Shown here: positions 1 to 54,083 of the stretch, piece after piece
Position numbering within the stretch: the first letter of the stretch is position 1
Layout of the letters: every line of letters starts with the position of its first letter
IMG/VR virus record: IMGVR_UViG_2534682338_000012
Coordinates: 1-54,083 of that record
From: a virus
Lineage: Duplodnaviria > Heunggongvirae > Uroviricota > Caudoviricetes
Length of the DNA stretch: 54,083 nucleotides
Direction: 5' to 3' (one strand)
Notes under the pieces: generated by a model
Seen by the model: only the letters and a program-made list of their open reading frames with translations
Database searches by the model: none
What the model was told of the DNA's origin: nothing
Translations under genes and position numbers: made by a program

Positions 1-1254
1 ATGCTGGAACAAATGGGCATTGCCGCGAAGCAAGCCTCGTATAAATTAGCGCAACTCTCCAGCCGCGAAAAAAATCGCGTGCTGGAAAAAATCGCCGATG
101 AACTGGAAGCACAAAGCGAAATCATCCTCAACGCTAACGCCCAGGATGTTGCTGACGCGCGTGCCAATGGCCTTGGCGAAGCGATGCTTGACCGTCTGGC
201 ACTGACGCCCGCACGGCTGAAAGGCATTGCCGATGATGTGCGCCAGGTGTGTAACCTCGCCGATCCGGTGGGGCAGGTAATCGATGGCAGCGTACTGGAC
301 AGCGGCCTGCGTCTTGAGCGTCGTCGCGTGCCGCTGGGGGTGATTGGCGTGATTTATGAAGCGCGCCCGAACGTGACGGTTGATGTCGCTTCGCTGTGCC
401 TGAAAACCGGTAATGCGGTGATCCTGCGTGGTGGCAAAGAAACCTGTCGCACTAACGCGGCAACGGTGGCGGTGATTCAGGACGCCCTGAAATCCTGTGG
501 CTTACCGGCGGGTGCCGTGCAGGCGATTGATAATCCTGACCGTGCGCTGGTCAGTGAAATGCTGCGTATGGATAAATACATCGACATGCTGATCCCGCGC
601 GGCGGGGCTGGTTTGCATAAACTGTGCCGCGAACAGTCGACAATCCCGGTGATCACAGGTGGTATAGGCGTATGCCATATTTACGTTGATGAAAGCGCAG
701 AGATCGCTGAAGCATTAAAAGTGATCGTCAACGCGAAAACTCAGCGACCGAGCACATGTAATACGGTAGAAACGTTGCTGGTGAATAAAAACATCGCCGA
801 TAGCTTCCTGCCCGCATTAAGCAAACAAATGGCGGAAAGCGGCGTGACATTACACGCAGATGCAGCTGCGCTGGCGCAGTTGCAGACAGGCCCTGCGAAG
901 GTGGTGGCGGTTAAAGCCGAAGAGTATGACGATGAATTTCTGTCATTAGATTTGAACGTTAAAATCGTCAGCGATCTTGACGATGCCATCGCCCATATTC
1001 GTGAACACGGCACACAACACTCCGATGCGATCCTGACCCGCGATATGCGCAACGCCCAGCGTTTTGTTAACGAAGTGGATTCGTCCGCTGTTTACGTTAA
1101 CGCCTCTACGCGTTTTACCGACGGCGGCCAGTTTGGTCTGGGTGCGGAAGTGGCGGTAAGCACACAAAAACTCCACGCGCGTGGCCCAATGGGGCTGGAA
1201 GCACTGACCACTTACAAGTGGATCGGCATTGGTGATTACACCATTCGTGCGTAA
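1..1254 (+). CDS. proA: gamma-glutamyl phosphate reductase (proline biosynthesis)
   Basis: 417-aa ORF recognised as enterobacterial ProA ([38 protein letters not shown]...); sits immediately upstream of tRNA-Thr as in the E. coli proA-thrW locus. Confidence 0.95.
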
Positions 1255-1368
1255 ATAAAACCGGGTGATGCAAAAGTAGCCATTTGATTCACAAGGCCAT
1301 TGACGCATCGCCCGGTTAGTTTTAACCTTGTCCACCGTGATTCACGTTCGTGAACATGTCCTTTCAGG

Positions 1369-1444
1369 GCCGATATAGCTCAGTTGGTAGAGCAGCGCAT
1401 TCGTAATGCGAAGGTCGTAGGTTCGACTCCTATTATCGGCACCA
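1369..1444 (+). tRNA. thrW: tRNA-Thr (anticodon CGU)
   Basis: 76-nt cloverleaf-compatible sequence GCCGATATAGCTCAGTTGGTAGAGCAGCGCATTCGTAATGCG...TTCGACTCC...GGCACCA with CGT anticodon and 3' CCA; coordinates approximate to 1-2 nt. Confidence 0.9.
1399..1444. repeat. attL core (3' 46 bp of tRNA-Thr)
   Basis: Exact repeat of 41810-41855 by eye (ATTCGTAATGCGAAGGTCGTAGGTTCGACTCCTATTATCGGCACCA). Confidence 0.7.
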
Positions 1445-1458
1445 TTTAAATCAATAAG

Positions 1459-2622
1459 TTACACATCATTAGTACCTTCCTTATTTTTTGACTGGGACAA
1501 ATTTGGGACCGATGGGTTCAGGATCGAGTCTATTTGCCGTGCGTGTTCGGTAAGGTGATTAGGTGCAAGGTGAGCATATCGACGAACCATTTCGATAGAC
1601 TCCCAGCCTCCCATTTCCTGTAACACTGACAACGGGACTCCGGCTTGAACCAGCCAACTTGCCCAGGTGTGTCTCAAGTCGTGAAATCTGAAATCATCAA
1701 TACCAGCCCGTCTCAGCGCCGCTTTCCAGGCTGTGTTTGCGTCATACCGCATCTTCCTTACTGTTGGCGCTTTCGTTCCGTCTGGTTTGGTACAGCTTTC
1801 CTTGTACACAAATACCCAACGGTGATGATTCCCGATTTGTTTTTTCAATACGCGACATGCAGTATCATTCAGCGCAACGCCAATTGCGCGGTTTGATTTA
1901 CTCTCTTCCGGGTTTATCCATGCCACCCGGCGCTGCATATCTATTTGTTGCCATTCAAGGTTGATGATGTTCGAGCGTCTTAAACCTGTTGCCAGTGCAA
2001 ATTCAACAACAGACTTTAATGGCTCCGGACATTCATCAATCAGCCTTTGTGCTTCATGGGGCTCCAGCCAGCGGATCCGTTTATTCTTTGGTTGAGGCAC
2101 TTTAATAATTGGTGCCTTATCCAGCATTTTCCATTCACGCTCTGCGGCTCTTAGTAGGGCCTTTATAAATGAAAGATGCGTAGCCTTCGTTGCAACGGAC
2201 GCTGGTTTTGGCGTGTATTCTGGAACAGGTTTCCCTTTTTTTCTGCATGCTTCTGCCCTGAGTCTCCAGTTTTCCTCATGACGCCGGTTCGTCATTTTCT
2301 GCATTGCTGAATAAATTTTTGATTCAGTAATGTCTCTTAGTTGCATTCCTGCGAAATGTTGAAGCCAGAATCCGATCCGGCTTTTGTCATCGTCCAGTGA
2401 TTTTTTATGTGCTTTCTCTTCAAGCCACCTGACACACGCTTCCTCGAACGTTATATCAGGTATTTCACCAAGTTTGCTGACCCGCCATGCTTCAGCCTTT
2501 AGCTTGTCATGGAGTTCTGTCGCCTGCCTTTTGTCCTTTGTTCCAAGAGACTGTTTAAATCTTTTACCGTTCGGCAATGTGAAACTGGCGTACCATATTT
2601 CACCTCTGCGGAAGAGTGACAT
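1459..2622 (-). CDS. int: tyrosine integrase, P22 Int-like
   Basis: 387 aa, [33 protein letters not shown]... with C-terminal [10 protein letters not shown]...VRRYAH catalytic region; adjacent to tRNA attachment site. Confidence 0.95.
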
Positions 2623-2849
2623 TTTCTTTCCTCTGTTATGCCATCACCCGCGCTCACCTGGACAGTATGCAGCGGAGACTGAAGCGCCGCAATGCAGGCT
2701 TGTCGTGTTGTGAGGTAAGGAGATTTATTCTTAGTGGGATCTTTGCGTGTTGCCTGAAGACGCCCTGTGCGTATCCAGTTAATGGCAGTCGGTCTGGATA
2801 TCTTGAGAAAATGACAGGCCTCATCGAGTGTGAGGCTGTATGGCTCCAT
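2499..2849 (-). CDS. xis: excisionase (Xis)
   Basis: Internal Met start ([31 protein letters not shown]...) giving ~116 aa, overlaps int 5' end as in P22; helix-turn-helix like. Confidence 0.7.
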
Positions 2850-3154
2850 TATTTCACCTCTTGCTGTGACATTGTTGAAAAATGGATACCAGCTCGTTGC
2901 TGCCAGACGATCCAACCGAGAGTCATATCCCATGCCATGTATTCGTTATCGCCGTTTTTTGCTCTCCGACGATCTACTAAGTCACCGAAACGCTTTTCCA
3001 TGAATAATTCATAAGCTTCGCGTTCATCTGGTTCTACTTCCAGAGATAGGAGTGCGATTTCATAAGCACGGCGCTCAATATCGTCTCGCACGTCAAGGCT
3101 GCTGATACGCTCTTTAATTTCTTTAATCAGTTCTTTGTCGGTAAAAGTGGTCAT
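2849..3154 (-). CDS. hypothetical early-left operon protein
   Basis: 101-aa ORF with GGAGG RBS, stop/start overlap with flanking genes (translational coupling). Confidence 0.5.
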   Translation of the reverse strand: MTTFTDKELIKEIKERISSLDVRDDIERRAYEIALLSLEVEPDEREAYELFMEKRFGDLVDRRRAKNGDNEYMAWDMTLGWIVWQQRAGIHFSTMSQQEVK

Positions 3155-3516
3155 TATGCTCCAGCCTCCGGTGCTTTTGGCATTACTGCCCAGTGAGTGA
3201 TATTGACGTTTTCAAGGTCCCCGACCTGAAATGTCCACTGCCATTCTCCGGTTTCTTTTTGTCCCCAGGTGTACCAGAGAGAACGCCAGCCAATTAGCCA
3301 GCCTTCTCCGTTAGCATCGAATAACAAAACACTTTCATTTGCTGGTGGCAGTTCAGCTGACACTGGTATTACTTTGTTTTCCTGTGCTGCACATTTAGCT
3401 TCAAGCGCATCGAATTTACGCACCAGGTATTCAGCATCTGTTTCATTTACTTTCAGATCTCGCGGTACACATCTCCCACGAAGAAACCCTTCCATTTCGA
3501 AAACATTCATGCGCAT
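3154..3516 (-). CDS. hypothetical early-left operon protein
   Basis: 120-aa ORF, ATG start, coupled to neighbours. Confidence 0.5.
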   Translation of the reverse strand: MRMNVFEMEGFLRGRCVPRDLKVNETDAEYLVRKFDALEAKCAAQENKVIPVSAELPPANESVLLFDANGEGWLIGWRSLWYTWGQKETGEWQWTFQVGDLENVNITHWAVMPKAPEAGA

Positions 3517-4043
3517 TTGCGTAACTCCGATAACTCGTTAAAGCGTTCCATAAACATCCCGTAGGCATGGCCCGGTGCCAGTGGAATCACGTTGAACATC
3601 TCTGTTGCCGGGATACCTTCCAGTACAGGCCAGAAAGAGCCATCATCAAGCCCGAGATCGCGGCGTTCGGTTGCCAGCATGATGAGATCGGCATATTTCA
3701 CGGGCGTACTCATAACTGGGGGTAATCCGTATTTCTCACGGATTACGGAGTCTATTTTTTCTTCCATTTGTTTATAGTCAGGAAGAAGGCGTTTCAGTGG
3801 TGCGGGAATGTCCTGGCAATACGCTTCTGTTGCATCATGCATTAACGCTTCAAAAGCAAATTCCTGCGGCACCAGCTGGCTGCAAAGAACCGCATGTTGG
3901 GCGACGCTGTAGAAGTGCGAAAGATGACCGGCAAAGCGACAGATATTTGAAAGGGAAACCGCGATATCGTTAATATCGATGTCGTCTTTATTTATCCTGT
4001 CATAATAAAAATGCTTCCCGGAAAAAGTTTTAATAAATGACAT
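3507..4043 (-). CDS. HD-domain phosphohydrolase (YfdR-like)
   Basis: Start taken at MSFIKTF with GGAG RBS; contains H...HD-type metal-binding motifs (FAGHLSH, LMHDATE). Confidence 0.65.
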   Translation of the reverse strand: MSFIKTFSGKHFYYDRINKDDIDINDIAVSLSNICRFAGHLSHFYSVAQHAVLCSQLVPQEFAFEALMHDATEAYCQDIPAPLKRLLPDYKQMEEKIDSVIREKYGLPPVMSTPVKYADLIMLATERRDLGLDDGSFWPVLEGIPATEMFNVIPLAPGHAYGMFMERFNELSELRKCA

Positions 4044-4170
4044 TTTGTTCTCCACGTATATGCGCTGCACCGCGCTGAATTCTGGTAAAAAGAATCCCTC
4101 ACCATCCGGCGATTATTGAGTAAATTACGTTTCCATAAATGCCCCCGCAGGGGCATTTGCAGTAATGAAA

Positions 4171-4995
4171 TCAGGCGGTGAAAGTACCAATAAAGGTTTC
4201 TACTTTGCTGTCCTTGAATTTCTCAACAAGCAGATCACGAAATTCGTTAGCCATTTCTTCCTGCACCGCCTCCAGCTGAATAATGCGCAGAACCAGTACC
4301 GGACGATCGCCAGTGATAATGCTGAGGCGTAATTTAAACGGACGTTCTTTCAGACCTTCAAACGGAATGCATTTAAATTCAAATGCCACTGGCATAATGT
4401 CTTTGGTCTTCGCTTCGACAGACTCCATCAGGGAGCGTTTGCCGCTGAAGTCATTATCTTCAAAATCAGCGGTCTGGTTTGCTTCAATCGTGATTTTACG
4501 GACCGCCGCAGCCGCTTTTGTTGCCTGAATGGTGTCACCATTAGCATCAAAGCCCACAAGGTAGTCGGCCCAGTCTTCAATCCATTCTGCCAGTGATTTC
4601 TGGGAGTTACGCTCGCCATTAACAGACAACAGAGCAGAGAACGGTGCTGTCTTTTTCAGTTTGAGAGTGGCGGTGTTATCTGCGTGACCTGGTTCATCAA
4701 TAGTACCCAGGTTAAGCACACTGACGGCACGCATATTATCAGCATCGATAAAGCAGCGGGTGCCTTCATCTGCAAGATCTTTAGAATAACGGGTAAAGTC
4801 ATCGATGCTGGCAGTGGAAAGCGCACCACGGAAACGGAAGCGATTTAAATTAAATTTTTCCAGATCATGAATGCGGAAATTCTCAGGCAATGCCACAGCA
4901 TCGGCACCAATCTTACTGATAATTTCATTAACACCCTGAGCAGAAATAATGGCATGGATTTGATTAATTGCGGTTGCGTCTAAGTTCTGAGACAT
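4171..4995 (-). CDS. YfdQ-like prophage protein (DUF2303 family)
   Basis: 274-aa ORF, GAGGA RBS; resembles the CPS-53 prophage YfdQ family by eye. Confidence 0.6.
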
Positions 4996-5060
4996 AATAA
5001 GTCCTCACTATATAAAGATATTCAGTGATGAGATAAATAATCAGTTAATTAAAAACGATA

Positions 5061-5423
5061 TTAACGACCTGCTGCGCGGAGTTTTCCGTCAGGTTCACCG
5101 GCAAGAGTCAGTAACTGTCCCTGGTCTTCCTGCAGAATAGTCAGGCGACCACCGCGATTGACATACATCGGCGTTTCGGTGGTGTCTTCTTCGGAAATTT
5201 TCCCGCGGTTAGTCGGGCGAACATATGAGAGTTTGTGTTTGATTTTCACACGGTTCTCATCAAATGGTTCGATTTCCAGGTTGAGTGAGACCTTACCTTT
5301 GGTTTTCGTGTTCATCACACCGGAAGCGACTTCACTGAGAACTGCGCCGATTTTGGTTTCAAATACGCCGCCGTCCAGCTCCCCGATAAATGCCTGCACA
5401 TCAGTACTGCGTTCGCTAGCCAT
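5061..5423 (-). CDS. hypothetical early protein
   Basis: Start taken at MASERSTD... preceded by AGGAG; ~120 aa. Confidence 0.5.
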   Translation of the reverse strand: MASERSTDVQAFIGELDGGVFETKIGAVLSEVASGVMNTKTKGKVSLNLEIEPFDENRVKIKHKLSYVRPTNRGKISEEDTTETPMYVNRGGRLTILQEDQGQLLTLAGEPDGKLRAAGR

Positions 5424-5892
5424 TTTGCTGCTCCTCATCATATCGACCCTGCAAGGCCGATTAGTTTCTCCACAAAACAGAGAAGAACACCTGCGGTGGC
5501 AGCCGCCCGGATGGATTGGGTTATGAGCCCGTCGTCCGGTGATGCTCTTCTCTGTTTTGTAAAAAAGGACGGTACCAGCCGGAAGCAAGAGTACAAGCTG
5601 GTACCGCCAGGACTACACACAGCATAAAGTTGTGGTGCCGGGTGCCTCCCGGTGCCTGGCGAAGGTTGCACACCAGGCGGGTGGGTATCTACAGAAGGTC
5701 GACTGTCAGCCTCAACCTTAACCCGCGTGCGCTGAGCCGCATTCACCACAACGCTAAGAATTCTCTCTGGTTGAAAATACTTAGCTGTTATGTGCCTGCT
5801 TTTAGCCACATCAGGCGAGGTGGACCTGGTTATTCCCCAACAACAAGGATTCGGTTAATCTGGTTATCCCCAACAACGCAAAAGGAAAAGAA

Positions 5893-6327
5893 ATGTCCGG
5901 TAATATCTACACGTTGTACAAATCCCACTGTGAAAATGTTGGAAAGTATCGGGGCATTGAAATCAGTGGGGTAGTGTCATCAGTCGAAATAAGTAAAGTT
6001 GAATCAAGGGCAACATTACTTACTCTTCTGGACCTTGTCTTACATGAGCACCGGAAGAAATTCGGCACTCCCTATAATCAGTTGAATGGGAAAAAGGCTC
6101 TGGTTCACCTTATTCTGATGAAGCATCACTGGATGCCAAAGCAGATTAATGAGATGAAATTTGATGAACTTCTTCTTTCAATTCAGGATGAACTCACGCT
6201 TGATAAAATAAGCGTAACCGCCCAGAAATTTTTAGATTATCGAGACTGGAGATCACAAATTCATCACTTTGATGATTTTGACGAAAATGAATGGGATCCT
6301 AATTTGTCTGCACAATATCTAAAGTAA
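5893..6327 (+). CDS. hypothetical accessory (moron) protein, 144 aa
   Basis: ATG with AAGGAAAAG RBS, AT-rich by eye, opposite orientation to surrounding early genes, preceded by tandem direct repeat. Confidence 0.5.
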   Translation: MSGNIYTLYKSHCENVGKYRGIEISGVVSSVEISKVESRATLLTLLDLVLHEHRKKFGTPYNQLNGKKALVHLILMKHHWMPKQINEMKFDELLLSIQDELTLDKISVTAQKFLDYRDWRSQIHHFDDFDENEWDPNLSAQYLK

Positions 6328-6505
6328 CATCCTGTGATAAAACCGTGATTTCCTGATCCAGTTTTTTTAAGGAGTCTATTGTTTCCTGTCGATAAGACAG
6401 CACTTCACGAAGCTGGTTTATAGCTGCCAGCTTCTTTGTCATCCACTCATAAATTTCCTCATCTGTGTAGCCAGGCGCGACGATTTTGGGTTCTGTTTTG
6501 TGCAT
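6299..6505 (-). CDS. small hypothetical protein (68 aa), first ORF downstream of putative pL
   Basis: Start at MHKTEPK preceded by GAGGAGG RBS; 3' end overlaps the convergent 144-aa gene by ~29 bp. Confidence 0.4.
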   Translation of the reverse strand: MHKTEPKIVAPGYTDEEIYEWMTKKLAAINQLREVLSYRQETIDSLKKLDQEITVLSQDVTLDIVQTN

Positions 6506-6567
6506 TTCACACCTCCTCAAGTTATCAGTTACTTGTTGAAGGGGACCAGATTGTTAAAGAGCTAAGC

Positions 6568-6597
6568 GTCCTGTAGGGCGCTTTTTTGTTGCTAACG
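6568..6597 (+). terminator. putative rho-independent terminator (+ strand)
   Basis: GCGTCC-loop-GGGCGC imperfect stem followed by TTTTTTG. Confidence 0.3.
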
Positions 6598-6664
6598 AAT
6601 CATCCTGGACTTCATATGCCCCAGGCGGCTACTTCGTGGGCGTCCTGCCTGTTCGTTGTTTCTC

Positions 6665-6700
6665 TTGGGTACATTATGTATCTTAAAGGTACATTGTCAA
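6665..6700. promoter_or_regulatory. putative OL operators / pL region
   Basis: GGTACAttaTGTA and AAGGTACA motifs related to the palindromes found between cI and cro. Confidence 0.4.
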
Positions 6701-6703
6701 GTA

Positions 6704-6731
6704 TAAAAAAACCTGCCGAAGCAGGTTCATA
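6704..6731 (-). terminator. rho-independent terminator downstream of cI
   Basis: On minus strand: AACCTGC-TTCG-GCAGGTT stem followed by TTTTTTT. Confidence 0.5.
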
Positions 6732-6739
6732 AACATTGA

Positions 6740-7414
6740 TTAGGCTTTGATTTTGTATCTTCTTGGTTTTCCTGAGAAAATCACTGTACCAATTATAGAG
6801 CAATTACCGTTGATCTTAATGTAAGGCTCAGGCCAGTTTGGGTTTAACGCTTTGAGATAACGCTGTGTCCCATCTTCTATTAACCTTTTGAAGGTGGTTT
6901 CACCTGTATCGTGCATCAATGCAATAACGTCGTCACCGTGGCAGGCAGGTACTTCAGGATCGACAAAAATCATGTCTCCCGGGCGGTACTCATCAATCAT
7001 TGAATCACCTATCACCCGCAAGATATAAGTCATTTCCCCACAGGGTACAGGGCAGGGATACGTTTCTGCTGTGCTCAAATCAACCTCAGAATATCCAACT
7101 TCTTTCCATGCTCCGGCCTGTACCCATGATATGACAGGGACTAATGTGATTTGTTTATTAGTGATTGAAACATCAGGTTTTTTTGTGATGTTCGTTGTCT
7201 GGTGTTCTTGATCGAGCCATCCGACAGGTAGGTCGAAACATTTTTCGATGTGTCGTGCCATGCTGTCACCGATATTTTTAGTAGCACCATCTCCCATAAA
7301 CCTGCTGGTCTGGGTTGGCTCGCGATCAATCATAGTGGCAAAGGAAGAATTCCCGCCAACACCATCTCTCAGTTTTCTGGCGTTAGACCGCCGGATGTCA
7401 TGGATTGTTTTCAT
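6740..7414 (-). CDS. cI: CI-like prophage repressor with LexA-like S24 peptidase domain
   Basis: 224 aa; N-terminal HTH region, C-terminal GDSM serine and downstream Lys typical of S24 autocleavage domain; divergent from cro. Confidence 0.9.
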   Translation of the reverse strand: MKTIHDIRRSNARKLRDGVGGNSSFATMIDREPTQTSRFMGDGATKNIGDSMARHIEKCFDLPVGWLDQEHQTTNITKKPDVSITNKQITLVPVISWVQAGAWKEVGYSEVDLSTAETYPCPVPCGEMTYILRVIGDSMIDEYRPGDMIFVDPEVPACHGDDVIALMHDTGETTFKRLIEDGTQRYLKALNPNWPEPYIKINGNCSIIGTVIFSGKPRRYKIKA

Positions 7415-7427
7415 AACGAAATTAAAA

Positions 7428-7500
7428 CCCTTGTACCGTAAAGGTACAAGTATCTTGAAGGTTCATTTCAATCATGTAATATGTACACCGGAGGTACATA
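7428..7500. promoter_or_regulatory. OR operators with divergent pRM/pR
   Basis: 21-bp perfect palindrome CTTGTACCGTAAAGGTACAAG and second palindrome ATGTAC-N7-GTACAT in the cI-cro intergenic region. Confidence 0.55.
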
Positions 7501-7504
7501 TTGT

Positions 7505-7705
7505 ATGAAAGCGTATTGGGACTCTTTAACCAAAGAACAGCAGGGCGAGTTGGCCGGAAAAGTTGGCTCAACACCAGGCTACTTACGGCTGGTTTTCAAT
7601 GGCTATAAAAAAGCCAGTTTTGTGCTGGCTAAAAAACTTGAGCAATGCACGTCAGGTGCAATTACGAAATCTGACTTAAGACCGGATATCTATCCGAAAG
7701 ATTAG
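7505..7705 (+). CDS. cro: Cro-like repressor
   Basis: ~66 aa from MKAYWDSL, GGAGG RBS, divergent from cI, HTH-like. Confidence 0.7.
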   Translation: MKAYWDSLTKEQQGELAGKVGSTPGYLRLVFNGYKKASFVLAKKLEQCTSGAITKSDLRPDIYPKD

Positions 7706-7736
7706 CAGAACACTTTCAATTTTTAACCACAGAACG

Positions 7737-8300
7737 ATGAGGCTAACCGTGGGTAAGCATCACTGGAAAGTAGAAAAACAGCCTGAGTGGTACGTGAAAG
7801 CTGTCAGAAAAACTATCGCAGCGTTGCCGGGTGGTTACGCTGAAGCTGCTGACTGGCTGGATGTAACAGAGCACGCATTATTTAACCGCCTTCGTGCCGA
7901 TGGCGATCAGATTTTCCCGCTGGGATGGGCAATGATTTTGCAACGTGCTGGTGGAACTCACTTCATTGCTGACGCTGTGGCGCAGTCTGCAAATGGCGTC
8001 TTTGTGTCTCTTCCTGATGTCGAGGATGTGGACAACGCCGATATCAACCAACGCCTGCTGGAAGTCATTGAACAGATCGGCAGTTATTCAAAACAGATTC
8101 GTTCAGCAATTGAAGACGGTGTAGTGGAACCGCATGAGAAGACAGCAATTAACGATGAGCTGTACCTCTCAATTTCGAAGCTGCAGGAGCATGCAGCTCT
8201 GGTCTACAAAATCTTTTGCGTTTCAGAAAGTAGTGACGCCCGCGAGTGTGCAGCTCCGGGCGCCGTGGCGTGTCGTGACTGTGGAGAAACTAACGCATGA
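7737..8300 (+). CDS. CII-like regulatory protein (large CII/CP76-type)
   Basis: 187-aa ORF immediately after cro; family assignment from memory of prophage CII-like proteins, not verified. Confidence 0.5.
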
Positions 8301-8655
8301 ACAGTTTAACAACACACTACCGTCGCTCGCAACTGATTGCGCTTCCTGTACCGGGTGGAAAAGCGAAGGTGGAGTATTGCTATGCAGTAAATGTACCAGG
8401 TGACAGGGAAATTGTAACCCACAGCTTTGCAGAGTGGGCTGTGGGTGATTTCAACCGGCAGAAGGAGACAGTCCTTTGCGACAAGTTAACCGCTGGTTCA
8501 AAGATCACTACGGAGTGCCCGTCAGAGTCATTCGTTGGGAGCCGGAAACACAACGTGTTATCTACCTCCGCGAAGGCTATGAGCATGAGTGCTTCAGCCC
8601 GCTCGAACAGTTTCGTCGTAAATTCAGGGAAATAGAGGTCGGTCATGAGCACTAA
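8297..8655 (+). pseudogene. hypothetical gene apparently split by a frameshift
   Basis: Frame-2 ORF 8297-8635 has a start but a serine-rich low-complexity tail; frame-1 (8449-8655) encodes protein-like ...[50 protein letters not shown]... without a start and ends overlapping the next gene's ATG. Confidence 0.35.
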
Positions 8656-9586
8656 ATTAACCGGCTATGTATGGGATGGTTGCGCTGCATCAGGCATGAA
8701 ATTATCCAGCGTGGCAATTATGGCCCGCCTGGCTGATTTCAGTAATGACGAAGGTGTGTGCTGGCCATCAATTGAAACCATTGCCCGCCAGATTGGCGCG
8801 GGAATGAGTACCGTCAGAACGGCTATCGCACGGCTGGAAGCAGAAGGCTGGTTAACGCGTAAGGCGCGTCGCCAGGGTAACCGCAATGCGTCGAATGTTT
8901 ATCAGCTTAACGTTGCGAAGCTTCAGGCAGCGGCATTTTCTCAACTGTCAGATTCTGACCCGTCAAAATCTGACGCATCAAAATCTGACCCGTCAAAATT
9001 TGATGCGTCGAAATCTGGCAAAAAAGCGGGTTTTCACCCGTCAGAATCTGGCGGGGATCCGTCAGTAAAATCAAAACATGATCCGTCAGATAAAAAAACT
9101 TCTCGTCCGGACGCTTCGCAACCGGACACGCAGACGGCTGAACAGGAGTTTTTAACTCGCCATCCTGATGCGGTTGTATTCAGCCCTAAAAAGCGCCAGT
9201 GGGGAACGCAGGATGATTTGACCTGCGCACAGTGGCTCTGGAAAAAAATCATCGCCCTGTACGAGCAGGCCGCCGAATGTGACGGCGAGGTGGTTCGTCC
9301 CAAAGAACCGAACTGGACAGCCTGGGCAAACGAAATTCGCCTGATGTGTGTGCAGGATGGTCGTACTCATAAACAAATCTGCGAGATGTACAGCCGCGTC
9401 AGTCGCGATCCGTTCTGGTGCCGTAACGTGCTCAGCCCGTCGAAGCTGCGGGAAAAATGGGATGAGCTTTCCCTGCGCTTATCGCCGTCCGTCAGCACGT
9501 ACACCGAAAAACGCGAAGACCCGTACTTCAAAGCCAGTTACGACAACGTGGACTACAGCCAGATCCCGGCAGGATTCAGGGGGTGA
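8645..9586 (+). CDS. replication initiation protein (lambda O-like)
   Basis: 313 aa; N-terminal HTH-like region followed by repeat-encoded DPSKSDASKSDPSKFDASKS linker that coincides with DNA iterons. Confidence 0.8.
   Translation: MSTKLTGYVWDGCAASGMKLSSVAIMARLADFSNDEGVCWPSIETIARQIGAGMSTVRTAIARLEAEGWLTRKARRQGNRNASNVYQLNVAKLQAAAFSQLSDSDPSKSDASKSDPSKFDASKSGKKAGFHPSESGGDPSVKSKHDPSDKKTSRPDASQPDTQTAEQEFLTRHPDAVVFSPKKRQWGTQDDLTCAQWLWKKIIALYEQAAECDGEVVRPKEPNWTAWANEIRLMCVQDGRTHKQICEMYSRVSRDPFWCRNVLSPSKLREKWDELSLRLSPSVSTYTEKREDPYFKASYDNVDYSQIPAGFRG
8945..9100. repeat. origin iterons inside the O-like gene
   Basis: About 8 imperfect direct repeats of CCGTCA(A/G)AATCTGAC-type units followed by an A-rich tract. 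Confidence 0.6.
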
Positions 9587-9588
9587 TC

Positions 9589-10077
9589 ATGAGTCTGTTA
9601 AATGACGTTCAGAAATTCATTGAAGCCCATCCGGGGTGTACTTCCGGAGACATTGCGGATGCTTTTGCAGGTTACTCACGGCAGCGCGTTCTGCAGTCTG
9701 CAAGCAAGTTACGTCAGAGTGGGCGTGTGGCTCACCGTTGTGAAGGAGATACACGCAGACATTTCCCGCGCCTGACTGAGAGAGCGCAGGAGCCGGAACC
9801 ACAACCAGTTCGTGAAACCAGACCTGTGCGCAATTTCTATGTCGGCACTAACGATCCCCGGGTGATTTTGTGCCTGACCCGCCAGGCGGAAGAACTGGAG
9901 TCCAGGGGCTTATACCGTCGTGCTGCAACGGTGTGGATGGCGGCATTCCGTGAAAGCCACTCCCAGCCAGAACGAAACAATTTTCTGGCGCGTCGTGAAC
10001 GGTGTTTACGGAAAAGCAGCAAGCGGGCTGCATCAGGTGAAGAGTGGTATCTGTCAGGGAATTACGTGGGGGCTTAA
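9589..10077 (+). CDS. PerC-like transcriptional regulator
   Basis: Contains AEELESRGLYRRAATVWMAAF resembling the conserved PerC/Pch core; start taken at ATG after GGGGGTG. Confidence 0.45.
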   Translation: MSLLNDVQKFIEAHPGCTSGDIADAFAGYSRQRVLQSASKLRQSGRVAHRCEGDTRRHFPRLTERAQEPEPQPVRETRPVRNFYVGTNDPRVILCLTRQAEELESRGLYRRAATVWMAAFRESHSQPERNNFLARRERCLRKSSKRAASGEEWYLSGNYVGA

Positions 10078-10730
10078 TGAGTAATAAATATTGCCAGGCG
10101 CTGGTGGAACTGCGGAACAAACCAGCCCATGAACTGAAGGAAGTGGGCGATCAGTGGCGCACGCCGGACAACATTTTCTGGGGAATTAACACCCTGTTTG
10201 GCCCGTTTGTTCTGGATCTGTTCACCGACGGTGATAACGCCAAATGTGCCGCGTATTACACGGCGGAAGACAATGCGCTGGCGCATGACTGGTCAGAACG
10301 TCTTGCGGAGCTTAAAGGTGCTGCCTTTGGTAATCCCCCATACAGCCGCGCCAGTCAGCATGAGGGGCAATACATCACTGGCATGCGTTACATAATGAAG
10401 CATGCCAGTTCCATGCGTGATAAAGGCGGTCGCTATGTTTTCCTGATCAAAGCTGCCACCAGCGAAGTGTGGTGGCCGGAAGATGCAGATCATATTGCTT
10501 TTATTCGCGGGCGTATTGGTTTTGAACTGCCTGTCTGGTTTATCCCGAAAGACGAGAAGCAGGTGCCGACAGGCGCTTTCTTCGCTGGTGCTATTGCTGT
10601 TTTCGACAAGACCTGGAAGGGACCGGCAATCAGCTACATCGGGCGCGATGAACTTGAGGCATGTGGTGAGGCGTTTCTGGCGCAGGTTCGCCAGCAGGCG
10701 GAAAAACTGGTCAGGGAGATGGCGGCATGA
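10077..10730 (+). CDS. phage DNA N6-adenine methyltransferase (Dam-type)
   Basis: GNPPY(S) catalytic motif (AAFGNPPYSRA); TAATG overlap with upstream gene. Confidence 0.85.
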   Translation: MSNKYCQALVELRNKPAHELKEVGDQWRTPDNIFWGINTLFGPFVLDLFTDGDNAKCAAYYTAEDNALAHDWSERLAELKGAAFGNPPYSRASQHEGQYITGMRYIMKHASSMRDKGGRYVFLIKAATSEVWWPEDADHIAFIRGRIGFELPVWFIPKDEKQVPTGAFFAGAIAVFDKTWKGPAISYIGRDELEACGEAFLAQVRQQAEKLVREMAA

Positions 10731-11053
10731 CGACGTTAACTCAATGCCAGCAGCAGGTGCTGGATATGCTGATTTCTTATCAGAAAGAACGTGGCTTCCC
10801 GCCAACCAATCAGGAGGTGGCAACCATGCTGGGATACCGTTCGGTGAATGCAGCGGTGGAACATCTTCGCGCACTGGAGAAAAAAGGCGTCATCACGATA
10901 AAGCGTGGTGTGGCCCGGGGGATCACGCTTCATACCGTGGTGAAGGACGACGACAGCGAGGCGGTCGGGATTATCCGCTCACTGCTTGCCGGTGAGGAAA
11001 ACGCCAGGCTGCGTGCAGCCCACTGGTTACATGAGAGGGGCCTGAAAGTATGA
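10727..11053 (+). CDS. LexA N-terminal DNA-binding-domain-like protein (no peptidase domain)
   Basis: 108 aa; LTQCQQQVLDMLISYQKERGFPPTNQEVATMLGYRSVNAAVEHLRALEKKGVI closely parallels the LexA winged-helix domain. Confidence 0.6.
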   Translation: MTTLTQCQQQVLDMLISYQKERGFPPTNQEVATMLGYRSVNAAVEHLRALEKKGVITIKRGVARGITLHTVVKDDDSEAVGIIRSLLAGEENARLRAAHWLHERGLKV

Positions 11054-11439
11054 AGCTAATACTGCCTTTTCCGCCCAGCGTGAACACGTACTGGCGACAC
11101 CCCAACAAAGGGGCGTTTGCAGGTAAGAGCCTGATAAGCGTGGCAGGGCGAAAATTCCAGAGCGCGGCGTGCGCAGCAATAGTTGAGCAGTTACGTCGTC
11201 TGCCGAAACCAACGTCGGCACCTGCTTCAGTGGAGATCGTGTTGTTTCCTCCGGATAACCGGATCCGCGATCTGGACAACTATAACAAGGCGCTGTTTGA
11301 CGCCCTGACCCACGCGGGTGTGTGGGAAGACGACAGTCAGGTGAAAAGAATGCTGGTGGAGTGGGGACCGGTTATCCCGGAGGGGAAGGTCGAGATCACT
11401 ATCAGTAAGTACGAGAAAACGGCGGGTGCAGCCGCCTGA
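11050..11439 (+). CDS. rusA: RusA Holliday junction resolvase
   Basis: MKLILPFPPSVNTYWR... conserved RusA N-terminus and acidic residues. Confidence 0.9.
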   Translation: MKLILPFPPSVNTYWRHPNKGAFAGKSLISVAGRKFQSAACAAIVEQLRRLPKPTSAPASVEIVLFPPDNRIRDLDNYNKALFDALTHAGVWEDDSQVKRMLVEWGPVIPEGKVEITISKYEKTAGAAA

Positions 11440-11459
11440 TCAAGAGGAGAAACGAAGTA

Positions 11460-12267
11460 TGAATAATCTGATGGTCATTGATGGTATTGAAGTTCGTCGT
11501 GATGCTTATGGGCGTTACAGCCTGAACGATCTGCACAGGGCAGCCGGGGGAGAACAAAAAACCGCCCGAAATACTGGCTCTCCAATAAGCAAACCTGTGA
11601 ATTGATTGAACAACTTTTCACCGAGGGTGGAATTCCGCCTCTGGAACAAAATCAACCAGTTAGCGTCATTAATGGCGGAAATAACCAGGGGACGTATGTC
11701 TGCAAAGAACTGGTGTATGCCTATGCAATGTGGATCAGCCCGTCATTCCATCTGAAGGTGATCCGTACTTTCGATATGGTAACCAGCGCACCGGAAAAAT
11801 TATCCGGGCAGGCTGCTGACAAGATGCAGGCTGGAGTGATTCTGCTGGACTTTATGCGCAGGGAGTTAAACCTGTCTAACTCTTCAGTGCTTGGGGCCTG
11901 TCAGAAACTCCAGGAGGCTGTTGGCTTACCGAATCTGGCACCGCGCTATGCCATTGATGCTCCTGCTGACGCGCCTGATGGCTCAAGTCGCCCGACACTG
12001 TCGCTGAGTGCACTGCTGAAACAGTATGGTATCCGCCTTACGGCTAATCAGGCATATCACCAGATGGCGAAGCTGGGGATCGTCGAACAGCGCGAACGAT
12101 ACAGCCGTACAGCGATTAACAACATCAAAAAATTCTGGTCGCTGACGGCGAAAGGCTGCATGTTCGGCAAGAACATCACCAGTCCTGCAAATCCGCGCGA
12201 GACGCAGCCGCACTTCTTCGAATCCCGATTCCCTGAGCTGTTAAAGCTGCTCGATACCGTTCATTGA
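11460..12267 (+). pseudogene. KilA-N domain protein interrupted by frameshift in an A6 run
   Basis: ATG with AAGAGGAGA RBS encodes MNNLMVIDGIEVRRDAYGRYSLNDLHRAAGGEQK then stops; the +1 frame continues ...NRPKYWLSNKQTCELIEQLFTEGG into the 221-aa ORF 11602-12267. Confidence 0.5.
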
Positions 12268-12268
12268 G

Positions 12269-13264
12269 GTGACCGTGAGAGCACTACTGACCCCTGAAAT
12301 TGCCCCGCGTATGGGGATCGTATTGTTCAGACCAGGTTCAGAGCTGATGCCCCTGTTTATGCAGGGGCGTGTCCTGCTGGAGCCTGAGCCGGAACGTTAT
12401 TCATCTTTCGCCAGTGGTGCCGTTCCGGCGGCATCACAACCGCTGGCGGATGATCCTGCCGTTCGGGCCGTATTCCGCAATGAGGCAGTGATCCGTCGTG
12501 CTGGTGGCGTGGAATGTCTTGAAAGCTGGTTACTTCGTGAAAAGGGCTGCCAGTGGCCTCATTCCGACTGGCACAGCGAGAACATGACCACAATGCGACA
12601 CGCTCCGGGCGCAATCCGTCTGTGCTGGCACTGCGATAACCAGCTGCGCGATCAGTTCACGGAACGGCTGGAATCAATGGCAACGGATAACTGTGCCCGC
12701 TGGGTGTTGTCTGTTGTGCGTCGGGATCTCGGTTTTGATGACAGTCACGTTGTGACAATGCCGGAACTGTGCTGGTGGCTGGTTCGTAATGACCTGGCGG
12801 GTGCCTTGCCGGAAAGTGCAGCCCGTAAGGCACTGAGATTACCGAAGCCTGTTGTGCCGTCTGTCACCCGGGAAAGTGACCTTGTTCCTTCGGTTCCTGC
12901 CATCAGCATCATCCAGGATAAAGTGAAAAAGGTGCTGGCGCTGAAAGTGGATCCGGAGTCGCCGGAGTCTTTTATGTTACGCCCAAAACGTCGCCGCTGG
13001 GTTAACGAAAAGTACACGCGCTGGGTTAAGACACAGCCGTGTGCATGTTGTGGAAAGCCTGCTGATGATCCCCACCACCTGATAGGCCACGGTCAGAGGG
13101 GAATGGGTACAAAAGCGCATGACCTCTTTGTGTTGCCTTTGTGCAGAAAGCATCACGACGAGCTGCATGCGGATACCGTGGCATTTGAAGAGAAGTATGG
13201 CTCCCAGTTGGAGCTGATATTTCGTTTTATCGATCGTGCGCTGGCAATAGGCGTACTGGCGTAA
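12269..13264 (+). CDS. DUF968-family prophage protein (HNH-like C-terminus)
   Basis: 331 aa, GTG start; C-terminal CxxCG...HHL...GMGTKAHD...CRKHHDELH motif cluster. Confidence 0.55.
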   Translation: MTVRALLTPEIAPRMGIVLFRPGSELMPLFMQGRVLLEPEPERYSSFASGAVPAASQPLADDPAVRAVFRNEAVIRRAGGVECLESWLLREKGCQWPHSDWHSENMTTMRHAPGAIRLCWHCDNQLRDQFTERLESMATDNCARWVLSVVRRDLGFDDSHVVTMPELCWWLVRNDLAGALPESAARKALRLPKPVVPSVTRESDLVPSVPAISIIQDKVKKVLALKVDPESPESFMLRPKRRRWVNEKYTRWVKTQPCACCGKPADDPHHLIGHGQRGMGTKAHDLFVLPLCRKHHDELHADTVAFEEKYGSQLELIFRFIDRALAIGVLA

Positions 13265-13277
13265 GTGGAGAACGAGC

Positions 13278-14030
13278 ATGAACCTTGAAGCTTTACCAAA
13301 ATATTACTCCCCAAAATCTCCAAAATTGAGCGATGACGCACCGGCGACAGGCTCGGGTGGTTTAACAATTACAGATGTGATGGCTGCGCAGGGGATGGTG
13401 CAGTCGAAAGCACCGCTTGGGTTTGCCTTATTCCTGGCAAAAGTTGGTGTTCAGGATCCTCAGTTTGCGATTGAAGGTCTGCTCAATTACGCGATGGCAC
13501 TGGATAACCCGACATTGAACAAATTGAGTGAAGAAACCCGGCTACAGATCATTCCTTACCTTGTGAATTTTGCCTTTGCTGATTATTCCAGGTCTGCGGC
13601 AAGTAAGGCTCGCTGTGAGCGTTGTGCTGGTACTGGATTTCATAATGTATTGCGCGAAGTGGTGAAACACTCCAGAAGCGGGGAGTCTGTTATCAAGGAA
13701 GAGTGGGTGAAGGAACTATGTCAGCATTGTCATGGTAAGGGAGAAGTCAGCACAGCGTGCAGAGGGTGTAAGGGTAAAGGTATTGTCCTGGATGAAAAAA
13801 GAACCCGGCTTCATGGTACGCCTGTTTATAAGATTTGTGGGCGTTGCAATGGAAAACGGTTTAGTCGTTTACCAACCACACTGGCGCGGCATCATGTCCA
13901 GAAACTGGTACCAGACCTGACGGATTATCAGTGGTACAAAGGATATGCAGATGTCATTGATAAACTGGTTACAAAGTGCTGGCAGGAGGAATCTTACGCT
14001 GAAGCACAATTGAGAAAGGTGACAAGATAA
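13278..14030 (+). CDS. late-gene antiterminator Q-like protein with zinc-finger repeats
   Basis: 250 aa with CxxCxGxG repeats (CERCAGTG, CQHCHGKG, CRGCKGKG, CGRCNGKR); positioned immediately upstream of late promoter/lysis region. Confidence 0.55.
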   Translation: MNLEALPKYYSPKSPKLSDDAPATGSGGLTITDVMAAQGMVQSKAPLGFALFLAKVGVQDPQFAIEGLLNYAMALDNPTLNKLSEETRLQIIPYLVNFAFADYSRSAASKARCERCAGTGFHNVLREVVKHSRSGESVIKEEWVKELCQHCHGKGEVSTACRGCKGKGIVLDEKRTRLHGTPVYKICGRCNGKRFSRLPTTLARHHVQKLVPDLTDYQWYKGYADVIDKLVTKCWQEESYAEAQLRKVTR

Positions 14031-14060
14031 GTGATCTTCGCCGAAAATGGTGACATGATG

Positions 14061-14089
14061 CTTGCAATTTTCAAAAAACATGGATAAGA
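14061..14089 (+). promoter_or_regulatory. putative late promoter pR'
   Basis: TTGCAA -35, 17-bp spacer, TAAGAT -10 downstream of Q-like gene. Confidence 0.3.
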
Positions 14090-14232
14090 TTTTCTCAACG
14101 ATGGGCTTTATGTATCTGCCGTTGATAACCTTCAAGAACTCGCCATTGAGCGGGTTTTTTATTGTGTAAAAACAGAATGACGGTATTAATTAGTAATATA
14201 ATTATTCGACCATACAACTAGGGGTCGAAAAA

Positions 14233-15018
14233 ATGTATGTTTTTGAGTTAATCAAGCCAGGCAGTAATCTTAAGTTTGAAAACAGAGAGTTAGAATGGAC
14301 GTTTAATAACTTATTATCCCATTTAGAAACTGCATTTTATGATGCTAATGTAGCATTAAATTTATTCGAACAGGAAAGAACTAAGAATAACAGTAAATTC
14401 GATAATATTTCTCAGACATGGCAAGCTGATGTACAGAAACGACAAGCACTGGAAATGCTGGTTCGTAAAGAGTTTGGTTATCAACCTTATGAATATTCAG
14501 AACAGGTTTTTTCAGAGGTCGAGCTACGTCTAAAAAGAGAAAAATGGAATAACGGTGAATATCCGTTGGCTCATCAACACAGATTGATCTTCTTACATGC
14601 AAAATCATTTCTCTACGCTTTGGATGCTATTGATAAATTTTTAAAGGTAATTTCAAAAGAAAATGGCGCGCCAGAGAACATTAAAAAATTGCATGAACAG
14701 CTTTCTAAAGACTTTCCGGATTTAAGAAAGGTAAGGAATTCAGCTCAACACATGGAAGACAGAGTTCGTGGGCTTGGTGCAGAGAAAGAACCAAAGCCAA
14801 TAAAACTCAAACCTGTAAATAATATTCATGTTGTTGCACCTCAGGGGGCATTGATGTTGAATAACTTATTCGGAACTAAATTTGGGTGCACTATGGCTGA
14901 TGGCTATTATGGTGAAGTAGATATTTCGACAGAGTCTTTGGCAAAGTTGCAAAATTTAATCCAAAAAGTTTTTAATTCCTTCAGTTGGGAAGGACCAAAG
15001 CAACACCTTCCCCGATAA
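14233..15018 (+). CDS. hypothetical moron protein (261 aa) at the Q-holin locus
   Basis: AT-rich ORF with own downstream terminator; no recognisable domain. Confidence 0.6.
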   Translation: MYVFELIKPGSNLKFENRELEWTFNNLLSHLETAFYDANVALNLFEQERTKNNSKFDNISQTWQADVQKRQALEMLVRKEFGYQPYEYSEQVFSEVELRLKREKWNNGEYPLAHQHRLIFLHAKSFLYALDAIDKFLKVISKENGAPENIKKLHEQLSKDFPDLRKVRNSAQHMEDRVRGLGAEKEPKPIKLKPVNNIHVVAPQGALMLNNLFGTKFGCTMADGYYGEVDISTESLAKLQNLIQKVFNSFSWEGPKQHLPR

Positions 15019-15035
15019 CATTTTCTTTTTTATTG

Positions 15036-15068
15036 AAAGCCGCCAAATAATTGGCGGCTTTTTTATTT
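15036..15068 (+). terminator. rho-independent terminator
   Basis: AAAGCCGCC-AAATAATT-GGCGGCTTT stem-loop followed by TTTTTATTT. Confidence 0.7.
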
Positions 15069-15107
15069 CACAGTACCCGCAAATATCGCGAGGTGAGAGA
15101 TGACGAA

Positions 15108-15434
15108 ATGCCTCATAACCCAAATACCTGGCTGGACTTGGTCCAGAGCTGGTGGCGTGGAGACACACCGCTGGGCGCAGTGATTATGTCGATTGTTATG
15201 GCTGGTTTACGTATCGCCTATTTTGGCGGTGGTGGCGGCTGGAAGCGAAAAACACTCGAAATTCTACTCTGTGGCGCTCTGACGCTGACTTTTGCATCCG
15301 CTCTTGAGTATGTCGGATGGCCTAAATCACTTTCTGTTGCCATTGGTGGTGGGGTGGGGCTGATCGGTGTCGATGCTATTCGTGGGGCTGCAATGCGAGT
15401 AATCGGTAACAAATTTGGTGGCTCTAAGGAGTAA
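15108..15434 (+). CDS. holin
   Basis: Small protein with hydrophobic transmembrane stretches (LGAVIMSIVMAGLRIAYFGGGGG, LLCGALTLTFASALEYV) and charged C-terminus, directly upstream of endolysin. Confidence 0.75.
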   Translation: MPHNPNTWLDLVQSWWRGDTPLGAVIMSIVMAGLRIAYFGGGGGWKRKTLEILLCGALTLTFASALEYVGWPKSLSVAIGGGVGLIGVDAIRGAAMRVIGNKFGGSKE

Positions 15435-15437
15435 TTT

Positions 15438-15914
15438 ATGCAGGTACTAAATTCCCAGCGTAAAGCTTTCCTTGATATGGTGGCATGGTCAGAAGGAACG
15501 GATAACGGGCGACAACCGACACGTAACCACGGTTATGACGTTATTGTTGGTGGTGAACTGTTTACTGATTACTCCGATCATCCTCGCAAACTTGTCACGC
15601 TAAACTCCAAACTCAAATCAACAGCCGCCGGACGTTACCAGCTTCTTTCACGTTGGTGGGATGCTTACCGTAAACAGCTTGGTTTGAAAGACTTCTCCCC
15701 CAAAAGCCAGGACGCTGTGGCATTGCAGCAGATTAAAGAACGTGGCGCTTTACCGATGATTGATCGTGGTGATATTCGTCAGGCTATCGACCGTTGCAGC
15801 AATATCTGGGCTTCGTTGCCGGGCGCTGGTTACGGTCAGTATGAACATAAAATTGGTGACCTGATTGCCAGGTTTAAAGAGGTTGGCGGGGTGGTAAATG
15901 AAGTTGAGCTATAA
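15438..15914 (+). CDS. R: endolysin, lambda R-like lytic transglycosylase
   Basis: 158 aa, near-identical to lambda R over most of its length (QRKAFLDM.AWSEGTDNGRQ.TRNHGYDVIVGGELFTDYSDHPRKLVTLN). Confidence 0.95.
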   Translation: MQVLNSQRKAFLDMVAWSEGTDNGRQPTRNHGYDVIVGGELFTDYSDHPRKLVTLNSKLKSTAAGRYQLLSRWWDAYRKQLGLKDFSPKSQDAVALQQIKERGALPMIDRGDIRQAIDRCSNIWASLPGAGYGQYEHKIGDLIARFKEVGGVVNEVEL

Positions 15915-16359
15915 GCTAGTTATCGCTGCTTTCTTCGTTACTATTATTGGTTCTTTCATCTGGTCAGCGAATCATTACCACAATCAAGCCATTGAATACA
16001 AAAAGCAGCGCGACGAAAACGCTATGGCATTACATTCGGCTATGGCGACGATCTCTGATATGCAGAAGCGTCAACGTGACGTAGCTGAACTTGACGCCAG
16101 ATACACAAAGGAGCTTGCTGATGCTAACACGACTCTCGAAAGTCTCCGTACTGATGTCTCTGCTGGTCGTAAGCGCTTGCAAATCGCCGCCACCTGTGCA
16201 AAGTCAACGACCGGAGCCAGCGGCATGGGCTATGGAGAAAGTCCAAGACTTACAGCTGATGCTGAACTCAATTATTACCGCCTCCGAAGTGGGATCGACA
16301 AGATAACTGCACAGGTTAACTACTTGCAGGAGTACATCAAGACACAGTGCCAGAAATGA
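15898..16359 (+). CDS. Rz: i-spanin Rz
   Basis: N-terminal TM helix, coiled-coil periplasmic domain, overlaps endolysin stop. Confidence 0.85.
   Translation: MKLSYKLVIAAFFVTIIGSFIWSANHYHNQAIEYKKQRDENAMALHSAMATISDMQKRQRDVAELDARYTKELADANTTLESLRTDVSAGRKRLQIAATCAKSTTGASGMGYGESPRLTADAELNYYRLRSGIDKITAQVNYLQEYIKTQCQK
16121..16306 (+). CDS. Rz1: o-spanin Rz1 (lipoprotein embedded in +1 frame of Rz)
   Basis: Signal peptide with lipobox LVVSAC and proline-rich mature region (KSPPPVQSQRPEPAAW). Confidence 0.7.
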   Translation: MLTRLSKVSVLMSLLVVSACKSPPPVQSQRPEPAAWAMEKVQDLQLMLNSIITASEVGSTR

Positions 16360-16431
16360 ATCTATAGATGACACTCCTCGTTCGTATAAGATAATGCTAA
16401 ATTACTATTAGCTTAATCACAGGAGACGGAC

Positions 16432-17295
16432 ATGGAAAGAGGTGTGGTATTTAGTGCATGCGAATTACTTAAAACCGAGGATGGAAAAGGCATCCGTACA
16501 GGTAAATGGATTAGTCAATTAGAAATAAACTATCTATGTCTTTATTGGGATAAACTAGTTTCACCCACTAATAATATTATACATACAGCATTAAATAACG
16601 AGGATGAATTAGAAAAATGTGGATTGCTAACCAGACCTGTATATAGACATCATGGTTGTTTTGATGGCCAATATATGGCTGATTTTTATGCTGAAACTCA
16701 TGCCAAAACAATAGATATACTTAGGCATGCGGATTCTTCTGTCGATTGGCGCATGCATTTTTTAAGTGACCAAATAAACTTGGTGCCTGAATTATCTAGA
16801 ACCTCAGAAGTGATACGTTTTGAGCTAGCAAATTTATTACCCGTTCCCACAGAAGATGTGCACCTACATGATATTCTTGATTTCAAGGAAAGAAGAAAAC
16901 CTGAATTAATCGCTTTACATGAATATCTTGATGAGCTTTACTTGGAAATAAAACGTTCTGGTGATATCAATCTTCAGAAAGCAAAAGCTCTTTCTAATCT
17001 TAAACAAGCAATAAAGGATATTGAACGCTTAAATTGTGAAGTGTGGAAAAGTCCAATAAAATTTAGCATCTCTACTTCCTTTGAGTTCGATTTTTCACAA
17101 ATATTTACTCTGGCGGGAACTGTTTTATCTATGTCAGTAGATTATCCTTATAATGTTATTGGAGGGGTAAGTAGTTTTGCTTATTTTTTGGGAGGATGCA
17201 TAAAAATAAAGCCACAATTTCAACAAGTGTTATCATTAGGTAATGATAAATTAGTTTACATAAGCAAAGGAAAATCGGAGGGTATTATTTCCTGA
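16432..17295 (+). CDS. hypothetical moron protein (287 aa) between lysis and packaging modules
   Basis: AGGAG RBS, AT-rich by eye, no recognisable domain. Confidence 0.6.
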   Translation: MERGVVFSACELLKTEDGKGIRTGKWISQLEINYLCLYWDKLVSPTNNIIHTALNNEDELEKCGLLTRPVYRHHGCFDGQYMADFYAETHAKTIDILRHADSSVDWRMHFLSDQINLVPELSRTSEVIRFELANLLPVPTEDVHLHDILDFKERRKPELIALHEYLDELYLEIKRSGDINLQKAKALSNLKQAIKDIERLNCEVWKSPIKFSISTSFEFDFSQIFTLAGTVLSMSVDYPYNVIGGVSSFAYFLGGCIKIKPQFQQVLSLGNDKLVYISKGKSEGIIS

Positions 17296-17371
17296 TTTTT
17301 GATTCTCATAATCAATGAATGTTTTTTGTGAATATACTTATTTTAACCATATAAATAATCAAGGTAATAAA

Positions 17372-17722
17372 GTGCCTCCTCGTATCCCGAAAGCCTGCCG
17401 TGCTCGAGGTTGCCGTAATACCACCACAGACCCGTCAGGCTACTGCGAAAGCCACAAAAGCGAAGGCTGGAAGCAATACAAGCCAGGCCAGTCCCGACAC
17501 CAGCGCGGTTATGGTGCGAAATGGGATTTTATCCGTGAACGTGTGCTCAAGCGTGACAAAGGCCTGTGTCAGTTGTGTTTGCGTGCCGGTGTGGTGCGCG
17601 AGGCGAAAACCGTTGACCACATCATCCCTAAAGCACATGGCGGCACTGATGCCGACAGTAATCTGCAGAGTCTGTGCTGGCCGTGTCATAAGGCGAAGAC
17701 GGCCCGTGAACGGTTGAAGTAA
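17372..17722 (+). CDS. HNH endonuclease (packaging-associated)
   Basis: CxxC...H-N-H motifs (CQLCLRAG...VDHIIPKAHGGTDADSNLQSLCWPCHKAK); start uncertain (GTG). Confidence 0.8.
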   Translation: MPPRIPKACRARGCRNTTTDPSGYCESHKSEGWKQYKPGQSRHQRGYGAKWDFIRERVLKRDKGLCQLCLRAGVVREAKTVDHIIPKAHGGTDADSNLQSLCWPCHKAKTARERLK

Positions 17723-17847
17723 GAACCAGTTCCCACTGCCAGAGGGGAGGGGCGGGTCAAATCCCTGTGACCTGACGTCTTCCGGACTGCCCGCCCCATC
17801 GTTTTTTTATACCCGCGAAAAATGAAATTTAACCAGGAGTGCCGCAT

Positions 17848-18342
17848 ATGGCTGGAACGGCGGGGCGTTCCGGGCGTCGCCCCAAGCCAACGGCGCGCAA
17901 GGCGCTGGCCGGAAACCCCGGCAAGCGAGCCCTGAATAAAGATGAACCTGTTTTTACGCCCATCAAAGGTGTTGAGCCACCGGAGTGGTTCGCAGAAGAA
18001 AATCTCCCTCTCGCCACGATCATGTGGCAACTGACAACCAAAGAACTCTGCGGTCAGGGCCTGTTGTGCGTGACTGACCTCGCGGTGCTTGAGCGGTGGT
18101 GCGTGGCCTATGAGTTCTGGCGACGTGCCGTGAAAAATATTGCCATACAGGGCAACACCATCACCGGTGCAATGGGCGGCAGGGTCAAAAATCCGGAGCT
18201 GACCGCCAAAAAAGAACAGGAGTCCGAGATGAGCAGCACGGGGGCAATGCTCGGACTCGACCCCAGCAGCCGCCAGCGTCTGATTGGCCTGGCGGGGCAG
18301 AAGAAAGCCACTAACCCGTTTCTGAAAATCATCGAGTCATGA
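17848..18342 (+). CDS. terminase small subunit
   Basis: Positioned between HNH and TerL; start at MAGTAG after CAGGAG. Confidence 0.65.
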
Positions 18343-20072
18343 GCCGGAAATCTTACCCCAACGTAAATGCTGCCAATCAGTATGCCCGTGATGTTGTGCG
18401 CGGAAAGATTGTGGCCTGCCAGTTTGTGATTCAGGCCTGCCAGCGCCATCTTGATGACCTGATGGCGGAAAAAAGTAAGTCGTTTCGTTACCGCTTCGAC
18501 AAGGACCTGGCTGAACGGGCCGCCAAATTTATTCAGCTGTTGCCGCACACCAAGGGTGAGTGGGCATTCAAGAGGATGCCCATCACGCTGGAGCCGTGGC
18601 AGCTATTTGTGGTCTGCTGTGCGTTTGGCTGGGTCAATAAAGGGTCCCGGCTGCGCCGCTTCCGGGAGGTGTATACCGAAATCCCCCGTAAGAACGGCAA
18701 ATCGGCAATCTCTGCCGGTGTTGCCCTGTATTGTTTTGCCTGTGATAACGAGTTTGGCGCGGAAGTGTATTCCGGTGCCACGACAGAGAAACAGGCGTGG
18801 GAAGTCTTTCGCCCGGCGCGACTGATGTGTAAACGCACACCCATGCTGACGGAAGCGTTCGGGATTGAGGTTAACGCCTCAAACATGAATCGTCCGGAGG
18901 ATGGCGCGCGGTTTGAACCGCTGATCGGTAACCCCGGTGATGGTTCATCACCCCACTGTGCGGTGGTGGATGAATATCACGAGCACGCCACCGATGCGCT
19001 TTACACCACGATGCTTACCGGGATGGGGGCGCGACGTCAGCCATTGATGTGGGCCATTACTACTGCCGGGTACAACATTGAGGGGCCGTGCTACGACAAG
19101 CGACGGGAAGTTATCGAGATGCTCAACGGGTCGGTACCCAACGATGAACTGTTCGGGATCATCTATACCGTTGACGAAGGCGATGACTGGACCGACCCGC
19201 AGGTGCTGGAAAAAGCTAACCCGAATATTGGCGTGTCGGTTTATCGCGAATTTTTGTTAAGTCAGCAGCAGCGTGCGAAAAATAACGCCCGTCTGGCAAA
19301 CGTCTTTAAAACAAAACACCTCAATATCTGGGTGTCGGCGCGTTCGGCGTATTTCAACCTGGTGAGCTGGCAGAGCTGCGAGGATAAATCACTGACCCTT
19401 GAGCAGTTCGAGGGGCAGCCGTGCATTCTGGCCTTTGACCTGGCCCGTAAGCTGGATATGAACAGCATGGCGCGACTTTATACCCGCGAGATTGACGGTA
19501 AAACGCATTACTACAGTGTGGCCCCGCGTTTCTGGGTACCGTATGACACGGTGTACAGCGTCGAGAAAAATGAAGATCGCCGGACAGCCGAACGCTTTCA
19601 GAAATGGGTGGAAATGGGCGTCCTGACCGTTACCGATGGTGCAGAGGTGGATTATCGCTACATCCTCGAAGAGGCCAAAGCGGCGAACAAAATCAGCCCG
19701 GTCAGCGAGTCACCCATCGACCCCTTCGGGGCGACCGGGCTGTCACATGACCTTGCTGATGAAGACCTGAATCCCATCACCATCATTCAGAACTACACCA
19801 ACATGTCCGACCCGATGAAAGAGCTGGAAGCGGCAATTGAATCGGGGCGCTTTCATCATGATGGCAATCCCATCATGACCTGGTGTATCGGCAACGTGGT
19901 CGGCAAAACCATTCCGGGTAACGATGATGTGGTGAAGCCCGTCAAAGAGCAGGCGGAAAACAAAATCGATGGTGCAGTTGCGCTGATTATGGCGGTTGGC
20001 AGAGCCATGCTGTATGAGAAAGAAGACACGCTGTCCGACCACATTGAGTCCTACGGGATCCGCTCGCTTTAA
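18339..20072 (+). CDS. terminase large subunit
   Basis: 577 aa; ATPase N-terminal region and nuclease C-terminal region (acidic DxxD/DEYHE motifs), canonical position. Confidence 0.9.
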
Positions 20073-20083
20073 CTGAGGTAATT

Positions 20084-20266
20084 ATGATCATGCTGATTCT
20101 CGCGCCTCTGGTGGGCGTGCTGGGGGTGCTTTTGCTGGCGTATGGTGCCTGGCTGATTTATCCCCCGGCGGGGTTTGTTGTTGCCGGGGCGTTGTGCCTG
20201 TTCTGGTCGTGGCTGGTGGCGCGATATCTCGACCGTACACAGTCGTCTGTCGGCGGAGGTAAATAG
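20084..20266 (+). CDS. small membrane protein
   Basis: 60-aa ORF, two hydrophobic helices, fills gap between terminase and portal. Confidence 0.4.
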
Positions 20267-21507
20267 TGTTCTTTTCGGGATTATTTCAACGAAAAAGTGA
20301 CGCACCGGTGACCACGCCAGCAGAGCTGGCGGATGCTATCGGGTTGTCCTACGACACCTATACCGGAAAGCAGATCAGCAGCCAGCGGGCCATGCGACTG
20401 ACGGCGGTTTTTTCCTGTGTCAGGGTGCTGGCGGAGTCGGTCGGGATGTTGCCCTGCAACCTGTATCACCTGAACGGCAGCCTGAAGCAGAGAGCCACTG
20501 GCGAACGTCTGCATAAGCTGATCTCCACGCATCCCAATGGCTATATGACGCCGCAGGAGTTCTGGGAGCTGGTGGTCACCTGTCTGTGCCTGCGGGGAAA
20601 CTTTTACGCCTACAAAGTGAAAGCATTTGGCGAAGTGGCTGAACTGCTGCCCGTCGATCCCGGCTGTGTGGTACCGAAGCTTAACAGTAGCTGGGAGCCG
20701 GTCTATCAGGTCACATTCCCGGATGGCTCCACGGATGTACTGAGCCAGGAAGATATCTGGCATGTGCGCACGCTGACGCTGGACGGACTGGTGGGGCTGA
20801 ATCCCATCGCCTATGCCCGCGAGGCAATATCGCTGGCGGCAGCGACCGAAGAGCACGGGGCCAGACTGTTCAGCAATGGCGCGGTGACGTCGGGTGTGTT
20901 GCGTACAGAGCAGACGCTGTCAGATCAGGCTTATGAGCGCCTGAAGAAAGATTTTGAGGAGCGTCACACCGGGCTTGGCAATGCTCACCGCCCGATGATC
21001 CTTGAGATGGGGCTGGACTGGAAGTCGATGGCGCTGAACGCCGAGGACAGCCAGTTCCTGGAAACCCGCAAGTTTCAGCTTGAAGAAATCTGTCGTCTGT
21101 TCCGGGTGCCATTGCACATGGTGCAGAACACCGATCGCGCCACCTTCAACAATATCGAAGAGCTGGGGCTGGGATTTATCAACTATTCACTGGTGCCGTA
21201 TCTGACCCGCATTGAGCAGCGGATCAACACCGGACTGGTACGAAAAAGTAAGCAGGGCGTTTATTACGCCAAATTTAACGCCGGGGCCTTACTGCGCGGG
21301 GATATGAAGTCCCGTTTTGAAGCCTACGCTACCGGGATCAATTGGGGAATTTACTCTCCCAATGACTGCCGCGACCTGGAAGATATGAATCCGCGTCCCG
21401 GTGGTGATGTCTATCTCACACCGATGAACATGACCACGAAACCCTCCGATGGCAGTAAAGCCGGTAAGCAGAAGGATAACGCCAATGCAGACGAAACAAC
21501 GTCTTGA
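20266..21507 (+). CDS. portal protein (HK97 family)
   Basis: 413 aa, position and sequence character typical of HK97-type portals. Confidence 0.85.
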   Translation: MFFSGLFQRKSDAPVTTPAELADAIGLSYDTYTGKQISSQRAMRLTAVFSCVRVLAESVGMLPCNLYHLNGSLKQRATGERLHKLISTHPNGYMTPQEFWELVVTCLCLRGNFYAYKVKAFGEVAELLPVDPGCVVPKLNSSWEPVYQVTFPDGSTDVLSQEDIWHVRTLTLDGLVGLNPIAYAREAISLAAATEEHGARLFSNGAVTSGVLRTEQTLSDQAYERLKKDFEERHTGLGNAHRPMILEMGLDWKSMALNAEDSQFLETRKFQLEEICRLFRVPLHMVQNTDRATFNNIEELGLGFINYSLVPYLTRIEQRINTGLVRKSKQGVYYAKFNAGALLRGDMKSRFEAYATGINWGIYSPNDCRDLEDMNPRPGGDVYLTPMNMTTKPSDGSKAGKQKDNANADETTS

Positions 21508-22135
21508 TGTACCGCTGAGTCTGAAATCTGTCAGTGACTCCGGTGAGTTTGAAGGGTATGGCTCCGTCTTTGGTGTAAAGGACAGCCACGATGATGTGGT
21601 GATGTCAGGGGCATTTGCCGCTTCCCTGCGGGCGTGGAGTGACAGAAAAGCGTTACCTGCGCTGCTCTGGCAGCACCGCATGGATGAACCCATCGGTGTT
21701 TACACCGAAATGAAGGAAGACGATGTCGGGCTTTACGTCAGGGGACGGTTGCTTATTGATGATGATCCCCTCGCAAAACGCGCACATGCACACATGAAGG
21801 CCGGTTCGTTAACCGGCCTTTCTATTGGGTACGTCCTGAAAGACTGGGAATACGACCGGACGAAAGAAGCCTTTCTGCTGAAAGAAATCGACCTCTGGGA
21901 AGTCAGTCTGGTGACGTTCCCGTCTAACGACGAGGCGCGGATCAGCGACGTCAAGAACGCGCTGGCCCGCGGGGAAATCCCCGAACAGAAAAAAATCGAA
22001 AGAGTCCTGCGTGATGTCGGACTCTCCCGTACCCAGGCCAAAGCATTCATGGCCGGGGGCTATGGCGCACTGTCCCTGCGCGACGCTGAGGATGTGAGCT
22101 CTGCACTGAATGCACTGAAAAATCTGAACTTCTAA
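21485..22135 (+). CDS. prohead protease (HK97 family)
   Basis: Between portal and capsid; start at MQTKQRL, overlapping portal 3' end. Confidence 0.75.
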   Translation: MQTKQRLDVPLSLKSVSDSGEFEGYGSVFGVKDSHDDVVMSGAFAASLRAWSDRKALPALLWQHRMDEPIGVYTEMKEDDVGLYVRGRLLIDDDPLAKRAHAHMKAGSLTGLSIGYVLKDWEYDRTKEAFLLKEIDLWEVSLVTFPSNDEARISDVKNALARGEIPEQKKIERVLRDVGLSRTQAKAFMAGGYGALSLRDAEDVSSALNALKNLNF

Positions 22136-22149
22136 TCAGGAGAAATACG

Positions 22150-23355
22150 ATGGCGGTAGATATTAAAGATGTCGAACAGGTCGCGCAGGAGCTGCAGCAG
22201 AAGTTTGACGACTTCAAAGCAAAGAACGACAAGCGCGTGGATGCGATTGAGCAGGAAAAAGGCAAGCTTGCCGGGCAGGTGGAAACCCTGAACGGGAAAC
22301 TCAGCGAGCTGGAAAACCTCAAAAGCGATCTTGAAAAAGAGCTGCTTGAGCTGAAACGTCCGGCAGGTGGTGCGCAAAATAAACTGGCCACCGAGCATAA
22401 AGAAGCGTTTGTGGGCTTCCTGCGTAAAGGCCGTGAAGATGGTCTGCGCGATCTGGAGCGCAAGGCATTACAGGTGGGCACCGATGAAGACGGCGGCTAT
22501 GCCGTGCCGGAAGCACTGGATCGCAACATTCTCACCCTGCTGAAAGATGAAGTGGTGATGCGCCAGGAAGCCACGGTGATCACCGTTGGTGGTTCCGACT
22601 ACAAAAAACTGGTGAATCTGGGCGGCACGGCTTCCGGATGGGTTGGCGAGACTGACGCGCGCTCCCAGACTGCCACCTCAAAACTGGGCCTGATTGAACC
22701 TTTCATGGGGGAAATCTACGGTAACCCGCAGGCCACCCAGAAAATGCTGGATGATGCCTTTTTCAACGTGGAAGCATGGATCAACAGCGAGCTGGCAACC
22801 GAATTTGCCGAACAGGAAGAAATTGCCTTTACCACCGGCGATGGTACCAAGAAGCCGAAAGGGTTCCTGGCGTATGAATCCACGGATGAAACCGATAAGG
22901 TCCGGGCGTTCGGCAAACTTCAGCATATTGTATCCGGCGACGCGACGGCGGTGACCGCAGACGCCATTATCAAACTGATTTACACGCTGCGTAAGGCACA
23001 CCGCACCGGCGCGAAGTTCATGATGAACAACAATAGCCTGTTTGCCATCCGTCTGCTGAAAGACAGCGAGGGTAACTATCTGTGGCGTCCGGGGCTGGAG
23101 CTGGGGCAGCCGTCCTCTCTGGCGGGTTACGGTATCGCTGAAAACGAACAGATGCCGGATATCGCCGCTGATGCGAAAGCCATTGCATTTGGTAACTTCA
23201 AACGGGGTTACACCATCGTTGACCGTATCGGCACCCGCATTCTGCGTGACCCGTACACCAATAAACCGTTTGTCGGTTTTTATACCACCAAACGCACCGG
23301 CGGCATGCTGGTCGATTCGCAGGCCATCAAACTGCTGAAGATTGCAGTGGCGTAA
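22150..23355 (+). CDS. major capsid protein (HK97 fold) with N-terminal coiled-coil delta domain
   Basis: 401 aa; coiled-coil first ~100 aa then conserved HK97-type capsid region. Confidence 0.9.
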   Translation: MAVDIKDVEQVAQELQQKFDDFKAKNDKRVDAIEQEKGKLAGQVETLNGKLSELENLKSDLEKELLELKRPAGGAQNKLATEHKEAFVGFLRKGREDGLRDLERKALQVGTDEDGGYAVPEALDRNILTLLKDEVVMRQEATVITVGGSDYKKLVNLGGTASGWVGETDARSQTATSKLGLIEPFMGEIYGNPQATQKMLDDAFFNVEAWINSELATEFAEQEEIAFTTGDGTKKPKGFLAYESTDETDKVRAFGKLQHIVSGDATAVTADAIIKLIYTLRKAHRTGAKFMMNNNSLFAIRLLKDSEGNYLWRPGLELGQPSSLAGYGIAENEQMPDIAADAKAIAFGNFKRGYTIVDRIGTRILRDPYTNKPFVGFYTTKRTGGMLVDSQAIKLLKIAVA

Positions 23356-23403
23356 TCACTCAGGGGCGCGGAACCGCGCCCCTGTTCTGACGGGTGAAGA
23401 ATC

Positions 23404-23604
23404 ATGATCCTGAAACAAGATCTGAAATGGTCACCGGACGGTATGCGTGTTGAGGTCATTCGGGCCGGTGAGTATGACGACGGGGCGCTTCCTGCCCGGG
23501 TGCAGGAGATTGCACTTCAGGCCGGGTTAGCAGAGCGCGGAACCAGTGCAAAAAGCAGTAAAGCGACAAAAGAGAAAAAAGCCACGACCAGTAAAGAGGG
23601 CTGA
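23404..23604 (+). CDS. small hypothetical head-module protein
   Basis: 66-aa ORF between capsid and connector genes. Confidence 0.4.
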   Translation: MILKQDLKWSPDGMRVEVIRAGEYDDGALPARVQEIALQAGLAERGTSAKSSKATKEKKATTSKEG

Positions 23605-23606
23605 GT

Positions 23607-23930
23607 ATGCTTCTGACAATGGAAGAGATTAAAGCCCAACTCCGGCTGGATGAGGATTTCGATGCTGATGACCGCCATCTGCAACTGCTGGCCTGTGCGG
23701 CACAAAAGCGGACGGAAACGTATCTGAACCGGAAGCTCTATGCACCGGATGAAACCATTCCGGACAGCGATCCGGACGGGCTGCACCTGCCGGATGATAT
23801 TCGTCTGGGGATGCTGATGCTTATCAGCCATTTTTACGAAAACCGCTCGTCGGTTACGGAAGTGGAGAAACTCGACATGCCGCAGAGTTTTGGCTGGCTT
23901 GTCGGCCCGTACAGGTACTTTCCGCAATGA
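23607..23930 (+). CDS. head-tail connector protein (gp6-like)
   Basis: 107 aa, position and size. Confidence 0.65.
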   Translation: MLLTMEEIKAQLRLDEDFDADDRHLQLLACAAQKRTETYLNRKLYAPDETIPDSDPDGLHLPDDIRLGMLMLISHFYENRSSVTEVEKLDMPQSFGWLVGPYRYFPQ

Positions 23931-24337
23931 AAATTCGTCAGGCGCAGACCAGCGCAACCTACATTCTGCCGGACCCCGGTGAACTGAATAAACGCGTCCT
24001 GATCCGCCAGCGGGTGGATATGCCCGCGGATAACTTTGGCGTGGAGCCTCAATACCCGGTTACGTTCCGGACATGGGCGAAGGTTATCCAGACCAGTGCC
24101 ACCACCTGGCAGGAAACCGCGCAGACCGGGGACGCCATCACCCATTACATCACCATTCGTTACCGCCGGGGGATCACTGCTGATTATGAGGTGGTCTGTG
24201 ATGACAGTGTGTACCGGGTGAAACGTCAGCGTGATCTGAACGGGGCGCGGCGCTTTCTGCTGCTGGAGTGTACGGAGCTGGGCGAATGTAGGCAGAGTCA
24301 CGGAGGCAGCAATGGCGACTCCCTTTTTTCACGTTGA
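23927..24337 (+). CDS. head closure / head-tail adaptor protein
   Basis: 136 aa, overlapping stop-start, canonical position. Confidence 0.55.
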   Translation: MKIRQAQTSATYILPDPGELNKRVLIRQRVDMPADNFGVEPQYPVTFRTWAKVIQTSATTWQETAQTGDAITHYITIRYRRGITADYEVVCDDSVYRVKRQRDLNGARRFLLLECTELGECRQSHGGSNGDSLFSR

Positions 24338-24818
24338 TGTTCAGCAGCCCGCCGAGATGCGCTTTAACCGCGCCCGTGTCCGGCGGGCGTTTGTCACGAT
24401 TGGGCAGCGTCATATGCGTGATGCCCGTCGGCTGGTGATGCGCCGTGCGCGGTCGGCACCGGGTGAAAACCCCGGTTATCAGACCGGACGCCTGGCTCGT
24501 TCGATTGGTTATATGGTGCCGAGAGCCAGTAAAAAGCGAGCCGGTTTTATGACACGCATTGCCCCTAACCAGCGCAACGGGAAGGGGAACCGGATGATCT
24601 CTGGTGACTTCTATCCGGCGTTTCTGTTTTTTGGTGTCCGGGGAGGAGCAAAACGTCGTCGTAGTCATCATCGTGGTGCATCCGGTGGCAGCGGCTGGCG
24701 ACTGGCTCCACGTAATAACTTCATGGTGGAAACGCTTGAAAAGAACCGCAGCTGGACACGCTATTTTCTGGCGCGGGAATTGCGTAAATCACTGAAGCCG
24801 GAGCGACGACACAGATGA
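24312..24818 (+). CDS. tail-neck component (HK97 gp10-like)
   Basis: 168 aa basic protein in head-tail joining cluster. Confidence 0.5.
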   Translation: MATPFFHVDVQQPAEMRFNRARVRRAFVTIGQRHMRDARRLVMRRARSAPGENPGYQTGRLARSIGYMVPRASKKRAGFMTRIAPNQRNGKGNRMISGDFYPAFLFFGVRGGAKRRRSHHRGASGGSGWRLAPRNNFMVETLEKNRSWTRYFLARELRKSLKPERRHR

Positions 24819-25375
24819 AACTGACTCCTGTTATTGCTGCACTGCGTGCCCGTTGTCCGTATTTTGAAAACCGGGTTGCAGGCGCGGCCCAGTTCAAAAA
24901 TCTGCCGGAGGTCGGAAAGCTGAAACTCCCGGCGGCATATGTTGTACCGGGTGATGATTCTCCGGGAGAAAACAAAAGCCAGACCGACTACTGGCAGGAG
25001 CTGAAAGAGGGTTTCTCCGTGGTTGTCATACTGAGTAACGGGCGTGATGAGCGCGGTCAGTTTGCCTCGTATGATGTGGTGGACGATGTCCGGCAGATGC
25101 TCTTTAAGGCTCTGCTGGGCTGGAACCCGGAGGCGTGCGGTAACCCGATTACCTATGACGGCGGCACGCTGCTGGATCTGAATCGTCATGAGCTGATTTA
25201 TCAGTTCGATTTTTCGGTCATCAGCGAGCTGACTGAAGACGATACCCGCCAGCAGGATGATCTGAACAGTCTGGATGAACTGCAAACGCTGGCGATTGAT
25301 GTTGATTATCTCGAGCCCGGTAACGGGCCTGACGGCGATATCGAACATCACACCGAAATAACCCTTCCTTCCTGA
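24815..25375 (+). CDS. virion structural protein (tail terminator-like)
   Basis: 186 aa, immediately upstream of sheath gene. Confidence 0.5.
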   Translation: MKLTPVIAALRARCPYFENRVAGAAQFKNLPEVGKLKLPAAYVVPGDDSPGENKSQTDYWQELKEGFSVVVILSNGRDERGQFASYDVVDDVRQMLFKALLGWNPEACGNPITYDGGTLLDLNRHELIYQFDFSVISELTEDDTRQQDDLNSLDELQTLAIDVDYLEPGNGPDGDIEHHTEITLPS

Positions 25376-25537
25376 GGATCCTCATGTTTGTCAAACCTGT
25401 TAAAGGGCGGTCAGTGCCTGACCCTGCCCGCGGCGACCTTTTGCCCGCCGAAGGGCGAAATGTTGACGAGAACAACTACTGGCTGCGCCGTGAAGCAGCG
25501 GGTGATATCCGGCGCGTGAATAAAAAGGTGAACACCG

Positions 25538-27034
25538 ATGACGATAAGCTTTAACACCATTCCGTCGAATACGCTGGTTCCGTTGTTTTATGCGGAAATG
25601 GATAACCAGGCGGCGAATACTGCACAGGACAGCGGAGCATCGCTGCTGATTGGTCATGCCAATAACGGTGCAGAGATTGTTGCCAACAGTCTGGTACTGA
25701 TGTCGTCGGCAGACTATGCACGCCAGATTTGTGGTGCGGGAAGTCAGCTGGCGCGTATGGTCGAGGCTTATCGCCAGACTGACCCGTTTGGCGAGCTGTA
25801 TGTGATTGCCGTTCCTGAATCCACAGGTGCGGCGGCAACAGTTACGCTGACGGTGACCGGGGCGGCAACCGAAACCGGCACGGTGAATGTGTATGTAGGA
25901 CGTACCCGCGTGCAGGCACCGGTGACTAACGGCGATAACGTCACGATGATTGCCAGCAGTATCCAGGATGCCATCAATGCCGTTCCGACCCTGCCGTTTA
26001 CGGCTTCATCTTCGGCAGGCGTGGTCACACTGACCGCGCGTCATAAGGGGCTTTGTGGGAATGAAATTCCTGTCAGCCTCAATTACTACGGCTTTGGTGG
26101 GGGCGAAGTGCTGCCAGCGGGCGTACAGATTGCCGTGGCGACGGGTACCGCCGGAACGGGTGCTCCGGTTCTCACCGGCGCGGTGGCTGCAATGGCGGAT
26201 GAGCCGTTTGATTATATCGGCCTGCCGTTCAACGACACGGCCTCCGTTAACACGCTGGTGACCGAGATGAACGATACCAGCGGTCGCTGGAGCTATGCGC
26301 GTCAGCTGTATGGTCATGTGTATACGGCAAAGATCGGCACGCTGTCAGAACTGGTGACCGCAGGTGACCAGTTTAACCAGCAGCACATTACCCTGGCGGG
26401 GTACGAAAAAGAGACCCAGACGCCTGCCGACGAGCTGGCGGCAAGCCGTACCGCCCGCGCAGCGGTGTTTATCCGCAACGATCCGGCACGTCCCACGCAG
26501 ACCGGTGAGCTGGTGGGTATGCTGCCTGCGCCGAAGGGGAAACGGTTCACGATGACCGAACAACAGACCCTGCTGTCTCATGGCGTGGCAACGGCGTATG
26601 TCGAAAGCGGGGTACTACGCATTCAGCGTGATGTCACCACGTACAGGAAAAACGCTTACGGGGTTGCGGATAACAGTTACCTCGACAGTGAGACGCTGCA
26701 TACCAGCGCGTATGTACTGCGCAAACTGAAATCCGTCATTACCAGTAAGTACGGGCGTCACAAGCTTGCCAGTGACGGTACCCGCTTTGGTCCCGGTCAG
26801 GCGATTGTCACCCCGGCGGTGATCAAAGGGGAACTGCTGGCAACCTACCGTCAGCTTGAGCGTGCGGGGATCGTGGAAAACTACGAACTGTTTAAGCAGT
26901 ACCTGGTTGTGGAGCGTGATGCCAGCGATCCGAACCGCCTGAACACGCTGTTCCCGCCTGACTATGTTAACCAGCTGCGTGTCTTTGCCGTGGTTAATCA
27001 GTTCCGTCTTCAGTATTCAGAGGAGTCTGCATAA
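25538..27034 (+). CDS. contractile tail sheath protein
   Basis: 498 aa, followed directly by tube gene; Mu/P2-type organisation. Confidence 0.8.
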   Translation: MTISFNTIPSNTLVPLFYAEMDNQAANTAQDSGASLLIGHANNGAEIVANSLVLMSSADYARQICGAGSQLARMVEAYRQTDPFGELYVIAVPESTGAAATVTLTVTGAATETGTVNVYVGRTRVQAPVTNGDNVTMIASSIQDAINAVPTLPFTASSSAGVVTLTARHKGLCGNEIPVSLNYYGFGGGEVLPAGVQIAVATGTAGTGAPVLTGAVAAMADEPFDYIGLPFNDTASVNTLVTEMNDTSGRWSYARQLYGHVYTAKIGTLSELVTAGDQFNQQHITLAGYEKETQTPADELAASRTARAAVFIRNDPARPTQTGELVGMLPAPKGKRFTMTEQQTLLSHGVATAYVESGVLRIQRDVTTYRKNAYGVADNSYLDSETLHTSAYVLRKLKSVITSKYGRHKLASDGTRFGPGQAIVTPAVIKGELLATYRQLERAGIVENYELFKQYLVVERDASDPNRLNTLFPPDYVNQLRVFAVVNQFRLQYSEESA

Positions 27035-27390
27035 TGGCCCGTATCGGGGGAACCTGTTATTTCAAAATTGACGGTCAGCAGCTATCGCTGACCGGCGGCA
27101 TTGAGGTGCCCATGAACAAAACGGTTAACGATGACATCATCGGCCTGGACGGTTCAGTGGACCGCAAGGAAACTCACCGTGCGCCTTATGTCAAAGGGAC
27201 CTTCAAGGTGCCGAAGAATTTTCCGGTAAGCAAAATCACCTCGTCTGATGAGATGACCATCACTGCCGAGCTGGCGAACGGTCAGGTCTATGTACTGTCG
27301 TCTGCCTGGCTGCACGGCGAAGCGAACCATAATGCCGAAGAAGGCACGGTTGATCTTGAGTTCCACGGTGAAGAAGGGGATTACCAGTAA
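27034..27390 (+). CDS. tail tube protein
   Basis: 118 aa immediately after sheath. Confidence 0.75.
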   Translation: MARIGGTCYFKIDGQQLSLTGGIEVPMNKTVNDDIIGLDGSVDRKETHRAPYVKGTFKVPKNFPVSKITSSDEMTITAELANGQVYVLSSAWLHGEANHNAEEGTVDLEFHGEEGDYQ

Positions 27391-27659
27391 TGAAAGAGCT
27401 TGAGTTAAAGAAACCGATTACTGCTCATGGCGAGACACTCTCCGTACTGGAGTTTGATGAACCCACCGGGAAGGATGTCCGCGAGCTGGGGTATCCCTAC
27501 CAGATGAATCAGGATGAGTCAGTCAGACTTCTGGCGCATGTGGTGTCGAAATACATTGTGCGGCTGGCGAAAGTGCCGCAAAGCTCTGTCGACCAGATGT
27601 CTCCGGCAGACCTGAATGCAGCGGCGTGGCTTGTGGCTGGTTTTTTCCTCCAGGCCTGA
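27390..27659 (+). CDS. tail assembly chaperone
   Basis: 89 aa between tube and tape measure; ends just after slippery heptamer. Confidence 0.6.
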   Translation: MKELELKKPITAHGETLSVLEFDEPTGKDVRELGYPYQMNQDESVRLLAHVVSKYIVRLAKVPQSSVDQMSPADLNAAAWLVAGFFLQA

Positions 27660-27814
27660 CGGCTGAATACCTCACTGATCGCTTCTTTGACTGCGCCAGC
27701 TACTGGCGCATTAATCCTTTCGAATTGCTGAATATGCCGATCAGTGAAATTCCCTTGCTGGTCAGTCAGGCAAACAGGATAGAGCAGGAGAAACGCACAC
27801 ATGGCGGAATTTGA
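27626..27814 (+). CDS. tail assembly chaperone -1 frameshift extension
   Basis: -1 frame ORF overlapping chaperone 3' end; T TTT TTC slippery heptamer at ~27641-27647. Confidence 0.4.
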   Translation: MACGWFFPPGLTAEYLTDRFFDCASYWRINPFELLNMPISEIPLLVSQANRIEQEKRTHGGI

Positions 27815-29636
27815 GCTTAAGGCGTTGATCACCGGTGTCGACAGGCTTTCTCCCGCGCTGTCGAAAATGCAAAAGAAAATCCGGGGATTTAAACGCCAGG
27901 CGGAAGAAGCGTCACAGGGTGGGCTGGCGCTTGGTGGCGGACTGGCAGCGGGTCTGACGCTTTCCCTGAAATCTTATGCCGATCAGGAAAACGCCGCCAC
28001 CGGGCTGAAAGTCGCCATGATGGATGCGAACGGCGAGGTCGGAAAGAGCTTTCAGGACATCAATAAACTGGCTATTGGCCTGGGTAACCAGCTACCCGGT
28101 ACAACGGCTGATTTCCAGAACATGATGCAGATGCTGGTGCGTCAGGGGATCCCGGCAGAAAACATTCTTGGCGGTGTGGGTAAAGCGACAGCTTATCTTG
28201 CGGTACAACTGAAAAAAACACCGGAAGCGGCTGCTGAGTTTGCTGCAAAGATGCAGGATGCTACCGGAACGGCGTCAGAAGACATGATGGGGCTGTTCGA
28301 CACTATCCAGAAGGCGTTTTATCTGGGTGTTGACGATACCAACATGTTGTCCTTCTTCACTAAAACCAGCTCTGTTCTGAAGATGGTGAACAAGGACGGT
28401 CTTCAGGCTGCACAGAGCCTTGCCCCCATCAGCGTCATGATGGATCAGATGGGGATGAACGGGGAGTCGGCAGGTAACGCCCTGCGAAAAGTTATCCAGT
28501 CCGGATTAAGCGTTAAGAAAATCAGGGACGTCAATAAAATCATGGCCCGCCAGAAACTCGGGGTACAGCTCGATTTTACTGACGGCAAAGGAAGTTTTGG
28601 CGGTCTTGATAACATGTTCAGGCAACTGGCAAAGCTGCGAAAACTGACCGATGTTAAGCGAACAGGTGTACTTAAGGCAATATTTGGTGATGATGCCGAA
28701 ACCCTTCAGGTGGTCAATGCACTAATCGATAAAGGAAAGGATGGCTACGATCAGATCCAGCAGAAGATGAATAAACAGGCCAGCCTGAATAAACGTGTTC
28801 AGGCCCAGCTTGGTACGCTGTCCAACCTGTGGGAGGCAATGACGGGGACCGCAACTAACGGCCTTGCGGCTATTGGCGGCGCATTTTCTGGTGACGCCAA
28901 AAATATCACGCAATGGCTGGGGGAGTTAGGGGAAAAATTCACGAAGTTTGCGGATGAAAATCCCCGGGTTATTCGCGGCGTCGTCGGGCTTGCTGCCGGT
29001 CTTGCGATTCTGAAACTGGGATTGATGGGCGTTGGCGGTGCCATCAGTATTGTCAGCAGGATCATGTCGATGACGCCGATTGGAATGATTGCGACGGCGA
29101 TAGCCCTGGCTGCGGGATTAATTATCACTAACTGGGATGTTGTCGGACCTTATTTCAAGAAGCTCTGGGAAACCATTGGTCCTTATTTTGAGGCTGGCTG
29201 GGAACTTCTGAAGAAGGTTTTTGCCTGGTCGCCGCTGGGGATGGTAATCAATAACTGGGGACCGGTTGTTAAGTGGTTTCAGGATATGTGGGACAAACTG
29301 AAGCCAATTATTGAGTGGTTTACCGACAGTTCCGGTGACACGGTCGATGCCATTAACTCTGCGCAGTGGGGCGCGGGTGCTTATGATGCTTATGGGACGG
29401 GAATACCGGCACGGGGATACACACCTTATCAGGCGGTAGATCCGGCTCAGTCAAACAACGCCTCCGGTGCCACAGGCCCGAATCCCTTCATGATTAACAA
29501 AGCTTCTGCGCCAAAAGTTGATGGTGAGATCAAGGTCTCTTTTGTGAATTCGCCTCCGGGTATGCGGGTTATGGAAACGCGATCCAGCGGTTTTGATGTC
29601 AGCCATGATGTTGGCTATACGCGCTTTGGCAGGTAA
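27801..29636 (+). CDS. tail tape measure protein
   Basis: 611 aa, Gly/Ala-rich hydrophobic central region, canonical position. Confidence 0.85.
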   Translation: MAEFELKALITGVDRLSPALSKMQKKIRGFKRQAEEASQGGLALGGGLAAGLTLSLKSYADQENAATGLKVAMMDANGEVGKSFQDINKLAIGLGNQLPGTTADFQNMMQMLVRQGIPAENILGGVGKATAYLAVQLKKTPEAAAEFAAKMQDATGTASEDMMGLFDTIQKAFYLGVDDTNMLSFFTKTSSVLKMVNKDGLQAAQSLAPISVMMDQMGMNGESAGNALRKVIQSGLSVKKIRDVNKIMARQKLGVQLDFTDGKGSFGGLDNMFRQLAKLRKLTDVKRTGVLKAIFGDDAETLQVVNALIDKGKDGYDQIQQKMNKQASLNKRVQAQLGTLSNLWEAMTGTATNGLAAIGGAFSGDAKNITQWLGELGEKFTKFADENPRVIRGVVGLAAGLAILKLGLMGVGGAISIVSRIMSMTPIGMIATAIALAAGLIITNWDVVGPYFKKLWETIGPYFEAGWELLKKVFAWSPLGMVINNWGPVVKWFQDMWDKLKPIIEWFTDSSGDTVDAINSAQWGAGAYDAYGTGIPARGYTPYQAVDPAQSNNASGATGPNPFMINKASAPKVDGEIKVSFVNSPPGMRVMETRSSGFDVSHDVGYTRFGR

Positions 29637-29659
29637 TGAAAAATTAATCTGTTAATGAG

Positions 29660-29685
29660 TCCCACTCCGGTGGGATTTTTTATGT
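29660..29685 (+). terminator. putative terminator after tape measure gene
   Basis: CCCAC-TCCG-GTGGG hairpin followed by ATTTTTTAT. Confidence 0.4.
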
Positions 29686-29696
29686 ACGGAGTTTAT

Positions 29697-31025
29697 ATGA
29701 CGTGGAAAGACAGACTTCAGGACGCGTCATTTCGCGGTGTGCCGTTTAAGGTTGAAGAAGAAAGTGCGGGAACCGGTCGTCGTGTGGAAACGCACGAATA
29801 CCCGAACCGCGACAAACCCTATACCGAAGACCTGGGGAAAATCACTTTCCGCCCGTCCATCACAGCTTATGTGGTGGGAGATGACTGCTTTGACCAGCGC
29901 GATCGCCTGATTGACGCGCTGAATAAACCCGGTCCCGGCACGCTTGTCCATCCGACTTACGGTGAGCTGAAAGTCTGTGTTGACGGGGAAGTTCGGGTCA
30001 GCACATCGAAGAGTGAAGGGCGTATTGTCCGCTTTGACCTGAAGTTTGTCGAAGCGGGAGAACTCTCTTACCCCACTTCAGGTGCGGCGACGGCGCAGAC
30101 GCTGATGTCATCCTGTTCTGCACTGGATGACTGCATCAGTGACAGCTTCAGTGGTTTCAGTATCGATGGCGTGGCAGATTTTGTGCAGAACGACGTCGTC
30201 GGTAATGCCAGCACAATGCTTGGGTATGTTTCTGATGCGATGAAAGTGGTGGATTCTGCCGTATCGGATGCCGCCAGGCTGTTGCAGGGGGATATCTCGG
30301 TACTTCTGCCGCCACCATCGTCAGGCAAAAATTTCGTTGAGCAGGTGCAGAAAATGTGGCGTACCGGGAAACGCCTTTATGGTAACGCCAGCGACCTGGT
30401 CACCATGATCAAAACGCTTTCCGGTGTCAGCCTCGGCAGCGATCTGCAACCGCGCGGCGTCTGGAAAACGGACAGTAAAACTACCGCCACGGCGACGCAG
30501 CAGCGTAACGTGGTTGCCAGCACCCTTCGTACGACCGCAATCAGCGAAGCGGCGTATGCCGTCACACGATTGCCTGCGCCCACAACTTCCGCGGTGATGC
30601 AGAATGCCACAGTAGGGCAGTCAACAACACCCGCGCAGAGCACCGGCTGGCCTTCTGTCACGCATCCGGCACTGAACAATGCACCGGCGGTGAAAAACAC
30701 GGTTGACCTGCCAACGTGGGAAGAACTGACCGACATTCGCGACACACTGAATACGGCAATTGATAAGGAGTTGTCCCGTACAACCAGTGATGCGCTGTTT
30801 CTGGCGCTGCGCCGGGTGAAAGCAGATCTGAATGCGGATATCAACACGCGCCTTGAACAGTCTGCACGGATCATTCAGCGCACGCCGGATGAGGTTTTAC
30901 CCGCGCTGGTGCTGGCGGCGACCTGGTTTGATAACGCGGCGCGTGACGCGGACATTATCCGGCGTAATGCCATTACGCATCCCGGCTTTGTGCCGGTGAT
31001 CCCTCTGAAGGTGCCAGTGCAATGA
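29697..31025 (+). CDS. DNA circularisation protein (Mu gpN-like)
   Basis: MTWKDRLQDASFRGVPFKVEEE... N-terminus typical of Mu N family; start chosen at ATG with GGAG RBS. Confidence 0.75.
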   Translation: MTWKDRLQDASFRGVPFKVEEESAGTGRRVETHEYPNRDKPYTEDLGKITFRPSITAYVVGDDCFDQRDRLIDALNKPGPGTLVHPTYGELKVCVDGEVRVSTSKSEGRIVRFDLKFVEAGELSYPTSGAATAQTLMSSCSALDDCISDSFSGFSIDGVADFVQNDVVGNASTMLGYVSDAMKVVDSAVSDAARLLQGDISVLLPPPSSGKNFVEQVQKMWRTGKRLYGNASDLVTMIKTLSGVSLGSDLQPRGVWKTDSKTTATATQQRNVVASTLRTTAISEAAYAVTRLPAPTTSAVMQNATVGQSTTPAQSTGWPSVTHPALNNAPAVKNTVDLPTWEELTDIRDTLNTAIDKELSRTTSDALFLALRRVKADLNADINTRLEQSARIIQRTPDEVLPALVLAATWFDNAARDADIIRRNAITHPGFVPVIPLKVPVQ

Positions 31026-32101
31026 ACGACAATGTCACGCTACGGGTAAATGGCCGGGAGTGGAATGGCTGGACATCGGTGCGCATCGGTGCCGGTATTG
31101 AACGGCTGGCGCGGGATTTCAGTGTGGAGATCACTCGCCAATGGCCGGGAGATGAGGGTATCACCACGCTTCAGCCGCGCATTAAAAACGGTTCAAAAGT
31201 GGAAGTGCTGATTGGTGATGAGCTGGTGATCACCGGCTGGGTGGAGGCGACTCCCGTTCGTTACGATGCCCGTTCGGTCAGCACCGGTATTGCCGGACGT
31301 AGTCTGACGGCTGACCTGATTGACTGTGCAGCCGAACCGACACAGTTTAACGGACGCTCGCTGGTGCAGATTGCGCAGGCGCTTGCTGCGCCTTTCGGCA
31401 TTGAGGTTGTGAACAGCGGTGCGCCGTCGGGTGTTATTCCTGATGTTCAGCCTGATCACGGTGAAACGGTGATTGAGGTAATCAACAAAATACTCGGTCA
31501 GCAGCAGGCGCTGGCTTACGACGACCCGCACGGCAGGCTGGTGATTGGCGGTATTGGCTCAACGCGGGCACATACCGCGCTGGTACTTGGGGAAAACATC
31601 CTTTCCTGTGATACGGAGAAGAGTATCCGGGAGCGGTTTTCTGTTTACCAGGTGGCGGGGCAGCGTGCCGGAAACGACGATGATTTCGGTGAGGCCACCA
31701 CCACCGCGCTGCGGGCCCGCACAGAGGACGCATTTATTGCCCGTTACCGTCCGATGTATATCAGGCAGACAGGGCAGGCCACGGGGGCAGGCTGTATTGC
31801 GCGTGCTGACTTTGAAGCCCGAAAACGGGCGGCGCGGACGGATGAAACCACCTATGTGGTGCAGGGCTGGCGACAGGGTAACGGTACGCTGTGGCAGCCC
31901 AACCAGCGGGTGATTGTCTTCGATCCGGTCTGTGGTTTCGACAATACCGAACTGCTTGTCTCGGAAGTCACGTTTACTCAGGACCAGAACGGCACCCTGA
32001 CGGAAATCCGTGTCGGCCCGCCTGATGCTTATCTGCCTGAACCCGAAGCCCCCGGCGCGCGGAAAAAGAAAAAAGCCAGAGTACAGGAGGACCCGTTCTG
32101 A
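31022..32101 (+). CDS. baseplate hub protein (Mu gpP-like)
   Basis: 359 aa, canonical position after N. Confidence 0.7.
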   Translation: MNDNVTLRVNGREWNGWTSVRIGAGIERLARDFSVEITRQWPGDEGITTLQPRIKNGSKVEVLIGDELVITGWVEATPVRYDARSVSTGIAGRSLTADLIDCAAEPTQFNGRSLVQIAQALAAPFGIEVVNSGAPSGVIPDVQPDHGETVIEVINKILGQQQALAYDDPHGRLVIGGIGSTRAHTALVLGENILSCDTEKSIRERFSVYQVAGQRAGNDDDFGEATTTALRARTEDAFIARYRPMYIRQTGQATGAGCIARADFEARKRAARTDETTYVVQGWRQGNGTLWQPNQRVIVFDPVCGFDNTELLVSEVTFTQDQNGTLTEIRVGPPDAYLPEPEAPGARKKKKARVQEDPF

Positions 32102-32649
32102 TGAGGACGATTGAAGCCATGCAGCGACAACTTCTCGGCCTGATTGGGCGGGCAGTGGTGAAAAGCATCAGTGCCGCCACGAAATGTCAGACCGTGGATG
32201 TGTCCCTGATTGCCGGTGAACCCAAAGCCGGGGTTGAACATCTTGAACCCTACGGTTTTACCGCAAGGGCAAACAGCGGTGCGGAAGCGGTGGTGTTGTT
32301 TCCGGATGGCGACCGTTCTCATGCGGTGGTTGTTACGGTGTCGGACCGGCGCTACCGCCTGAAAGGGCTGCAAACGGGTGAGGTGGCTGTCTATGACGAT
32401 CAGGGGCAGTCTGTGACGCTGACCCGGGAGGGGATCGTGGTGGACGGTGCAGGGAAAACGATCACGTTTCGCAATGCACCTGAAGCACGTTTTGAAATGG
32501 ATCTGGAAGTGACCGGACAGGTGAAAGACCTGTGCGACTCCGGCGGCACCACCATGTCAGCGATGCGGCTTGCCTATAACGGGCATCGTCACAGAGAGAA
32601 CGGTCAGGGCAGTAACACCGACAAACCTGATAAAGCGATGGAGGCATGA
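32101..32649 (+). CDS. baseplate assembly protein V / spike
   Basis: 182 aa, canonical position. Confidence 0.7.
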   Translation: MRTIEAMQRQLLGLIGRAVVKSISAATKCQTVDVSLIAGEPKAGVEHLEPYGFTARANSGAEAVVLFPDGDRSHAVVVTVSDRRYRLKGLQTGEVAVYDDQGQSVTLTREGIVVDGAGKTITFRNAPEARFEMDLEVTGQVKDLCDSGGTTMSAMRLAYNGHRHRENGQGSNTDKPDKAMEA

Positions 32650-33073
32650 TGGAACTGTGGCTGACGGTGAACGGTAAACGCACCTGCGCCAGCGCACCGC
32701 TGGATCCGCTGACCCGCGCCGTGGTGATTTCCCTGTTCACCTGGCGGCGGGCGGAGCCTGATGACAATGCCGACGTCCCGATGGGATGGTGGGGGATACC
32801 TGGCCTGCGGTACAGAATGACCGTTACGGCTCCCGACTGTGGTTGCTTCAGCGCAGCAAACTGACCAATCAGCTGGTGCAGACGGTAAGGGGATATATCC
32901 GCGAATGCCTGCAATGGATGACTGATGACGGCGTGGTGTCCCGTATTGATCTGGATATCCGCCGCACCGGGATTAATGAGCTGGGTAACAGTATCACCCT
33001 CTGGCGTCGTGATGGACCAGTAATGATTTCTTTTGATGATCTGTGGAGTGCGATAACGCATGGCGGACAGTGA
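32646..33073 (+). pseudogene. baseplate protein (Mu gp46-like) interrupted by frameshift in G-run
   Basis: ORFs 32646-32864 and 32786-33073 overlap in different frames; junction at GGTGGGGGAT where one extra G would give continuous ...DVPMGWWGDTWPAVQNDRY... Confidence 0.5.
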
Positions 33074-34118
33074 ATTTCAGCGCCCGACGCTGGCAGAAAA
33101 TATCAGTATGCTCCGTAACGATTTATTCGCCAGGCTGGACGTCAGCGACACGCTCCGGCGCATGGATGAAGACGTGCGGGCAAAGGTGTATGCGGCGGCG
33201 CTGCATACGGTCTACGGTTACATCGATTATCTGGCAATGAATATGCTGCCTGACCTGTGCGATGAGTCCTGGCTGGCGCGACATGCTGCGATGAAACGGT
33301 GTCCGCGCAAGGGGGCCACGGTTGCCAGCGGGTATATGCGCTGGGAAGGTGTCAGCGATGGCCTGAAGGTGACTGCCGGGAGTGTTATTCAGCGCGATGA
33401 CCTGGTGCAGTACACGACAACTGACGATGCAATCAGCTCCGGTGGTGTCCTGCGCGTGCCGATCGCCTGCTCAAGTGCAGGTGCGGTCGGTAACGCTGAC
33501 GACGGTACGGCATTAATCCTGGTCACGCCGGTGAATGGTCTGCCGTCTTCCGGTGTGGCTGACACCCTGACAGGCGGATTTGATACTGAAGAGCTGGAAA
33601 CGTGGCGCGCCCGCGTCATTGAGCGGTATTACTGGACGCCGCAGGGCGGGGCTGACGGGGACTATGTCGTCTGGGCTAAAGAAGTGCCTGGCATTACCCG
33701 CGCATGGACATACCGACACTGGATGGGAACGGGGACTGTCGGTGTGATGATTGCCAGCAGTGACCTGATTAATCCCATTCCGGAAGAATCAACGGAAACG
33801 GCGGCAAGACAACATATCGGGCCACTGGCCCCGGTGGCAGGCTCTGATTTGTATGTGTTCAGGCCGGTGGCACATACGGTGGATTTTCATATCCGTGTGA
33901 CGCCGGACACACCGGAAATACGGGCTGCCATCACCGCGGAGTTGCGTTCGTTCCTGCTGCGTGATGGTTATCCGCAGGGAGAACTGAAGGTGTCACGTAT
34001 CAGTGAAGCGATTTCCGGTGCGAACGGGGAATACAGCCATCAGTTGCTTGCACCGGCGGACAATATCACCATTGCGAAAAATGAACTGGCGGTTCTGGGG
34101 GCGATTTCATGGACGTGA
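33060..34118 (+). CDS. baseplate J-like protein
   Basis: 352 aa, canonical position. Confidence 0.75.
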
Positions 34119-34693
34119 CAAACGATGATTACATCCGTCTGTTGTCAGCACTGTTGCCGCCCGGTCCGGCGTGGTCAGCCAGCGATCCGGCGATTGCCGG
34201 TGCGGCACCGTCATTAACCCGTGTTCATCAGCGTGCGGATGCCCTGATGCAGGAGCTGGATCCGCGCACCACCACCGAACTGATAAACCGCTGGGAGCGT
34301 CTGTGCGGCCTGCCGGATGAATGTATTCCGGCAGGGACGCAGACCCTTCGCCAGCGTCAGCAACGGCTGGATGCGAAGGTTAACCTGGCGGGCGGCATCA
34401 ATGAGGATTTTTACCTTGCACAGCTTGCTGCCCTGGGCAGACCAGACGCCACCATCACGCGATACGACAAAAGCACGTTCACCTGCTCATCTGCCTGTAT
34501 TGACGCGGTGAATGCGCCGGAATGGCGGTATTACTGGCAGGTCAACATGCCAGCCGCCACCAACACCACCTGGATGACATGTGGCGATCCCTGTGATTCC
34601 GCGCTGCGCTTCTGGGGGGACACCGTTGTCGAGTGTGTTCTTAACAAACTCTGCCCGTCGCATACCTATGTGATTTTTAAATATCCGGAGTAA
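34109..34693 (+). CDS. tail protein (DUF2313/YmfQ-like)
   Basis: 194 aa, precedes tail fibre as in e14/Mu-type tails. Confidence 0.65.
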
Positions 34694-34696
34694 TCC

Positions 34697-35344
34697 ATGC
34701 ATCGTATAGACACGAAAACCGCGCAGAAGGATAAGTTCGGCGCGGGTAAGAACGGTTTTACCCGTGGTAACCCCCAGACCGGCACGCCTGCCACCGATCT
34801 GGATGATGACTACTTTGACATGTTGCAGGAGGAGCTTTGCAGCGTTGTGGAGGCATCCGGTGCCAGCCTGGAGAAGGGGCGGCATGACCAGCTGCTTACC
34901 GCGCTTCGTGCGCTGCTGTTAAGCCGCAAGAATCCGTTTGGCGATATCAAATCGGATGGCACGGTGAAAACAGCTCTCGAAAACCTTGGTTTGGGAGAAG
35001 CGGCAAAGAGGAATGTGGGGACAGGAGAAAATCAGGTACCGGATATGAACAGCTTTGGTAACTCATTGACCGCCAATGGATACCAGAAATTACCTGGGGG
35101 GATGATTATTCAATGGGGGAGTTTTTCTGTCTCACCAACCGGAGGAAGTGTTGGAACAGTTGATATAACATTACCTGTAGCTTTCCCTGCTGCTTGTCGT
35201 TCGGTAAACGCTCTTATTTCAACTAATGATCCTTCTGCCCGTTCTGTGGGCTTTGATATTGGAAGTACCAACAGAACTAAAATCAGATTTACTTACACTT
35301 CTGCTACAACAAATTCAATTTACTGGATGGCTGTGGGGTATTAA
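34697..35344 (+). CDS. tail fibre protein (constant N-terminus fused to variable segment A)
   Basis: [22 protein letters not shown]... conserved fibre N-terminus; crossover site lies inside the gene. Confidence 0.75.
34974..34999. repeat. left inversion crossover site (gix/pix-like)
   Basis: CTCTCGAAAACCTTGGTTTGGGAGAA; inverted copy at ~36832-36857. Confidence 0.55.
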
Positions 35345-35346
35345 CT

Positions 35347-35778
35347 ATGGAAAAGACATATTATTTTAATCCCTCTGATTCGGGATTTTATATTTCACCA
35401 GATAGCCAAACCATTCCTGAGAACGCTACGAAAATAAACTTTACTATTTATTCTGAGTTCGCAGGAGTTGCATGGCCTGATGGTAAAATACTTGGTTCAG
35501 ATAAAAATGGTTTTCCAGCATGGCAGGATGCGCCACCACTTACAAGCGAAGAATTAATCTCAATCGCTGAATCAAATAAACAGCGATTAGTTAATCAGGC
35601 CAACGAATACATGAACAGTAAACAATGGCCTGGTAAAGCGGCGATTGGTCGTCTGAAAGGTGAGGAACTGGCGCAATATAATTTGTGGCTGGATTATCTG
35701 GACGCACTGGAACTGGTCGATACTTCCAGTGCGCCAGATATTGAATGGCCTACTCCTCCGGCAGTTCAGGCCAGATGA
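35347..35778 (+). CDS. tail fibre assembly protein (for variant A)
   Basis: 143 aa, C-terminal LWLDYLDALELVDTSSAPDIEWPTPP typical of Tfa chaperones. Confidence 0.7.
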   Translation: MEKTYYFNPSDSGFYISPDSQTIPENATKINFTIYSEFAGVAWPDGKILGSDKNGFPAWQDAPPLTSEELISIAESNKQRLVNQANEYMNSKQWPGKAAIGRLKGEELAQYNLWLDYLDALELVDTSSAPDIEWPTPPAVQAR

Positions 35779-36352
35779 CATCCGGCGCGGTACTGGTATC
35801 TGTTGCCGTCACCGCGTCAATGTAATCCAGCACAGTGTTAAGTCGGGTGGTCTCTGCCTGCATCAGCTTCCGCCCGGCCTGCAATTTCAGTTGAATCAGA
35901 CTAATGGAAGCCATTGCAGTATCAATCAGTGACTGACGTTGTGCTTCTGCCGCGTCTACTGCGGCGCTATGCTGTGTCTCAGTATCCGTCACCCATTTCT
36001 CACCATCCCATTTATCGTATGGCGTTAACGGGGCGATAGTGGTTGTTTTTTCGGGGTAATCACCCGGAGTTGTGATTTCTTTGGCGTCTCCCGTTTCGGT
36101 GTTATAGACGATTTCACCGCGATGGTCTGGTACATATTCCCATGAGTTAAAATCTGCAGAGCGGCAGATTGCATAACCAGCTTTGTAGGTGCCTGGAGCA
36201 TCTAAACAGGAATAAGCCGGAATGCCGACACCAACAGCAAGATATTCAGTTGAAGCTGAAATATACTCCCGACTCATGACGTCAAAGTTATAAACAGTAA
36301 TTTCTCCTGCCATAGTGGCAATTAATTCACTGTTTAATTCTGCGTTATTCAT
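35750..36352 (-). CDS. tail fibre assembly protein (for variant B)
   Basis: 200 aa, C-terminal LNTVLDYIDAVTATDTSTAPDVIWPELP Tfa signature, opposite strand within invertible segment. Confidence 0.7.
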   Translation of the reverse strand: MNNAELNSELIATMAGEITVYNFDVMSREYISASTEYLAVGVGIPAYSCLDAPGTYKAGYAICRSADFNSWEYVPDHRGEIVYNTETGDAKEITTPGDYPEKTTTIAPLTPYDKWDGEKWVTDTETQHSAAVDAAEAQRQSLIDTAMASISLIQLKLQAGRKLMQAETTRLNTVLDYIDAVTATDTSTAPDVIWPELPEE

Positions 36353-36856
36353 TATGCAGCCCTCACAATATAGTTAAAAGCGACATTTCGTGGGCGTGTT
36401 TCATTCGCACCTGCAGGTTTAGTCGTTGCCGCAACAACACTACCCTCTGTAATAGCCGGGTTGGGAATTGGGTAATTATCGAAGTCAATGGCTGGAGACA
36501 GGGGCGTGATTTGTTTTAAAATCGTGGTGCCTGTAAAACTTCCCAGAGTCTGGTCGTTAGTTCGTGAAGTCCAGACTCCCCAATAGTGGTTATGACTGAC
36601 AATCGCACCGTCCTGAAGCGTTAATAATCCCCTTCCGTTATCCACTCCACGTCCGTCATCCCAGCCACGAATAAACTCACCGCGTAAATCAGGTAATTTA
36701 TTTGTCGGATAAGCCTTTGCCAGTTCCGGGTATTCTTCAGCAGAAAAAGCTGCTCCGTTGCATTTCAGCCAGCCTGTTGGCGGAGTGGCTGAAGGCCACG
36801 GAACAGGCACACCAACGGGTAATGCTGAGCCTTCTCCCAAACCAACGTTTATGAAA
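36352..36856 (-). CDS. alternative tail fibre C-terminal segment (variant B, currently unfused)
   Basis: Minus-strand ORF ending at crossover site; would fuse to fibre N-terminus after inversion. Confidence 0.6.
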
Positions 36857-36857
36857 A
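36832..36857. repeat. right inversion crossover site
   Basis: TTCTCCCAAACCAACGTTTATGAAAA, inverted relative to left site (shared TTCTCCCAAACCAA core). Confidence 0.55.
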
Positions 36858-36911
36858 TGCAGAAATAACGAGCAAATGGCATCATTCCTGCTTTTGTCAG
36901 GGAGATCTACC

Positions 36912-37466
36912 ATGCTTATTGGCTATGTACGTGTGTCAACAAATGACCAGAACACAGATCTACAACGTAATGCGCTGAACTGTGCAGGATGCGAGCTGAT
37001 TTTTGAAGACAAGATAAGCGGTACAAAGTCCGAAAGGCCGGGACTGAAAAAACTGCTCAGGACATTATCGGCAGGTGATACGCTGGTGGTCTGGAAACTG
37101 GACCGACTGGGGCGCAGTATGCGGCATCTTGTCGTGCTGGTGGAGGAGTTGCGCGAACGAGGCATCAACTTTCGTAGTCTGACGGATTCAATTGATACCA
37201 GTACCCCAATGGGGCGCTTTTTCTTTCATGTGATGGGTGCCCTGGCTGAAATGGAGCGTGAACTGATTGTTGAAAGAACAAAAGCTGGACTGGAAGCTGC
37301 TCGCGCACAGGGACGAATTGGTGGACGTCGTCCCAAACTTGCACCAGAACAATGGGCGCAGGCCGGGCGATTAATTGCATCAGGCGTTCCTCGCCAGAAG
37401 GTGGCGATCATCTATGATGTTGGTATATCGACACTGTATAAGAAGTTTCCGGTCGGAGATAAATGA
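36912..37466 (+). CDS. pin: serine DNA invertase (Pin/Gin/Hin family)
   Basis: MLIGYVRVSTNDQNTDLQ... catalytic Ser in YVRVST, C-terminal HTH; immediately right of invertible segment. Confidence 0.9.
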   Translation: MLIGYVRVSTNDQNTDLQRNALNCAGCELIFEDKISGTKSERPGLKKLLRTLSAGDTLVVWKLDRLGRSMRHLVVLVEELRERGINFRSLTDSIDTSTPMGRFFFHVMGALAEMERELIVERTKAGLEAARAQGRIGGRRPKLAPEQWAQAGRLIASGVPRQKVAIIYDVGISTLYKKFPVGDK

Positions 37467-37572
37467 AACCGTAGCACGTCGTATGCAAGAAGATCGTGCT
37501 GCGGTTTATGCTTATCACTTAAAGACTCAAAAATTAGGTGAGTAACGGACCGGGGACATAGCTCCTTTTTTC

Positions 37573-38394
<822 letters not shown>

Positions 38395-38926
38395 CTAACC
38401 CTTTGAATTTACATAGCGCAAAAAGATACCTTTCCTCATAATGTGAGCTAATTTTATGTTTCGTTTGATGATCGGGTCGGTCTCGAAACCCGTAGCCACG
38501 TCATATGCAAGAACGTGCTACGACTGGCTGGTGAACTTCCGATAGTGCGAGTATTGAATGATTTCCAACTGTTATCGATTTTGCGTATTTTTAGCATGAG
38601 AGGATTCGCACCACCTCCCACCGACCATCTATGACAGTATGCCACTATCTATAGGACTGCTTTGTGCCAGCAGCGGACGGTATGTTTGTTAATTGGCGGA
38701 TTTTCTTGAGTAAATCAATAGGATAGGTGAAAAATTAATCAAAAGTTTATGGCCCTACTACCCATCAAACTGATAGAGCCTCTCCCTGGATGGACGACAA
38801 AATCAGATATTGGAAAGTCAATAATTAATACAAGCACCAACATTTCTTGAAAAGGTTATTTATAAAATGAAATAATTTTTAGCCATGTTATAGTGATGTA
38901 TTAACTTCAGATAAAGAGATTATAGG

Positions 38927-40363
38927 ATGAATGCTAAAATTTCATGTCCAATTGATGGGTATATCATAACAGATTTCATAGGAGACGGAGGGAACGGAGA
39001 TGTGTATCTTGTAACTTCAAGTTCTGGCGAGGAAGCATTCGCTTTAAAAATACTAAGAAATGTACAAGAATCAACTTATAATAGATTCAAGGTAGAAGTT
39101 AATTTCTTGAAAGATAATAAAGTAGATGGGGTAATGCCTTTGCTTGATTTTTACCTTCCAGATAATGCAAAAAAAGAACAAGCTTGGTATCTTATGCCAT
39201 TGGCTGAAAGCTTTAAAGAAAGTGTAAAGCAAAAAGATCCATTATCAATCATCTCTGAATTCATTCATCTCACTCAAACCATTATAGAACTCCATGACCA
39301 AAACATATCTCACCGGGATATAAAGCCAGATAATCTTCTATATTTGAATGGCAGGATATTTTTAGCGGACTTTGGATTGGTAAAATATCCTGAAAGAATC
39401 GAATTAACACCCGATATGCGAGACGTTGGCGCAAAATTCACAATGGCCCCAGAAATGAGACGGATAGCAAATCGTGCTGATGGGCTCCCGGCAGACATTT
39501 ACTCTCTGGCAAAATCAGTATGGATGTCTCTGACTAAAGACTATCTTGGTTTTGATGGTCAGTACAGCACAAAATCTAATATCGGATTATCAAACTACAT
39601 AAAAGAACTATATCTACCGCCCTTAGATGACCTATTAGTGCGCGCAACAGATAACGATCCGTATCAGCGACCAACTGCTGCGGAGTTTAAGACAGAACTT
39701 GAAAATTGGATAAAAATTAATAATGATTTCATCCAGCGTAATTTAACTGAATGGTTCGAAATCCAAAACCTACTATTCCCATACAGCACACCGAATAGTG
39801 TAGAGTGGACAAATAATGATGACATAATAAACATACTCAATTTAATAGCTGGAAGGGAGTCTCTAAATCACATGTTTTATCCTTCCGGTGGGGGAAGCGA
39901 TTTGATTTATGTCGAACCAGCCTCAGAAAAAGGATTTATCGCGCTTATAGTCTGTGAACGATGCGCTGAAATTTTAAAGCCCAAAAAACTTTCATTTGAA
40001 TCATTTGGTCATGATCCCGAATGGAATTATTTTCGTCTTGAATGTGAAGTAATCGAACCAATGAAAATTTCGGGTCCCGTTACTAGTTCAACGATGGATG
40101 AATACATGGTTGAAATTACGCCTGGAAATTACATACCTCCAGATTGCTGGGAAATAAATGAGTATCAAGGTAAACCTCTACCTGAAACCGCTAGAATTGT
40201 CAGCAGGTATATAAAAGGTAGTTTTGTATTTTTCTGCAAGTCATCAACTTATAACAGAATAAGCCAGACGTATAATGCTTGGCAGAATGTGGGGGAAAAT
40301 GAATTCAGAAAGCTAATCGCAAAATTTGCTCAGTATGCTTCTGCCCGAAGAACCATTAAATAA
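38927..40363 (+). CDS. Hanks-type Ser/Thr protein kinase with C-terminal domain of unknown function
   Basis: Gly loop IGDGGNGDVY, catalytic Lys (AFALK), HRDIKPDNLL catalytic loop, DFG (LADFGL), APE (MAPEMRR). Confidence 0.8.
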   Translation: MNAKISCPIDGYIITDFIGDGGNGDVYLVTSSSGEEAFALKILRNVQESTYNRFKVEVNFLKDNKVDGVMPLLDFYLPDNAKKEQAWYLMPLAESFKESVKQKDPLSIISEFIHLTQTIIELHDQNISHRDIKPDNLLYLNGRIFLADFGLVKYPERIELTPDMRDVGAKFTMAPEMRRIANRADGLPADIYSLAKSVWMSLTKDYLGFDGQYSTKSNIGLSNYIKELYLPPLDDLLVRATDNDPYQRPTAAEFKTELENWIKINNDFIQRNLTEWFEIQNLLFPYSTPNSVEWTNNDDIINILNLIAGRESLNHMFYPSGGGSDLIYVEPASEKGFIALIVCERCAEILKPKKLSFESFGHDPEWNYFRLECEVIEPMKISGPVTSSTMDEYMVEITPGNYIPPDCWEINEYQGKPLPETARIVSRYIKGSFVFFCKSSTYNRISQTYNAWQNVGENEFRKLIAKFAQYASARRTIK

Positions 40364-40719
40364 TATTCCAACTACTGTGGCAGCGTATTTAATACTTAAT
40401 TGGTCGCTACAGTGTACAAGGAAAGTGTGTTATATAGCGTTCATATTCTGATAAGCATATACAAATCAGGTGTTTTTCGGCTATTATCTTTTGGTATTCC
40501 GTTTTGCCTGCAGCACACTGACACATCTGCTTCTCGCTTACAGCCGCCGAGGTAAGAGAGCACGTTACCGCGTCGGTGGACTTACTGACCTATCAAAATA
40601 ACCGCTTAATGCCAGAAGCGGGTATTCAGAGTATCCTGCAACCATATGGTCATTACACAAAGTGGATAGCAAATGTTTCAGTTTTTTGGCTCAGGATTGA
40701 GCTGGAGTGAGGATAAATA

Positions 40720-41337
40720 ATGAAAAGTAGCCTTGAACAAGCTTTCCAAGAAGCAGCACACGCAGCAGATCGTGCAGTCAGCGGTGCGATGCTGAAGTAT
40801 TCTAATGGGTTGGTCACGGATGAAGACGACATAACAGGGGTACTGATCGGCCGGTTGGATGCTGTGTTTTCCGAAGAAATTGGTGGTGTAACATGGTCTT
40901 CATCCATTCTAAGGCACCGTAAGGGGGTAGCAGCAGAAGAAAAGAAGGTCGGTGCTGACATGCTGCTCCATGTCTCAATCTCAACACCAGAGCTCACCTA
41001 TTCAAAGGGGGTTTTGATTCAGTCAAAGAGAGTTGATGAAGGTATTGCAATGACAGCACAAGGTCACAAAGAATTGCTGGGACAGTGCGACAAAATGCTA
41101 AATATTACCCCGGCTTCGTTTGTTTTTACCTATACGAAGTCAGGGATGCGCTGCGCTTCCGCAACGAAGATTGTTGGAACAAGTAGCCGAATACTTAACG
41201 ATTCGTGCAACCTGACCTCTTATCGGTTCTTCCTGGAACTGTTCCGATGCACAATTGGAGATCGCAACATTACATCGGCCAAGTTTGATGATCTTCGGAT
41301 ACCTCAAGGCATTGCCATCAAGGGAACACTGGAGTAA
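40720..41337 (+). CDS. hypothetical protein (205 aa)
   Basis: ATG with GAGTGAGG RBS downstream of kinase; no recognisable domain. Confidence 0.5.
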   Translation: MKSSLEQAFQEAAHAADRAVSGAMLKYSNGLVTDEDDITGVLIGRLDAVFSEEIGGVTWSSSILRHRKGVAAEEKKVGADMLLHVSISTPELTYSKGVLIQSKRVDEGIAMTAQGHKELLGQCDKMLNITPASFVFTYTKSGMRCASATKIVGTSSRILNDSCNLTSYRFFLELFRCTIGDRNITSAKFDDLRIPQGIAIKGTLE

Positions 41338-41809
41338 GTGGTGTCTCTTCCTAGGCTTTGAGAGTGCATAGACACACAGCCTAAAGGCGGTATAACCCCA
41401 TTGGGTTAAATTATGTCTATTTAACCACATCATGATACGAAGATACCTTCCAAAATGTTGCCATGTACTCATCTGTTGTTGCCTGGCTGGTGACGTGTCT
41501 GGGTGTTAGCACCGTGCTCTCTCATTGTCTGAGTCTGGGCCAATCCACGCTCATAGCAGGCATTCACTTCAGTCATGGCGGAAAGGTATGCATGCTGGGT
41601 GGGGAAAGTGTGAAAGAAAAGAAGACTGCTGCGTCGTTTGTCGTCACGTTTATCTTCATTGGCTATGCAAGTCGTAATACAAGGTGGGACAAAACTGAGA
41701 CACATAAGGCCTCGCAATGGCTTGCAAGGCTTTACATGTTTTGATGTGGTGGGACGTGTGAGCGCAGTGTTGATGGGGTAATGCTTTGAATTAGAAGCGG
41801 ATTCTTATA

Positions 41810-41855
41810 ATTCGTAATGCGAAGGTCGTAGGTTCGACTCCTATTATCGGCACCA
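41810..41855. repeat. attR of prophage / attL of P4-like element (partial tRNA-Thr 3' end)
   Basis: 46-bp copy of tRNA 3' end lacking the 5' half. Confidence 0.7.
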
Positions 41856-42019
41856 TCACCTAGTTTTCCCAAGTCAACCCACATCAACAAAATCATTTAA
41901 AAACATATATATTACGTTATTTTCATACGTTTGAGGTCAACCCTTGTCTCTTGAAATCAACACGCGGTTGGGGGCACAATCAGGGGCATGTTCTGTTCGG
42001 TCTAGGAAATGTGCCCCCA

Positions 42020-43210
42020 ATGATGCTGAATGCCCGCAAGGTTGAAGCTGCGAAAGGAAAAGAGAAGAGCTACAAGCTGTTTGATGGAGGTGGCCTATAC
42101 CTTCAGGTCGAACCTAATGGCTCGCGTTACTGGCGTATGAAATACCGTTTTGCTGGTAAAGAGAAACGATTGTCCTTTGGTGTTTATCCAACAGTCACAC
42201 TTGCTGATGCCAGACAAAAACGAGAAGACGCGAAGAAACTACTCGCAGCAGGTGAAGATCCCGGCGAAGTCAAAAAAGCCAAAAAGCAGGCTTTAAATGC
42301 AGCGATTGAGACACTTAACCCATTCAGAGAAGTGGCGTTAGAGTGGCACAAAATGAAATCACCCAAATGGTCTGAGGGCTATGCTTCCGACATCATTGAG
42401 GCATTCGAGAAAGACATTTTCCCGCATATTGGGCACAGACCTATAGCTGATATTCAGCCCCTTGAACTGCTTGAAGTTCTGAGGTTGATAGAAGCTCGAG
42501 GCGCTATGGAGAAAGCGAAGAAAGTCCGTCAGCGATGCGGTGAAGTTTTTCGCTATGCCATCGTAACGGGTAGGGCAATCTACAATCCGGCACCGGATCT
42601 TGCCAGTGCGATGCAAGGACATGAAGCAGTCCACTATCCATTCCTCAAAGCCAACGAACTACCGGAGTTCTTTAATGCCCTTAATTCTTATTCAGGAAGT
42701 CCAATTGTATTGTTGGGGGCGCATTTACTTATCCTGACAGGTCTACGAACTGGAGAACTACGAGCAGGTGAGTGGCGAGAGGTGGATTTTGATAATGCGG
42801 TGTGGGAGATCCCAAAAGAACGTATGAAAATGCGTAGGAGCCATATTGTCCCGTTGTCAAAACAAGCATTATCCCATCTCAAAAGTTTGAAAGAACTAAC
42901 TGGGAACTACCCGCTGATGTTCCCTGGACGCAACGATCCTAGCAAATTTATGAGTGAAGCAAGCATTAATCAGGTGTTTAAACGTATTGGATATGCAGGG
43001 CGTGTTACGGGGCATGGTTTCAGGCATACGATGAGTACAATCCTACATGAGAAAGGATTTAACAGCGCTTGGATTGAAACCCAGCTTGCTCATTCGGACA
43101 AAAACTCTATTCGTGGAATTTATAACCATGCCCAATATCTCGAAGGGAGAAGAGAAATGATGCAATGGTATGCTAATTATTTATCTGAGCTAATTGGTAC
43201 TCATAAATGA
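42020..43210 (+). CDS. P4-type tyrosine integrase
   Basis: N-terminal LNARKVEAAKGKEKSYKLFDGGGLYLQV (DUF4102-like arm-binding domain), C-terminal HGFRHT...Y catalytic region; track start is TTG, ATG chosen. Confidence 0.85.
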   Translation: MMLNARKVEAAKGKEKSYKLFDGGGLYLQVEPNGSRYWRMKYRFAGKEKRLSFGVYPTVTLADARQKREDAKKLLAAGEDPGEVKKAKKQALNAAIETLNPFREVALEWHKMKSPKWSEGYASDIIEAFEKDIFPHIGHRPIADIQPLELLEVLRLIEARGAMEKAKKVRQRCGEVFRYAIVTGRAIYNPAPDLASAMQGHEAVHYPFLKANELPEFFNALNSYSGSPIVLLGAHLLILTGLRTGELRAGEWREVDFDNAVWEIPKERMKMRRSHIVPLSKQALSHLKSLKELTGNYPLMFPGRNDPSKFMSEASINQVFKRIGYAGRVTGHGFRHTMSTILHEKGFNSAWIETQLAHSDKNSIRGIYNHAQYLEGRREMMQWYANYLSELIGTHK

Positions 43211-44031
43211 ATATTTTAAAAATTAATAATACTGATTCTCTGCTCAGAGATTACTACCAGTTGGATGAAGCTTCAGAAAAAATTGGTTGTAGTGAAAAGG
43301 ATATACTCTGGTTTGCCAGAGAACGAGATGTAGAGCTATGCATGGAATTCCATGATGATGAGTATGATGTTTCATGTGGTTTGAAGATTGATGGTCAAAT
43401 GGATGAGTTCTTATCTAATCTGAAATATTTACCACGAGATAGAAATGGCAATATTATGTTGTCAGACTTAAGTTCTATAAGAATCCCTGATGAAGATAAT
43501 TTAATTGATAAAAATGGTTTTATTCGATGTTTCATATCCGGTTTATGGGCTGTTGATTATGAATATAAAGATCTGTTAGTTAAGCATGAGGGGCAACCGG
43601 ATTCTTGGCCTATTCATTTTCTACTGGCGGGTACGCCTAATATAAATTGTAAGGTAATTCTTTATGTAAATTATGATGAAAAAGAAAATTATTATCTTTT
43701 TGAGGTTTTGTGGATTACAAAGGTACAGATTCAAAAATTCATTGATATAGTCTTATGCGAACAAAAGCGGATAAAAAACGCCAATAAATATAAATCACAA
43801 TCTGAGGCGCAAAAACAAAAACATGCTGTTCCTCGAGCTGAAATACTCATGGCTATTATTTCGCTCTATCATCGTGATATGAGGCTAAGAAGAGAGAGTC
43901 CAGCAGCGATAGCTGATTATCTTTTTCAACATGCCAGTGAGTTCTGGCCTAAGACCGGAGAACCGCCTTTGAGCTATGATACTGTTGTTAGTTTGCTACG
44001 TAGTTGCATGAAAAACATTAAGTTTAACTAA
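43207..44031 (+). CDS. hypothetical protein (274 aa), AT-rich
   Basis: Start overlaps integrase stop (ATGA), no recognisable domain. Confidence 0.5.
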   Translation: MNILKINNTDSLLRDYYQLDEASEKIGCSEKDILWFARERDVELCMEFHDDEYDVSCGLKIDGQMDEFLSNLKYLPRDRNGNIMLSDLSSIRIPDEDNLIDKNGFIRCFISGLWAVDYEYKDLLVKHEGQPDSWPIHFLLAGTPNINCKVILYVNYDEKENYYLFEVLWITKVQIQKFIDIVLCEQKRIKNANKYKSQSEAQKQKHAVPRAEILMAIISLYHRDMRLRRESPAAIADYLFQHASEFWPKTGEPPLSYDTVVSLLRSCMKNIKFN

Positions 44032-44156
44032 ATATTAACAATTATTGTGGCTAATGATTTTGGATTTTTTTCATTAGTCACATTTTTCTCATTTATAACC
44101 TATGTTTTAATTTTCCGTGTTGAAGCCAATAGACTTAGATAAACGGAGAATGATGA

Positions 44157-44447
44157 ATGTTATCTAAACATGATAATACTACTTTGCAACGACCTTCAAT
44201 GGATTCTCTGATCGATATGAAGTTTATTACTTCCGATTGTTTATTAAGTGATAAATGGATTTATCGATTGATTTCTCTGAATCGCTTTCCAAAACCTATA
44301 AAAATAGGTCGGATGTCACGATGGCGCGCTGCTGATTATTATAAGTGGCGAGATGGGTTTGAAGAAAACTCAGGTCAACATTTTGAGGGAATGAGAAATA
44401 AGGCAAGAGCAATTAATAAAGGGAATAGATTATCACCTACTCCCTAA
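44157..44447 (+). CDS. AlpA-family phage regulatory protein
   Basis: C-terminal region resembles AlpA HTH (RLISLNRFPKPIKIGRMSRWRAADYYKW); true start may be internal (~44217). Confidence 0.55.
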   Translation: MLSKHDNTTLQRPSMDSLIDMKFITSDCLLSDKWIYRLISLNRFPKPIKIGRMSRWRAADYYKWRDGFEENSGQHFEGMRNKARAINKGNRLSPTP

Positions 44448-44479
44448 GCCTTAATTGATAGTTAGTAATATTTAACTGA

Positions 44480-44653
44480 TTAGCCTTTAGGGTCAATCCC
44501 GCGTGATTGGAGTTCTTTGCGTAAAATTCTTTTAATCCAAGTTGCCAACGCGCTATCTCCATCTTTGCGCATTTCGTTTTCGAGTTGCAACCTAAAATCG
44601 TCGGTAAGACGCATTTGGAATGGTGGAGAACGTTTCTCTTGTGGTGTTGACAT
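44480..44653 (-). CDS. small ribbon-helix-helix-like protein (57 aa), not in ORF track
   Basis: Minus-strand ORF MSTPQEKRSPPFQMRLTDDFRLQLENEMRKDGDSALATWIKRILRKELQ...; beta-strand/helix/helix pattern; two copies of CATGGTAATTACC palindrome at and upstream of start. Confidence 0.4.
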   Translation of the reverse strand: MSTPQEKRSPPFQMRLTDDFRLQLENEMRKDGDSALATWIKRILRKELQSRGIDPKG

Positions 44654-44784
44654 GGTAATTACCCTAGAATATGATGACTACATGGTAATTACCATTGTAA
44701 GTATAGTTCGCTTGTAAAAGCAATGCCCGATTGTGCGGGAACACAAATCGGGCATTTAACCAACCGTTATAAGAGGTAACGAAG

Positions 44785-44961
44785 ATGGCTAAACAGAAGT
44801 GTACCTGGTTATTTGCGGCGATCAACCGCAGTCAACGCAATGCCCGTCCTGTGATGTTAAGGATCACCGCAGATAACGAGCGGTCAGCGCGGCGCAGACT
44901 TGCCCCGGACTATGTACTGAGCTTTGCCGGGCGCATTCCCTGCGGAGGTGAACATGCGTAA
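44785..44961 (+). CDS. small protein (58 aa), possibly Icd-like
   Basis: AAGAGG RBS; MAKQKCTWLFAAINRSQRNARPVMLRITADNERSARRRL...; translationally coupled to next gene; family assignment from memory, low certainty. Confidence 0.35.
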   Translation: MAKQKCTWLFAAINRSQRNARPVMLRITADNERSARRRLAPDYVLSFAGRIPCGGEHA

Positions 44962-45313
44962 TTATCCGCACCCCGGCGAACGCTGGCAGCATGAACGTGG
45001 CTGGACGGTCACGATTATCCGATTAATAGAAGCCTCGCCCTCTGTGGCGCTGGTTAATCCTGAATTCAGCTGTGAAGTGCTGATACGTCATGACAGCGAC
45101 AACCAGCTTTCTTCCTGCCCTCTGGCATGGTTTGAACAGCGGTATACGCGCCTGTTTGATGTACCGCTCTTTAAGCCTGCACCAGCTCCTGCAGGCGGTA
45201 GTGGTTCCGGCCCGCTGACACTGCATCCGTCTGTGCTATTTATCCGCTGGCGGGAGCGTAGCATATGGCGTTCTGCTGAGCCTGACGACGGTCACTATTC
45301 AAAGTTTCTCTGA
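44954..45313 (+). CDS. hypothetical protein
   Basis: Start MRNYPHPGERW after GGAGGTG, overlapping upstream stop. Confidence 0.5.
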   Translation: MRNYPHPGERWQHERGWTVTIIRLIEASPSVALVNPEFSCEVLIRHDSDNQLSSCPLAWFEQRYTRLFDVPLFKPAPAPAGGSGSGPLTLHPSVLFIRWRERSIWRSAEPDDGHYSKFL

Positions 45314-45344
45314 CAAAATACCGCTGAAAACGGAGTAATCCACG

Positions 45345-45629
45345 ATGAATATTTCAAACGGGCACAACGGTGCTCAGGGCCACACTTTGCCTGAAAAACA
45401 CAATACCGGTGCTTTTGCCTATGGGTTGTCAGAGGACAGTTTCGGAAAGCTGACCCGCGCAAGAAATGCCTGCGACATGCTCCAGCTTCTCTTTTCTGAA
45501 TACCCGTCTCAGGCCGGAGCACTGGACGCTGGCTGTGCGCATGGTGTCGCCGCGCTGATGGAGTACCTGCTGGCAGATTTGACGGATATTGCACACAGTT
45601 GCGCACTGATTGAAGGAGGTGCCAGATGA
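45345..45629 (+). CDS. hypothetical protein
   Basis: 94-aa ORF in operon upstream of primase. Confidence 0.45.
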   Translation: MNISNGHNGAQGHTLPEKHNTGAFAYGLSEDSFGKLTRARNACDMLQLLFSEYPSQAGALDAGCAHGVAALMEYLLADLTDIAHSCALIEGGAR

Positions 45630-46009
45630 ACCAGCCGCAGGTTTCCATTTTCCCGGCAGAAATGACCACCGCGCTTTACCGGCGGGCTATTGCTTCAGCA
45701 TGGCGGCAGAAAATGCTGAACGAAACTGGCAGTGATCAGTATGGTCCGCACAGCCTGACGGTGGAGCGTATTGAAATGGCCATTGCGCTGCATATCGAGT
45801 GCGTACTGATTAACGAGTACGGCGAAGTGCAGGGCGCCGCTACCGCGCTGGCACTGCTGACTGACATGCTGGAGCCGTCACTGCTGACCGCGCCGCCGGT
45901 ACTGACCGCGCGCGGCTGTGAAGTGATGGCGGAGATGTACCGCACGCTTCCGGCGGCCTTTGATGACTTCTGCAGTACCGGTGTGACGTTGTATGAGGGG
46001 GAAGTATGA
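45626..46009 (+). CDS. hypothetical protein
   Basis: 127-aa ORF, stop-start overlap with neighbours. Confidence 0.45.
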   Translation: MNQPQVSIFPAEMTTALYRRAIASAWRQKMLNETGSDQYGPHSLTVERIEMAIALHIECVLINEYGEVQGAATALALLTDMLEPSLLTAPPVLTARGCEVMAEMYRTLPAAFDDFCSTGVTLYEGEV

Positions 46010-48678
46010 CAATACGGACGGTTACGCAGATTTCAGCCGCCGCACGGGGGAAATGGCCCGTTATTCTGCAGATGCTGCGTATTGATGTACCTGAAAACGG
46101 CAGGCACGGTCCCTGCCCGAAATGTGGGGGCAAGGATCGTTTTCGCCTTGATGACCTTGACGGGCGCGGGACGTGGATCTGCAGCCAGTGTGGCAATGGT
46201 GACGGTCTGGATCTGGTTAAGCTCGTAACCGGTTACAGCGTCAGAAAGGCTGCGCAGGAGGTGGCGCAGGTGCTTAATGTGCCGGATGTGCAGGAACTGC
46301 CTGTTAAGCCTGCCAGACAAAAAGCCCCTAAACGAGACATGGGTCTTACCGTGGCGGCGCTGATGAAAGAGAGCCACACGGGAGAAAGCGCCTATCTGAC
46401 AGGAAAAGGGTTCGCCGGATACCCGGCCTCTCTGACCGGAAGCGTGCAGCATATCAGCGGTAAGGATTTTCCTGCCGGTTCCCTGCTGTTACCACTCACG
46501 ACCAACACCGGAGCCGTGACCGGTGCACAGCTTATCGCCCCGACGGGTGAAAAAAGCATACTGCCCGGCAGCACGATGAAAGGCGCGTTTGTGTCGCTCA
46601 GCCCGTTACCGTCTGAACCACCGGTACAGGTGGTGATTACCGAAGGTTACGCTACGGCGCTGACGGTAAGCCAGCTCACTGCCGGATGCGTAGTGGCTGC
46701 CATATCTGCGGGCAACCTGCCCAATGTGGCGCAGTCGCTGCGGGCACGCTGGCCTGAGGTAAAAATTATCATCGCCGGTGATAACGATTTTCAGGACGGG
46801 GGTGAGAATCCCGGCAGAGCCTTTGCTGAACGGGCGGCAAAAGCTGTTGGCGGCTGGATGACGCTGCCACCAGGAGAGATTAAGGCTGACTGGAATGACT
46901 TTCATCGGGAGCACGGTATTACCCGTGCCCGTGAAGCCTTTCGCAACGGTCTGGTACTGTGCGGGGAAGGCCGCACGCAACTGCCGCACGGGTTCCGTCT
47001 TACCCAGGAATATCTCTGGTATGAAAAGCAGGTACAGCGCAACGGTGAGACGGAGATCCAGAACGTCAAAATATGCAGCCCGCTGCGCGTGACGGCAATT
47101 ACCTGCGATGCCGATGGCGGTAACTTCGGACGACTGCTGGAATGGGAAGATACGTGGGGTGAGTGTCGCCGCTGGGCGATGCCAATGGAAATGCTGAGCG
47201 GCAGTGGTGAGGAACTGCGCCGGGTTCTGCTGGTTAACGGGCTGTCTTATATCAGCACCACCGGTGAGGCACGCGCACGCCTGATGGAATATATCTCACT
47301 GTGTAAACCGGAACGCCGCGTGACCTGCGTCAGTCGTACTGGCTGGCATGGTCAGGTTTACGTCCTGCAGGATGAGGTCAGCGGTGAAGGTGCAGAGGGT
47401 GTCATTCTCCAGACCACTTCCGTGCAGGGGCGTGATTTCCGCGTGTCGGGCACAACAGAGGAATGGCGGGAGCATGTATCCCGCTACTGTACCGGCAACT
47501 CCCGCGTGGCATTTGCTGTCAGCCTGGCCTTTGCTGCACCACTGTTACGGCTGGTTGGTATGGACGGCGGCGGCTACCACCTCAAAGGGGAATCGACAGA
47601 CGGTAAGACCACCACCATGAAAGCGGCAACCTCCGTCTGCGGCGGGCCTGACTACTGGCAGACATGGCGGGCCACCGGCAACGCGCTGGAGGGATGCGCC
47701 AGCCGCCGTAACGATGCCGCCATGATGCTTGATGAGATCCGGGAAGTTGACGGACGCGAGGCAGGCAATATCGCCTACATGCTGGCAAACGGTCAGGGCA
47801 AGGGCCGTGCCGGTACGGACGGTGAGCTGCGTACCCGTAAGCAGTGGCGCCTGTTGTTCTTTTCAACTGGCGAGTTGTCTCTGACCGAACATGCGGCAAA
47901 GGCCGGTGAGCGTACTTTTGCCGGGATGGAAGTCAGGATGATCCAGATCCCCAGCGATTCCGGGAAGTTTGGCGTTTTTGAGGAGCTGCACGGCTTCGAC
48001 AGCGGCAAGGCTCTGGCAGAGCATCTTGAATGGGCCACGTCCTGCTACTACGGTTCGCCGTTCCGGGAGTGGCTGAAAGCACTGACCGCTGATCTTAACG
48101 GACTAACGGCACAGGCAAAATCGCTGATGAAGGAATATGCTGCCGCCCTGACTCCGAAAGATGCAGGCAATCAGGTGGGCCGGGCTGTGAACCGCTTTGC
48201 ACTGGTGGCGATGGCAGGTGAACTGGCAACCCGTCTGGGTATCACCGGCTGGCCTGAGGGTGAAGCACTGCGGGCAACCCGCGTCTGCCTGAACGCATGG
48301 CTGAAAGATCGCGGGCACACCGCCAATCAGGAAGATATCGCCGCACTGGAGCAGGTTCGCAGTTTCTTTACCGCGAATCAGTACAGCCGCTTTGCAGACT
48401 GGTATGACGAGCGCAACCGCCCCGGCAATATGGTGGGCTGGCGCAGGGTGGAGAAAGGCAGTACCGCGCAGGGCACGGAAGCTGTCACTACGTTCTATGT
48501 CATGCCGTCCGGCTGGAAAGAAATCTGCAGGGGATTTGACCCGCGCAAGGTGGCGCGTCTGTGCGCAGATCGTGGATACCTGCTGCCCTCCACTGATGGC
48601 AAACTCCAGACAACCATTCGCCCGCCAGAGATGAATCCCCGCAGGCTCTATGTCTTCAACAGCGAGGTGCCGGGTTAA
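46006..48678 (+). CDS. P4 alpha-like primase-helicase
   Basis: 890 aa; N-terminal zinc-binding CPKCGG...CSQCGNGDG, TOPRIM-like acidic region, central P-loop (GESTDGKT) helicase region. Confidence 0.85.
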   Translation: MTIRTVTQISAAARGKWPVILQMLRIDVPENGRHGPCPKCGGKDRFRLDDLDGRGTWICSQCGNGDGLDLVKLVTGYSVRKAAQEVAQVLNVPDVQELPVKPARQKAPKRDMGLTVAALMKESHTGESAYLTGKGFAGYPASLTGSVQHISGKDFPAGSLLLPLTTNTGAVTGAQLIAPTGEKSILPGSTMKGAFVSLSPLPSEPPVQVVITEGYATALTVSQLTAGCVVAAISAGNLPNVAQSLRARWPEVKIIIAGDNDFQDGGENPGRAFAERAAKAVGGWMTLPPGEIKADWNDFHREHGITRAREAFRNGLVLCGEGRTQLPHGFRLTQEYLWYEKQVQRNGETEIQNVKICSPLRVTAITCDADGGNFGRLLEWEDTWGECRRWAMPMEMLSGSGEELRRVLLVNGLSYISTTGEARARLMEYISLCKPERRVTCVSRTGWHGQVYVLQDEVSGEGAEGVILQTTSVQGRDFRVSGTTEEWREHVSRYCTGNSRVAFAVSLAFAAPLLRLVGMDGGGYHLKGESTDGKTTTMKAATSVCGGPDYWQTWRATGNALEGCASRRNDAAMMLDEIREVDGREAGNIAYMLANGQGKGRAGTDGELRTRKQWRLLFFSTGELSLTEHAAKAGERTFAGMEVRMIQIPSDSGKFGVFEELHGFDSGKALAEHLEWATSCYYGSPFREWLKALTADLNGLTAQAKSLMKEYAAALTPKDAGNQVGRAVNRFALVAMAGELATRLGITGWPEGEALRATRVCLNAWLKDRGHTANQEDIAALEQVRSFFTANQYSRFADWYDERNRPGNMVGWRRVEKGSTAQGTEAVTTFYVMPSGWKEICRGFDPRKVARLCADRGYLLPSTDGKLQTTIRPPEMNPRRLYVFNSEVPG

Positions 48679-48699
48679 GGCTTTGCGTGAGTCTTATTT

Positions 48700-48900
48700 A
48701 TTAAGGGTAACAGGTGAAACAGGTGGAACAACCGTATTTTACAGGGCTGAATCTGTTCCACCTTCTGAAATAGTGAGGTGGAACAGATGTAACGCCAGCC
48801 AATCCGCTGTTCCACCTTGTTACCCGCGATGTTCCACCGGTGCAGTGTATATAAATGCTTTATAAAACAAATGGGTAACACATGTTTCACCTGTTACACC
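48700..48900. repeat. ori/crr-like iteron cluster
   Basis: At least five copies of GGTGGAACA/TGTTCCACC in both orientations plus inverted GTAACAGGTGAAAC...GTTTCACCTGTTAC. Confidence 0.5.
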
Positions 48901-49078
48901 GCATCAGGGACATAAAGCAGACTGAAACAGAGGGCATTTTTATCTGGCTGGCTTTCATAGCCACGTCTGAATAACCGCAAGCGCCCGTTGTACCAGCCAC
49001 CACACACTGAGCACCGATAGTGTGCTTGTGTCAGCCACGACACAATTGACGTAACGAACCAACCCGACAGGAGAAGTC

Positions 49079-49822
49079 ATGAACAACACCGCAGTGAATA
49101 ACAACCTTTCCACTTTTCCGGCTGTAACGCAGCGGGCACTGGAAACCATGAACACAGCCAGAAACGCATGGCTTGAAGCACGTCGTCAGCAGAAAGCGGC
49201 AGCGGATAATATTGCGACAATCCGCCAGCGTCGCGCTGAAATGGAAGCCACGACGAACACACTGAATGAGGAGTGGCGCACGCTGTTTCGTGAAAGTCAG
49301 GGCGTGGTCTCAAAGGAAATGAAAAAACTGCGCACGGAAATTGCGCTGGGACGAGAAACTCTTGAGGATTTTGATGAGCTGCTGGAGGCTCAGGAAAGCG
49401 AAAATGCACTTTTGCCGCAGAAAGCTGCGGAATTAGCCGGAAAGTATATCCACGCGCATAACATCCTTGTGGATATTCGCGCAAAACAAATCTGGGAAGA
49501 TTTTATGCAGTCGCATGGAAAAGCGCTTATTCAGACGCTGAGCCTGCTTAAATCCACAATGGGCCGGGAAGCCAGTGCCGTTGTGGGTGTGGTGAATTCA
49601 GTTAATGACCCGGACACAGTGCTGAAAGACTTTATTCATAAACATATCACCAGACCGGCTCTGGCTAACGATGCGATGCCTGAGCAGGACCCGGTGTTTA
49701 AACTGGCGGGAGTTGCCCCGGATTATGCGGCGCGTCTGGATTTCAGTAATCAACTCTCTCCGGCAGCTATGCATAAAATTAAGGTTCGTCAGGAACTTGC
49801 TGAGAAGGAGAAAGCAGTATGA
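49079..49822 (+). CDS. possible Sid-like capsid size determination protein
   Basis: 247 aa, alpha-helical/coiled-coil character, immediately upstream of Psu; size close to P4 Sid. Confidence 0.35.
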   Translation: MNNTAVNNNLSTFPAVTQRALETMNTARNAWLEARRQQKAAADNIATIRQRRAEMEATTNTLNEEWRTLFRESQGVVSKEMKKLRTEIALGRETLEDFDELLEAQESENALLPQKAAELAGKYIHAHNILVDIRAKQIWEDFMQSHGKALIQTLSLLKSTMGREASAVVGVVNSVNDPDTVLKDFIHKHITRPALANDAMPEQDPVFKLAGVAPDYAARLDFSNQLSPAAMHKIKVRQELAEKEKAV

Positions 49823-50370
49823 CGGCCCGAGGCACGCCTGACCAGGCACTTACCAGTTTTCGGAATGCCCGTATTCTGTGGGCCGGACATAATGAGAGCC
49901 GAAAAGCCGTTGAACAACAGATAACATCTCTCCTCGCTGCCACAGAAAAACCAGCAGATTATGCCCGACAGCTCGAATTACTGCGGGAACGTCTGGATGT
50001 GCTGAAATGGCAAATTAACTGTGCTGCGCGCGAATGCATTTACTCGCAGCATTTACTGATGGAGGCCTGCACAGAAGCCGCTCTCAGCAATTTTATGCAG
50101 GCGAATGGGGCAGCCCTGACATCTGCACTGGCTCCGTTCCTGAAGGGGCGCGGAGGGGTTGACGTTGCGTCCCGTATATTACGCAGTGCTCTGGTTCGCC
50201 AGCTGGCAATAACACCGCCTGAAATTGCCGGGGATTATCGTGAGATCCTGGATGAATCCGGTTTGATGCCTGACCCCGGGATGATTCGTGATTGCCAGGG
50301 GTCTTACACCCCGGCACAACATCTGCGTTTTCAGCAACGCCTGAATGACATTAACGATATACAGGAGTGA
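49819..50370 (+). CDS. psu: polarity suppression protein Psu
   Basis: 183 aa; blocks recalled from P4 Psu (LKWQINCAAR, FMQANGAALTSALAPFL, YTPAQHLRF). Confidence 0.65.
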   Translation: MTARGTPDQALTSFRNARILWAGHNESRKAVEQQITSLLAATEKPADYARQLELLRERLDVLKWQINCAARECIYSQHLLMEACTEAALSNFMQANGAALTSALAPFLKGRGGVDVASRILRSALVRQLAITPPEIAGDYREILDESGLMPDPGMIRDCQGSYTPAQHLRFQQRLNDINDIQE

Positions 50371-50375
50371 TATTA

Positions 50376-50648
50376 ATGGCACTTAAATGTCCGGAATGCG
50401 GTACAGTTGCACACGCCAGAACAGCAGCCTATGAAGCTCCGTCAGTTAAACGCTCGTGGTATCAGTGCCAGAATCTGGAATGTTCCTGCACATTTACGGC
50501 ACTGGAGAGTGTGGATAAGATAATCATGAAACCCCGGCGCAATGAACAGCTATCAGACAAAGCACAATCCCCGGAAAAACAACAGCAAACGCTCAATCGC
50601 TATGGCTCCGCGTCAAAACTGTCAAGCCGTCAGCAGATTCCTGTCTGA
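50376..50648 (+). CDS. Ogr/Delta-family zinc-finger late activator
   Basis: CPECG...AHARTAAYEAPSVKRSWYQCQNLECSCTF matches Ogr C2C2 motif. Confidence 0.8.
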   Translation: MALKCPECGTVAHARTAAYEAPSVKRSWYQCQNLECSCTFTALESVDKIIMKPRRNEQLSDKAQSPEKQQQTLNRYGSASKLSSRQQIPV

Positions 50649-51177
50649 TTAGAAAAAAACGCCCACGTAATCCTGGTCGAGTACCGGGATTTTTAACACC
50701 TTTTCCCTGGCTGGCCTGAGAGCGCATGAGTGCATGTCTATGGCGCATGAAAATGCATGAGCCTTATGCACCTTTTTTGAGGCGAAAACCTTTGTGTGGT
50801 GGTATCTGAGACGATTTATGGCATGCATGAAAACCAGTCTGTTAAGCGAAGCGGGCAGGCGTGCGGGGCTGCCCGCGATAGCACTGAAATCAACAGGTAA
50901 AACTATTTTTTATTAGTAGTGTAAACTGGGAGCGAACGGACTCTGTCATGCTGTATCATCCTGTAATGATCAATCTCACTGGTGTCTGTATAGATGTCAA
51001 CCAGTTTCGACGGCTGTGTCTAACTTAAAATTAGAGCTTAATCAAGTTTTTCCTCGAGAATACTTTTAAAAGACAATGAGTTATGAGAAAGTGGAGGCTG
51101 TCACGTTGGTCATATGTAACACTCCACGTAATCTTAATCGCTTTGTAAATGTTGAAGTTAATTAATAGGGAAAACTG

Positions 51178-52137
51178 ATGCTAACCAGGGCTGAAAATAT
51201 AAGAAAAATCACAAGCTATTTAGCTATTCTCTCAAGAGAGGTTGAGATTAGTGCCTCCCTCAATCTTTTGGATATCAACGTTCAAGCGGAATCTTTTTAT
51301 AGAGATTTCTTAAACTTATGTTATGGATATAATTTAAGAAATACCAATAGTGAAGAGCAAAACTACCAAGCAATAGATCTTGCTGATGAAGATCGGAAGA
51401 TTGCTATACAAGTAACTTCAACTTCTGACTTGGGAAAAATTAAGAATACAGTTGATGGATTTATAAAAAGTAAGCAATATGAAAAATATGATAGACTAAT
51501 TGTACTGAATATAACTGAAAAGAAAAAGCACAGATTGAAAGAGTATGGAATAGCCGGGTGCTATGTAATTAATATCAAAGATGATGTATGGGATTATAAG
51601 GATATAATTAGAAAGATAAACGATTTGAATGATTGTGATATATCAACAATATGCTCATTTTTGGAACGTAATATTAATACTAAAGCTGCTGATAAACCGC
51701 CGAAAGAAGTCACAACTATGTTTGCGATGATTGAATTATTGAGTGATGATGCTCACCCATTGGCAGGAAATGGATTTATTGAAGAGCCTAATCCTGAAAA
51801 TAAAATATATAAAAGATTTTCAGATTATTCAGAGCGGTTGATTGGCTTATATACTGGGTTAGCTCCATTATATAGTGGGATATTTAAGTCAATAAAAGAA
51901 CAGAGCGATATTGGTATCGTAAGGTACCAAAAGATGAGTTTGTATTTAGAGTCATTTAGTGATAAGGTCTTAAGAAGCCATGGTGGAGATCCTATCTTGG
52001 CGCTTAATTATTTAAAAGAATATTTTTCTAAACAACTGAGCCAGAGAAATGTAGATTACGATGAAACAGCTATCAAATTTTTCTTAATTGAGAATTTAAT
52101 TGCATGTAACGTCTTTCCTAATTCGGAGATTCTTTGA
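51178..52137 (+). CDS. hypothetical cargo protein (319 aa), candidate effector/specificity component
   Basis: AT-rich ORF, first gene of tightly coupled three-ORF cassette after P4-like late genes. Confidence 0.55.
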   Translation: MLTRAENIRKITSYLAILSREVEISASLNLLDINVQAESFYRDFLNLCYGYNLRNTNSEEQNYQAIDLADEDRKIAIQVTSTSDLGKIKNTVDGFIKSKQYEKYDRLIVLNITEKKKHRLKEYGIAGCYVINIKDDVWDYKDIIRKINDLNDCDISTICSFLERNINTKAADKPPKEVTTMFAMIELLSDDAHPLAGNGFIEEPNPENKIYKRFSDYSERLIGLYTGLAPLYSGIFKSIKEQSDIGIVRYQKMSLYLESFSDKVLRSHGGDPILALNYLKEYFSKQLSQRNVDYDETAIKFFLIENLIACNVFPNSEIL

Positions 52138-52384
52138 TGTTAAGTTTTTTTTCGAAAGATGAGGATTTGACAAAATCCCCTCCTGTTGTAGGGGCTAAAA
52201 TTCTTAATTTATTTGACGAAACAAAAAAGAAAAAATTAGTATTTTCGATTTAGCAAAAGAATTAAAGAAAAACAACTCTCTAGGAGTGCGTGCAATTTAT
52301 TTTGGAATGGTCTTTCTTTATACTCTTGATCTTATCGATTTCGATGAGCCATATGTGATAAATAAAAATGTTAAGAATAAATAA
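52137..52384 (+). pseudogene. small middle ORF (~80 aa if contiguous) interrupted by frameshift in A-rich tract
   Basis: ATG overlaps upstream stop (TGATG); frame 0 gives 38 aa then stop; adjacent frame continues ...ISIFDLAKELKKNNSLGVRAIYFGMVFLYTLDLIDFDEPYVINKNVKNK to overlap the next gene. Confidence 0.35.
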
Positions 52385-54083
52385 ACTATATAGCATACCA
52401 GAATCTTTTGAGCCAGTAAGCTTTGATAGTGGCATCAATATCATCTTAGGTGAAAAAGATGTTTCATCTAACAAAACTAATGGAGTGGGTAAAACTCTTT
52501 TAATAGAGTTTATTAATTTTTGTTTATTAAAAGAATTTAAGTCGAGTAGAGTTTCTAAAATTCCTCATTCTGATTTTTCGAAAGACATTTTGATATGCCT
52601 TGATTTTAATATTGATAATATTAACATTATATCCCAGCGTTCTATTGGGAAACATAATGAGCCAACACTTGTAATAAATGGAAAAACAATAGAGTTTAGT
52701 GGATTAGATGATGCGTTATCTCATTTAAGCAATCTTATCTTTAAGAATAGTAAGGGTATACTTCATCCATCATTTAGAGCGATGCTGGGGCCTCTGATAC
52801 GCGATGAACGATCTGAATTTAAATCTATTGTTGAGTGCTTCGACACAAAATTACATATACCTGCTGACTATACTCCTCATCTTTATTTGTTAGGTATTGA
52901 TATTGCTCCCTATAAAGAGGCAAAGATTTTACAACGAGAAATAGATGATTTATCAACTACAAAAAATAAAATAAAGAGAGATATTGAATTTCTGACGGGA
53001 AAAAAAATTAGTTCTGCAAAGGCAGAGGTTAATGATCTTAAATCAAAAGTTGAACATATCAGAAACGCTATGGATGCATTTGATAGCGATAGCAGTTATG
53101 AACTTATCAAAGATGAAGTAGAAGAATTAGAAAGTTCTTTAGAAGAGTTGCGGAATAAAAGAACAATACTTAAGTTAGAGCTTTCAAGAATAAATGCTCT
53201 CGTTGGTGAAGTATACATAAATGATGATGAAGTAGTTGAAATTTATAATAAATTTAAAGTTGGATTAGGTGATGCTATCAAAAAAGAACTTAATGATGTT
53301 ATTTCATTTAAGAAAAAAATAGATCACTTCCAAAACACTTTGTTAAATACGCGAAAAGAAACATTACTTTCTGAATTGCGTAAGATATCAGATAAGCTAT
53401 ATACAGTAAATAGACTTTATAAAGAAAAAGCTAGTGTTTTTGAGCAGGCGGGGGGGTTTAAAAGCCTGAAAATTTTAATAATGACTTATCAGAAAAAGTT
53501 AGAGGAGTATTCACAGTTATCTTCATTGCTTAAAAAATTTGAAGATTTCGATTCTAAATGGAAAGTTAAGAAGTCAGAACGCTCTTCTATGATAATTTCG
53601 TTAGATCTTTCTATTATGGATAACGAAAAAACGATTGAATCTTTTGAGGAAACCATTTTATCAATCCATGAATATGTTTTTGGAAATAGAAAGTGTTCTT
53701 TCGAAATTAAGGCGACAGAGAAGAAAGAAACTATCTCAATGGATTTAAGAATTGATGATGACGGTAGTCATAGTAATGAGCGAGAAAAGGTTTTCTTTTA
53801 TGATTTGGCTCTTTTACTTACAGAAGAAACGTTTCGACGTCACCCTGGATTATTAATTCATGATAATATTTTTGATGTGGATCAAGATACATTAATTAAA
53901 AGCTTGAATTATTTGGCAGAGAAATCCAGTTGCTTAAATGATGCACAATATATTTTGACGTTAAATAGCGACAAAATTAGTGAAATTGATAAAAGAGATT
54001 TGAAACTAGATATTAACTTCTATAAGCGAGCTTCGTTAACTAAAATAAATAGATTCCTGGGAAGGCATTATCAAGAAATATAA
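52368..54083 (+). CDS. SMC/ABC-like P-loop ATPase with long coiled coil (571 aa)
   Basis: N-terminal Walker A-like NGVGKT, ~200-aa K/E/L-rich heptad region, C-terminal hydrophobic-D stretch (GLLIHDN) resembling Walker B. Confidence 0.6.
   Translation: MLRINKLYSIPESFEPVSFDSGINIILGEKDVSSNKTNGVGKTLLIEFINFCLLKEFKSSRVSKIPHSDFSKDILICLDFNIDNINIISQRSIGKHNEPTLVINGKTIEFSGLDDALSHLSNLIFKNSKGILHPSFRAMLGPLIRDERSEFKSIVECFDTKLHIPADYTPHLYLLGIDIAPYKEAKILQREIDDLSTTKNKIKRDIEFLTGKKISSAKAEVNDLKSKVEHIRNAMDAFDSDSSYELIKDEVEELESSLEELRNKRTILKLELSRINALVGEVYINDDEVVEIYNKFKVGLGDAIKKELNDVISFKKKIDHFQNTLLNTRKETLLSELRKISDKLYTVNRLYKEKASVFEQAGGFKSLKILIMTYQKKLEEYSQLSSLLKKFEDFDSKWKVKKSERSSMIISLDLSIMDNEKTIESFEETILSIHEYVFGNRKCSFEIKATEKKETISMDLRIDDDGSHSNEREKVFFYDLALLLTEETFRRHPGLLIHDNIFDVDQDTLIKSLNYLAEKSSCLNDAQYILTLNSDKISEIDKRDLKLDINFYKRASLTKINRFLGRHYQEI

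Follow-up and report, generated by a model that had tools for sequence, protein, structure and literature searches.

A probable tandem array of an SfV/SfI-like prophage and a P4-like satellite in the thrW gene of Escherichia coli

The thrW locus analyzed here, a window of 54,083 nucleotides (positions 1 to 54,083 of IMG/VR virus record IMGVR_UViG_2534682338_000012; Table 1), carries one intact tRNA gene followed by two integrases of different families, and this arrangement raises the question of whether one or two mobile elements occupy the gene and, if two, whether the first serves the second as a helper. We conclude with high confidence that two independent integrative elements stand in tandem in E. 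coli thrW, placed there by two sequential site-specific integrations. An earlier reading of the same DNA (hereafter the original prediction) had already proposed that two distinct elements are integrated one behind the other at thrW, spanning 1369-43210. The tandem is real, and each element occurs alone in other genomes; however, position 43210 marks the end of the satellite integrase gene, and the second element, about 12.4 kb in size, reaches the window end at 54083 and probably continues about 190 nt further.

Table 1. Features of the thrW locus (positions in the window)
Feature	Position	Strand	Evidence or remark
proA	1-1254		E. coli; ends 114 nt before thrW
thrW, intact tRNA-Thr(CGT)	1369..1444	+	ARAGORN; Rfam tRNA 71.8 bits; identical to K-12 thrW
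Prophage attL core, 47-nt identity block	1399..1445	+	Begins at tRNA position 31, whole anticodon loop; exact repeat; 46 nt of block in P22 attP
SfV/SfI-like temperate prophage, 40.4 kb	1446..41809		Annotation of 98-99% identical loci (PGAP); nt identity to SfV, SfI, SfII, SfIV; PF05065 capsid
P22-type tyrosine integrase, 387 aa	1459..2622	-	89.7% aa identity to P22 Int, full length (387 aa); PF00589
Excisionase (Xis)	2502..2849	-	87% aa identity to P22 Xis over 116 aa; HTH_17
cI-like repressor	6740-7414	-	
HNH, P27-type TerS and TerL	18339-20072		
Portal	20266-21507		
Major capsid protein	22150-23355		PF05065 family, HK97-type
Mu-like contractile tail	25538-35778		
Pin invertase	36876-37466		
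PD-T4-3 GIY-YIG protein, prophage cargo	37573-38349	-	PADLOC PD-T4-3 E=1e-128; Pfam LEM-3_GIY-YIG
Ser/Thr protein kinase, prophage cargo	38927-40363	+	Matches to mad6/PD-T4-6 models; Pfam Pkinase
Last prophage genes	40720-41337, 41463-41744		Oriented toward satellite int
Middle att site: prophage attR core (47 nt) enclosing satellite attL core (41838-41856, 19 nt)	41810..41856	+	
P4-type Int arm-binding repeats	41968..42018		TTGGGGGCACAA, degenerate copy, inverted TTGGGGGCACAT over int start codon
Satellite P4-family integrase, 396 aa from ATG 42020	42020..43210	+	PF13356, PF22022, PF00589; 43% identity to P4 Int
AlpA/Vis-like HTH protein, candidate excisionase/regulator	44157..44447	+	PF05930 E=4e-4; PHROG 66 E=1.6e-6
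Icd-like small protein	44785..44961	+	54% identity over 46 aa to C-terminal part of P4 'cI/kil' ORF; PGAP name; PHROG 1743
DUF5375 protein (P4 orf106 homologue)	45626-46009	+	PF17345
α-type primase/replicase	46006-48678	+	Zn_Ribbon_Prim, Toprim_3, DUF927; 38% identity to P4 α N-terminal 311 aa
Sid, helper-hijack module (49079..50648)	49079-49822	+	phrog_6165 E=8e-93
Psu, helper-hijack module	49819-50370	+	PF07455 1e-44; phrog_6366 4e-70
Ogr/Delta zinc-finger activator, helper-hijack module	50376-50648	+	PF04606 1e-15; 47% identity to P2 Ogr
Candidate P2-type cos at backbone/hotspot boundary	50826..50880	+	TGCATGAAAACC...AAGCGAAGCGGGCA/GGCGTGCGGGGCTGCCCGC
Satellite defence hotspot, ABC-3C-type system	51178..54083	+	Pfam; PADLOC PDC-M68B
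SMEK_N effector	51178-52137	+	
MC6-like middle gene, frameshifted in window copy	about 52134-52384	+	A6 vs A7 indel relative to L004
DUF2326 ABC ATPase	52368-54083	+	Stop codon is window end

Both ARAGORN and Rfam called a single tRNA in the window, tRNA-Thr(CGT). Forty-six nucleotides of its 3' end plus one T (1399-1445) recur at 41810-41856 as a 47-nt exact direct repeat, and a 32-nt sub-pattern of this repeat had two matches in the window versus none in 100 shuffles. The 40,364 bp between the copies hold all temperate-phage modules, which include, besides those in Table 1, a lambdoid early region, a Q antiterminator, lysis genes, and an HK97 protease. Every structural and lysis ORF has the reference length, and the SfV-like virion, lysis, regulation, and replication modules are complete as judged from the 98-99% identical loci, ORF lengths, and similarity to SfV/SfI. 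The prophage is apparently an intact SfV/SfI-like temperate phage, and the features originally proposed for it, a P22-type integrase after an intact tRNA-Thr and a complete-looking prophage ending in a copy of the tRNA 3' end, were all found.

The second integrase had been placed about 160 bp past this copy, and its ATG at 42020 indeed lies 163 nt after the repeat. Although the longest ORF starts from TTG 41951, we chose ATG 42020: it is annotated as the start in the relatives L001 and L004, and its overlap with an arm repeat is exactly that of P4. The enzyme has an Arm-DNA-bind_3, Phage_int_M, and Phage_integrase architecture, its similarity to P4 Int extends over 410 aa, and the arm-repeat motif, on both arms, is that of the six annotated P4 attP arm repeats; P-arm repeats of the satellite are visible just in the relatives L001, L004, and L005. 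The AlpA/Vis-like protein scored 20.6 bits against a cut-off of 21 for PF05930 and matched PHROG 66, described as 'excisionase and transcriptional regulator', and gave no BLAST match to P4 orf88. Together with the P4-family Int and its arm repeats, the genes for α, Sid (P4 Sid itself matches phrog_6165 at 6e-116), Psu, and Ogr/Delta support the proposed P4-like satellite, and no capsid, tail, or terminase gene was found among all ORFs in 41857-54083 by Pfam, PHROG, or PGAP names. Conservation among 12 satellites ends directly after the candidate cos. The similarity of this candidate to the P2 cosR flank is co-linear but weak (score 29 versus a shuffle maximum of 27), and neither the phage collection nor helper-like IMG/VR contigs contained a match to it. 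No P2/P4 19-mer was found, either exact or within 3 mismatches. A search for an epsilon homologue returned a best tblastn match of E=6.7, with the ORFs at the equivalent position falling in PHROGs other than that of P4 ε, and no CI-RNA match was obtained in the satellite.

The two elements were originally thought to share an att core. Instead, the perfect cores are nested and have different crossover sublocations, deduced from the extents of identity: the prophage core comprises 47 nt from tRNA position 31 onward, with the anticodon loop complete, whereas that of the satellite is confined to the final 19 nt, which run from the T-loop (position 59) to the 3' end. The prophage Int would recombine within the 47-nt segment starting at the anticodon loop, so that the 3' 46 nt of thrW are regenerated at attL and a 47-nt fragment is displaced to the prophage right end. 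The satellite Int would recognize the TTGGGGGCA arm repeats and recombine within the last 19 nt. The 47-nt fragment contains this 19-nt segment, and for this reason the middle site would act as prophage attR and satellite attL at once. A third att copy probably lies downstream of the window, given that two near-identical copies (L004 and L001) have the 19-nt satellite attR 175 nt past the equivalent of the window end; the tandem relative L005 also has the satellite tRNA fragment. The phage may have entered the complete tRNA gene of a strain that already had the satellite, or the satellite may have entered the displaced fragment of a lysogen; the sequence is compatible with both routes to the order in the window. 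The reverse order, found in VE-T9, would have a sole route, integration of the satellite into the attL of a lysogen; the nested sublocations thus set which element orders are possible. As for excision, the original prediction allowed the elements to leave alone or together. On the basis of lambda-type excisive recombination, excision alone is plausible, each element presumably using its own Int and recombination directionality factor (the phage Xis and the AlpA/Vis-like protein of the satellite), but joint excision is unlikely because the outermost sites carry arms for two different integrases.

These outermost sites do share 19 nt of identity and the internal junction is common to 17 genomes, two points in favor of one composite element (about 53 kb) that has two integrases and moves as a unit. 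We consider such an element extremely improbable, because each half is found alone at thrW elsewhere. Strain M8, where the native flank TAAAATCAAAGAG comes after the 47-nt attR, carries the prophage only, and VG12A2 carries the satellite only, with the full tRNA, the satellite, and its 19-nt attR CTCCTATTATCGGCACCAT followed by the same native flank as in M8; 3 mismatches, one 1-nt indel, and an IS1 separate the VG12A2 satellite from the copy in the window. The reverse order in VE-T9, the hotspots that differ between satellites sharing the junction (DRT3 versus ABC-3C), the arms of different integrases at the outer sites, and a length of 52.8 kb, which exceeds the genomes of SfV (37 kb), P2 (33.6 kb), and P4 (11.6 kb), also argue against it. 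QDFD216 has the same prophage-then-satellite order as the window and a third, imperfect copy downstream. Another reading, in which one or both elements are immobile remnants in a fixed genomic island, could draw on the frameshifted MC gene of the satellite hotspot, the epsilon homologue not found in the satellite, the candidate status of its cos, and the decayed CP4-6 island that occupies K-12 thrW between the same 47-nt repeats. It is nevertheless rather improbable in view of the perfect att cores, the two full-length integrases with arm repeats and candidates for both directionality factors, and the prophage structural and lysis ORFs at reference lengths. Moreover, an unrelated strain carries the satellite at >99.9% identity, and both orders of satellite and prophage occur, which indicates that the satellite has moved recently.

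The original prediction also saw the adjoining prophage as a potential helper of the satellite, and a helper-satellite pair in cis, in which physical linkage would allow the satellite to detect or make use of the induction of the SfV-like prophage, has some points in its favor. The elements adjoin and are co-oriented at the junction, where the last prophage genes face the satellite int with no + strand terminator called between them (the only terminator-like stem-loops called at the junction are at 41697-41730 on the - strand), the junction recurs in 17 genomes, and helper-embedded satellites are known for PICIs (PMC10111431). This pairing is nevertheless highly improbable. The prophage has an HK97-type head (capsid of PF05065, with protease and HNH/P27 terminase) and a Mu-type tail, and P2 structural proteins gave no match in the window at E<=0.01, with no homologue of Q, P, O, N, M, L, or the tail proteins; the only P2 protein matching the window was Ogr, and its match is the satellite delta-like gene. 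Satellite and prophage share no DNA match longer than 15 nt, leaving no common sequence able to act as a joint cos. Sid, Psu, and Ogr/Delta form a P2-directed hijack set, and the satellite proteins belong to these families of P4 proteins that act on P2. Among 83 genomes with this satellite att/int module, at least 17 have the same junction (variable prophage right ends make this a minimum), and one has the reverse order. This co-occurrence of about 22% (17-18 of 83) compares with a base rate of 24% for the junction between thrW and a P22-type int (1280 of 5426 genomes), and about 65 of the 83 carriers have no such neighbor. Adjacency of satellite and prophage is thus no commoner than chance co-occupancy of the same tRNA, and it is very unlikely that the neighbor is the helper. 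It is similarly hard to credit that this rearranged P4-like lineage (int-α-sid-psu-δ, no ε) has gone beyond P2-like helpers and exploits, or is activated in cis by, the SfV-like prophage, for example through read-through on induction from the prophage right-end genes into the satellite int/att region; were this so, the tandem would be a functional unit. A satellite that depends on a P2-like helper at another location or arriving by infection is the reading we prefer, and since the gene order differs from that of P4, it is the homology of Sid, Psu, and Delta that suggests it.

In this array of two independent elements, two integrase families use a single tRNA gene by way of nested sublocations, which makes it a clean example of such sharing; it also illustrates that a satellite next to a prophage need not have that prophage as its helper. 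Both elements bring anti-phage cargo at their variable ends, namely PD-T4-3 and the kinase in the prophage and the ABC-3C system in the satellite. Software that predicts prophages and satellites can report such an array merged as one 'prophage'. Some IMG/VR viral contigs with this satellite appear merged in that way.

Among known systems, the prophage resembles the serotype-converting Shigella/E. coli phages SfV, SfI, SfII, and SfIV, which integrate at thrW with a P22-type Int, at 96-98% nucleotide identity over 58-67% of its length, and it has the same int-xis-attP module, target, 46-nt core, HK97-type head, and Mu-like tail. Unlike these phages, it has no gtrABC O-antigen modification cassette (P22 GtrA, GtrB, and GtrC gave no match in the window by tblastn at E<=1); the PD-T4-3 nuclease and protein kinase (37573..40363) stand at the gtrABC position of SfV-type phages, and extra low-GC genes are present at 14.2-15.0 kb and 16.4-17.3 kb. 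The satellite shares with P4 an Int of the same family with the same arm-repeat motif and a short T-loop-type core in a tRNA gene, and with P4 and the P4-like family the α-type primase, DUF5375 (orf106), the Icd/kil-like ORF, Sid, Psu, and Ogr/Delta, an absence of virion genes, a similar size (about 12.4 kb against 11.6 kb for P4), and a variable defence hotspot adjoining the hijack operon (Moura de Sousa & Rocha, PMC8628076; Rousset et al., PMC9122126). However, its proteins are only 30-43% identical to those of P4, its target is thrW rather than leuX, its δ is a single 90-aa Ogr-like unit, and it differs from P4 in having no ε homologue, exact P2/P4 cos, or CI RNA match. The gene order is also different: int-alpA-like...α-sid-psu-δ-hotspot-att, all co-directional, in the satellite, and int-hotspot-cos-psu-δ-sid, divergent from the α operon (alpA-ε-α), in P4.

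The CP4-6 cryptic prophage of E. coli K-12 also occupies thrW and is flanked by the identical 47-nt repeat, but its content is wholly different and decayed, and its IntF is unrelated to both window integrases (sole match 31% identity over 72 aa). Further parallels are the 125 tandem arrays of Islander, where anticodon-loop and T-loop/junction subsites are listed separately (PMC4383910), and SfI and SfX, for which tandem integration at thrW was shown experimentally (PMC3306764). In such arrays every member brings an integrase and a displaced tRNA fragment of its own, and tandem arrays at tRNA genes are built by successive integrations into a regenerated or displaced site. By the same measure, the window contains the integrase and the co-oriented fragment of the prophage and the integrase of the satellite, whose fragment probably lies about 175 nt past the end, as judged from the near-identical L004 and L001 and the tandem L005. 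Whereas SfI and SfX are two phages with the same att, the two members here belong to different integrase families and use different sublocations of one tRNA, so that the prophage fragment is 47 nt long and the satellite fragment 19 nt. The locus is, all the same, an ordinary tandem array of two unrelated mobile elements, of a kind already well documented at tRNA genes, thrW included, and it leaves current understanding unchanged.

The original prediction, which placed two integrase genes and a copy of the tRNA end behind an intact tRNA gene, was accurate in its layout, as the tRNA, a 47-nt repeat and both integrase ORFs were found. The repeat, the sole long exact direct repeat that a repeat finder returned from the window, consists of the 3'-terminal 46 nt of the tRNA and one additional T; it starts at tRNA position 31 and spans the entire anticodon loop. 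A 32-nt sub-pattern of this repeat occurred twice, compared with no occurrence in 100 shuffles. Although the layout holds, the end coordinate of the predicted span, 43210, is simply the end of the satellite integrase gene. The longest ORF of this integrase opens with a TTG, and an ATG located 163 nt from the second repeat copy is the start annotated in near-identical genomes and overlaps an arm repeat exactly as in P4.

Features of the prophage-satellite array at thrW
Feature	Position	Strand	Remarks
proA, E. coli	1-1254		left end of window
tRNA-Thr(CGT)	1369-1444		sole tRNA of window; identical to K-12 thrW
47-nt direct repeat	1399-1445; 41810-41856		exact
Prophage integrase ORF	1459-2622	-	begins 14 nt past tRNA
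Prophage early/regulatory genes			int, xis, yfdT/R/Q/P-type early genes, LexA-family repressor, Cro-like protein
Prophage replication gene	8645-9586		protein with 15-nt iterons (8933-9055)
Other prophage genes			Dam, RusA, Q antiterminator
Low-GC insert	14233-15018
Low-GC insert	16432-17295
Prophage lysis genes			holin, endolysin, spanins
Prophage packaging/head			HNH, P27-type TerS, TerL, portal, HK97 protease, major capsid protein
Prophage tail			connectors, Mu-like sheath, tube, tape measure, baseplate, tail fibres with Pin invertase
Invertible tail-fibre segment	35750-37466	-	strand of alternative fibre/assembly genes
Pin-type invertase	36876-37466
Att-proximal prophage cargo	37573-41744
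Cargo ORFs without family match	40720-41337; 41463-41744
Satellite integrase	from 41951 (TTG) or 42020 (ATG)	+	after second repeat copy
274-aa satellite protein		+	no family match
AlpA/Vis-like HTH		+
Icd-like ORF		+	homologous to P4 cI/kil ORF
Two small satellite proteins		+	PHROG matches only
DUF5375		+	P4 orf106
Primase, 890 aa		+	Zn-ribbon/Toprim/DUF927; 38% identical to P4 α N-terminus
Sid		+	phrog_6165, E=8e-93; P4 Sid matches same family
Psu		+	PF07455, 1e-44
Ogr/Delta zinc finger		+	47% identical to P2 Ogr
SymR-like Rfam match	44719-44790	-	31.6 bits, E=0.001
cos candidate	50826-50880
MC6-like gene (83 aa)	52134-52384		frameshift

Over its full 387 residues the prophage integrase shares 89.7% identity with P22 Int, the adjoining Xis is 87% identical to that of P22, and P22 attP holds the same 46 nt as the thrW-end repeat. 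Loci of 98-99% identity in strains STEC005 and M8 are annotated with the full gene set of a temperate phage, and the ORF lengths in the window are those of the references. The nearest phages are SfV, SfI, SfII, SfIV and two E. coli myoviruses (96-98% nucleotide identity over 58-77% of the query). Whereas the Shigella Sf phages carry a gtr cassette, none was found in the window prophage; where the Shigella relatives have gtrABC, it encodes a GIY-YIG protein of the PD-T4-3 type (E=1e-128) and a Ser/Thr kinase similar to the PD-T4-6/mad6 models. This nuclease and kinase, together with two ORFs lacking a family match, form the att-proximal cargo. Six copies of a 15-nt unit resembling TCAAAATCTGACCCG lie within the replication gene, and iterons of this kind are typical of lambdoid origins. 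Two low-GC inserts (36-40% GC) on either side of the lysis cassette are probably moron genes; one has no family match and the other, DUF6236, is missing from the closest relative, STEC005. An invertible tail-fibre segment with alternative fibre and assembly genes adjoins the Pin-type invertase.

Judged by its gene content, the second element is a P4-like satellite, with no virion genes. Its integrase, which combines Arm-DNA-bind_3, Phage_int_M and Phage_integrase domains, shares 43% identity with P4 Int, and all genes downstream of int lie on the plus strand. Between the att core and the int start codon are the arm repeats TTGGGGGCACAA, a degenerate copy and the inverted TTGGGGGCACAT, which share the motif of the six annotated attP arm repeats of P4; in relatives, two further copies directly precede the right-hand att site. 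The gene order differs from that of P4, and no ε was detectable in the satellite. The P4 CI RNA was not found by Rfam scans of the whole window at the gathering threshold or of 43.9-45.4 kb at E<=1, which returned only the tRNA and one SymR-like match scoring below its gathering score of 61. This match sits in the regulatory intergenic region, the position of the CI RNA in P4, and may be a chance or unrelated hairpin. After a spacer of 530 nt the satellite carries a low-GC hotspot (30-33% GC) encoding an SMEK_N protein, an MC6-like small protein and a DUF2326 ABC ATPase, a trio corresponding to an ABC-3C-type system (PADLOC PDC-M68B); the window closes with the stop codon of this ATPase. The MC6-like middle gene is frameshifted by an indel near 52222 (A6 here, A7 in E. 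coli VG12A2), which could be a homopolymer sequencing error, decay or phase variation; in E. coli VE-T9, by contrast, the gene for the ATPase is split.

The third att copy that had been predicted would lie beyond the window itself and was found in relatives. At thrW of VG12A2 the same satellite stands alone (three mismatches, one 1-nt indel and an IS1), and a copy with 99.6% identity is present in VE-T9. Both copies end on the right in 19 nt of the tRNA end, CTCCTATTATCGGCACCAT, located 175 nt past the equivalent of the window end, and in VG12A2 native chromosomal flank comes next. This gives the satellite a length of about 12.4 kb. Past the window end we expect CTCCTATTATCGGCACCAT at about +175 to +193, then TAAAATCAAAGAGTTACCCC and then the yagP/paoD side. 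E. coli QDFD216, which has the prophage-then-satellite order and a DRT3 hotspot, shows a third, slightly imperfect att copy and then native flank. The satellite identity block begins in the T-loop (tRNA position 59) and that of the prophage at position 31, so the att cores are nested and not simply shared as had been proposed, although the 19-nt tRNA end is common to both. Islander recognises two tRNA sublocation classes, anticodon-loop and T-loop/3' (PMC4383910); on these blocks, the prophage is assigned to the former and the satellite to the latter. Either sequence of the two integrations would give the window's order. For the arrangement in VE-T9 (thrW, satellite, 19 nt, prophage), the satellite must have entered attL of a lysogen, as the phage integrase would find no anticodon loop in the 19-nt fragment.

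A single composite element was rejected, as each half is found alone and the two occur in both orders. Independent excision is plausible: both elements have perfect cores and arm sites, and each brings an integrase and a candidate directionality factor of its own. In joint excision, also proposed originally, the left partner would be a site with the P' arm of the phage and the right partner a site with the P arm of the satellite. Since cognate arms on both partners are required by lambda-type excisive complexes, joint excision is not expected; moreover, the joint circle of 52.8 kb would exceed the genomes of SfV, P2 and P4.

The suggestion that the neighbouring prophage serves as helper likewise fared poorly, and the sequence evidence argues against it. 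The P2 portal, terminase, scaffold, capsid and tail proteins had no window match at E<=0.01; Ogr was the sole P2 protein with one, and its target was the satellite's own gene. The prophage capsid protein is of the HK97 type (PF05065), and the two elements have no DNA match longer than 15 nt. Adjacency also points to no special partnership. Among 5426 complete E. coli genomes, the satellite att/int module occurs in 83, of which 17 have the same prophage-satellite junction and one (VE-T9) the reverse order, a lower bound since the reverse-junction query contains a hotspot-specific arm. Since 1280 genomes (24%) have the thrW-P22-type-int junction, 18/83 (22%) is the share to be expected if the two elements use this tRNA independently. 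At least 20 further genomes have a different integrase island downstream of this prophage attR; in such clinical E. coli genomes (at least 20), the prophage right arm and 47-nt core precede about 36 nt resembling the satellite left arm, followed by islands with a differing integrase, HsdM, an ORC/CDC6-type ATPase and other genes (AR435, L019, 9001-14815).

The exact 19-nt P2/P4 cos was not present in the window with up to three mismatches. The cos candidate, which resembles the P2 cosR flank plus a 19-mer starting GGCG, lies at the exact point where conservation among 12 satellites ends, and is only a candidate for a P2-type cos. The δ-hotspot intergenic region had no BLAST match in the phage collection, and IMG/VR scans found no helper phage with the candidate sequence; eight of the nine IMG/VR contigs containing it were satellites, and four of these contigs share the satellite backbone with integrases only 39-41% identical. 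Neither the helper nor the joint-excision idea is supported.

The K-12 cryptic prophage CP4-6 is bounded by an identical 47-nt repeat; kinship of the satellite with it was rejected, as integrase and content are unrelated. In the IMG/VR contigs L010, L013, L015 and L017, α, Sid, Psu and δ are 94-100% identical in amino acid sequence and the integrases only 39-41%, indicating integrase/att module swapping; several such "viral contigs" are 19-51 kb long and probably merge a satellite with an adjoining element. Islander catalogues 125 tandem arrays at tRNA genes (PMC4383910), a tandem at thrW was obtained in the laboratory by lysogenising with SfX and SfI in succession (PMC3306764), and P4-like satellites, integrase swapping and defence hotspots have already been described (PMC8628076, PMC9122126, PMC13586616). 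The original observation thus reads an ordinary architecture correctly, and the array belongs to a known class.

Follow-up and report, generated by a model that had tools for sequence, protein, structure and literature searches.

A divergent STnc100-family RNA followed by an intrinsic terminator in the early-left operon of a lambdoid prophage

The intergenic region at positions 5424-5892 of a 54,083-nt viral sequence (IMGVR_UViG_2534682338_000012, hereafter the window) encodes a divergent member of the STnc100 RNA family (RF02076), to which EcOnc27/sRNA103 belongs. The window itself represents an SfV/Kati-type lambdoid prophage. On one side the region is bounded by a yfdP-like gene on the minus strand, the ATG of which is at 5423, and on the other by a plus-strand ORF of 144 aa at 5893. 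The locus is transcribed leftward, on the minus strand, as is the early-left (pL) operon, and consists in this order of a 5' hairpin (P0), the STnc100 core, a linker, a terminator and a separate leader hairpin (Table 1). It probably functions as an STnc100-type, trans-acting sRNA that ends at the terminator, which would also gate early-left transcription. What is new here is a sub-threshold copy of an already known prophage sRNA family, accompanied by a terminator of the usual kind and by another conserved hairpin in the leader.

The inverted repeats described in the initial annotation of the region are real and exceed chance expectation. One of them pairs 5472-5496 with 5536-5560 (25 nt, 84% complementary as DNA, 39-nt spacer), and the other pairs 5570-5579 with 5597-5606 (10/10 matched). 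They had been called nested, but the two repeats sit side by side, and the only nested part is the small Y-shaped top within the long hairpin. The region is indeed GC-rich (G+C of 0.52-0.575, compared to 0.37-0.49 in the flanks) and strongly folded, as the minus strand reaches -189.1 kcal/mol (z -5.4 relative to dinucleotide shuffles), and the hairpins taken alone give z values of about -7 (long hairpin) and -5 (second hairpin). The strand, however, had been missed. The plus-strand fold is weaker (-165 kcal/mol, z -2.8), and positions of the long stem that read as A.C mismatches on the plus strand are G.U pairs on the minus strand, which together identify the element as a minus-strand RNA.

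Table 1. Features of the region and of its pL-proximal surroundings in the window.
Feature	Position	Strand	Description
cI	6740-7414	-	own terminator, then candidate pL
Candidate pL	6673..6700	-	TTGACA-16-CATAAT, just past the cI terminator; strong promoter-like match
Upstream block	~5830-5795 (within 5795..5892)	minus-strand reading	CCACCTCGCCTGATGTGGCTAAAAGCAGGCACATAAC, ~40 nt, upstream of P0
P0 5' hairpin	5753..5785	-	GCUAAGUAUUUUC...GAGAAUUCUUAGC, abuts the core; fold -11.8 kcal/mol, z -5.3
STnc100-family core	5627..5754	-	~125 nt; Rfam and R1 match, fold, covariation
P1	5752-5744 with 5637-5629	-	fold
P2	~5740-5725	-	fold
P3 closing helix	5724-5721 with 5686-5683	-	fold
Pseudoknot	5719-5713 with 5668-5662	-	AAGGUUG with CAACCUU (P4 loop), 7/7 bp, perfect, unique
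P4	5678-5671 with 5661-5654	-	fold
P5	5652-5638	-	CCGGG-AGGCA-CCCGG; fold
Linker	5609..5628	-	UUUAUGCUGUGUGUAGUCCU, ~20 nt, unpaired in folds, between core and terminator
Intrinsic terminator	5561..5608	-	13-bp stem 5608-5596 with 5580-5568, then C + U6 (5566-5561)
Long leader hairpin	5470..5562	-	20-22-bp lower stem, Y-shaped top, then conserved GGAGAAAC; -47.8 kcal/mol, z -7.0
yfdP-like (phrog_204) start	5421..5461	-	small hairpin 5461-5442, Shine-Dalgarno GAGGAG 5436-5431, ATG 5423

An Rfam scan, which the initial annotation had proposed, finds STnc100 in the region, although under the gathering score. In permissive mode the sole significant match is STnc100 at 5782..5559(-), with 40.5 bits and an E value of 2.6e-7; it is full length (model positions 1-206) but falls below the gathering score of 47. 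At gathering thresholds, the same window yields no STnc100 and only a tRNA at 1369-1441. This tRNA gene (plus strand, 71.8 bits) lies beside the integrase ORF (1459-2622, minus strand) and is probably the attachment site of the prophage. P2 of the subfamily misfits the Rfam consensus, and in the window it is of the UGCGGCUCAGCGCA type, which is shared with three other family loci (L013, L061 and L081) and differs from Rfam STnc100.

To build a model of the family, 39 representatives with a mutual identity below 85% were selected, and 30 of them, diverse IMG/VR copies from outside the phage group of the window, were aligned to give the covariance model R1. In the window, R1 recovers the core (67.9 bits, E 3e-17, model positions 1-124) as the only strong match in 54 kb; a second match at 4059-4168 (14.5 bits, E 0.028) was dismissed as chance, P5 being missing from it. 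Bona fide late-region copies score 60-96 bits with the same model, and the relatives of the window score 68.2 (SfV), 67.8 (ST64B), 73.7 (phiES15), 50.4 (e14) and 28 bits (Kp4866-6). P1, P2, the closing pairs of P3 and P5 are all present in the family order. In addition, the near-invariant 22-mer CACCGGGAGGCACCCGGCACCA, the best-conserved part of the Rfam alignment, occurs once and without mismatch in the window, at 5654-5633(-), and recurs in over 120 IMG/VR contigs, the flanks of which differ widely.

Folding and covariation, also proposed at the outset, showed that the base-pairing is conserved in relatives and that compensatory changes are present. Across 110 R1 matches from 85 sources, 96.8% of the cells are paired, compared to 41-51% when the partners are slid. 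The consensus helices P1, P2 and P3 are each 94-98% paired, with changes on both sides in 15 of the 20 pairs (110 copies). P5 hardly varies, and the core ACCGGGAGGCACCCGG is almost never changed. When copies are collected from an independent 5' anchor, the 22-mer is exact in 76 of 113 distinct copies and differs by one base in a further 33; these differences are mostly C-to-U, which preserves G.U pairing in P1. In the Klebsiella phage Kp4866-6, which is only distantly related, P5 reads GGUGG-AGGCA-CCACC, so that the stem is compensated and the loop is left unchanged.

The segment after P2 pairs with the P4 loop to form a pseudoknot, which is not marked in the Rfam structure line and was derived in the present analysis. 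It is found at the same relative positions throughout the family and is represented by 30 distinct helix sequences. Own pairs score 6.8 and cross-pairs 4.5 (Mann-Whitney p = 4e-14) in a positional contiguous-helix test; a broad duplex-energy test was swamped by G+C-rich background pairing. In phiES15, the helix is doubly changed to AAGGCUG/CAGCCUU. A structured RNA or an sRNA had been among the first suggestions for this region, and the match to STnc100 in sequence and structure, the covarying helices and the retained pseudoknot bear this out.

Like STnc100 copies in general, including EcOnc27/sRNA103 of the Stx2 phages, the window copy combines the core order P1-P5, the 22-mer, a 3' linker and an intrinsic terminator, and it is likewise prophage-borne and co-oriented with the downstream operon. 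It differs from the typical member in its location, which is the early-left operon instead of the interval that separates Q or stx from the lysis genes, in carrying the extra P0 hairpin with no promoter abutting P1, in scoring under the gathering threshold, and in being followed by the long leader hairpin. Membership in the DicF family (RF00039) was rejected (the match has 16.7 bits and an E value of 0.7, and the gathering score is 48), and the other Rfam matches in the region, to ftsZ-DE and the hairpin ribozyme, have chance-level scores. DicF is an sRNA of the Qin prophage that is processed from the repressor-controlled, early-left-type dicB operon. Its terminator stem (UGGCGGUAYCAG.../...CCGCC) resembles those of the window and e14, but DicF is 53 nt long, has no structured core, and its unpaired 'seed' sequence differs from that of the window.

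P0 is kept in e14 and, with another sequence (GAUAAGAG.../...CUCUUAUC), in ST64B, and it occupies the position that the promoter takes in other family copies. On the 3' side, the linker motif UGCUGUGUGUAGUCUU is kept in e14, Kp4866-6, phiNP and phiES15, and nearly so in ST64B, despite differences in the core or the terminator, which makes it a candidate pairing (seed) region. The GGTACCAGC hairpin that comes next had been set apart from simple terminators on the ground that neither strand carried a U-run. On the minus strand, however, GCUGGUACCGUC is directly followed by C-UUUUUU, and the hairpin is therefore an ordinary intrinsic terminator directed toward the early-left genes; the plus strand has AAAAAA before the same stem and no U-run after it. 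The terminator (-23 kcal/mol, z -5.0) lies within the 20-40 nt past P1 that are expected of a family member, and was missed by a consensus terminator scan solely because its loop is longer than 8 nt. Terminators of different sequence are found at this position in ST64B (GUCGGCGUC.../...GACGCCGAC-CUUUUU) and in phiES15 (GCCCGC-UUUC-GGGCGGGC-CUUUUUUU).

The long hairpin past the terminator is a separate element, located in the 5' leader of the yfdP-like gene. Its 20-bp stem is 96% paired in five phages (the window, e14, ST64B, Kp4866-6 and phiNP), compared to 39-50% in slid controls. Three pairs are altered on both sides (A-U to C-G, G-C to C-G and G-C to A-U), three others are changed on one side to a wobble pair, and an invariant U.G pair as well as the G.U/U.G variants of the stem exist on the minus strand only. 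Within this set of five sequences, the pattern supports conservation of the pairing by compensatory changes. The module formed by the terminator, the hairpin and the 5' end of yfdP is also present in Stx2c phages and in phage cdtI (95-96% identity), where it occurs without the STnc100 core. In e14, the terminator and the long hairpin stand directly ahead of xisE.

The element is abundant. Matches to the 469-bp region were found in 2,782 of 5,426 complete E. coli genomes, 1,626 of them with at least 80% coverage, and almost all of the latter show 95-99% identity. The family as a whole spans many Enterobacterales genera. Most of its copies are situated in the interval from Q to the lysis genes or immediately past stx2B (one locus, L053, being a case of the latter) and are always co-oriented with the downstream genes; many carry a TTGACA-17/18-TAAATT promoter that ends ~7 nt before P1, as well as their own terminator. 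A minority, consisting of the window, L081, ST64B, phiES15 and e14, belongs to the early-left operon, where the copies lie past the repressor gene. There is no annotated ORF between cI and the RNA in ST64B. Furthermore, tandem arrays of three to six STnc100 cores, some of them 7-17 nt apart and with no terminators in between, were observed at four loci (L210, L240, L208 and L237), and a run of three cores on the Pantoea plasmid pAPP145_2 (L210, 947-1991) closes with a single linker and terminator.

In the sampled genome and phage records, including those of SfV, Kati, ST64B and e14, the region is either blank or assigned to a hypothetical protein such as YmfH, and never to an RNA. The ymfH gene of E. 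coli K-12 (e14, 3502-3813 of L166) overlaps a decayed copy, in which the 22-mer has a 1-nt deletion and one substitution. The svsR/co293 sRNAs (NC-SV, e14) were considered as possible counterparts and rejected, as they map to other places, namely the 3' end of cI and the vicinity of icd. A further small RNA of the isrK family was noted in the early-right region of ST64B (L162, 5231-5307(+), 64.3 bits, above the gathering score).

Transcription through the region likely starts at the candidate pL. An identical pL promoter stands ahead of a gene-free structured leader in phage cdtI, and in the window a 73-aa ORF and then the plus-strand 144-aa ORF lie between pL and the region. No sigma-70 consensus promoter was found on either strand of 5424-5892, and a sigma-54 promoter was discarded since the TGGC-N-GC spacing at 5812-5797 is broken in e14 by one extra base. 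Consequently, a discrete sRNA would require 5' processing of the ~1.1-kb pL transcript or an unrecognised promoter. The upstream block recurs beside unrelated flanks in e14, SfV, phiES15, Kp4866-6 and the Hafnia phage Pocitis76, and could be a promoter or regulatory region either for the RNA or for the divergent plus-strand gene at 5893. In the window, it is preceded by direct repeats of 16-19 nt (5819-5837 and 5853-5871) that are 34 bp apart, and similar paired repeats before the block CCACCTCGCCTGAWGTGG-N-AAAAGCAGGCA were seen in the window (5819-5871) and at L163 (~3210-3290) and L289 (1470-1560). In Pocitis76, a terminator-like hairpin begins ~25 nt past the block, and sieB adjoins.

Additional structured elements were observed in the pL leaders of this phage group. 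An exact rrn-type boxA (GCUCUUUAACAA, 6562-6551(-)) is located in the pL leader of the window after a hairpin at 6564-6583 and upstream of the first early-left ORF, and it is common to window-type loci such as Kati. BoxA is associated with NusB and S10; on this basis, it could shield the long untranslated pL leader from Rho, and it may support Nus-factor antitermination in an operon without N. Closer to pL, a block (CGAACAGGCAGGACGCCCACGAAGUAGCCGCC) followed by a hairpin is shared by the window (~6590-6650(-)), ST64B (L162, ~3100-3165) and phiNP (L165, ~3210-3270), and the stem of this hairpin covaries (CCUGG/CCAGG in the window, CCGGU/ACCGG in ST64B and CCCGG/CCGGG in phiNP).

In phages cdtI (L287, 2720-2840) and phiNP (L165, 2620-2800), P1-like flanks (GUUGUGG.../...CCACAAC), the linker, the terminator and the long hairpin are shared with the window, but the internal core is unrelated, has no AGGCA hairpin and gives no R1 match. 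From the sequences, this looks like a cassette-like exchange of structured cores in pL leaders. Phages cdtI and Kp4866-6 share a further conserved leader of ~300 nt. Just 5' of P1, T-arm/acceptor-like minihelices (UCUGG-UUCGAUU-CCAGA and GUCCG-UUCGAUU-CGGAC) were seen on the minus strand of Kp4866-6 (L163, ~2830-2940) and phiNP (L165, ~2810-2900). ARAGORN calls no tRNA in the relatives with T-arm-like hairpins, and a tRNA or tRNA-like gene was rejected for this reason; the minihelices may be RNase P or RNase Z processing signals.

Eleven STnc100 copies are present in EDL933 and are transcribed in the lysogen, and one of them is Northern-positive (PMC5331693). EcOnc27/sRNA103 is located just downstream of stx2B, where it is reported to overlap part of the predicted STnc100 (PMC12711010), and was found to be positive in Hfq-CRAC and on Northern blots (PMC7873438). 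Its overexpression raised fimZ and espA (PMC7873438, PMC12711010), and a link with clinical outcome has been described for the copy next to stx2 (PMC12711010). In at least eight Sakai prophages, sRNA 'dyads' occupy the interval from the late promoter to the lysis genes (PMC7873438), and the structurally related PasD RNAs (PasD1/PasD2) of EPEC were found by Hfq RIL-seq (bioRxiv 10.64898/2026.05.13.724894). Discrete accumulation and Hfq binding are known for late-region copies only (PMC5331693, PMC7873438). The lambda pR'-tR' 6S and StxS RNAs and the EHEC dyads are likewise short, terminated, Hfq-bound RNAs that head a phage operon, and the 6S/StxS-type terminator is passed only by modified polymerase (PMC7873438); these are late-operon units, whereas the element of the window belongs to the pL operon. 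No AsxR- or AgvB-type antisense partner was detected in the window (no Rfam match at E up to 10).

On this background, the following sequence of events is proposed. After loss of the repressor, polymerase starting from pL would halt at the terminator, and 5' trimming would leave a stable RNA of about 230 nt. The unpaired linker, the terminator hairpin and the U-tail would constitute an Hfq-type 3' module, through which the RNA could act in trans on mRNAs or other sRNAs, as has been reported for the EHEC/EPEC members. The same terminator would limit transcription into yfdP-xis-int, and the transcripts that read through would carry the long hairpin, most plausibly as an RNase III, stability or translation-control element. 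In addition, the near-invariant AGGCA hairpin and the pseudoknot suggest that the core may also contact a conserved host partner.

Several other explanations of the region have to be weighed against this proposal. That it is simply a small protein gene, a YmfH-like ORF of 123 aa at 5438..5809(-) that is annotated as a protein in e14 and some phages, has next to no probability. The window, e14 and ST64B do have an open frame of 116-126 aa, a PHROG search gives a weak match (phrog_33599, over 37 residues), and RefSeq names the ORF YmfH in e14. Nevertheless, the mismatches by codon position (8/16/12, 11/22/16 and 19/22/19 in comparisons with e14, ST64B and Kp4866-6) lack an excess at the third position, the comparison reveals many frame-breaking indels of 1-2 nt, and the frame is lost in Kp4866-6 and phiES15. 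The ORF moreover overlaps the covarying RNA structure, and the neighbouring ORFs have no Pfam family. On the substitution pattern and the indels, a coding YmfH-like ORF was rejected, in agreement with the earlier impression that the region holds no convincing ORF. A cis-acting processive antiterminator RNA, either put-like, as put forward in the initial annotation, or a nut-like site, would let pL transcription pass terminators without N. In its favour, the element is a structured RNA in the early-operon leader of a lambdoid phage without N; in ST64B, cdtI, phiNP and e14, it precedes the first early-left genes within a pL leader that is long and poor in genes; and the ymfH-xisE-intE unit of e14 is SOS-induced despite the terminator (PMC2634741). 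The absence of an N-like protein was confirmed for the ORFs scanned between cI and the region, yet the boxA of the pL leader offers an alternative route of antitermination. A Q-type antiterminator is encoded at 13278-14030. The put RNA is ~70 nt long with two stems (PMC9378689) and does not form a unit with a terminator behind it. It suppresses terminators further along by contacting the beta' zinc-binding domain of RNA polymerase; for STnc100, such an action is indirectly contradicted by the family copies that terminate at their own hairpins and accumulate in lysogens (PMC5331693). Neither BLAST nor R1 detects similarity to HK022 putL/putR or to the putL-like RNA of HK639: BLAST of window positions 5300-6750 against the latter returned 8-nt chance matches only, compared to E 4e-9 for the HK639 versus HK022 put control, and R1 finds nothing in the HK022 put region. 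HK639 itself carries a put RNA at pL and, separately, an unannotated STnc100 copy in its late region (L288, 44808-44925(+), 83.8 bits), located between Q and the holin gene and followed by one of four annotated terminators. Furthermore, the majority of family copies, which have a promoter at P1 and end at a terminator of their own, reside in the interval from Q to the lysis genes, where self-antitermination would express the lysis genes in lysogens; these late-region copies accumulate as discrete sRNAs (PMC5331693), and cdtI and phiNP place unrelated cores in the same frame. Given the lack of put similarity, the presence of both elements in HK639, the lethality expected of self-antitermination in late copies and the discrete RNAs, the put-like idea is unlikely, and antitermination by the element in any of these forms is given very little weight. 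Riboswitch-type antiterminator pairing, in which the 3' part of the core would engage the terminator, is no better than in shuffles (mean best helix 4.6 versus 4.75), and a classical transcriptional riboswitch platform is not present.

The remaining alternatives concern the role of the core. It is a possible, albeit doubtful, reading that the core does not base-pair with other RNAs but is bound by a conserved host protein or a small ligand, for which it would be a decoy, sponge or sensor; its occupancy might also tune the terminator. The multi-helix pseudoknotted fold, the conservation of the 22-mer with its mostly wobble-compatible differences, the exchange of the P5 stem around a retained AGGCA loop in Kp4866-6, the arrays of cores without intervening terminators and the breadth of the family across Enterobacterales genera all favour it, but the alternative pairing between core and terminator does not exceed that of shuffles, and Hfq association is documented for family members. 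A bare punctuation of transcription by the terminator(s) and an mRNA leader hairpin, with the core being an inactive relic in this location, is improbable. It would account for the lack of a recognisable promoter in the window copy, for e14, in which the 22-mer is decayed and the terminator and hairpin are intact, and for the occurrence of the terminator-hairpin-yfdP module without the core in Stx2c phages and cdtI. Against it, the window copy retains every family helix, a perfect pseudoknot and an exact 22-mer, and 1,626 complete E. coli genomes match the region at 80% coverage or more, almost all at 95-99% identity. A trans-acting, terminator-ended sRNA remains the preferred interpretation of the locus as a whole. 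Still, the pseudoknotted core, the near-invariant hairpin including its stem and the terminator-free arrays are features not usually seen in a seed-type sRNA, and they hint at an activity of a different kind. Speculatively, and with a rather low probability, the STnc100 core could be a pseudoknotted, aptamer-like domain that binds one host macromolecule or metabolite via the AGGCA hairpin, and not a seed-type sRNA. Such a domain may head phage operons (pL here, the Q-to-lysis interval elsewhere) and multiply in arrays, and it may be one of several exchangeable cassettes carried between the same P1 flanks in pL leaders of the SfV, cdtI and phiNP type.

To conclude, the identification of an STnc100-type RNA corrects annotations in which this region is blank, YmfH or a hypothetical protein, and adds the early-left operon to the late region as a location of the family. 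For a prophage RNA family of very high abundance, testable structural features are now available in the pseudoknot and in the invariant AGGCA loop. If the core does prove to be aptamer-like, it would represent a novel class of phage RNAs, reprogramming the host through sequestration or sensing.

What the first reader, a model, noticed from the sequence alone, without database searches (positions are those of the whole stretch)
5893..6600. Convergent overlapping gene pair at the pL-proximal immunity region
A plus-strand 144-aa AT-rich gene (5893-6327) runs against the direction of the early-left operon and overlaps by ~29 bp the 3' end of a minus-strand 68-aa gene (6299-6505) that is the first ORF downstream of the putative OL/pL. 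A plus-strand terminator-like hairpin lies at ~6568-6597. In lambdoid phages this slot holds rex/sieB-type exclusion genes. Convergent overlap also suggests antisense regulation or a toxin-antitoxin-like arrangement.
Basis: partly seen in the sequence, partly recalled or inferred. Interest (0 to 1): 0.55.

Follow-up and report, generated by a model that had tools for sequence, protein, structure and literature searches.

The report
Conserved convergent two-gene prophage accessory module
The two overlapping, head-to-head genes next to the phage repressor are real and form a conserved, mobile gene pair of unknown function, found in many enterobacterial prophages and always placed with one gene running with, and the other against, a lytic operon.

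Summary
A 144-aa gene (5893-6327, +) and a 68-aa gene (6299-6505, -) overlap by 29 bp. They lie just downstream of an operator-covered pL-like promoter (6700-6673, -). A plus-strand terminator sits at 6564-6589.

The large gene belongs to NCBIfam NF033230, the 'ECs1072 family'. Its predicted fold is all-alpha and has no known relative. The small gene belongs to the YdfC superfamily and is predicted to be one long helix. Both proteins are soluble and acidic. Neither is related to Rex, SieB or any known toxin-antitoxin or defence family.

The new result is that the pair is a unit. About 14 diverged lineages keep the same convergent 3' overlap (29-95 bp). They occur in three lytic-operon settings: pL, the pR operon, and between Q and holin. 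The small gene is always sense to the operon and the large gene always antisense. The two proteins co-diverge, and related phages swap the pair as one cassette.

Published RNA-seq of the Salmonella ST64B homologues shows both genes expressed in lysogens, the large one from its own promoter.

Function is untested. The best guess is a lysogen-expressed accessory protein with a cognate partner encoded in the lytic operon.

The parts
5893..6327 (+). ECs1072-family gene (144 aa), antisense to the early-left operon. Predicted soluble, acidic, all-alpha protein.
   Evidence: NCBIfam NF033230 scores 157.8 bits against a cutoff of 70. phrog_5286 matches full length. The AF2 model has pLDDT 87.9. No fold relative was found.
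6299..6505 (-). YdfC-superfamily small gene (68 aa), the first ORF of the pL transcript. Predicted N-terminal motif plus one long helix.
   Evidence: phrog_1744 matches 68/68. It is 41% identical to YdfC-family proteins. hhalign against the Q-type partner family gives probability 96.6%, E 4.9e-10. AF2 gives pLDDT 89.7 with a helix at residues 15-60.
6299..6327 (.). 29-bp convergent overlap of the two coding 3' ends.
   Evidence: Homologous pairs overlap by 44-95 bp.
6510..6518 (-). Shine-Dalgarno GAGGAGGTG of the 68-aa gene.
   Evidence: Read from the sequence.
6564..6589 (+). Intrinsic terminator for the + strand cargo gene. It lies beyond the 5' end of the small gene.
   Evidence: The same hairpin follows the homologous pair in L186. 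It is kept in PhiR29_1, which has + strand cargo, and absent from the homology shared with SfV, which has - strand cargo.
6409..6434 (+). Weaker terminator-like hairpin inside the small gene, with a poor T tract.
6673..6700 (-). pL-like promoter overlapped by operator-like repeats (6657-6695).
5826..5878 (+). Two direct repeats CTGGTTAT(T)CCCCAACAAC (5826-5845, 5860-5878) upstream of the 144-aa gene. This is the candidate promoter or regulatory region. That role is inferred; no consensus sigma-70 promoter was found.
   Evidence: The motif is shared with the L097 homologue.
5878..6545 (.). Limits of the exchangeable cassette that carries both genes.
   Evidence: blastn breakpoints against PhiR29_1 (5877 / 6546) and SfV (5823 / 6594).
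5559..5782 (-). STnc100/PasD-like structured RNA ending in an intrinsic terminator, next element downstream in the pL transcript. It belongs to the backbone, not the cassette.
   Evidence: Rfam RF02076 scores 40.5 bits (gathering score 47), E 1e-6. The terminator was read. Genuine STnc100 flanks the Q-type modules.

Best explanation
The two genes form one mobile accessory module of temperate enterobacterial phages.

**Layout.** The large gene (ECs1072 family) is transcribed from its own promoter against the flow of a lytic operon, and it is expressed in the lysogen. The small gene (YdfC superfamily, a single long helix) is read with the lytic operon, directly behind a major lytic promoter. Here that promoter is pL.

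**RNA interplay.** The 3' ends overlap, and the large gene's terminator lies within or beyond the small gene. The two RNAs are therefore mutually antisense, and RNA polymerases from the two promoters meet head-on.

**Proposed switch.** When the lytic promoter fires at induction, small-protein output rises. The large gene is silenced by transcriptional interference and RNA duplex formation.

**Proposed function.** I infer that the small protein is the cognate partner, an antagonist or regulator, of the large one. The large protein would provide a lysogen-state function such as excluding or aborting other phages. The partner would spare the prophage's own lytic cycle, a form of self-immunity.

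**Shown.** The anatomy, conservation of the pair, its fixed polarity, co-divergence of the two proteins, and lysogenic transcription of a homologous pair.

**Inferred.** The RNA interplay, any protein-protein partnership, and the defence role.
For: **Pair conservation.** 13 diverged lineages, plus the Sakai prototype, keep an ECs1072-family gene with a convergent, 3'-overlapping YdfC-superfamily ORF.

**Homology of the small proteins.** The small families from the pL and Q settings are homologous: hhalign probability 96.6%, E 4.9e-10.

**Three settings, one polarity.**
- pL-proximal: the window, L181 and L185.
- pR operon: between the cII-like gene and O in Sakai Sp4.
- Q-holin.

**Co-divergence.** Mantel r = 0.78, p = 1e-4.

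**Cassette exchange.** Both genes are exchanged together relative to SfV and PhiR29_1.

**Terminator placement.** The large gene's terminator is embedded in the small ORF in 5 of 7 Q-type lineages, with differing stem sequences. In the pL-type loci with a detectable terminator (the window and L186) it lies beyond the small ORF start.

**Published RNA-seq (PMC7067206).**
- STMMW_20121 is the ST64B homologue (435 nt, 71-bp overlap with its neighbour, same gap to the holin as in L006). It has its own promoter and 61-269 TPM in 16 of 17 conditions.
- Its partner STMMW_20131 has 23-258 TPM.
- The flanking Q gene has 1-5 TPM and the holin 0.1-33 TPM.

**Other expression evidence.** ECs1072 gives a microarray signal in the Sakai lysogen.
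Against: - No functional assay exists for either protein.
- There are no hits to defence or TA libraries, and the fold has no relative that could suggest a function.
- Each gene can occur alone. L097 and L225 have the large gene without the small one. SKA5 and the Qin-type ydfC loci have the small gene without the large one.
- In ST64B both genes are transcribed together in lysogens, so strict either/or expression does not hold in the Q-holin setting.
- No consensus promoter was found upstream of the 144-aa gene in the window.
- Whether pL is fully silent in this lysogen is unknown.
Confidence: 0.4

Rival explanations
1. Independent neighbours. The small gene is an ordinary promoter-proximal early gene (as ydfC is in the Qin dicBF operon). 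The ECs1072 gene is a separate single-gene moron that tends to land at, or hitch-hike with, its 3' end. The two products have no functional link.
For: Each gene occurs without the other. In Qin, ydfC is followed directly by the dicF untranslated region (PMC5069750). Tight linkage alone could produce co-divergence.
Against: The same pairing, polarity and 3' overlap recur in three different operons and in about 14 lineages down to roughly 20-30% identity. Both genes are swapped as one cassette. The terminator of one gene is encoded by conserved codons of the other.
Confidence: 0.2
2. A toxin-antitoxin-like addiction or abortive-infection pair. Both genes are co-expressed in the lysogen. One protein is toxic and the other (or its antisense RNA) neutralises it. 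Reciprocal antisense RNAs set the ratio.
For: Both homologues are expressed at similar levels in ST64B lysogens. The proteins are small and co-diverge. Convergent 3'-overlapping transcripts resemble type I TA layouts.
Against: No known toxin or antitoxin domain is present, and the small protein has no DNA-binding domain. Neither protein is hydrophobic. In the window the small gene sits behind a repressor-controlled pL, so an unopposed toxin would be expected in the lysogen. The large gene survives alone in L097 and L225.
Confidence: 0.2
3. A regulator of the phage's own development. Antisense transcription from the large gene, perhaps together with its protein, brakes leaky pL, pR or pR' read-through. 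This would stabilise lysogeny or time the lytic programme. The small protein would be an early or late regulatory factor.
For: The module is always placed just behind a major lytic promoter, with the large gene antisense. Known phage antisense regulators occupy similar positions, for example lambda OOP and paQ and P22 sar (textbook knowledge). Owen et al. left 'accessory or regulatory' open.
Against: A well-folded, conserved 145-aa protein is not needed for a purely RNA-level brake. Many related phages lack the module. Neither protein has a nucleic-acid-binding signature, and both are acidic.
Confidence: 0.15
4. Rex- or SieB-type membrane exclusion system, as the first reader suggested for this slot.
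For: The position next to cI and pL is analogous to lambda rexAB. That rests on textbook knowledge and on position only.
Against: There is no sequence match to Rex or SieB families in Pfam or PADLOC. There is no transmembrane segment: the maximum 19-residue Kyte-Doolittle mean is 0.84. Gene orientation and operon structure also differ.
Confidence: 0.03

Closest known systems
STMMW_20121 / STMMW_20131 (Sb50) locus of Salmonella prophage ST64B (Owen et al. 2020, Microb Genom, PMC7067206)
   Same: The pair is homologous: the large proteins are 29% identical (E 5e-16) and the small proteins belong to the same superfamily. Both are convergent overlaps (71 bp there, 29 bp here). The large gene is antisense to lytic genes. 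It was shown to be transcribed in lysogens from its own promoter and was flagged as a candidate accessory or regulatory gene.
   Different: The ST64B pair lies between Q and the holin, not at pL. There the terminator is embedded in the small gene, and both proteins end in a W-D-P motif read off the same palindrome. The paper discussed only the large gene as a candidate locus and assigned no function.
ydfC of the Qin prophage dicBF operon (E. coli K-12)
   Same: It is a homologous small protein, about 40% identical to the window's 68-aa protein. It is promoter-proximal in the repressor-controlled early-left operon and is followed by an untranslated region carrying an Hfq-binding sRNA and a terminator (PMC5069750). 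The window has an analogous STnc100-like element.
   Different: Qin has no ECs1072-family gene convergent to ydfC. The function of YdfC is unknown.
Prophage morons transcribed against lytic operons (e.g. lambda bor) and prophage defence with cognate self-immunity (BstA/aba of BTP1)
   Same: Both are lysogen-expressed accessory genes embedded in, or next to, lytic operons. bstA also sits downstream of the repressor. The idea that the prophage carries its own antidote for induction comes from that system.
   Different: There is no sequence or fold relationship. The antidote there is a DNA element (aba), whereas here it would be a small protein plus antisense transcription. A defence phenotype has not been shown here.
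Type I toxin-antitoxin loci with convergent 3'-overlapping transcripts (e.g. txpA/ratA, bsrG/SR4 in B. subtilis prophages)
   Same: They have convergent transcription units with complementary 3' ends and lie in prophages.
   Different: In those loci one partner is a non-coding RNA and the toxin is a small hydrophobic peptide. Here both partners are conserved soluble proteins.

Membership tests
ECs1072 family phage-associated protein (NCBIfam NF033230) | Full-length match to the curated HMM above its cutoff | tested here: met
   157.8 bits against a cutoff of 70, covering residues 4-144 of 144. PGAP gives the same name in E. coli genomes.
YdfC family / superfamily (no curated Pfam or NCBIfam model found) | Sequence homology to YdfC-family small proteins over the full length | tested here: met
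   tblastn gives 39-41% identity over 97% of the query, E 2e-9. phmmer hits are listed. phrog_1744 matches 68/68.
Moron (independently transcribed accessory cassette, sensu Hendrix) | Present or absent between otherwise collinear related phages | tested here: met
   SfV and PhiR29_1 share the flanks but carry other cargo.
Moron (independently transcribed accessory cassette, sensu Hendrix) | Own terminator and deviant base composition | tested here: met
   The + strand terminator is at 6564-6589. GC is 0.35-0.42 against 0.45-0.58 in the flanks.
Moron (independently transcribed accessory cassette, sensu Hendrix) | Own promoter active in the lysogen | tested here: inconclusive
   No consensus promoter was found in the window. 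An own transcription start and lysogenic expression are published for the ST64B homologue only.
RexAB / SieB superinfection exclusion | Homology to RexA, RexB or SieB | tested here: not met
   Pfam and PADLOC scans returned nothing for either protein.
RexAB / SieB superinfection exclusion | Membrane component (RexB and SieB are membrane proteins) | tested here: not met
   There is no hydrophobic stretch. The maximum 19-residue hydropathy mean is 0.84 for the large protein and 0.29 for the small one, and both are acidic and soluble.
Type II toxin-antitoxin | Co-directional bicistronic operon with a recognisable toxin or antitoxin domain | tested here: not met
   The genes are convergent. There are no TA domains in Pfam, NCBIfam or PADLOC.
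Type II toxin-antitoxin | Toxicity of one partner, relieved by the other | not testable with these tools
   This needs expression experiments.
Type I toxin-antitoxin | Small hydrophobic toxin peptide plus a non-coding antisense RNA | tested here: not met
   Both partners encode conserved soluble proteins. Only the convergent 3' overlap is shared.
Known anti-phage defence systems (PADLOC-DB v2) | HMM match to any catalogued defence protein | tested here: not met
   There were 0 families for either protein at E <= 0.1.
STnc100 sRNA (Rfam RF02076), neighbouring element | Score at or above the gathering threshold | tested here: not met
   40.5 bits against 47 (E 1e-6) over the full model length. 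It is best described as a divergent relative. Genuine matches of 79-108 bits occur next to the Q-type modules.

The most novel reading that the evidence does not exclude
The ECs1072-family and YdfC-like pair is a previously unrecognised two-protein prophage system, for example an abortive-infection or exclusion effector with a dedicated small-protein antidote.

Its insertion into lytic operons is polarity-locked. Together with the dual-coded 3' overlap, this wires in self-immunity. A terminator is written in the partner's codons, and a W-x-P motif is read off one palindrome on both strands. Firing of the prophage's own lytic promoter would raise the antidote and silence the effector at the same time.
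Probability: 0.25. Interest if true: 0.75.

Novelty: new variant of a known kind. Interest (0 to 1): 0.58.

Why it matters
This cassette alone is in about 400 of 5,426 complete E. coli genomes. Related versions sit in prophages of Salmonella, Klebsiella, Serratia, Photorhabdus and Providencia, and in O157 (shown for the Sakai strain), often where Shiga-toxin phages carry their cargo.

The large gene is among the few prophage genes strongly expressed in Salmonella lysogens, yet it has no known function or fold relative.

Treating it as half of a conserved, convergently overlapping pair gives concrete experiments:
- test whether the two proteins interact;
- delete the small partner and measure the effect on induction;
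- challenge cells carrying the cassette with a panel of phages.

It is also a clean natural example of dual coding and of transcriptional interference built into a mobile cassette. If the result is negative, it is simply one more moron hotspot next to the repressor.

Tried and rejected
**Protein-family and structure searches that found nothing useful**
- Pfam, PADLOC and PHROG function terms gave only 'unknown' families.
- The afdb50 library was unavailable.

**Promoter search**
- The consensus sigma-70 scan found no promoter upstream of the 144-aa gene.
- Hand inspection found only conserved motifs whose role is uncertain.

**Homology and locus searches**
- A single-profile HMM of the Q-type partners did not hit the 68-aa protein directly. 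Profile-profile comparison was needed.
- A locus scan with the YdfC alignment failed because no stretch was conserved enough to search with.
- The metagenome scan returned mostly identical copies.

**Readings rejected**
- N-like antiterminator for the first pL ORF: the protein is acidic and has no arginine-rich motif.
- Rex or SieB membership: no homology and no membrane segment.
- The 6564-6583 hairpin as a nutL boxB or a minus-strand terminator: it has a C-A mismatch on the - strand and no U tract there.

**Literature**
- Searches for ECs1072, STMMW_20121 and YdfC found no functional study.

Full report
**What the window is.** The region belongs to an SfIV/SfV-like lambdoid prophage. The stretch 5600-6800 is 97.8% identical to Shigella phage SfIV. 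tRNA-Thr(CGT) at 1369-1444 is the likely attachment site. The immunity region comprises:
- cI, 6740-7414 (-), with a Peptidase_S24 domain;
- cro, 7481-7705 (+);
- a cII-like gene, 7737-8300 (+).

To the left lie CPS-53-type early-left genes of the yfdP/Q/R type, all on the - strand.

**Check of the observation.**
- The 144-aa ORF is 5893-6327 (+) and the 68-aa ORF is 6299-6505 (-). They overlap by 29 bp.
- GC drops to 0.35-0.42 over the pair.
- A + strand intrinsic terminator has its stem at 6564-6583, followed by TTTTTT. Its stem contains a G-U pair on the + strand that becomes a C-A mismatch on the - strand, so it works only for + strand transcripts.
- A near-consensus promoter on the - strand (TTGACA, 16 nt, CATAAT; 6700-6673) is overlapped by an 18-nt repeat. 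That repeat recurs twice between cI and cro, which is the signature of OL/pL.
- The cI terminator is at 6728-6709.
- The 68-aa gene has a strong GAGGAGGTG ribosome-binding site and is the first ORF of the pL transcript.

**What the two genes are.** The 144-aa protein is a full-length member of NCBIfam NF033230, 'ECs1072 family phage-associated protein' (157.8 bits against a cutoff of 70), and of phrog_5286. With a 41-sequence alignment AlphaFold2 gives a confident all-alpha model (pLDDT 87.9). That model has no meaningful structural neighbour:
- among viral models there is nothing;
- by sequence profile against PDB there is nothing.

The 68-aa protein is phrog_1744 (68/68) and about 40% identical to YdfC-family proteins. 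YdfC is the third small gene of the repressor-controlled dicBF operon of prophage Qin, and its function is unknown (PMC5069750). The model of the 68-aa protein is a short N-terminal motif (EPKI-APGY-DEE--EWM) followed by a single 45-residue helix.

Both proteins are acidic and lack hydrophobic segments. Neither matches Pfam families, known defence systems (PADLOC) or toxin-antitoxin domains.

**The slot is a cargo hotspot and the pair is one cassette.**
- Against PhiR29_1, homology runs to 5877 and resumes at 6546.
- Against SfV, it runs to 5823 and resumes at 6594.
- Between these flanks SfV carries a - strand 98-aa gene (orf33) and PhiR29_1 carries a + strand gene.

Both genes of the finding lie inside the exchanged segment. 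The + strand terminator is retained in PhiR29_1, which has + strand cargo, but lies outside the homology shared with SfV, which has - strand cargo. That fits its role as the cargo terminator. Phages Kati, 689R6 and 569R4 carry the same cassette next to a different cI. About 400 of 5,426 complete E. coli genomes contain the stretch at 80% coverage or more.

**The main result: the pair is conserved far beyond this phage.** Distant ECs1072 homologues (28-35% identity) occur in Salmonella ST64B, Klebsiella phages, Serratia, Photorhabdus and Providencia. Each has a convergent - strand small ORF overlapping its 3' end by 71-95 bp. All 91 loci of this subfamily that were retrieved have the partner, although a few are frameshifted.

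That partner family (consensus PYFFNPGM--EELEDWL...EKAALEERL...FPWDPSP) is homologous to the YdfC-like family of the window. hhalign gives probability 96.6% and E 4.9e-10 over 75 columns.

The test also works in the other direction. Five relatives of the 68-aa protein from a sequence-only search were looked up in their contigs. All five have a convergent, overlapping 148-151-aa gene, or in one case a fragment cut off by the contig end. Each of those genes scores as ECs1072 family.

The family prototype, ECs1072 of O157 Sakai (now ECs_5703), sits antisense between the cII-like gene and the replication gene. It too faces a YdfC-like ORF (profile E 1e-7).

In total there are about 14 diverged lineages in three operon settings: pL-proximal, the pR operon, and between Q and holin. 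In every case the small gene is sense to the lytic operon and the large gene antisense. Pairwise identities of the two proteins across lineages correlate (Mantel r = 0.78, p = 1e-4).

There are exceptions.
- One lineage has the large gene alone (L097 and L225).
- SKA5 and Qin-type phages have the small gene alone.
- Phage 118970_sal3 keeps only a remnant of the large gene.

**Fine structure of the overlap.**
- *Q-type modules.* The terminator of the large gene is embedded in the small gene, 48-65 nt after the large gene's stop. It is encoded by the conserved 'EKAALEERL' codons. The hairpin is kept, with different stem sequences, in five of seven lineages. Both proteins there carry a W-x-P motif read from one palindrome, TGGGnnCCCA, on opposite strands.
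- *pL-type (window and L186).* The small protein is shorter and stops before that motif. The terminator lies beyond the small gene's start codon. The large gene's mRNA would therefore be antisense to the entire small gene, including its ribosome-binding site.

**Expression evidence from the literature.** Owen et al. 2020 (PMC7067206) singled out STMMW_20121 of prophage ST64B. They described it as transcribed in almost all conditions, from its own promoter, antisense to the lytic genes, and as a candidate accessory or regulatory gene.

Its coordinates identify it as the ECs1072 homologue. It is 435 nt long, overlaps STMMW_20131 by 71 bp and lies 161 nt from the holin. These match L006 exactly.

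Their Table S5 gives the following TPM ranges:

| Gene | Role | TPM |
|---|---|---|
| STMMW_20121 | large gene | 61-269 in 16 of 17 conditions |
| STMMW_20131 | small partner | 23-258 |
| Q antiterminator | flanking lytic gene | 1-5 |
| holin | flanking lytic gene | 0.1-33 |

So a homologous pair is expressed in lysogens while the surrounding lytic genes are silent. ECs1072 itself also gave a regulated microarray signal in Sakai. No paper assigns a function.

**Mechanism.**
- *Established:* this is a two-gene, mobile, polarity-locked cassette with built-in RNA complementarity, and the large gene is a lysogen-expressed accessory gene.
- *Inferred:* when pL (or pR, or Q-modified pR') fires, head-on transcription and duplex formation shut the large gene down while the small protein is made. 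The small protein would be the cognate partner of the large one.
- *Speculative:* the lysogen function is exclusion or abortive defence, with the small gene providing self-immunity at induction.

The ST64B data show that in the Q-holin setting both RNAs coexist in lysogens. The switch is therefore a matter of balance rather than on/off, and a TA-like reading stays open. 'Independent neighbours' remains a serious rival, because each gene can exist alone.

**Context noticed.** Downstream of the cassette in the pL transcript lies a divergent STnc100/PasD-like structured RNA ending in a terminator (5559-5782, -). Genuine STnc100 flanks the Q-type modules at the equivalent place. It is a known Hfq-binding prophage sRNA (bioRxiv 10.64898/2026.05.13.724894). 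The order promoter, small gene, (large gene), sRNA and terminator, lytic genes therefore recurs, and it parallels ydfC-dicF in Qin.

**Verdict.** This is a new variant of a known kind: a prophage accessory cassette with an unusual conserved two-gene convergent-overlap design and unknown biochemical function.

Noticed in passing
window 5559-5782 (-), terminator about 5608-5560: A divergent STnc100/PasD-like structured RNA (RF02076, 40.5 bits, below the gathering score of 47, E 1e-6) lies in the early-left leader between the cassette and the yfdP-like gene. It is conserved in SfV and PhiR29_1. Genuine STnc100 (79-108 bits) occupies the equivalent position next to the Q-type modules (L094 2264-2460, L007 2028-2223). 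ST64B reportedly makes an ncRNA (STnc1310) downstream of its cI, which may be the same element.
   Followed up: partly
window 5823/5877 and 6546/6594: The site between pL and the STnc100-like RNA is a cargo hotspot with shared flanks. SfV carries orf33 (98 aa, - strand, phrog_3195) and PhiR29_1 a + strand gene (phrog_1244). The flank shared with PhiR29_1 includes the region upstream of the + strand cargo and the + strand terminator, like a fixed expression socket.
   Followed up: partly
window 5826-5845 and 5860-5878: A direct repeat CTGGTTAT(T)CCCCAACAAC lies immediately upstream of the 144-aa gene. A related motif (CTGG-TATCC-CA-CAA-CA-AAGGAA) precedes the 56%-identical homologue in L097. 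It may be a promoter or a regulator-binding site. No consensus sigma-70 promoter was found.
   Followed up: no
L006 2824-2844; L094 3484-3502; L010 4377-4399; L013; L007: In the Q-holin versions of the module, the intrinsic terminator of the large gene is written in the small gene's conserved 'EKAALEERL' codons. The EK codons supply the T-run. The stem sequences differ between lineages, but the hairpin is kept.
   Followed up: yes
L006 2747-2756 and equivalents in L007, L094, L011, L013: A palindrome TGGGnnCCCA in the overlap encodes W-x-P in both proteins on opposite strands (WDP/WDP, WVP/WEP, WAP/WVP). In the window the small gene stops before this site.
   Followed up: yes
L188 9168-9677 (+) and 9361-9816 (-) (E. 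coli O157 Sakai, prophage Sp4): The family prototype ECs1072 (now ECs_5703) lies antisense between the cII-like gene and the replication gene. The facing YdfC-like ORF is unannotated and reads on to 169 aa, as if its stop codon had been lost.
   Followed up: partly
L001 (SfIV), L006 (ST64B), L007 (KPP5665-2): Public annotation of these records is inconsistent. SfIV annotates a probably spurious ORF (SfIV_35, equal to window 5630-5974) over the RNA element and omits the 68-aa gene. The ST64B and Klebsiella phage records omit the ECs1072 homologue altogether and give the small gene an N-terminally over-extended ORF.
   Followed up: partly
window 1369-1444 (+): tRNA-Thr (anticodon CGT) lies at the left end of the window. 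It is presumably the thrW attachment site used by SfV- and SfIV-type prophages.
   Followed up: no
L002 5312-5500 (SfV): SfV carries isrK (64 bits) and C4 antisense RNA (82 bits) matches in its early-right region. No such match reached the gathering score anywhere in the window.
   Followed up: no
ST64B prophage in S. Typhimurium D23580 (PMC7067206, Table S5): The pL-proximal early-left gene STMMW_20251 has 17-290 TPM in conditions other than the SPI2-type media and the peroxide and nitric-oxide shocks, where it reaches 540-1,276 TPM. Expression falls off in the genes further downstream. The pL-proximal region of this phage group is therefore not silent in lysogens, which bears on whether the window's 68-aa gene is really off during lysogeny.
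   Followed up: no

Follow-up and report, generated by a model that had tools for sequence, protein, structure and literature searches.

A described protein of the same kind as the one analysed here is gp6 of GIL01/Bam35, a truncated LexA homologue of Bacillus tectiviruses, which binds GaCACAnnTGTGaC over the -35 region of the late promoter P3 and activates that promoter (PMC6182141). It is the only experimentally characterised case found in the literature searched. Lambda NinH is a useful second comparison: it retains the DNA-binding part of the host protein Fis, carries its own C-terminal dimerisation region, and prefers a Fis-like motif (PMC7166090). In E. coli LexA, the residues that contact DNA are Ser39, Asn41, Ala42, Glu44 and Glu45 (PMC3091678, PMC13416735). 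Surveys and catalogues of Stx phages list the enterobacterial LexA-like gene without a function, and the interference of phage 1720a-02, which carries the gene, with a co-resident prophage has been attributed to Cro. Full-text searches of the literature on this enterobacterial family found no functional study.

We have analysed a member of this family in a window of 54,083 nucleotides, that is, the whole stretch of DNA presented above. The window contains a prophage of 40.4 kb flanked by a 47-bp direct repeat (1399-1445 and 41810-41856), which corresponds to the 3' part of tRNA-Thr(CGU). When positions 1445-25000 of the prophage were used as query, phage vB_EcoM-689R6 matched 76% of them at 97% identity, and the Shigella phages SfIV/SfV matched about half (about 52%). 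The prophage is SfV/SfIV-like and lies at tRNA-Thr. The features on which the following account relies are these:

1459-2622, minus strand: integrase.
6740-7414, minus strand: CI repressor with an S24 peptidase domain of its own (PF00717, E=1.5e-26).
10044-10730, plus strand: Dam N6-adenine methyltransferase, directly upstream of the LexA-like gene (PF05869, E=9.2e-46).
10713-10719, plus strand: Shine-Dalgarno-like AGGGAGA, 7 nt before the ATG and within the end of dam (sequence).
10727-11053, plus strand: coding sequence of the LexA-like protein, 108 aa, stop codon included (open reading frame list, PF01726, PHROG 362, pN/pS).
10727-10930, plus strand: winged helix-turn-helix, residues 1-68, homologue of the LexA N-terminal domain (Pfam, phmmer, AlphaFold model).
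10841-10882, plus strand: recognition helix, residues 39-52, SVNAAVEHLRALEK, where LexA has SPNAAEEHLKALAR (alignment to 1lea).
10949-11035, plus strand: family-specific two-helix tail, residues 75-103 (secondary structure of the model and conservation).
11050-11439, plus strand: RusA Holliday-junction resolvase, directly downstream of the LexA-like gene (PF05866).
12269-13264, plus strand: DUF968/HNH-like protein (PF06147, E=1.1e-79).
13278-14030, plus strand: Q antiterminator, at the end of the early rightward operon (PF03589).

The genes are arranged in the order integrase, CI, cro, CII-like, O-like replication, PerC-family, Dam, LexA-like, RusA, KilA-N, DUF968/HNH and Q. The start codon of the LexA-like gene is an ATG that overlaps the stop codon of dam (ATGA, 10727-10730), and its stop codon in turn overlaps the ATG of rusA (ATGA, 11050-11053). 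A consensus scan of the plus strand from the cro region to Q found no promoter-like site, and we consequently regard the gene as a delayed-early gene of the rightward operon. The overlaps with dam and rusA, together with the lack of a promoter-like site of its own, lead us to expect expression only upon derepression or infection. An internal promoter permitting expression in the lysogen was also considered, and none was detected in the consensus scan. The RecA-cleavable switch of this prophage is CI, whose gene is flanked by TGTAC/GTACA operator palindromes, and it is separate from the LexA-like gene. The position of the latter as an early gene inside a repeat-bounded prophage bears out the initial annotation in calling it phage-encoded. 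A search for membership in a defence system (PADLOC) returned a single weak and irrelevant match.

The 108-residue protein comprises the full LexA winged-helix domain and lacks the S24 protease half. Pfam LexA_DNA_bind (PF01726) is matched over its whole profile (positions 1-65 of 65; E=2.9e-19, 69 bits against a cutoff of 23.7 bits), and a phmmer search of solved structures finds the N-terminal domain of E. coli LexA (1lea) with E=7.5e-16 in an ungapped alignment of identical numbering. PHROG 362, which bears the label 'transcriptional repressor', is matched with E=2.4e-59 over 1-108 of 106 profile positions. An AlphaFold model built with 29 family sequences as input has a mean pLDDT of 82.9 and fits LexA, as bound to DNA in the crystal 3jso, with an rmsd of 1.0 Å over 66-67 residues, at 51-52% identity; the head is modelled as helices 6-22, 28-35 and 40-52 and strands 56-58 and 66-68. 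A Pfam search of the protein found no match to Peptidase_S24 (PF00717), and the part that holds the Ser119-Lys156 dyad in LexA is missing. With 71 bits, the protein stays below the cutoff of 110.95 set for TIGR00498, the NCBIfam equivalog model for lexA, and it covers only positions 1-91 of the 203 in that model.

Since the S24 domain is absent and no cleavage site is conserved, the protein should resist RecA*. The pair Ala88-Gly89, which HMMER aligns with Ala84-Gly85 of LexA, was considered as a remnant of the LexA cleavage site, perhaps cut in trans, and was rejected as a feature of the family: Ala88 is found in 76 and Gly89 in 87 of 128 members, both are replaced in many subfamilies, and the pair sits in the predicted helix 75-87/linker. 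No protease is present for cutting it in cis. The initial annotation had described the product of 10727-11053 as a LexA winged helix without the S24 peptidase, which could bind SOS boxes non-cleavably or regulate phage genes independently of RecA. This interpretation is partly supported. The winged helix is confirmed by PF01726, phmmer and the 1.0 Å superposition of the model, and the missing peptidase by the lack of a PF00717 match and the TIGR00498 score below cutoff; binding to SOS boxes is a less straightforward expectation than was supposed there, and RecA-independent control of phage genes may still hold; insensitivity to RecA stands as a prediction from sequence and model, given the missing S24 domain and an Ala88-Gly89 pair that is neither conserved nor, as predicted, outside a helix. 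The conserved two-helix tail, the rigid synteny with RusA and the GIL01 gp6 precedent (PMC6182141) are points that go beyond that annotation.

In the model, a disordered acidic linker (71-75) leads to the two tail helices, 75-87 and 93-103, with a pLDDT of about 88. Family alignments give the tail consensus EAVxLLRxLxxGxxxARxRAxxxLxxxG. The helices are amphipathic, with hydrophobic residues conserved at positions 79, 80, 82, 83, 86, 87, 98, 100 and 101; Ala97 is invariant in all 128 full-architecture (tail-bearing) members tabulated, and arginines 84, 94, 96 and 104 are conserved. Comparison of the tail with PDB and Pfam gave no significant match, and a profile search with the tail alone recovered just fragments of the same LexA-like family, with no sign of domain shuffling. 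We infer that the tail may stand in for the missing S24 domain as an element for dimerisation or for binding a partner.

The gene is already annotated and very common. Near-identical DNA is present in 2233 of 5426 complete E. coli genomes (~40%), with up to four copies in each, and also in 50 phage records, including SfII, SfIV, SfV (orf42), cdtI, mEp460, 1720a-02 and Stx2a and Stx2c phages. These copies are annotated as 'LexA family protein' or 'transcriptional repressor' and, wrongly, as 'SOS-response repressor and protease LexA' or 'RecA-mediated autopeptidases'. A profile search retrieved about 2000 proteins (E<=1e-5) of the same length and architecture, a head followed by a C-terminal tail in about 105-135 aa, from prophages of Escherichia, Shigella, Salmonella, Citrobacter, Klebsiella, Raoultella, Cronobacter, Atlantibacter, Kosakonia and other hosts. 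Furthermore, LexA heads that stand alone, in proteins of 65-150 aa, proved to be widespread among phages in a structure search of viral models. Among 43 distinct alleles representing 82 copies of the gene, pN/pS is 0.046 overall, 0.011 for residues 1-70 (the DNA-binding domain) and 0.147 for residues 71-108 (the tail), and these low values indicate strong purifying selection on a functional gene, not a truncated remnant.

In the stretch that reads DNA, the window protein has SVNAAVEHLRAL and LexA has SPNAAEEHLKAL; of the five contact residues, Ser39, Asn41, Ala42 and Glu45 are retained, and Glu44 has become valine. Glu44 is found in all of 79 chromosomal LexAs, a set of lexA genes that the same query had drawn from gamma- and beta-proteobacteria, and in none of the 128 family members, where V, A, T, N, F or L takes its place. 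At residue 45 the 79 chromosomal proteins have Glu or Asp, and the phage family has E, D, L, G, I or V, depending on the subfamily. Ser39, Asn41, Lys53 and Arg64-Gly65 are invariant in the family and are all shared with LexA. For the same pairs of phages, the LexA-like proteins are 45-58% identical and the RusA proteins 69-85%. The head is nearly frozen within a type and has shifted between types, base-reading positions included. The loss of Glu44 throughout the family suggests an altered or relaxed reading of one base, and the set of operators may differ from that of LexA. Because Glu44 is lost family-wide and residue 45 varies between subfamilies, binding to the SOS box cannot be assumed.

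In 11 subfamily contexts, between which the protein is 40-65% identical, the shared order is an upstream gene, the LexA-like gene, RusA, an antirepressor-like gene, DUF968 and Q. The upstream slot holds a DNA methyltransferase (PF05869, PF02086, PF00145 or fusions), PerC, or an SOS-box/dinI cassette, and the antirepressor-like slot a KilA-N or Rha/ANT gene; in 80 E. coli-type viral contigs the preceding gene is Dam in 52 and PerC in 28. RusA follows directly in all 80 of these contigs and in 10 of the 11 subfamily contexts, usually with the 4-nt ATGA overlap, even where protein identity has fallen to about 45%. Klebsiella-type loci have no adjacent RusA. The RusA is of the window's type in 79 of the 80 loci, and DUF968 is present (at least 90% identity) in each of the 49 full-length loci whose LexA-like protein is at least 98% identical to that of the window. 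By comparison, the window's type of CI is found in 17 of these 49 loci, that of O in 31 and that of Q in 15, and two Atlantibacter prophages with 100% identical LexA-like proteins have different Q and antirepressor genes. The divergence of the LexA-like protein tracks that of RusA (Spearman 0.60). The constant companions of the gene are therefore RusA and DUF968, and it is not tied to any immunity or late-control module. That near-identical proteins are paired with differing CI, O and Q modules makes it unlikely that the target lies where immunity or late control is encoded.

Our best guess, which we hold tentatively, is that the protein is a RecA-insensitive, dimeric mimic of LexA that acts on LexA-type operators of the host. 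In such a mechanism the amphipathic tail would replace the S24 domain for dimerisation, so that two heads could bind an inverted repeat, each reading a CTGT-like half-site. The targets would be host LexA-type operators and, in some relatives, the SOS-box-controlled accessory genes beside the gene; the former are the most likely ones, since the gene has no regulatory module of the phage as a fixed companion. Once SOS has been induced and the LexA of the cell cleaved, the mimic would re-occupy some of the SOS operators and damp those functions that are harmful to phage development, which might include competing prophage antirepressors under LexA control, colicin and toxin genes, and expression of recA and lexA. 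A narrower form of the proposal, in which the mimic re-closes only a Glu44-independent subset of the SOS regulon after derepression, in cells whose LexA has been destroyed, strikes us as doubtful.

Several observations argue for a LexA mimic: the LexA fold, with four of the five contact residues, Lys53 and Arg64-Gly65 kept; the absence of the S24 domain; the start and stop overlaps without a promoter-like site, together with the pN/pS of 0.011 in the DNA-binding domain; and the precedent of NinH, in which dimerisation is altered and yet a Fis-like motif is bound (PMC7166090). Perfect SOS boxes beside the gene in several lineages point the same way. In SfIV the perfect box TACTGTATTTATGAACAGTA lies 443 bp downstream of the gene, before the KilA-N gene, and it is found in 13 of 80 E. 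coli-type loci, SfIV included; furthermore, in a Klebsiella-type locus and in loci L178 and L176, perfect boxes stand upstream of operons of the form dinI-orf-gene or orf75-gene. We take these neighbouring boxes as a suggestive, though not decisive, hint of LexA-type targets, because SOS-controlled accessory genes such as dinI and antirepressors are common in nin regions and the proximity may be coincidental.

Against the LexA mimic stands, above all, the absence of the DNA-contacting Glu44 from all 128 family members. Residue 45 varies even though the hosts, all Enterobacteriaceae, share the LexA helix and the SOS box, and a family devoted to the invariant SOS box of the host should have retained residues 44 and 45. 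The protein also diverges faster than RusA, a pattern typical of type-specific regulators. Finally, the 54-kb window has no perfect SOS box (CTGT-N8-ACAG), and boxes with one mismatch are not enriched: 22 were counted where 16.6 were expected, which is chance level, and none is in a promoter context. A scan for CTG-N10-CAG with an AT-rich spacer gave nothing convincing. A CTGT-N7-ACAG sequence at 6386 lies inside a coding region.

The same loss of Glu44 and variation of residue 45 favour two other readings, a regulator like gp6 and an accessory of low specificity for RusA/DUF968. The first of these, which we consider rather unlikely, takes the protein for a transcription factor specific to the phage, comparable to GIL01 gp6. 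Its LexA-derived head would read a phage operator other than the LexA box and, independently of RecA, switch on or off a promoter of the phage; the KilA-N/antirepressor-like gene downstream, or some other early or late function, might be controlled in this way. The action of gp6 at P3 (PMC6182141) provides the precedent; residues 44 and 45 that differ by subfamily, in a protein that outpaces its neighbours in divergence, are what would be expected of a specificity determinant, Glu44 is lost across the family, and the label of PHROG 362 is that of a transcriptional repressor. However, the searches yielded no candidate operator for the LexA-like protein: among palindromes in 5900-14400 only the CI/Cro operators are strong, inverted or direct repeats of CTGT/ACAG at spacings of 0-20 show no enrichment, the gp6-type site CACANNTGTG is absent from the window, and the intergenic gaps beside the gene at 10 loci of different subfamilies hold no common motif. 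Near-identical proteins, moreover, occur with different CI, O and Q modules, and late control in lambdoid phages belongs to Q. A close sequence relationship to gp6 is not indicated either, since a tblastn search of 50,697 phage records with the window protein (E<=1e-3) matched 63 records with no tectivirus among the named ones, which are enterobacterial phages and a few metagenomic ones.

The second, which comes lower in our estimate and is improbable, is a DNA-binding accessory of the core formed by RusA, DUF968/HNH and the methylase, analogous to lambda NinH beside Rap, that would bind or bend DNA with low sequence specificity or tether RusA. It would account for the direct succession by RusA in the 80 E. 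coli-type loci and 10 of 11 subfamily contexts, for the correlated divergence of the two proteins, and for the restriction of constant co-inheritance to RusA and DUF968. The base-reading residues vary while Ser39, Asn41, Lys53 and Arg64, which probably contact the backbone, are invariant; the tail arginines are conserved; and NinH likewise adjoins a resolvase, Rap (PMC7166090). This adjacency may, however, merely reflect inheritance as a module, and it is broken in the Klebsiella-type loci. NinH itself has no preference for junction DNA (PMC7166090), and the very low pN/pS of the DNA-binding domain within one type, recognition helix included, suggests specific recognition. Lastly, the notion that the gene is a chance open reading frame or an inert, truncated pseudogene of a full-length LexA-like repressor, which could appeal to the missing two thirds of LexA and to the records that mis-annotate it as LexA repressor/protease or autopeptidase, is refuted by the pN/pS of 0.046, the conserved and family-specific tail, the about 2000 relatives of equal length and architecture, the rusA gene that follows directly with no S24 remnants downstream, and the carriage of the gene by the viable phages SfV, SfII, mEp460 and cdtI.

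Prophages are induced, Shiga toxin is released, and mutagenesis and antibiotic tolerance are promoted when the SOS response is switched on. If the narrower, Glu44-independent form of the LexA mimic proves true, a phage would set the length and strength of the SOS response of its host, with a reach that includes mutagenesis, the genes of toxins and colicins, and antirepressors under LexA control in rival prophages, e.g. Stx phages. A RecA-proof LexA look-alike made by induced prophages could reshape SOS or mediate competition between co-resident prophages, and its carriers include more than 2000 sequenced E. coli genomes, the serotype-converting phages of Shigella and Stx phages. Even if the protein proved to be a phage-internal regulator or an accessory of RusA, a role would be assigned to a lambdoid gene that is very common, and labels such as 'LexA repressor and protease', which are widespread and wrong, would be corrected.

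Compared with known systems, the head of the window protein is closest to the N-terminal domain of E. coli LexA (1lea, 3jso), with which it shares the winged-helix fold and an ungapped numbering at 51% identity and an rmsd of 1.0 Å. Unlike LexA, it lacks both the S24 domain for proteolysis and dimerisation and a functional cleavage site, and inactivation triggered by RecA* is therefore not expected; it has Val44 in place of Glu44 and a private two-helix tail, and its gene belongs to an early operon of the phage, whereas LexA regulates itself from a promoter with an SOS box. Like GIL01 gp6, it is a LexA homologue in truncated form and is predicted to be made early upon induction and to be insensitive to RecA. 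In contrast to the window protein, gp6 consists of little more than the domain, with an end of 14 residues, and its site is not a LexA box; host and type of phage also differ, and late control here belongs to Q. GIL01 gp7 and Listeria AriS resemble the mimic proposed here as phage factors that alter LexA-dependent repression or the SOS output and thereby influence co-resident prophages; gp7, however, binds LexA and not DNA, and neither is described as a LexA homologue in the paper on it. The resemblance to lambda NinH is one of organisation: both are small proteins encoded between the replication genes and Q, beside the gene of a Holliday-junction resolvase, and both join the DNA-binding part of a global DNA-binding protein of the host to a C-terminal region of their own, which serves dimerisation in NinH and may do so here. 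One head derives from Fis and the other from LexA, and the dimer, the DNA bending and the Fis-like motif of NinH have been demonstrated experimentally, whereas dimerisation and DNA binding are predictions for the window protein. The window protein is thus a phage-encoded LexA DNA-binding domain without the protease, of a kind already known from GIL01 gp6 and with lambda NinH as its comparison.

In three groups of relatives the gene for the LexA-like protein lies within a small operon preceded by a perfect SOS box, namely in the Klebsiella-type locus (L002:5385-6393) and in loci representing two other subfamilies (L178:2853-3846 and L176:4563-5357). The first gene behind the box is dinI or an ORF of 75 aa; another small ORF comes next and the LexA-like gene last, its product in these three groups being 118-135 aa long with an N-terminal extension. 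The LexA-like gene at these loci may be SOS-inducible in a lysogen, with no need for prophage derepression.

A perfect SOS box (TACTGTATTTATGAACAGTA) is also found in SfIV, where it separates rusA from the KilA-N gene (L001:9765-9784), 443 bp past the LexA-like gene; this intergenic box is present in SfIV and in 13 of the 80 E. coli-type relatives. The segment carrying it is absent from the window (11439-11459), where the gap between rusA and the KilA-N gene is 20 nt. SfIV's own rusA contains a nonsense mutation. The KilA-N/antirepressor-like gene of the window (11459-12267) is broken by a frameshift in a poly-A run at about 11553-11560, leaving two ORFs downstream of rusA:

ending at 11605, first ORF of the KilA-N gene
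11602-12267, second ORF, in another frame, in which the KilA-N domain is represented by its second half alone

The SfIV counterpart is unbroken and codes for 275 aa (L001:9870-10697), and the split in the window could be read as a pseudogene, as slippage or as an error in the sequencing.

On the upstream side, the dam gene is missing from 28 of the 80 E. coli-type loci, those of SfIV-type phages. When the start of dam was compared between the window (10044-10077) and SfIV (L001:8968-9003), the dam-less phages were seen to keep dam codons 1-10 (MVSVRELRGG) as an in-frame fusion 5' of the LexA-like ATG, and dam therefore appears to be a cassette precisely inserted or deleted between the LexA-like gene and the PerC-family gene upstream; the latter is co-inherited with the LexA-like gene in 75 of the 80 loci:

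9583-10077, PerC-family protein gene just 5' of the dam/LexA-like region, its product a homologue of PerC/Pch, the virulence activators of EPEC and EHEC

The whole SfV/SfIV-like prophage, 40.4 kb in length, is bounded by 47-bp direct repeats, and DNA past 41856 lies outside it:

1399-1445 and 41810-41856, attL and attR, the repeat being the 3' end of tRNA-Thr(CGU)

Mis-annotation of the 108-aa protein is widespread in public records, which call it 'SOS-response repressor and protease LexA', 'RecA-mediated autopeptidases' or 'Rrf2 family regulator'. RefSeq phage records list the adjoining Dam as 'phosphoadenosine phosphosulfate reductase'. Finally, several database proteins of 140-350 aa (P0132, P0133, P0149, P0152, P0153 and others) contain two tandem LexA DNA-binding domains and no protease, and these may represent an alternative route to a two-headed, uncleavable LexA-like binder.

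What the first reader, a model, noticed from the sequence alone, without database searches (positions are those of the whole stretch)
11460..12267. KilA-N domain gene disrupted at an A6 homopolymer
The N-terminal KilA-N-like ORF stops right after GGEQK at CAAAAAACC and the reading frame resumes one base out of phase to give the 221-aa remainder. This is a sequencing artefact, an inactivation of a potentially toxic gene in the lysogen, or a slippage site.
Basis: seen in the sequence. Interest (0 to 1): 0.35.

Follow-up and report, generated by a model that had tools for sequence, protein, structure and literature searches.

The report
Frameshifted KilA-N gene, probably sequencing error
A prophage gene for a KilA-N DNA-binding protein is split in two because a run of seven A's reads as six in this draft E. 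coli genome; this is most likely a base-calling error, or otherwise a trivial recent mutation, so it is ordinary.

Summary
A KilA-N gene (ATG 11459, stop 12267) changes frame at an A6 run (11556-11561). Adding one A restores a 269-aa protein that occurs verbatim on at least 995 public contigs.

Every close homologue checked has A7 and one uninterrupted gene:
- SfV orf44, phiSTEC1575-Stx2k and E. coli CRE10.
- 78 of 78 IMG/VR contigs.
- 287 of 360 complete E. coli records match the A7 probe exactly; none matches the A6 probe exactly.

The divergent SfII-type allele has no A-run at this site, so no slippery site is conserved.

The window is identical to the 2011 draft assembly of E. coli H120. 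It carries three more near-private homopolymer length changes:
- 5561-5566, one A more than other genomes.
- 32792-32796, which breaks the GP46 baseplate gene.
- 52223-52228, which breaks an 82-aa ORF in a P4-like satellite.

It has no private indel outside homopolymers. Other public frameshifted copies of this gene mostly sit in contigs full of homopolymer contractions.

My estimates: assembly or base-calling artefact about 0.7, a real very recent 1-nt deletion about 0.27, programmed frameshifting or phase variation about 0.03 or less. Interest is low.

The parts
11459..12267 (+). The whole KilA-N domain gene as it would be with A7. It would be 810 nt and 269 aa; here it is 809 nt and out of frame after codon 34.
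   Evidence: The homologous intact CDSs are 810 nt in E. coli CRE10, phage SfV (orf44) and phiSTEC1575-Stx2k.
11459..11605 (+). N-terminal fragment ORF of 48 aa: 34 KilA-N residues, then 14 out-of-frame residues, then TGA.
   Evidence: On its own it scores 16.4 bits against Pfam KilA-N, below the cut-off of 23.8.
11556..11561 (+). The A6 homopolymer, the site of the missing base. Homologues have A7, encoding Gln-Lys-Asn as CAA AAA AAC.
   Evidence: Alignment. Probe searches. IMG/VR scan, 78 of 78 with A7.
11560..12267 (+). The remainder of the gene in the -1 frame, residues 35-269 of the intact protein. The first possible start is TTG 11602, giving the 221-aa ORF. That TTG overlaps the TGA of the upstream fragment (TTGA).
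   Evidence: Pfam KilA-N positions 52-105 are matched with E=4.6e-13.
5561..5566 (.). Another homopolymer length discrepancy, probably in non-coding sequence. The window has A6; all five listed top hits and loci L005 and L006 have A5, and no complete E. coli genome matches the window's 81-nt version exactly, out of about 2390 genomes carrying the segment.
32792..32796 (+). Another homopolymer discrepancy. The window has G5; 1099 of 1101 complete-genome records differ from the window's probe, and the four listed plus L005 and L006 read G6. It frameshifts the phage GP46 baseplate gene (32649 to about 33074) after ...PMGWWG.
52223..52228 (+). Another homopolymer discrepancy. The window has A6; 10 other copies of the P4-like satellite from nine assemblies (two fetches are the same VG12A2 record) have A7. 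It frameshifts an 82-aa ORF that starts at 52137.

Best explanation
The gene is an ordinary, intact-type KilA-N domain gene. It lies in the nin-like region (rusA - kilA-N - DUF968/HNH - Q antiterminator) of an SfV-like prophage inserted at tRNA-Thr thrW in E. coli H120.

In this draft assembly the A7 run that encodes Gln-Lys-Asn is recorded as A6. The missing base puts the reading frame out of phase after codon 34. That produces a 48-aa stub and a 221-aa 'remainder' ORF.

The most likely cause is a homopolymer length miscall in the assembly consensus rather than biology, so the real phage gene is probably intact.

Shown here: the one-base difference, that it is private to this assembly, and that it co-occurs with other homopolymer discrepancies.

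Inferred: that the cause is technical.
For: (1) The window is identical to GCA_000190855.1 (E. coli H120, scaffold GL871844.1). Locus L011 equals window 1602-22267 exactly.

(2) Adding one A gives a 269-aa protein found verbatim on at least 995 contigs. The 221-aa part carries no amino-acid change, so there is no secondary decay.

(3) A7 is universal in close homologues. This holds in the alignment and in 78 of 78 IMG/VR contigs. In complete E. coli genomes, 287 of 360 records match the A7 probe exactly and 0 of 360 match the A6 probe exactly. Every listed non-exact record spans 82 nt, which is the A7 length.

(4) The same 54 kb has three more homopolymer length changes that are private or nearly private. 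They go in both directions: 5561 (+1), 32792 (-1, breaks the essential baseplate gene GP46 in an otherwise complete prophage) and 52223 (-1, breaks an ORF that is intact in all 10 other copies checked). There is no private indel outside homopolymers.

(5) Controls: the complete genomes L005 and L006 show no private single-base indels over the same roughly 33 kb.

(6) In the P4-like island, only 3 differences in 12.3 kb are private to the window. Two of them are homopolymer-linked.

(7) Other public frameshifted copies of this gene mostly lie in contigs full of homopolymer contractions. L009 has at least 15 in 6.4 kb, and the G5->G4 series carries further contractions nearby. This shows that such alleles in databases are commonly artefacts.

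(8) From memory, not verified with the tools: the 2011 Broad E. coli H-series drafts were made by 454 pyrosequencing, whose typical error is homopolymer over- and under-calling.
Against: No reads were available, so the cause is inferred.

Homopolymers are also the natural hot spot for real 1-nt indels, and prophage genes are dispensable.

One other assembly (L008, a Logan assembly of SRR444606) has the same A6 on a different haplotype in about 10 kb that is otherwise free of indels. A real A7->A6 mutation is therefore plausible.

A clean lineage of 15 contigs carries a different 1-nt deletion (CC->C) 1-2 nt downstream of the A-run. This shows that the gene can truly be lost.

One of the five single-base length differences first seen (C4 at 23379-23383) turned out to be a natural polymorphism shared by 57 complete genomes.

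The sequencing platform of H120 could not be confirmed.
Confidence: 0.7

Rival explanations
1. A genuine, very recent 1-nt deletion by replication slippage (A7->A6) has turned the KilA-N gene into a pseudogene. On this view the change is neutral decay of a resident prophage. The stub and the remainder are non-functional, or at most the 221-aa C-terminal part is made at a low level by re-initiation at the TTG that overlaps the stub's TGA.
For: Homopolymers are natural indel hot spots. The GP46 baseplate gene of the same prophage is also frameshifted, as expected if the prophage is decaying. The same A6 occurs in an otherwise clean contig from another sample (L008). A CC->C deletion lineage with intact neighbours exists.
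Against: There is no secondary decay at all, since the restored protein equals the common protein. The allele is absent from 360 complete-genome copies and 78 IMG/VR copies. Four private homopolymer changes in 54 kb, in both directions, with no other private indels, would extrapolate to several hundred per genome. That is unusual for a living E. coli but typical of flow-based draft assemblies (an inference). The intact gene is tolerated in the prophages of more than 2000 complete genomes, so there is no sign of selection for its loss.
Confidence: 0.27
2. The A-run is a functional recoding or switching site. This could be programmed -1 ribosomal frameshifting, transcriptional slippage or phase variation. 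It would yield either the 48-aa peptide or the full-length regulator.
For: A-runs are intrinsically slippery. tRNA-Lys on AAA (11558-11560) could re-pair with AAA (11557-11559). A GGAG-containing stretch lies just upstream.
Against: Close homologues are all A7 and in frame. The divergent SfII-type allele encodes the equivalent residues with no A-run, so nothing is conserved as a shift site. In the zero frame the run reads CAA AAA ACC, which is not an X XXY YYZ heptamer. The GGAG is only 3 nt from the run, a spacing known to favour +1 rather than -1 shifts (established knowledge from RF2 and dnaX; not tested here). The downstream 99 nt fold no better than shuffles (z = -1.19). A6 is shorter than the runs known to give efficient transcriptional slippage (from memory). 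Run length does not vary among strains, unlike a contingency locus.
Confidence: 0.025
3. Two naturally separate genes: a small N-terminal peptide gene and a 221-aa gene.
For: Gene callers have annotated 48-aa and 221-aa products in several assemblies.
Against: Those split copies come from at least three different 1-nt deletions (G5->G4, A7->A6, CC->C) within 15 nt, on different haplotypes. Most are in error-ridden contigs. The break cuts the KilA-N fold at position 34 of 107. There is no ribosome-binding site in front of TTG 11602.
Confidence: 0.005

Closest known systems
KilA-N domain-containing protein of SfV-like and lambdoid prophages (SfV orf44 NP_599076.1; E. coli WP_001061378.1; PHROG 129 'transcriptional regulator')
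   Same: It occupies the same position, between rusA and the DUF968/HNH gene upstream of Q. Nucleotide identity is 98-99.8%. After adding one A it has the same 269-aa length and the same N-terminal KilA-N domain.
   Different: Here the A7 run is recorded as A6, so the ORF is split. No experimental function is known for this subfamily. It has no PDB relative by sequence and no NCBIfam model.
Homopolymer length errors of flow-based or long-read sequencing in draft assemblies
   Same: The changes are single-base length changes confined to runs of 5-7 identical bases. They go in both directions, are private to one assembly and break otherwise conserved ORFs. The same type of lesion is seen in bulk in other public contigs of this gene.
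   Different: This was not demonstrated at read level, and the platform of H120 is recalled from memory only.
Programmed -1 frameshift sites on A-runs (IS1 insA-insB' A AAA AAC; dnaX A AAA AAG)
   Same: An A-rich run lies at the junction of two overlapping frames, and the downstream frame is -1.
   Different: The run is out of register for tandem slippage. The frameshifted arrangement is not conserved in homologues. There is no stimulatory structure, and the upstream SD-like element is at the wrong spacing. As a curiosity, it is the intact A7 allele that carries A AAA AAC in register; there a -1 slip would only truncate the protein.
Phage P1 KilA (the founding KilA-N protein, lethal when expressed in E. 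coli)
   Same: It shares the N-terminal KilA-N DNA-binding domain (Pfam PF04383).
   Different: The relationship is at domain level only, and the C-terminal halves are unrelated. The toxicity of this protein has not been tested. Its intact presence in thousands of lysogens argues against a need to inactivate it.

Membership tests
KilA-N domain proteins (Pfam PF04383) | Match to the KilA-N profile above the gathering score over most of the 107-position domain | tested here: met
   The restored 269-aa protein scores 94.4 bits (cut-off 23.8) over profile positions 5-105. As encoded in the window, the domain is split: the stub scores 16.4 bits (below the cut-off) and the 221-aa ORF scores 49.4 bits, covering only positions 52-105.
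KilA-N domain proteins (Pfam PF04383) | A single uninterrupted ORF that encodes the whole domain | tested here: not met
   The frame changes after codon 34 at the A6 run. Homologues have one 810-nt CDS.
PHROG 129 (phage 'transcriptional regulator') | Full-length match to the family profile | tested here: met
   E=1.2e-128, residues 1-267 against profile positions 2-268 of 273, for the restored protein.
Programmed -1 ribosomal frameshift site | The two-frame arrangement is conserved in homologues | tested here: not met
   All close homologues are in frame with A7: 78 of 78 IMG/VR contigs, 287 of 360 exact matches and 0 of 360 with A6. The SfII-type allele lacks the run.
Programmed -1 ribosomal frameshift site | A slippery heptamer X XXY YYZ in register with the zero frame | tested here: not met
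   The zero-frame codons are CAA AAA ACC. Only single-tRNA slippage would be possible.
Programmed -1 ribosomal frameshift site | A downstream stimulatory RNA structure | tested here: not met
   The 99 nt after the run have an MFE of -21.3 kcal/mol, z = -1.19, and 21 of 200 shuffles fold at least as well. Pseudoknots were not evaluated.
Phase-variable (contingency) homopolymer locus | Run length varies frequently among closely related strains | tested here: not met
   A7 is essentially invariant. A6 was found in only 4 assemblies, and at least one of them is riddled with errors.
Sequencing or assembly homopolymer artefact | The discrepancy is private to the assembly, and restoring it gives the consensus sequence | tested here: met
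Sequencing or assembly homopolymer artefact | An excess of other private homopolymer length changes in the same assembly, with no private indels elsewhere | tested here: met
   Three more lie at 5561, 32792 and 52223. The control genomes L005 and L006 have none. Only 54 kb could be examined.
Sequencing or assembly homopolymer artefact | Reads, or independent resequencing, disagree with the consensus | not testable with these tools
   No read data were available, and the platform of GCA_000190855.1 was not retrievable.
Genuine pseudogene (real mutation) | The lesion is confirmed in reads or shared by independent isolates of the same lineage | tested here: inconclusive
   The same A6 occurs in 3 other assemblies, but on different haplotypes with 13-74 mismatches. 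These are independent events, and whether they are errors or mutations is unknown.

The most novel reading that the evidence does not exclude
The G5-AGAAC-A7-CC stretch at codons 30-36 of this prophage KilA-N gene could be a real mutational switch. On this reading, recurrent reversible 1-nt slippage (A7<->A6, G5<->G4) turns a phage regulator off and on in lysogen populations. The OFF state might still make a 48-aa peptide and, through the overlapping TTGA, a 221-aa C-terminal protein.
Probability: 0.03. Interest if true: 0.35.

Novelty: not a real feature. Interest (0 to 1): 0.05.

Why it matters
It matters little biologically. If the base is simply miscalled, the gene is an ordinary intact KilA-N gene of a common SfV-like prophage. 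If the deletion is real, it is a routine young pseudogene in a prophage.

The practical value is as a caution. This draft assembly appears to carry homopolymer errors about once per 13 kb, so other 'disrupted genes' in it should not be over-interpreted. The 48-aa 'hypothetical' or 'DNA-binding' proteins in public databases that derive from this site are mostly annotation debris.

Tried and rejected
- A scan of genome contigs for the flanks with a variable gap found nothing. The representative genomes apparently lack this allele.

- I tried to obtain H120 sequence beyond the window, to count homopolymer frameshifts in core genes. A look-up of the last window gene returned 10 other assemblies but not H120. 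A look-up of the frameshifted 38-aa product was not on record.

- Literature searches for the sequencing platform of E. coli H120, and for work on SfV orf44 or KilA-N, gave nothing usable.

- The intergenic C4 run at 23379-23383 was first counted as a fourth contraction. I dropped it after finding that 57 complete genomes share it.

- A promoter and terminator scan around the gene showed nothing above shuffled expectation.

- PDB sequence and NCBIfam searches for the restored protein were empty.

- Programmed frameshifting, phase variation and the 'two natural genes' reading were considered and rejected on comparative grounds.

Full report
**What is in the sequence**

The window reads ...GCC GGG GGA GAA CAA AAA ACC GCC CGA..., with an A6 run at 11556-11561.

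It encodes MNNLMVIDGIEVRRDAYGRYSLNDLHRAAGGEQK. It then runs on for 14 unrelated codons (TARNTGSPISKPVN) and ends at TGA 11603-11605.

The -1 frame is open from 11503 to 12267. From AAC 11560-11562 onward it encodes NRPKYWLSNKQTCELIEQLF... The 221-aa ORF in the finding is this frame counted from its first possible start codon, TTG 11602.

Inserting one A, or re-reading one base, gives a continuous 269-aa protein. Its KilA-N match (Pfam PF04383) covers residues 7-109 with E=4.5e-27. The stub alone scores below the Pfam cut-off, and the 221-aa ORF keeps only the second half of the domain. The restored protein also matches PHROG 129 ('transcriptional regulator') end to end.

**Context**

The window begins with proA and tRNA-Thr (thrW, 1369-1444). 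An SfV/SfII-like prophage follows. It runs from the integrase at 1459-2622 (minus strand), through a nin-like region, lysis genes, an HK97-type head and a Mu-like contractile tail, to about 37.5 kb. This layout follows the annotated relatives.

The KilA-N gene sits between rusA (11050-11439) and a DUF968/HNH gene (12269-13264), upstream of the Q antiterminator.

A P4-like satellite lies downstream (about 41.8-54 kb). In E. coli VG12A2 the satellite sits directly at thrW, with no prophage in between.

**Homologues**

The 901-nt region has matches in 2302 of 5426 complete E. coli genomes, 2113 of them covering most of it. All 40 best hits span 902 nt and are annotated as a single KilA-N CDS. The same holds for phages SfV (orf44), phiSTEC1575-Stx2k and others.

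The alignment shows one difference at the critical site: A7 in the homologues and A6 in the window. The more divergent SfII-type allele encodes the equivalent residues with no A-run at all.

An 81-nt probe with A6 found 360 complete-genome records, none of them identical. The A7 version of the probe matched 287 of the 360 exactly, and every sampled remainder kept the 82-nt length.

In IMG/VR, 78 of 78 contigs with these flanks have A7.

The restored 269-aa protein exists verbatim on at least 995 contigs. The lesion has therefore accumulated no further change.

**Source of the window, and the artefact test**

The exact 221-aa product is recorded for E. coli H120. Locus L011 (GCA_000190855.1, scaffold GL871844.1) is identical to window 1602-22267.

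I compared the whole window with two complete genomes that carry related prophages (L005, L006) and with VG12A2 (L007). This revealed further single-base length differences, all in homopolymers:
- **A6 at 5561-5566.** All five listed top hits and loci L005 and L006 have A5, and none of about 2390 genomes carrying the segment matches the window's version exactly.
- **G5 at 32792-32796.** 1099 of 1101 records differ from the window's probe, and the four listed plus L005 and L006 read G6. The change frameshifts the GP46 baseplate gene.
- **A6 at 52223-52228.** Ten other copies of the satellite, from nine assemblies (two fetches are the same VG12A2 record), have A7. The change frameshifts an 82-aa ORF.
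- **C4 at 23379-23383.** This one proved to be a natural polymorphism shared by 57 genomes, so I discounted it.

The window has no private indel outside homopolymers. The control genomes L005 and L006 have no private single-base indels over the same roughly 33 kb.

In the satellite, only three differences in 12.3 kb are private to the window. Two of them are homopolymer-linked.

That makes four private homopolymer changes in 54 kb. They go in both directions, and three of them break ORFs that are intact elsewhere. This pattern is what consensus errors of flow-based sequencing look like. From memory only, the 2011 Broad H-series drafts were 454 assemblies; I could not confirm this.

**Other split copies in public data**

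The 48-aa stub and its near-identical variants occur elsewhere. They come from three different 1-nt deletions within 15 nt:
- **A7->A6**, in three other assemblies on different haplotypes.
- **G5->G4**, listed in 76 blocks of the collection.
- **CC->C**, in 15 contigs.

Contigs with G4, and the A6 contig L009, carry many additional homopolymer contractions in neighbouring genes. L009 has at least 15 in 6.4 kb. They are clearly low-accuracy assemblies.

Two cases look clean: the A6 contig L008, and the CC->C lineage. Real loss of the gene therefore probably occurs now and then. This is why a genuine mutation in H120 cannot be dismissed.

**Programmed recoding**

Nothing supports it:
- The frameshifted arrangement is not conserved.
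- The run is out of register for an X XXY YYZ heptamer.
- The upstream GGAG is only 3 nt away, a spacing that favours +1 shifts (established knowledge, not tested here).
- The downstream RNA is unremarkable (z = -1.19).
- The run length does not vary among strains.

**Verdict**

The feature is real in the deposited sequence. It is most likely a base-calling or assembly error (about 0.7). Otherwise it is a very young, neutral pseudogene (about 0.27). Programmed slippage or phase variation is very unlikely (about 0.03 or less).

The idea that a toxic gene was inactivated has no support, because the intact gene is carried by thousands of lysogens.

Either way the finding is ordinary. The gene family, its position and this kind of lesion are all well known.

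Noticed in passing
window 32649-33074 (G-run at 32792-32796): The phage GP46-family baseplate gene is frameshifted after ...PMGWWG, because a run that is G6 in L005, L006 and all listed complete-genome hits reads G5 here. 1099 of 1101 records differ from the window's probe. One record (NZ_CP081794.1, 43.7 kb) shares G5 exactly.
   Followed up: partly
window 52137-52385 (A-run at 52223-52228): An 82-aa ORF lies between the SMEK-domain gene and the DUF2326 gene of the P4-like satellite. It is frameshifted here (A6), whereas 10 other copies from nine assemblies have A7.
   Followed up: partly
window 5561-5566: The window has A6 where L005, L006 and all five listed top hits have A5; none of about 2390 complete E. 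coli genomes carrying the segment matches the window's version exactly. NCBI's annotation pipeline (PGAP) labels the common A5 state a 'frameshifted hypothetical protein'. The minus-strand ORF made by A6 (5438-5809) looks non-coding (Arg/Pro-rich). The reference protein behind that pseudogene call may itself derive from such an error.
   Followed up: partly
window 41810-54083: A P4-like satellite is integrated in tandem after the SfV-like prophage at thrW. It holds an integrase (41951-43210), a TOPRIM/DUF927 primase (46006-48678), two Psu-family genes (49079-50370), Ogr/Delta, and SMEK-domain (51178-52137) plus DUF2326 (52368-54083) cargo that looks like a defence hot spot. It is 99.97% identical to E. 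coli VG12A2, where the satellite sits alone at thrW.
   Followed up: partly
window 37573-41337: Between the prophage tail-fibre and invertase end and the satellite lie three genes: a LEM-3-like GIY-YIG gene (37573-38349, minus strand), a 478-aa Ser/Thr protein kinase gene (38927-40363; Pkinase E=4.6e-21) and a 205-aa ORF with no Pfam match. They are possibly prophage-end cargo or defence genes.
   Followed up: no
loci L016-L025 and L013 (G5->G4), L026-L029 (CC->C), L008-L010 (A7->A6): Public databases hold dozens of 48-aa 'hypothetical' or 'DNA-binding' proteins that are stubs of this KilA-N gene. They are created by three different 1-nt deletions within 15 nt. Most G4 contigs also carry other homopolymer contractions, such as A6->A5 in the neighbouring LexA-like gene, which recurs in four contigs.
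   Followed up: partly
window 11602-11605: The stub's stop codon TGA overlaps the first possible start TTG of the 221-aa ORF (TTGA). This arrangement could permit termination-reinitiation. It is probably fortuitous, and no Shine-Dalgarno sequence lies upstream.
   Followed up: no
L001 451-457 (intact allele; equivalent to window 11556-11562): In the intact A7 allele the run forms A AAA AAC in register, which is the IS1-type -1 slippery heptamer. A -1 slip there would end at a TAA ten codons later and give a peptide of about 45 aa. There is no evidence that this is used, and the SfII-type allele lacks the run.
   Followed up: no
window 50301 and 47226: These are the only two window-private substitutions in the 12.3-kb satellite. 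The one at 50301 changes GGGTT to GGGGT, which amounts to coupled changes in the lengths of two adjacent homopolymers. That is again suggestive of a flow-type error.
   Followed up: no
window 23379-23383: An intergenic C4 run downstream of the major capsid gene differs from C5 in L005 and L006. The C4 state is shared exactly by 57 of 834 complete-genome records, so it is a natural polymorphism and not an error.
   Followed up: yes

Follow-up and report, generated by a model that had tools for sequence, protein, structure and literature searches.

A mobile one-gene cassette at the Q-holin junction of an SfV-like E. coli prophage and its putative HEPN-like abortive-infection effector

The junction between the antiterminator gene Q and the lysis genes of lambdoid prophages is best known as the site of the Shiga toxin genes (stx). 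In the window analysed here, the whole stretch of 54,083 nucleotides of viral DNA, this junction holds a gene for a protein of 261 aa (14233-15018; ATG start; RefSeq WP_000289222.1; PHROG 5322). Which function does a gene of this kind bring to a prophage, and does it belong to the phage at all? The element that carries it is an SfV-like lambdoid prophage of E. coli, integrated beside tRNA-Thr. Our analysis suggests that the protein is probably a new single-gene HEPN-like abortive-infection (Abi) effector, a function which we infer from its sequence signature, its mobility and its surroundings. The kind of gene is familiar, namely a moron of the Q-S junction and most likely an Abi-type effector, while the family itself is undescribed and has no Pfam model.

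Anatomy of the cassette between Q and the holin gene

All features described here lie on the plus strand. Upstream, the backbone is represented by Q (13278-14030; PF03589, E 2.3e-54; phrog_127, E 1.7e-108), which in a sequence comparison is ~95% identical to the Q of SfV, mEp460 and Stx2c phages. Just 3' of Q follows a tR'-like intrinsic terminator of the backbone (14134-14165) with a 10-bp stem and a T tract. Its hairpin (14134-14159; dG -11 kcal/mol, z -2.9) is weaker than the terminator behind the ORF; it corresponds to the terminator that is annotated after Q in SfV, and it is kept 5' of the cassette in relatives from Leclercia and Enterobacter. The late promoter must lie between ~14019 and ~14100, where two weak putative matches were noted, GTGACA-18-GAAAAT at 14019-14048 and, read by eye, TTGCAA-17-TAAGAT at 14062-14090. 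Downstream of the ORF, the backbone continues with a lambda-family holin S (15108-15434; PF05106, E 3.3e-25; 108 aa in RefSeq), followed by the endolysin and then Rz.

An earlier note on this DNA had described an AT-rich ORF of 261 aa between a Q-like antiterminator and a holin, and had called it a moron at the locus equivalent to that of stx. Both statements agree with our data. The GC content of the ORF is 0.357 (GC3 0.305), compared with 0.469 for Q, 0.489 for the holin-endolysin-Rz block and 0.492 for the whole window, and the PF03589 and PF05106 matches lie 5' and 3' of it, respectively. Related phages share the Q/tR' segment and then diverge: it is ~95% identical to SfV, mEp460, Ayreon and several Stx2c phages, but only up to 14160. 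Using BLASTN against SfV, we found that homology is lost directly behind the T tract of tR' (14160) and returns at 15056. We therefore delimit the inserted cargo as 14161-15055 (GC 0.351), comprising the promoter, the ORF and the 5' half of the second terminator, so that each junction falls at a terminator.

In the sense of Hendrix and Juhala, a moron is an extra transcription unit between backbone genes. The segment shows the insertion between backbone genes, the terminator and the deviant base composition of such a unit, and it is a moron, placed behind tR' and in front of the holin gene. At the equivalent site SfV carries orf47 and orf48 as cargo, and in its RefSeq copy (NC_003444.1) a DNA methyltransferase is given under the same match. 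In sister prophages the gene is absent or other cargo occupies the Q-holin site. Thus stx, SfV orf47 with orf48/DNA methyltransferase and the present gene share the insertion point, after tR' and before the holin, as well as the backbone, and in each case the cargo is bracketed by terminators and deviates in base composition. The present cargo differs in having no relation to either stx or the methyltransferase of SfV, in encoding no signal peptide and in belonging to a family that is also found outside phages.

The ORF was also said to have a strong terminator of its own. Its strength is evident: the intrinsic terminator in the gap between ORF and holin (15035-15068) is built from a 12-bp stem that encloses a 4-nt loop (15035-15062) and a U tract that runs to ~15068, and its dG of -18.7 kcal/mol compares with a shuffle mean of -5.3 (z -5.84; 0 of 200 shuffles were as stable). 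Its ownership has to be qualified, since from 15056 on the 3' half is common to SfV despite the different cargo of that phage. We therefore regard this terminator as the junction of cargo and backbone, belonging in part to the backbone. A terminator occupies the same place 3' of the gene in relatives from Leclercia, Klebsiella and Enterobacter and on one Acinetobacter plasmid. For the holin, 15108 is the most likely start, in agreement with RefSeq, and not the TTG at 15051; the terminator would then lie wholly between genes.

In front of the ORF we found a candidate sigma-70 promoter (14173-14202), consisting of a -35-like CAGAAT (14173-14178), an 18-nt spacer and a perfect TATAAT (14197-14202) 36 nt 5' of the ATG. 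It is the best sigma-70 match 5' of the ORF in the window, yet it reaches only 8 of 12 positions and has a poor -35. An AGGGG at 14219-14223, 9 nt 5' of the ATG, can be read as a Shine-Dalgarno-like element, and relatives show GGGG or GGGA at the same position. Relatives were compared whose proteins are 57-100% identical and whose DNA is ~65% identical. The position of the TATAAT, 35-36 nt 5' of the ATG, is kept in ~19 distinct and diverged upstream sequences, where it is preceded at 18 nt by TAGATA, TGGATT or TGGAAA, the first two being better -35 elements than that of the window; the tR' hairpin of these relatives lies 5' of their -35 element. At -38, the Klebsiella-type cassettes have an extended -10 that reads TGATATGAT or TGATATAAT. 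Such a conserved footprint would be hard to account for if the element had no function, and this comparative evidence suggests that the cassette has its own sigma-70 promoter. It had been proposed that the gene is expressed on induction and possibly in lysogens, and the anatomy would fit this, with the gene downstream of tR' and behind a conserved -10.

A widespread family of solitary genes

The ORF is a real gene, with at least 375 close homologues and many invariant residues. The family gives 375 matches in a collection clustered at 90%, and 804 representatives when clustered at 50% identity. With few exceptions, members are stand-alone proteins of ~260 aa (250-270 aa) that match from end to end. 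Of 5426 complete E. coli genomes, 23 encode the WP_000289222.1 protein itself, and the cluster formed around it at 90% identity has a 261-aa member that occurs on 915 contigs. Members are present in Enterobacteriaceae, Vibrio, Aeromonas, Acinetobacter, Pseudomonas, Idiomarina, Burkholderiales and Neisseriales, in metagenome-assembled genomes of delta- and epsilon-proteobacteria and in one of an acidobacterium, and the family is frequent among free-living bacteria of sea, soil and fresh water. A distant relative of 204 aa is encoded by the Thermotogae phage Marinitoga phage MPV1 (hhalign probability 97%), where its gene lies between the tape-measure and tail genes.

In Enterobacteriaceae the placement of the gene is remarkably uniform. 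Among 47 IMG/VR contigs with a relative, 39 have a recognisable Q upstream and holin or endolysin downstream, and one further contig, bringing the total to 40, has recognisable lysis genes only. The distance from Q to the gene is usually 150-240 nt, and the arrangement spans at least four Q families and at least four holin families. In Klebsiella prophages the gene lies between a Q of PF06323, PF06530 or PF03589 and a PF16080 holin, in Enterobacter a Q of the DUF1133 type precedes it and a PF16931 holin follows, and in Leclercia a PF16931 holin likewise follows, with a PF03589 Q in front.

Other members are found in quite different settings. Vibrio parahaemolyticus carries the gene as a single-gene integron cassette between two of twelve ~125-nt attC-like repeats, and a Vibrio-type attC-like flank is retained in an Aeromonas integrase/VapE island, where the gene has a SIR2-like neighbour. 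On Rep3 plasmids of Acinetobacter it adjoins Abi_2 and a RelE/Xre toxin-antitoxin pair. In a Pseudomonas island it is located directly 3' of HEPN_AbiU2 with an AAA_21/RloB pair nearby, a Limnobacter islet has a PIN/Phd pair near the gene, and in Chromobacterium it forms a lone insertion amid sugar-utilisation genes. Across 49 species-level loci we found no conserved neighbour gene that could serve as an antitoxin or second component. The gene is thus an autonomous and highly mobile one-gene unit.

The neighbourhood also bears on the question of defence. Among 132 nearest neighbours from 47 species-level loci, a few are already known from defence (CBASS cyclase and effectors, DRT9, a type II methyltransferase and mad2), and most are unrelated genes. 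The commonest nearest neighbours are GNAT acetyltransferases, and many loci are housekeeping contexts. The association with defence loci is real, but it is only partial. An AbiU2 gene occupies the Q-holin site in one Pseudomonas-like, prophage-like viral contig (L115), which shows that genes of that kind use such a placement. The family gene was absent from the viral contigs that bear AbiU2. We also considered whether the family corresponds to the one described by Aravind as 'Bxe_C0808, in operon with AbiU2'; this assignment was rejected, as AbiU2 is adjacent in one locus only.

Independent of our own work, the family has already been flagged computationally as a defence candidate. DefensePredictor (Science 2026, PMC13092281) provides predictions for 3,000 E. 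coli genomes in its Table S10, in which the cluster WP_000289222.1 (261-aa representative WP_023277813.1) is listed as a 'Putative novel defense gene' with a mean log-odds of 10.06 (sd 0.83, range 8.42-10.65). The stringent cut-off of the method is a log-odds of 4, and experimental validation succeeded for 45% of predictions overall and more often with rising log-odds (PMC13092281). The HHblits and Foldseek columns are blank for this cluster in Table S10 and no domain or mechanism is given; the cluster appears among the S10 predictions only and not in S6, which lists the units chosen for screening (PMC13092281). The motif strings of the family were not found among the sequences of the validated DefensePredictor systems (PMC13092281), and a literature search of main texts gave no mention of phrog_5322 or WP_000289222. 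Gene context is among the inputs of the model, so that its prediction cannot count as independent of the argument from the neighbourhood. The DefensePredictor listing, the wide spread as solitary mobile cargo and the invariant HEPN-type Rx4H signature described below all lay beyond the view of the earlier note.

The protein and its HEPN-type signature

The protein is soluble, with a mass of 30.4 kDa and a pI of 8.4, and it has no TM segment, signal peptide or hydrophobic N-terminus (maximum KD19 0.94). In RefSeq, WP_000289222.1 is labelled 'hypothetical protein', and the sole match in PHROGs is PHROG 5322 (E 4.7e-140), whose category is function unknown. Sequence searches of Pfam, NCBIfam and PDB gave nothing beyond chance, no family of PADLOC-DB 2.0, which covers known and candidate defence proteins, was matched at E <= 1, and PDB searches with the family profile returned chance matches only (choline kinase, SRP54, 2ap3). 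Foldseek against PDB and BFVD gave no match at E <= 0.001. The absence of similarity to Stx subunits or to any recognisable domain, which had been stated from the sequence, is thus borne out by the Pfam, NCBIfam, PADLOC and PDB searches. Homology to a known lysis accessory or structural protein was looked for with Pfam, NCBIfam, PDB and Foldseek, and none was found. Two candidate identities were rejected at this stage: an Stx-like toxin, on the grounds of composition, lack of a signal peptide, lack of a Pfam or PDB match and distribution outside phages, and a lysis accessory (antiholin, spanin or LysC-type), on the grounds of the missing TM segment and the members on plasmids, integrons and islands.

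The remote-homology and structure-prediction check that had been suggested earlier was carried out; it matched no known family and yielded a confident AF2 model and a HEPN-type signature. Based on a 48-sequence alignment, the model reaches a pLDDT of 90.2 and a pTM of 0.84. It predicts helices at 18-81, 89-106, 112-142, 149-160, 164-172, 174-178 and 233-249, and a beta-rich stretch at ~185-230 between the last two of these.

HEPN proteins have an all-alpha core of four up-down helices and act as metal-independent endoribonucleases, usually as dimers with a composite site. The active site was defined by Anantharaman et al. (PMC3710099) as Rx4-6H with a polar N, D or H after the R, the motif standing at the end of helix 3, together with a second acidic residue in helix 2, typically as Ex3[KR]. 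All three sequence features are present in the 261-aa protein, with D instead of E at the upstream acidic position. The codons of L164-R177 (14722-14763) read LRKVRNSAQHMEDR, with the Rx4H core R168-H173 at 14734-14751, and in the model this motif would stand at the end of helix 164-172. The acidic/basic pair D131-x3-K135 (14623-14637), which resembles Ex3[KR], lies in the predicted helix 112-142.

Conservation was assessed in 72 diverse members that are 32-60% identical to the query. R168 and H173 are each kept in 70 of the 72 and R177 in 69, and these are the best-kept polar residues of the family; position 169 is N or D in 71. The acidic residue at 175 is kept in 71 and that at 176 in 70, D131 in 64, and K or R at 135 in 61. 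The Marinitoga protein retains the motif as well (FPNLRYVRNSIAHFEDR). Further conserved polar residues lie outside the HEPN-like motifs, namely E175, D176, R177, D223, E228 and D230.

The tests for membership in known HEPN families were negative. Pfam scans with 48 and then 72 members at loose E-values gave no HEPN match, not even a weak recurrent one. Comparing the family with AbiU2, for which a 47-sequence alignment was built for the purpose, gave an hhalign probability of 0.3%, and comparison with DUF4145 and Abi_2 gave 0.5% and 0.2%, respectively, both with thin alignments; the profile comparison covers these three HEPN families, and the alignments seeded from IMG/VR held too little diversity. 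As profile and fold searches gave no significant match, we attribute a HEPN-type signature to the protein but do not count it among the established members of the superfamily. Judged from these residues it probably works like a HEPN RNase, and we give HEPN-like chemistry slightly better than even odds.

The single-gene HEPN Abi proteins (AbiU2, AbiD/AbiF = Abi_2, AbiV and AbiJ) offer the closest comparison. They are likewise stand-alone proteins, of ~200-340 aa, carried by mobile elements and provided with R-[ND]-x3-H, and the present family adjoins AbiU2 and Abi_2 at some loci and shares the Q-holin site with AbiU2. It differs from them in that profile similarity is undetectable (hhalign 0.2-0.5%) and in two predicted additions, a long helix at the N-terminus and a beta-rich part at the C-terminus. 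The best-surviving competitor of our reading starts from these differences. It holds that the protein has a different, unrecognisable activity, for instance in binding, in sensing or as an enzyme that targets nucleotides or NAD, and that the likeness of its Rx4H to HEPN is convergent or coincidental. Every homology test against HEPN families was negative and there was no significant fold match, many conserved polar residues lie beyond the motifs, and the conserved beta-rich C-terminal part has no HEPN counterpart, all of which speaks for this explanation. Against it stands the joint occurrence of R-[ND]-x3-H where a helix ends, D-x3-[KR] in the preceding helix and a helical bundle, which matches every sequence criterion of the HEPN definition (PMC3710099), and we regard the explanation as unlikely.

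A proposed role in phage defence

Overall, we favour a HEPN-type Abi function because of the signature, the mobility of the gene, the defence neighbours, the DefensePredictor listing and the presence of AbiU2 in the same slot. The full explanation, a self-contained moron that encodes a HEPN-like anti-phage Abi or superinfection-exclusion effector, is given a probability of roughly 0.4, while a defence role of some kind appears somewhat more probable than not having one. The cassette promoter would drive weak transcription of the gene in the lysogen, and the protein would be kept inactive until infection, perhaps through its beta-rich C-terminal part acting as a regulator or sensor. Upon infection, RNA would be cleaved at a metal-independent site in the helical domain formed by D131/K135 and R168/N169/H173. 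Upon induction of the prophage, RNA polymerase modified by Q would pass tR', and strong co-expression of the gene and the lysis genes would follow; over-expression would then strike a cell already committed to lysis.

A HEPN-like RNase could also serve the element instead of the population. It may act as a toxin for selfish stabilisation or stress dormancy, arresting growth and thereby promoting retention of the element or survival of stress, as Anantharaman et al. (PMC3710099) proposed for the HEPN proteins of integron cassettes, whose family is represented by Vpc_cass2 (PDB 3jrt). Phage protection would then be a side effect at most. The catalytic signature would be the same, and the integron cassette and the small plasmids on which the gene stands beside toxin-antitoxin pairs would suit such a role. 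It is hard to reconcile with the 49 loci, in which no conserved antitoxin-like partner was found, as a solitary toxin that is made constitutively would be hard to maintain; the strict late-operon placement in Enterobacteriaceae is, moreover, unusual for addiction modules. We consider this role improbable.

That same placement raises the question whether the gene performs a late function of the phage itself, acting under Q in aid of the lytic cycle, for example by shutting off host or early mRNA, by timing lysis, by counter-defence or by excluding competitors during induction only. The Q-to-lysis position in 40 of 47 viral contigs, whatever the Q or holin family, and the orientation of the gene along the late operon downstream of tR' are what one would expect of such a function. 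Close members outside phages, in integron arrays, on Rep3 plasmids, in islands and as insertions among metabolic genes, are not, and sister prophages do without the gene or carry other cargo at the site. The conserved candidate promoter and the bracketing terminators form the pattern of a moron and not of an integral late gene, and there is no TM segment or signal peptide, unlike in lysis accessories. A late function is therefore judged to be about as improbable as the stabilisation role.

A more speculative alternative keeps the defence role and gives up the HEPN mechanism. The protein would then be no HEPN at all but the first example of a new immune mechanism that needs a single protein only, and its helical bundle and beta subdomain would form a new fold. 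Its near-obligatory place behind pR'-tR' in enterobacterial prophages would be functional, since the Q of a superinfecting lambdoid phage, acting in trans, or an abortive induction would switch the gene on, and the sensing of late transcription would thus be coupled to suicide of the cell. We hold such a Q-responsive tripwire to be a rather long shot. Finally, a host-directed virulence factor released at lysis, as an analogue of Shiga toxin, would share the genomic position of stx and the Q allele of Stx2c phages, but it is very unlikely for a protein that lacks a signal peptide and resembles neither AB5 nor other toxins, and whose family is common in free-living bacteria and extends to a phage of Thermotogae.

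If the HEPN-like Abi reading is correct, a widespread single-gene family with 804 clusters at 50% identity would join the anti-phage repertoire, with a spread across Proteobacteria and beyond, including the Thermotogae phage. It would also constitute a new and highly diverged branch of HEPN RNases with an unusual added subdomain. The cassette of ~0.9 kb, with its putative own promoter and its terminator, makes the prediction directly testable by cloning and three point mutants. Moreover, the Q-lysis junction repeatedly hosts the same small defence-like cassette, which would make it a practical site to mine for immunity genes.

Relatives of the 261-aa protein in integrons and a distant phage

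In Vibrio parahaemolyticus (locus L105, positions 1-9000), we found an attC-like repeat of about 125 nt in 12 copies with a spacing of 480-930 nt. This stretch is an integron array in the chromosome; among its cassettes are a homologue of the 261-aa protein of the Q-holin cassette, a HEPN_AbiV gene, GNAT acetyltransferases and a glyoxalase. The homologue of Aeromonas caviae (L070) now resides in an integrase/VapE island, where a Vibrio-type attC-like sequence (CATAACAAACTGTTTAAGAGTGATTCGCAACG...) is retained upstream of it (L070:5860-6000). Because this flank persists despite the island setting, the sequence suggests that another element captured an integron cassette here.

The motif LRxVRNSxAHxEDR is common to the 261-aa family and a distant homologue of 204 aa, gp37 of the Marinitoga phage MPV1 (L079:2411-3025). 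In this Thermotogae phage, the gene is flanked by tape-measure and tail genes, a moron position that differs from the Q-holin site of the window, and the host lineage is very distant.

Presumed attachment site and a second moron

The tRNA-Thr (CGT) gene at 1369-1444 lies directly beside an ORF of 387 aa (1459-2622, minus strand), which is probably the integrase, and this region is presumably the prophage attachment site. We take SfV, a related phage, to integrate at the same tRNA.

Rz is separated from the HNH endonuclease/terminase genes by a second AT-rich moron (16432-17295, plus strand; GC 0.34), which encodes a DUF6236 protein of 287 aa (WP_000439452.1; PF19749, E 1.3e-31; phrog_23128). 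It is present in 32 of the 5426 complete E. coli genomes. At this Rz-HNH site, sister prophages have a DUF2441 gene instead. A PADLOC search with the 287-aa protein gave no match. The machine-learning tool DefensePredictor also places the DUF6236 cluster among its putative novel defence genes, with a log-odds of 7.53. Another DUF6236 homologue, WP_097421955.1, which is not the protein of the window, was screened in the same study and recorded as 'defensive' = FALSE (PMC13092281).

Variation and exchange at the Q-holin site

The IMG/VR contig IMGVR_UViG_2885933516_000001 (L115:3493-5910) carries the recognised HEPN abortive-infection gene AbiU2, the product of which has 64% identity to the PF18734 protein of comparison locus L074 and contains the Pfam-family motif LRHQRLAHR. 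It is flanked by a Q antiterminator (PF06530) on one side and by a KilA-N gene and a lambda-type holin on the other; AbiU2 fills the equivalent of the window's Q-holin cargo slot in a Pseudomonas-like prophage.

In Klebsiella prophages (L062-L069), a small putative ORF of 51-86 aa (7634-7896, minus strand) is called between Q and the cassette, on the strand opposite to them; the E. coli window lacks an equivalent of this ORF. In the 33.6-kb viral contig IMGVR_UViG_2541047937_000003 (L125, L126), the Q-cassette-holin segment is present twice (8841-15623 and 18008-24790). The copies are identical and point in opposite directions, possibly as a result of palindromic misassembly.

Comparison with SfV places both cargo junctions of the window at intrinsic terminators, one at 14160, immediately after the T tract of tR', and the other at 15056, inside the stem of the pre-holin terminator. 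The terminators may act as recombination or homology anchors in the swapping of cargo at the Q-holin hotspot.
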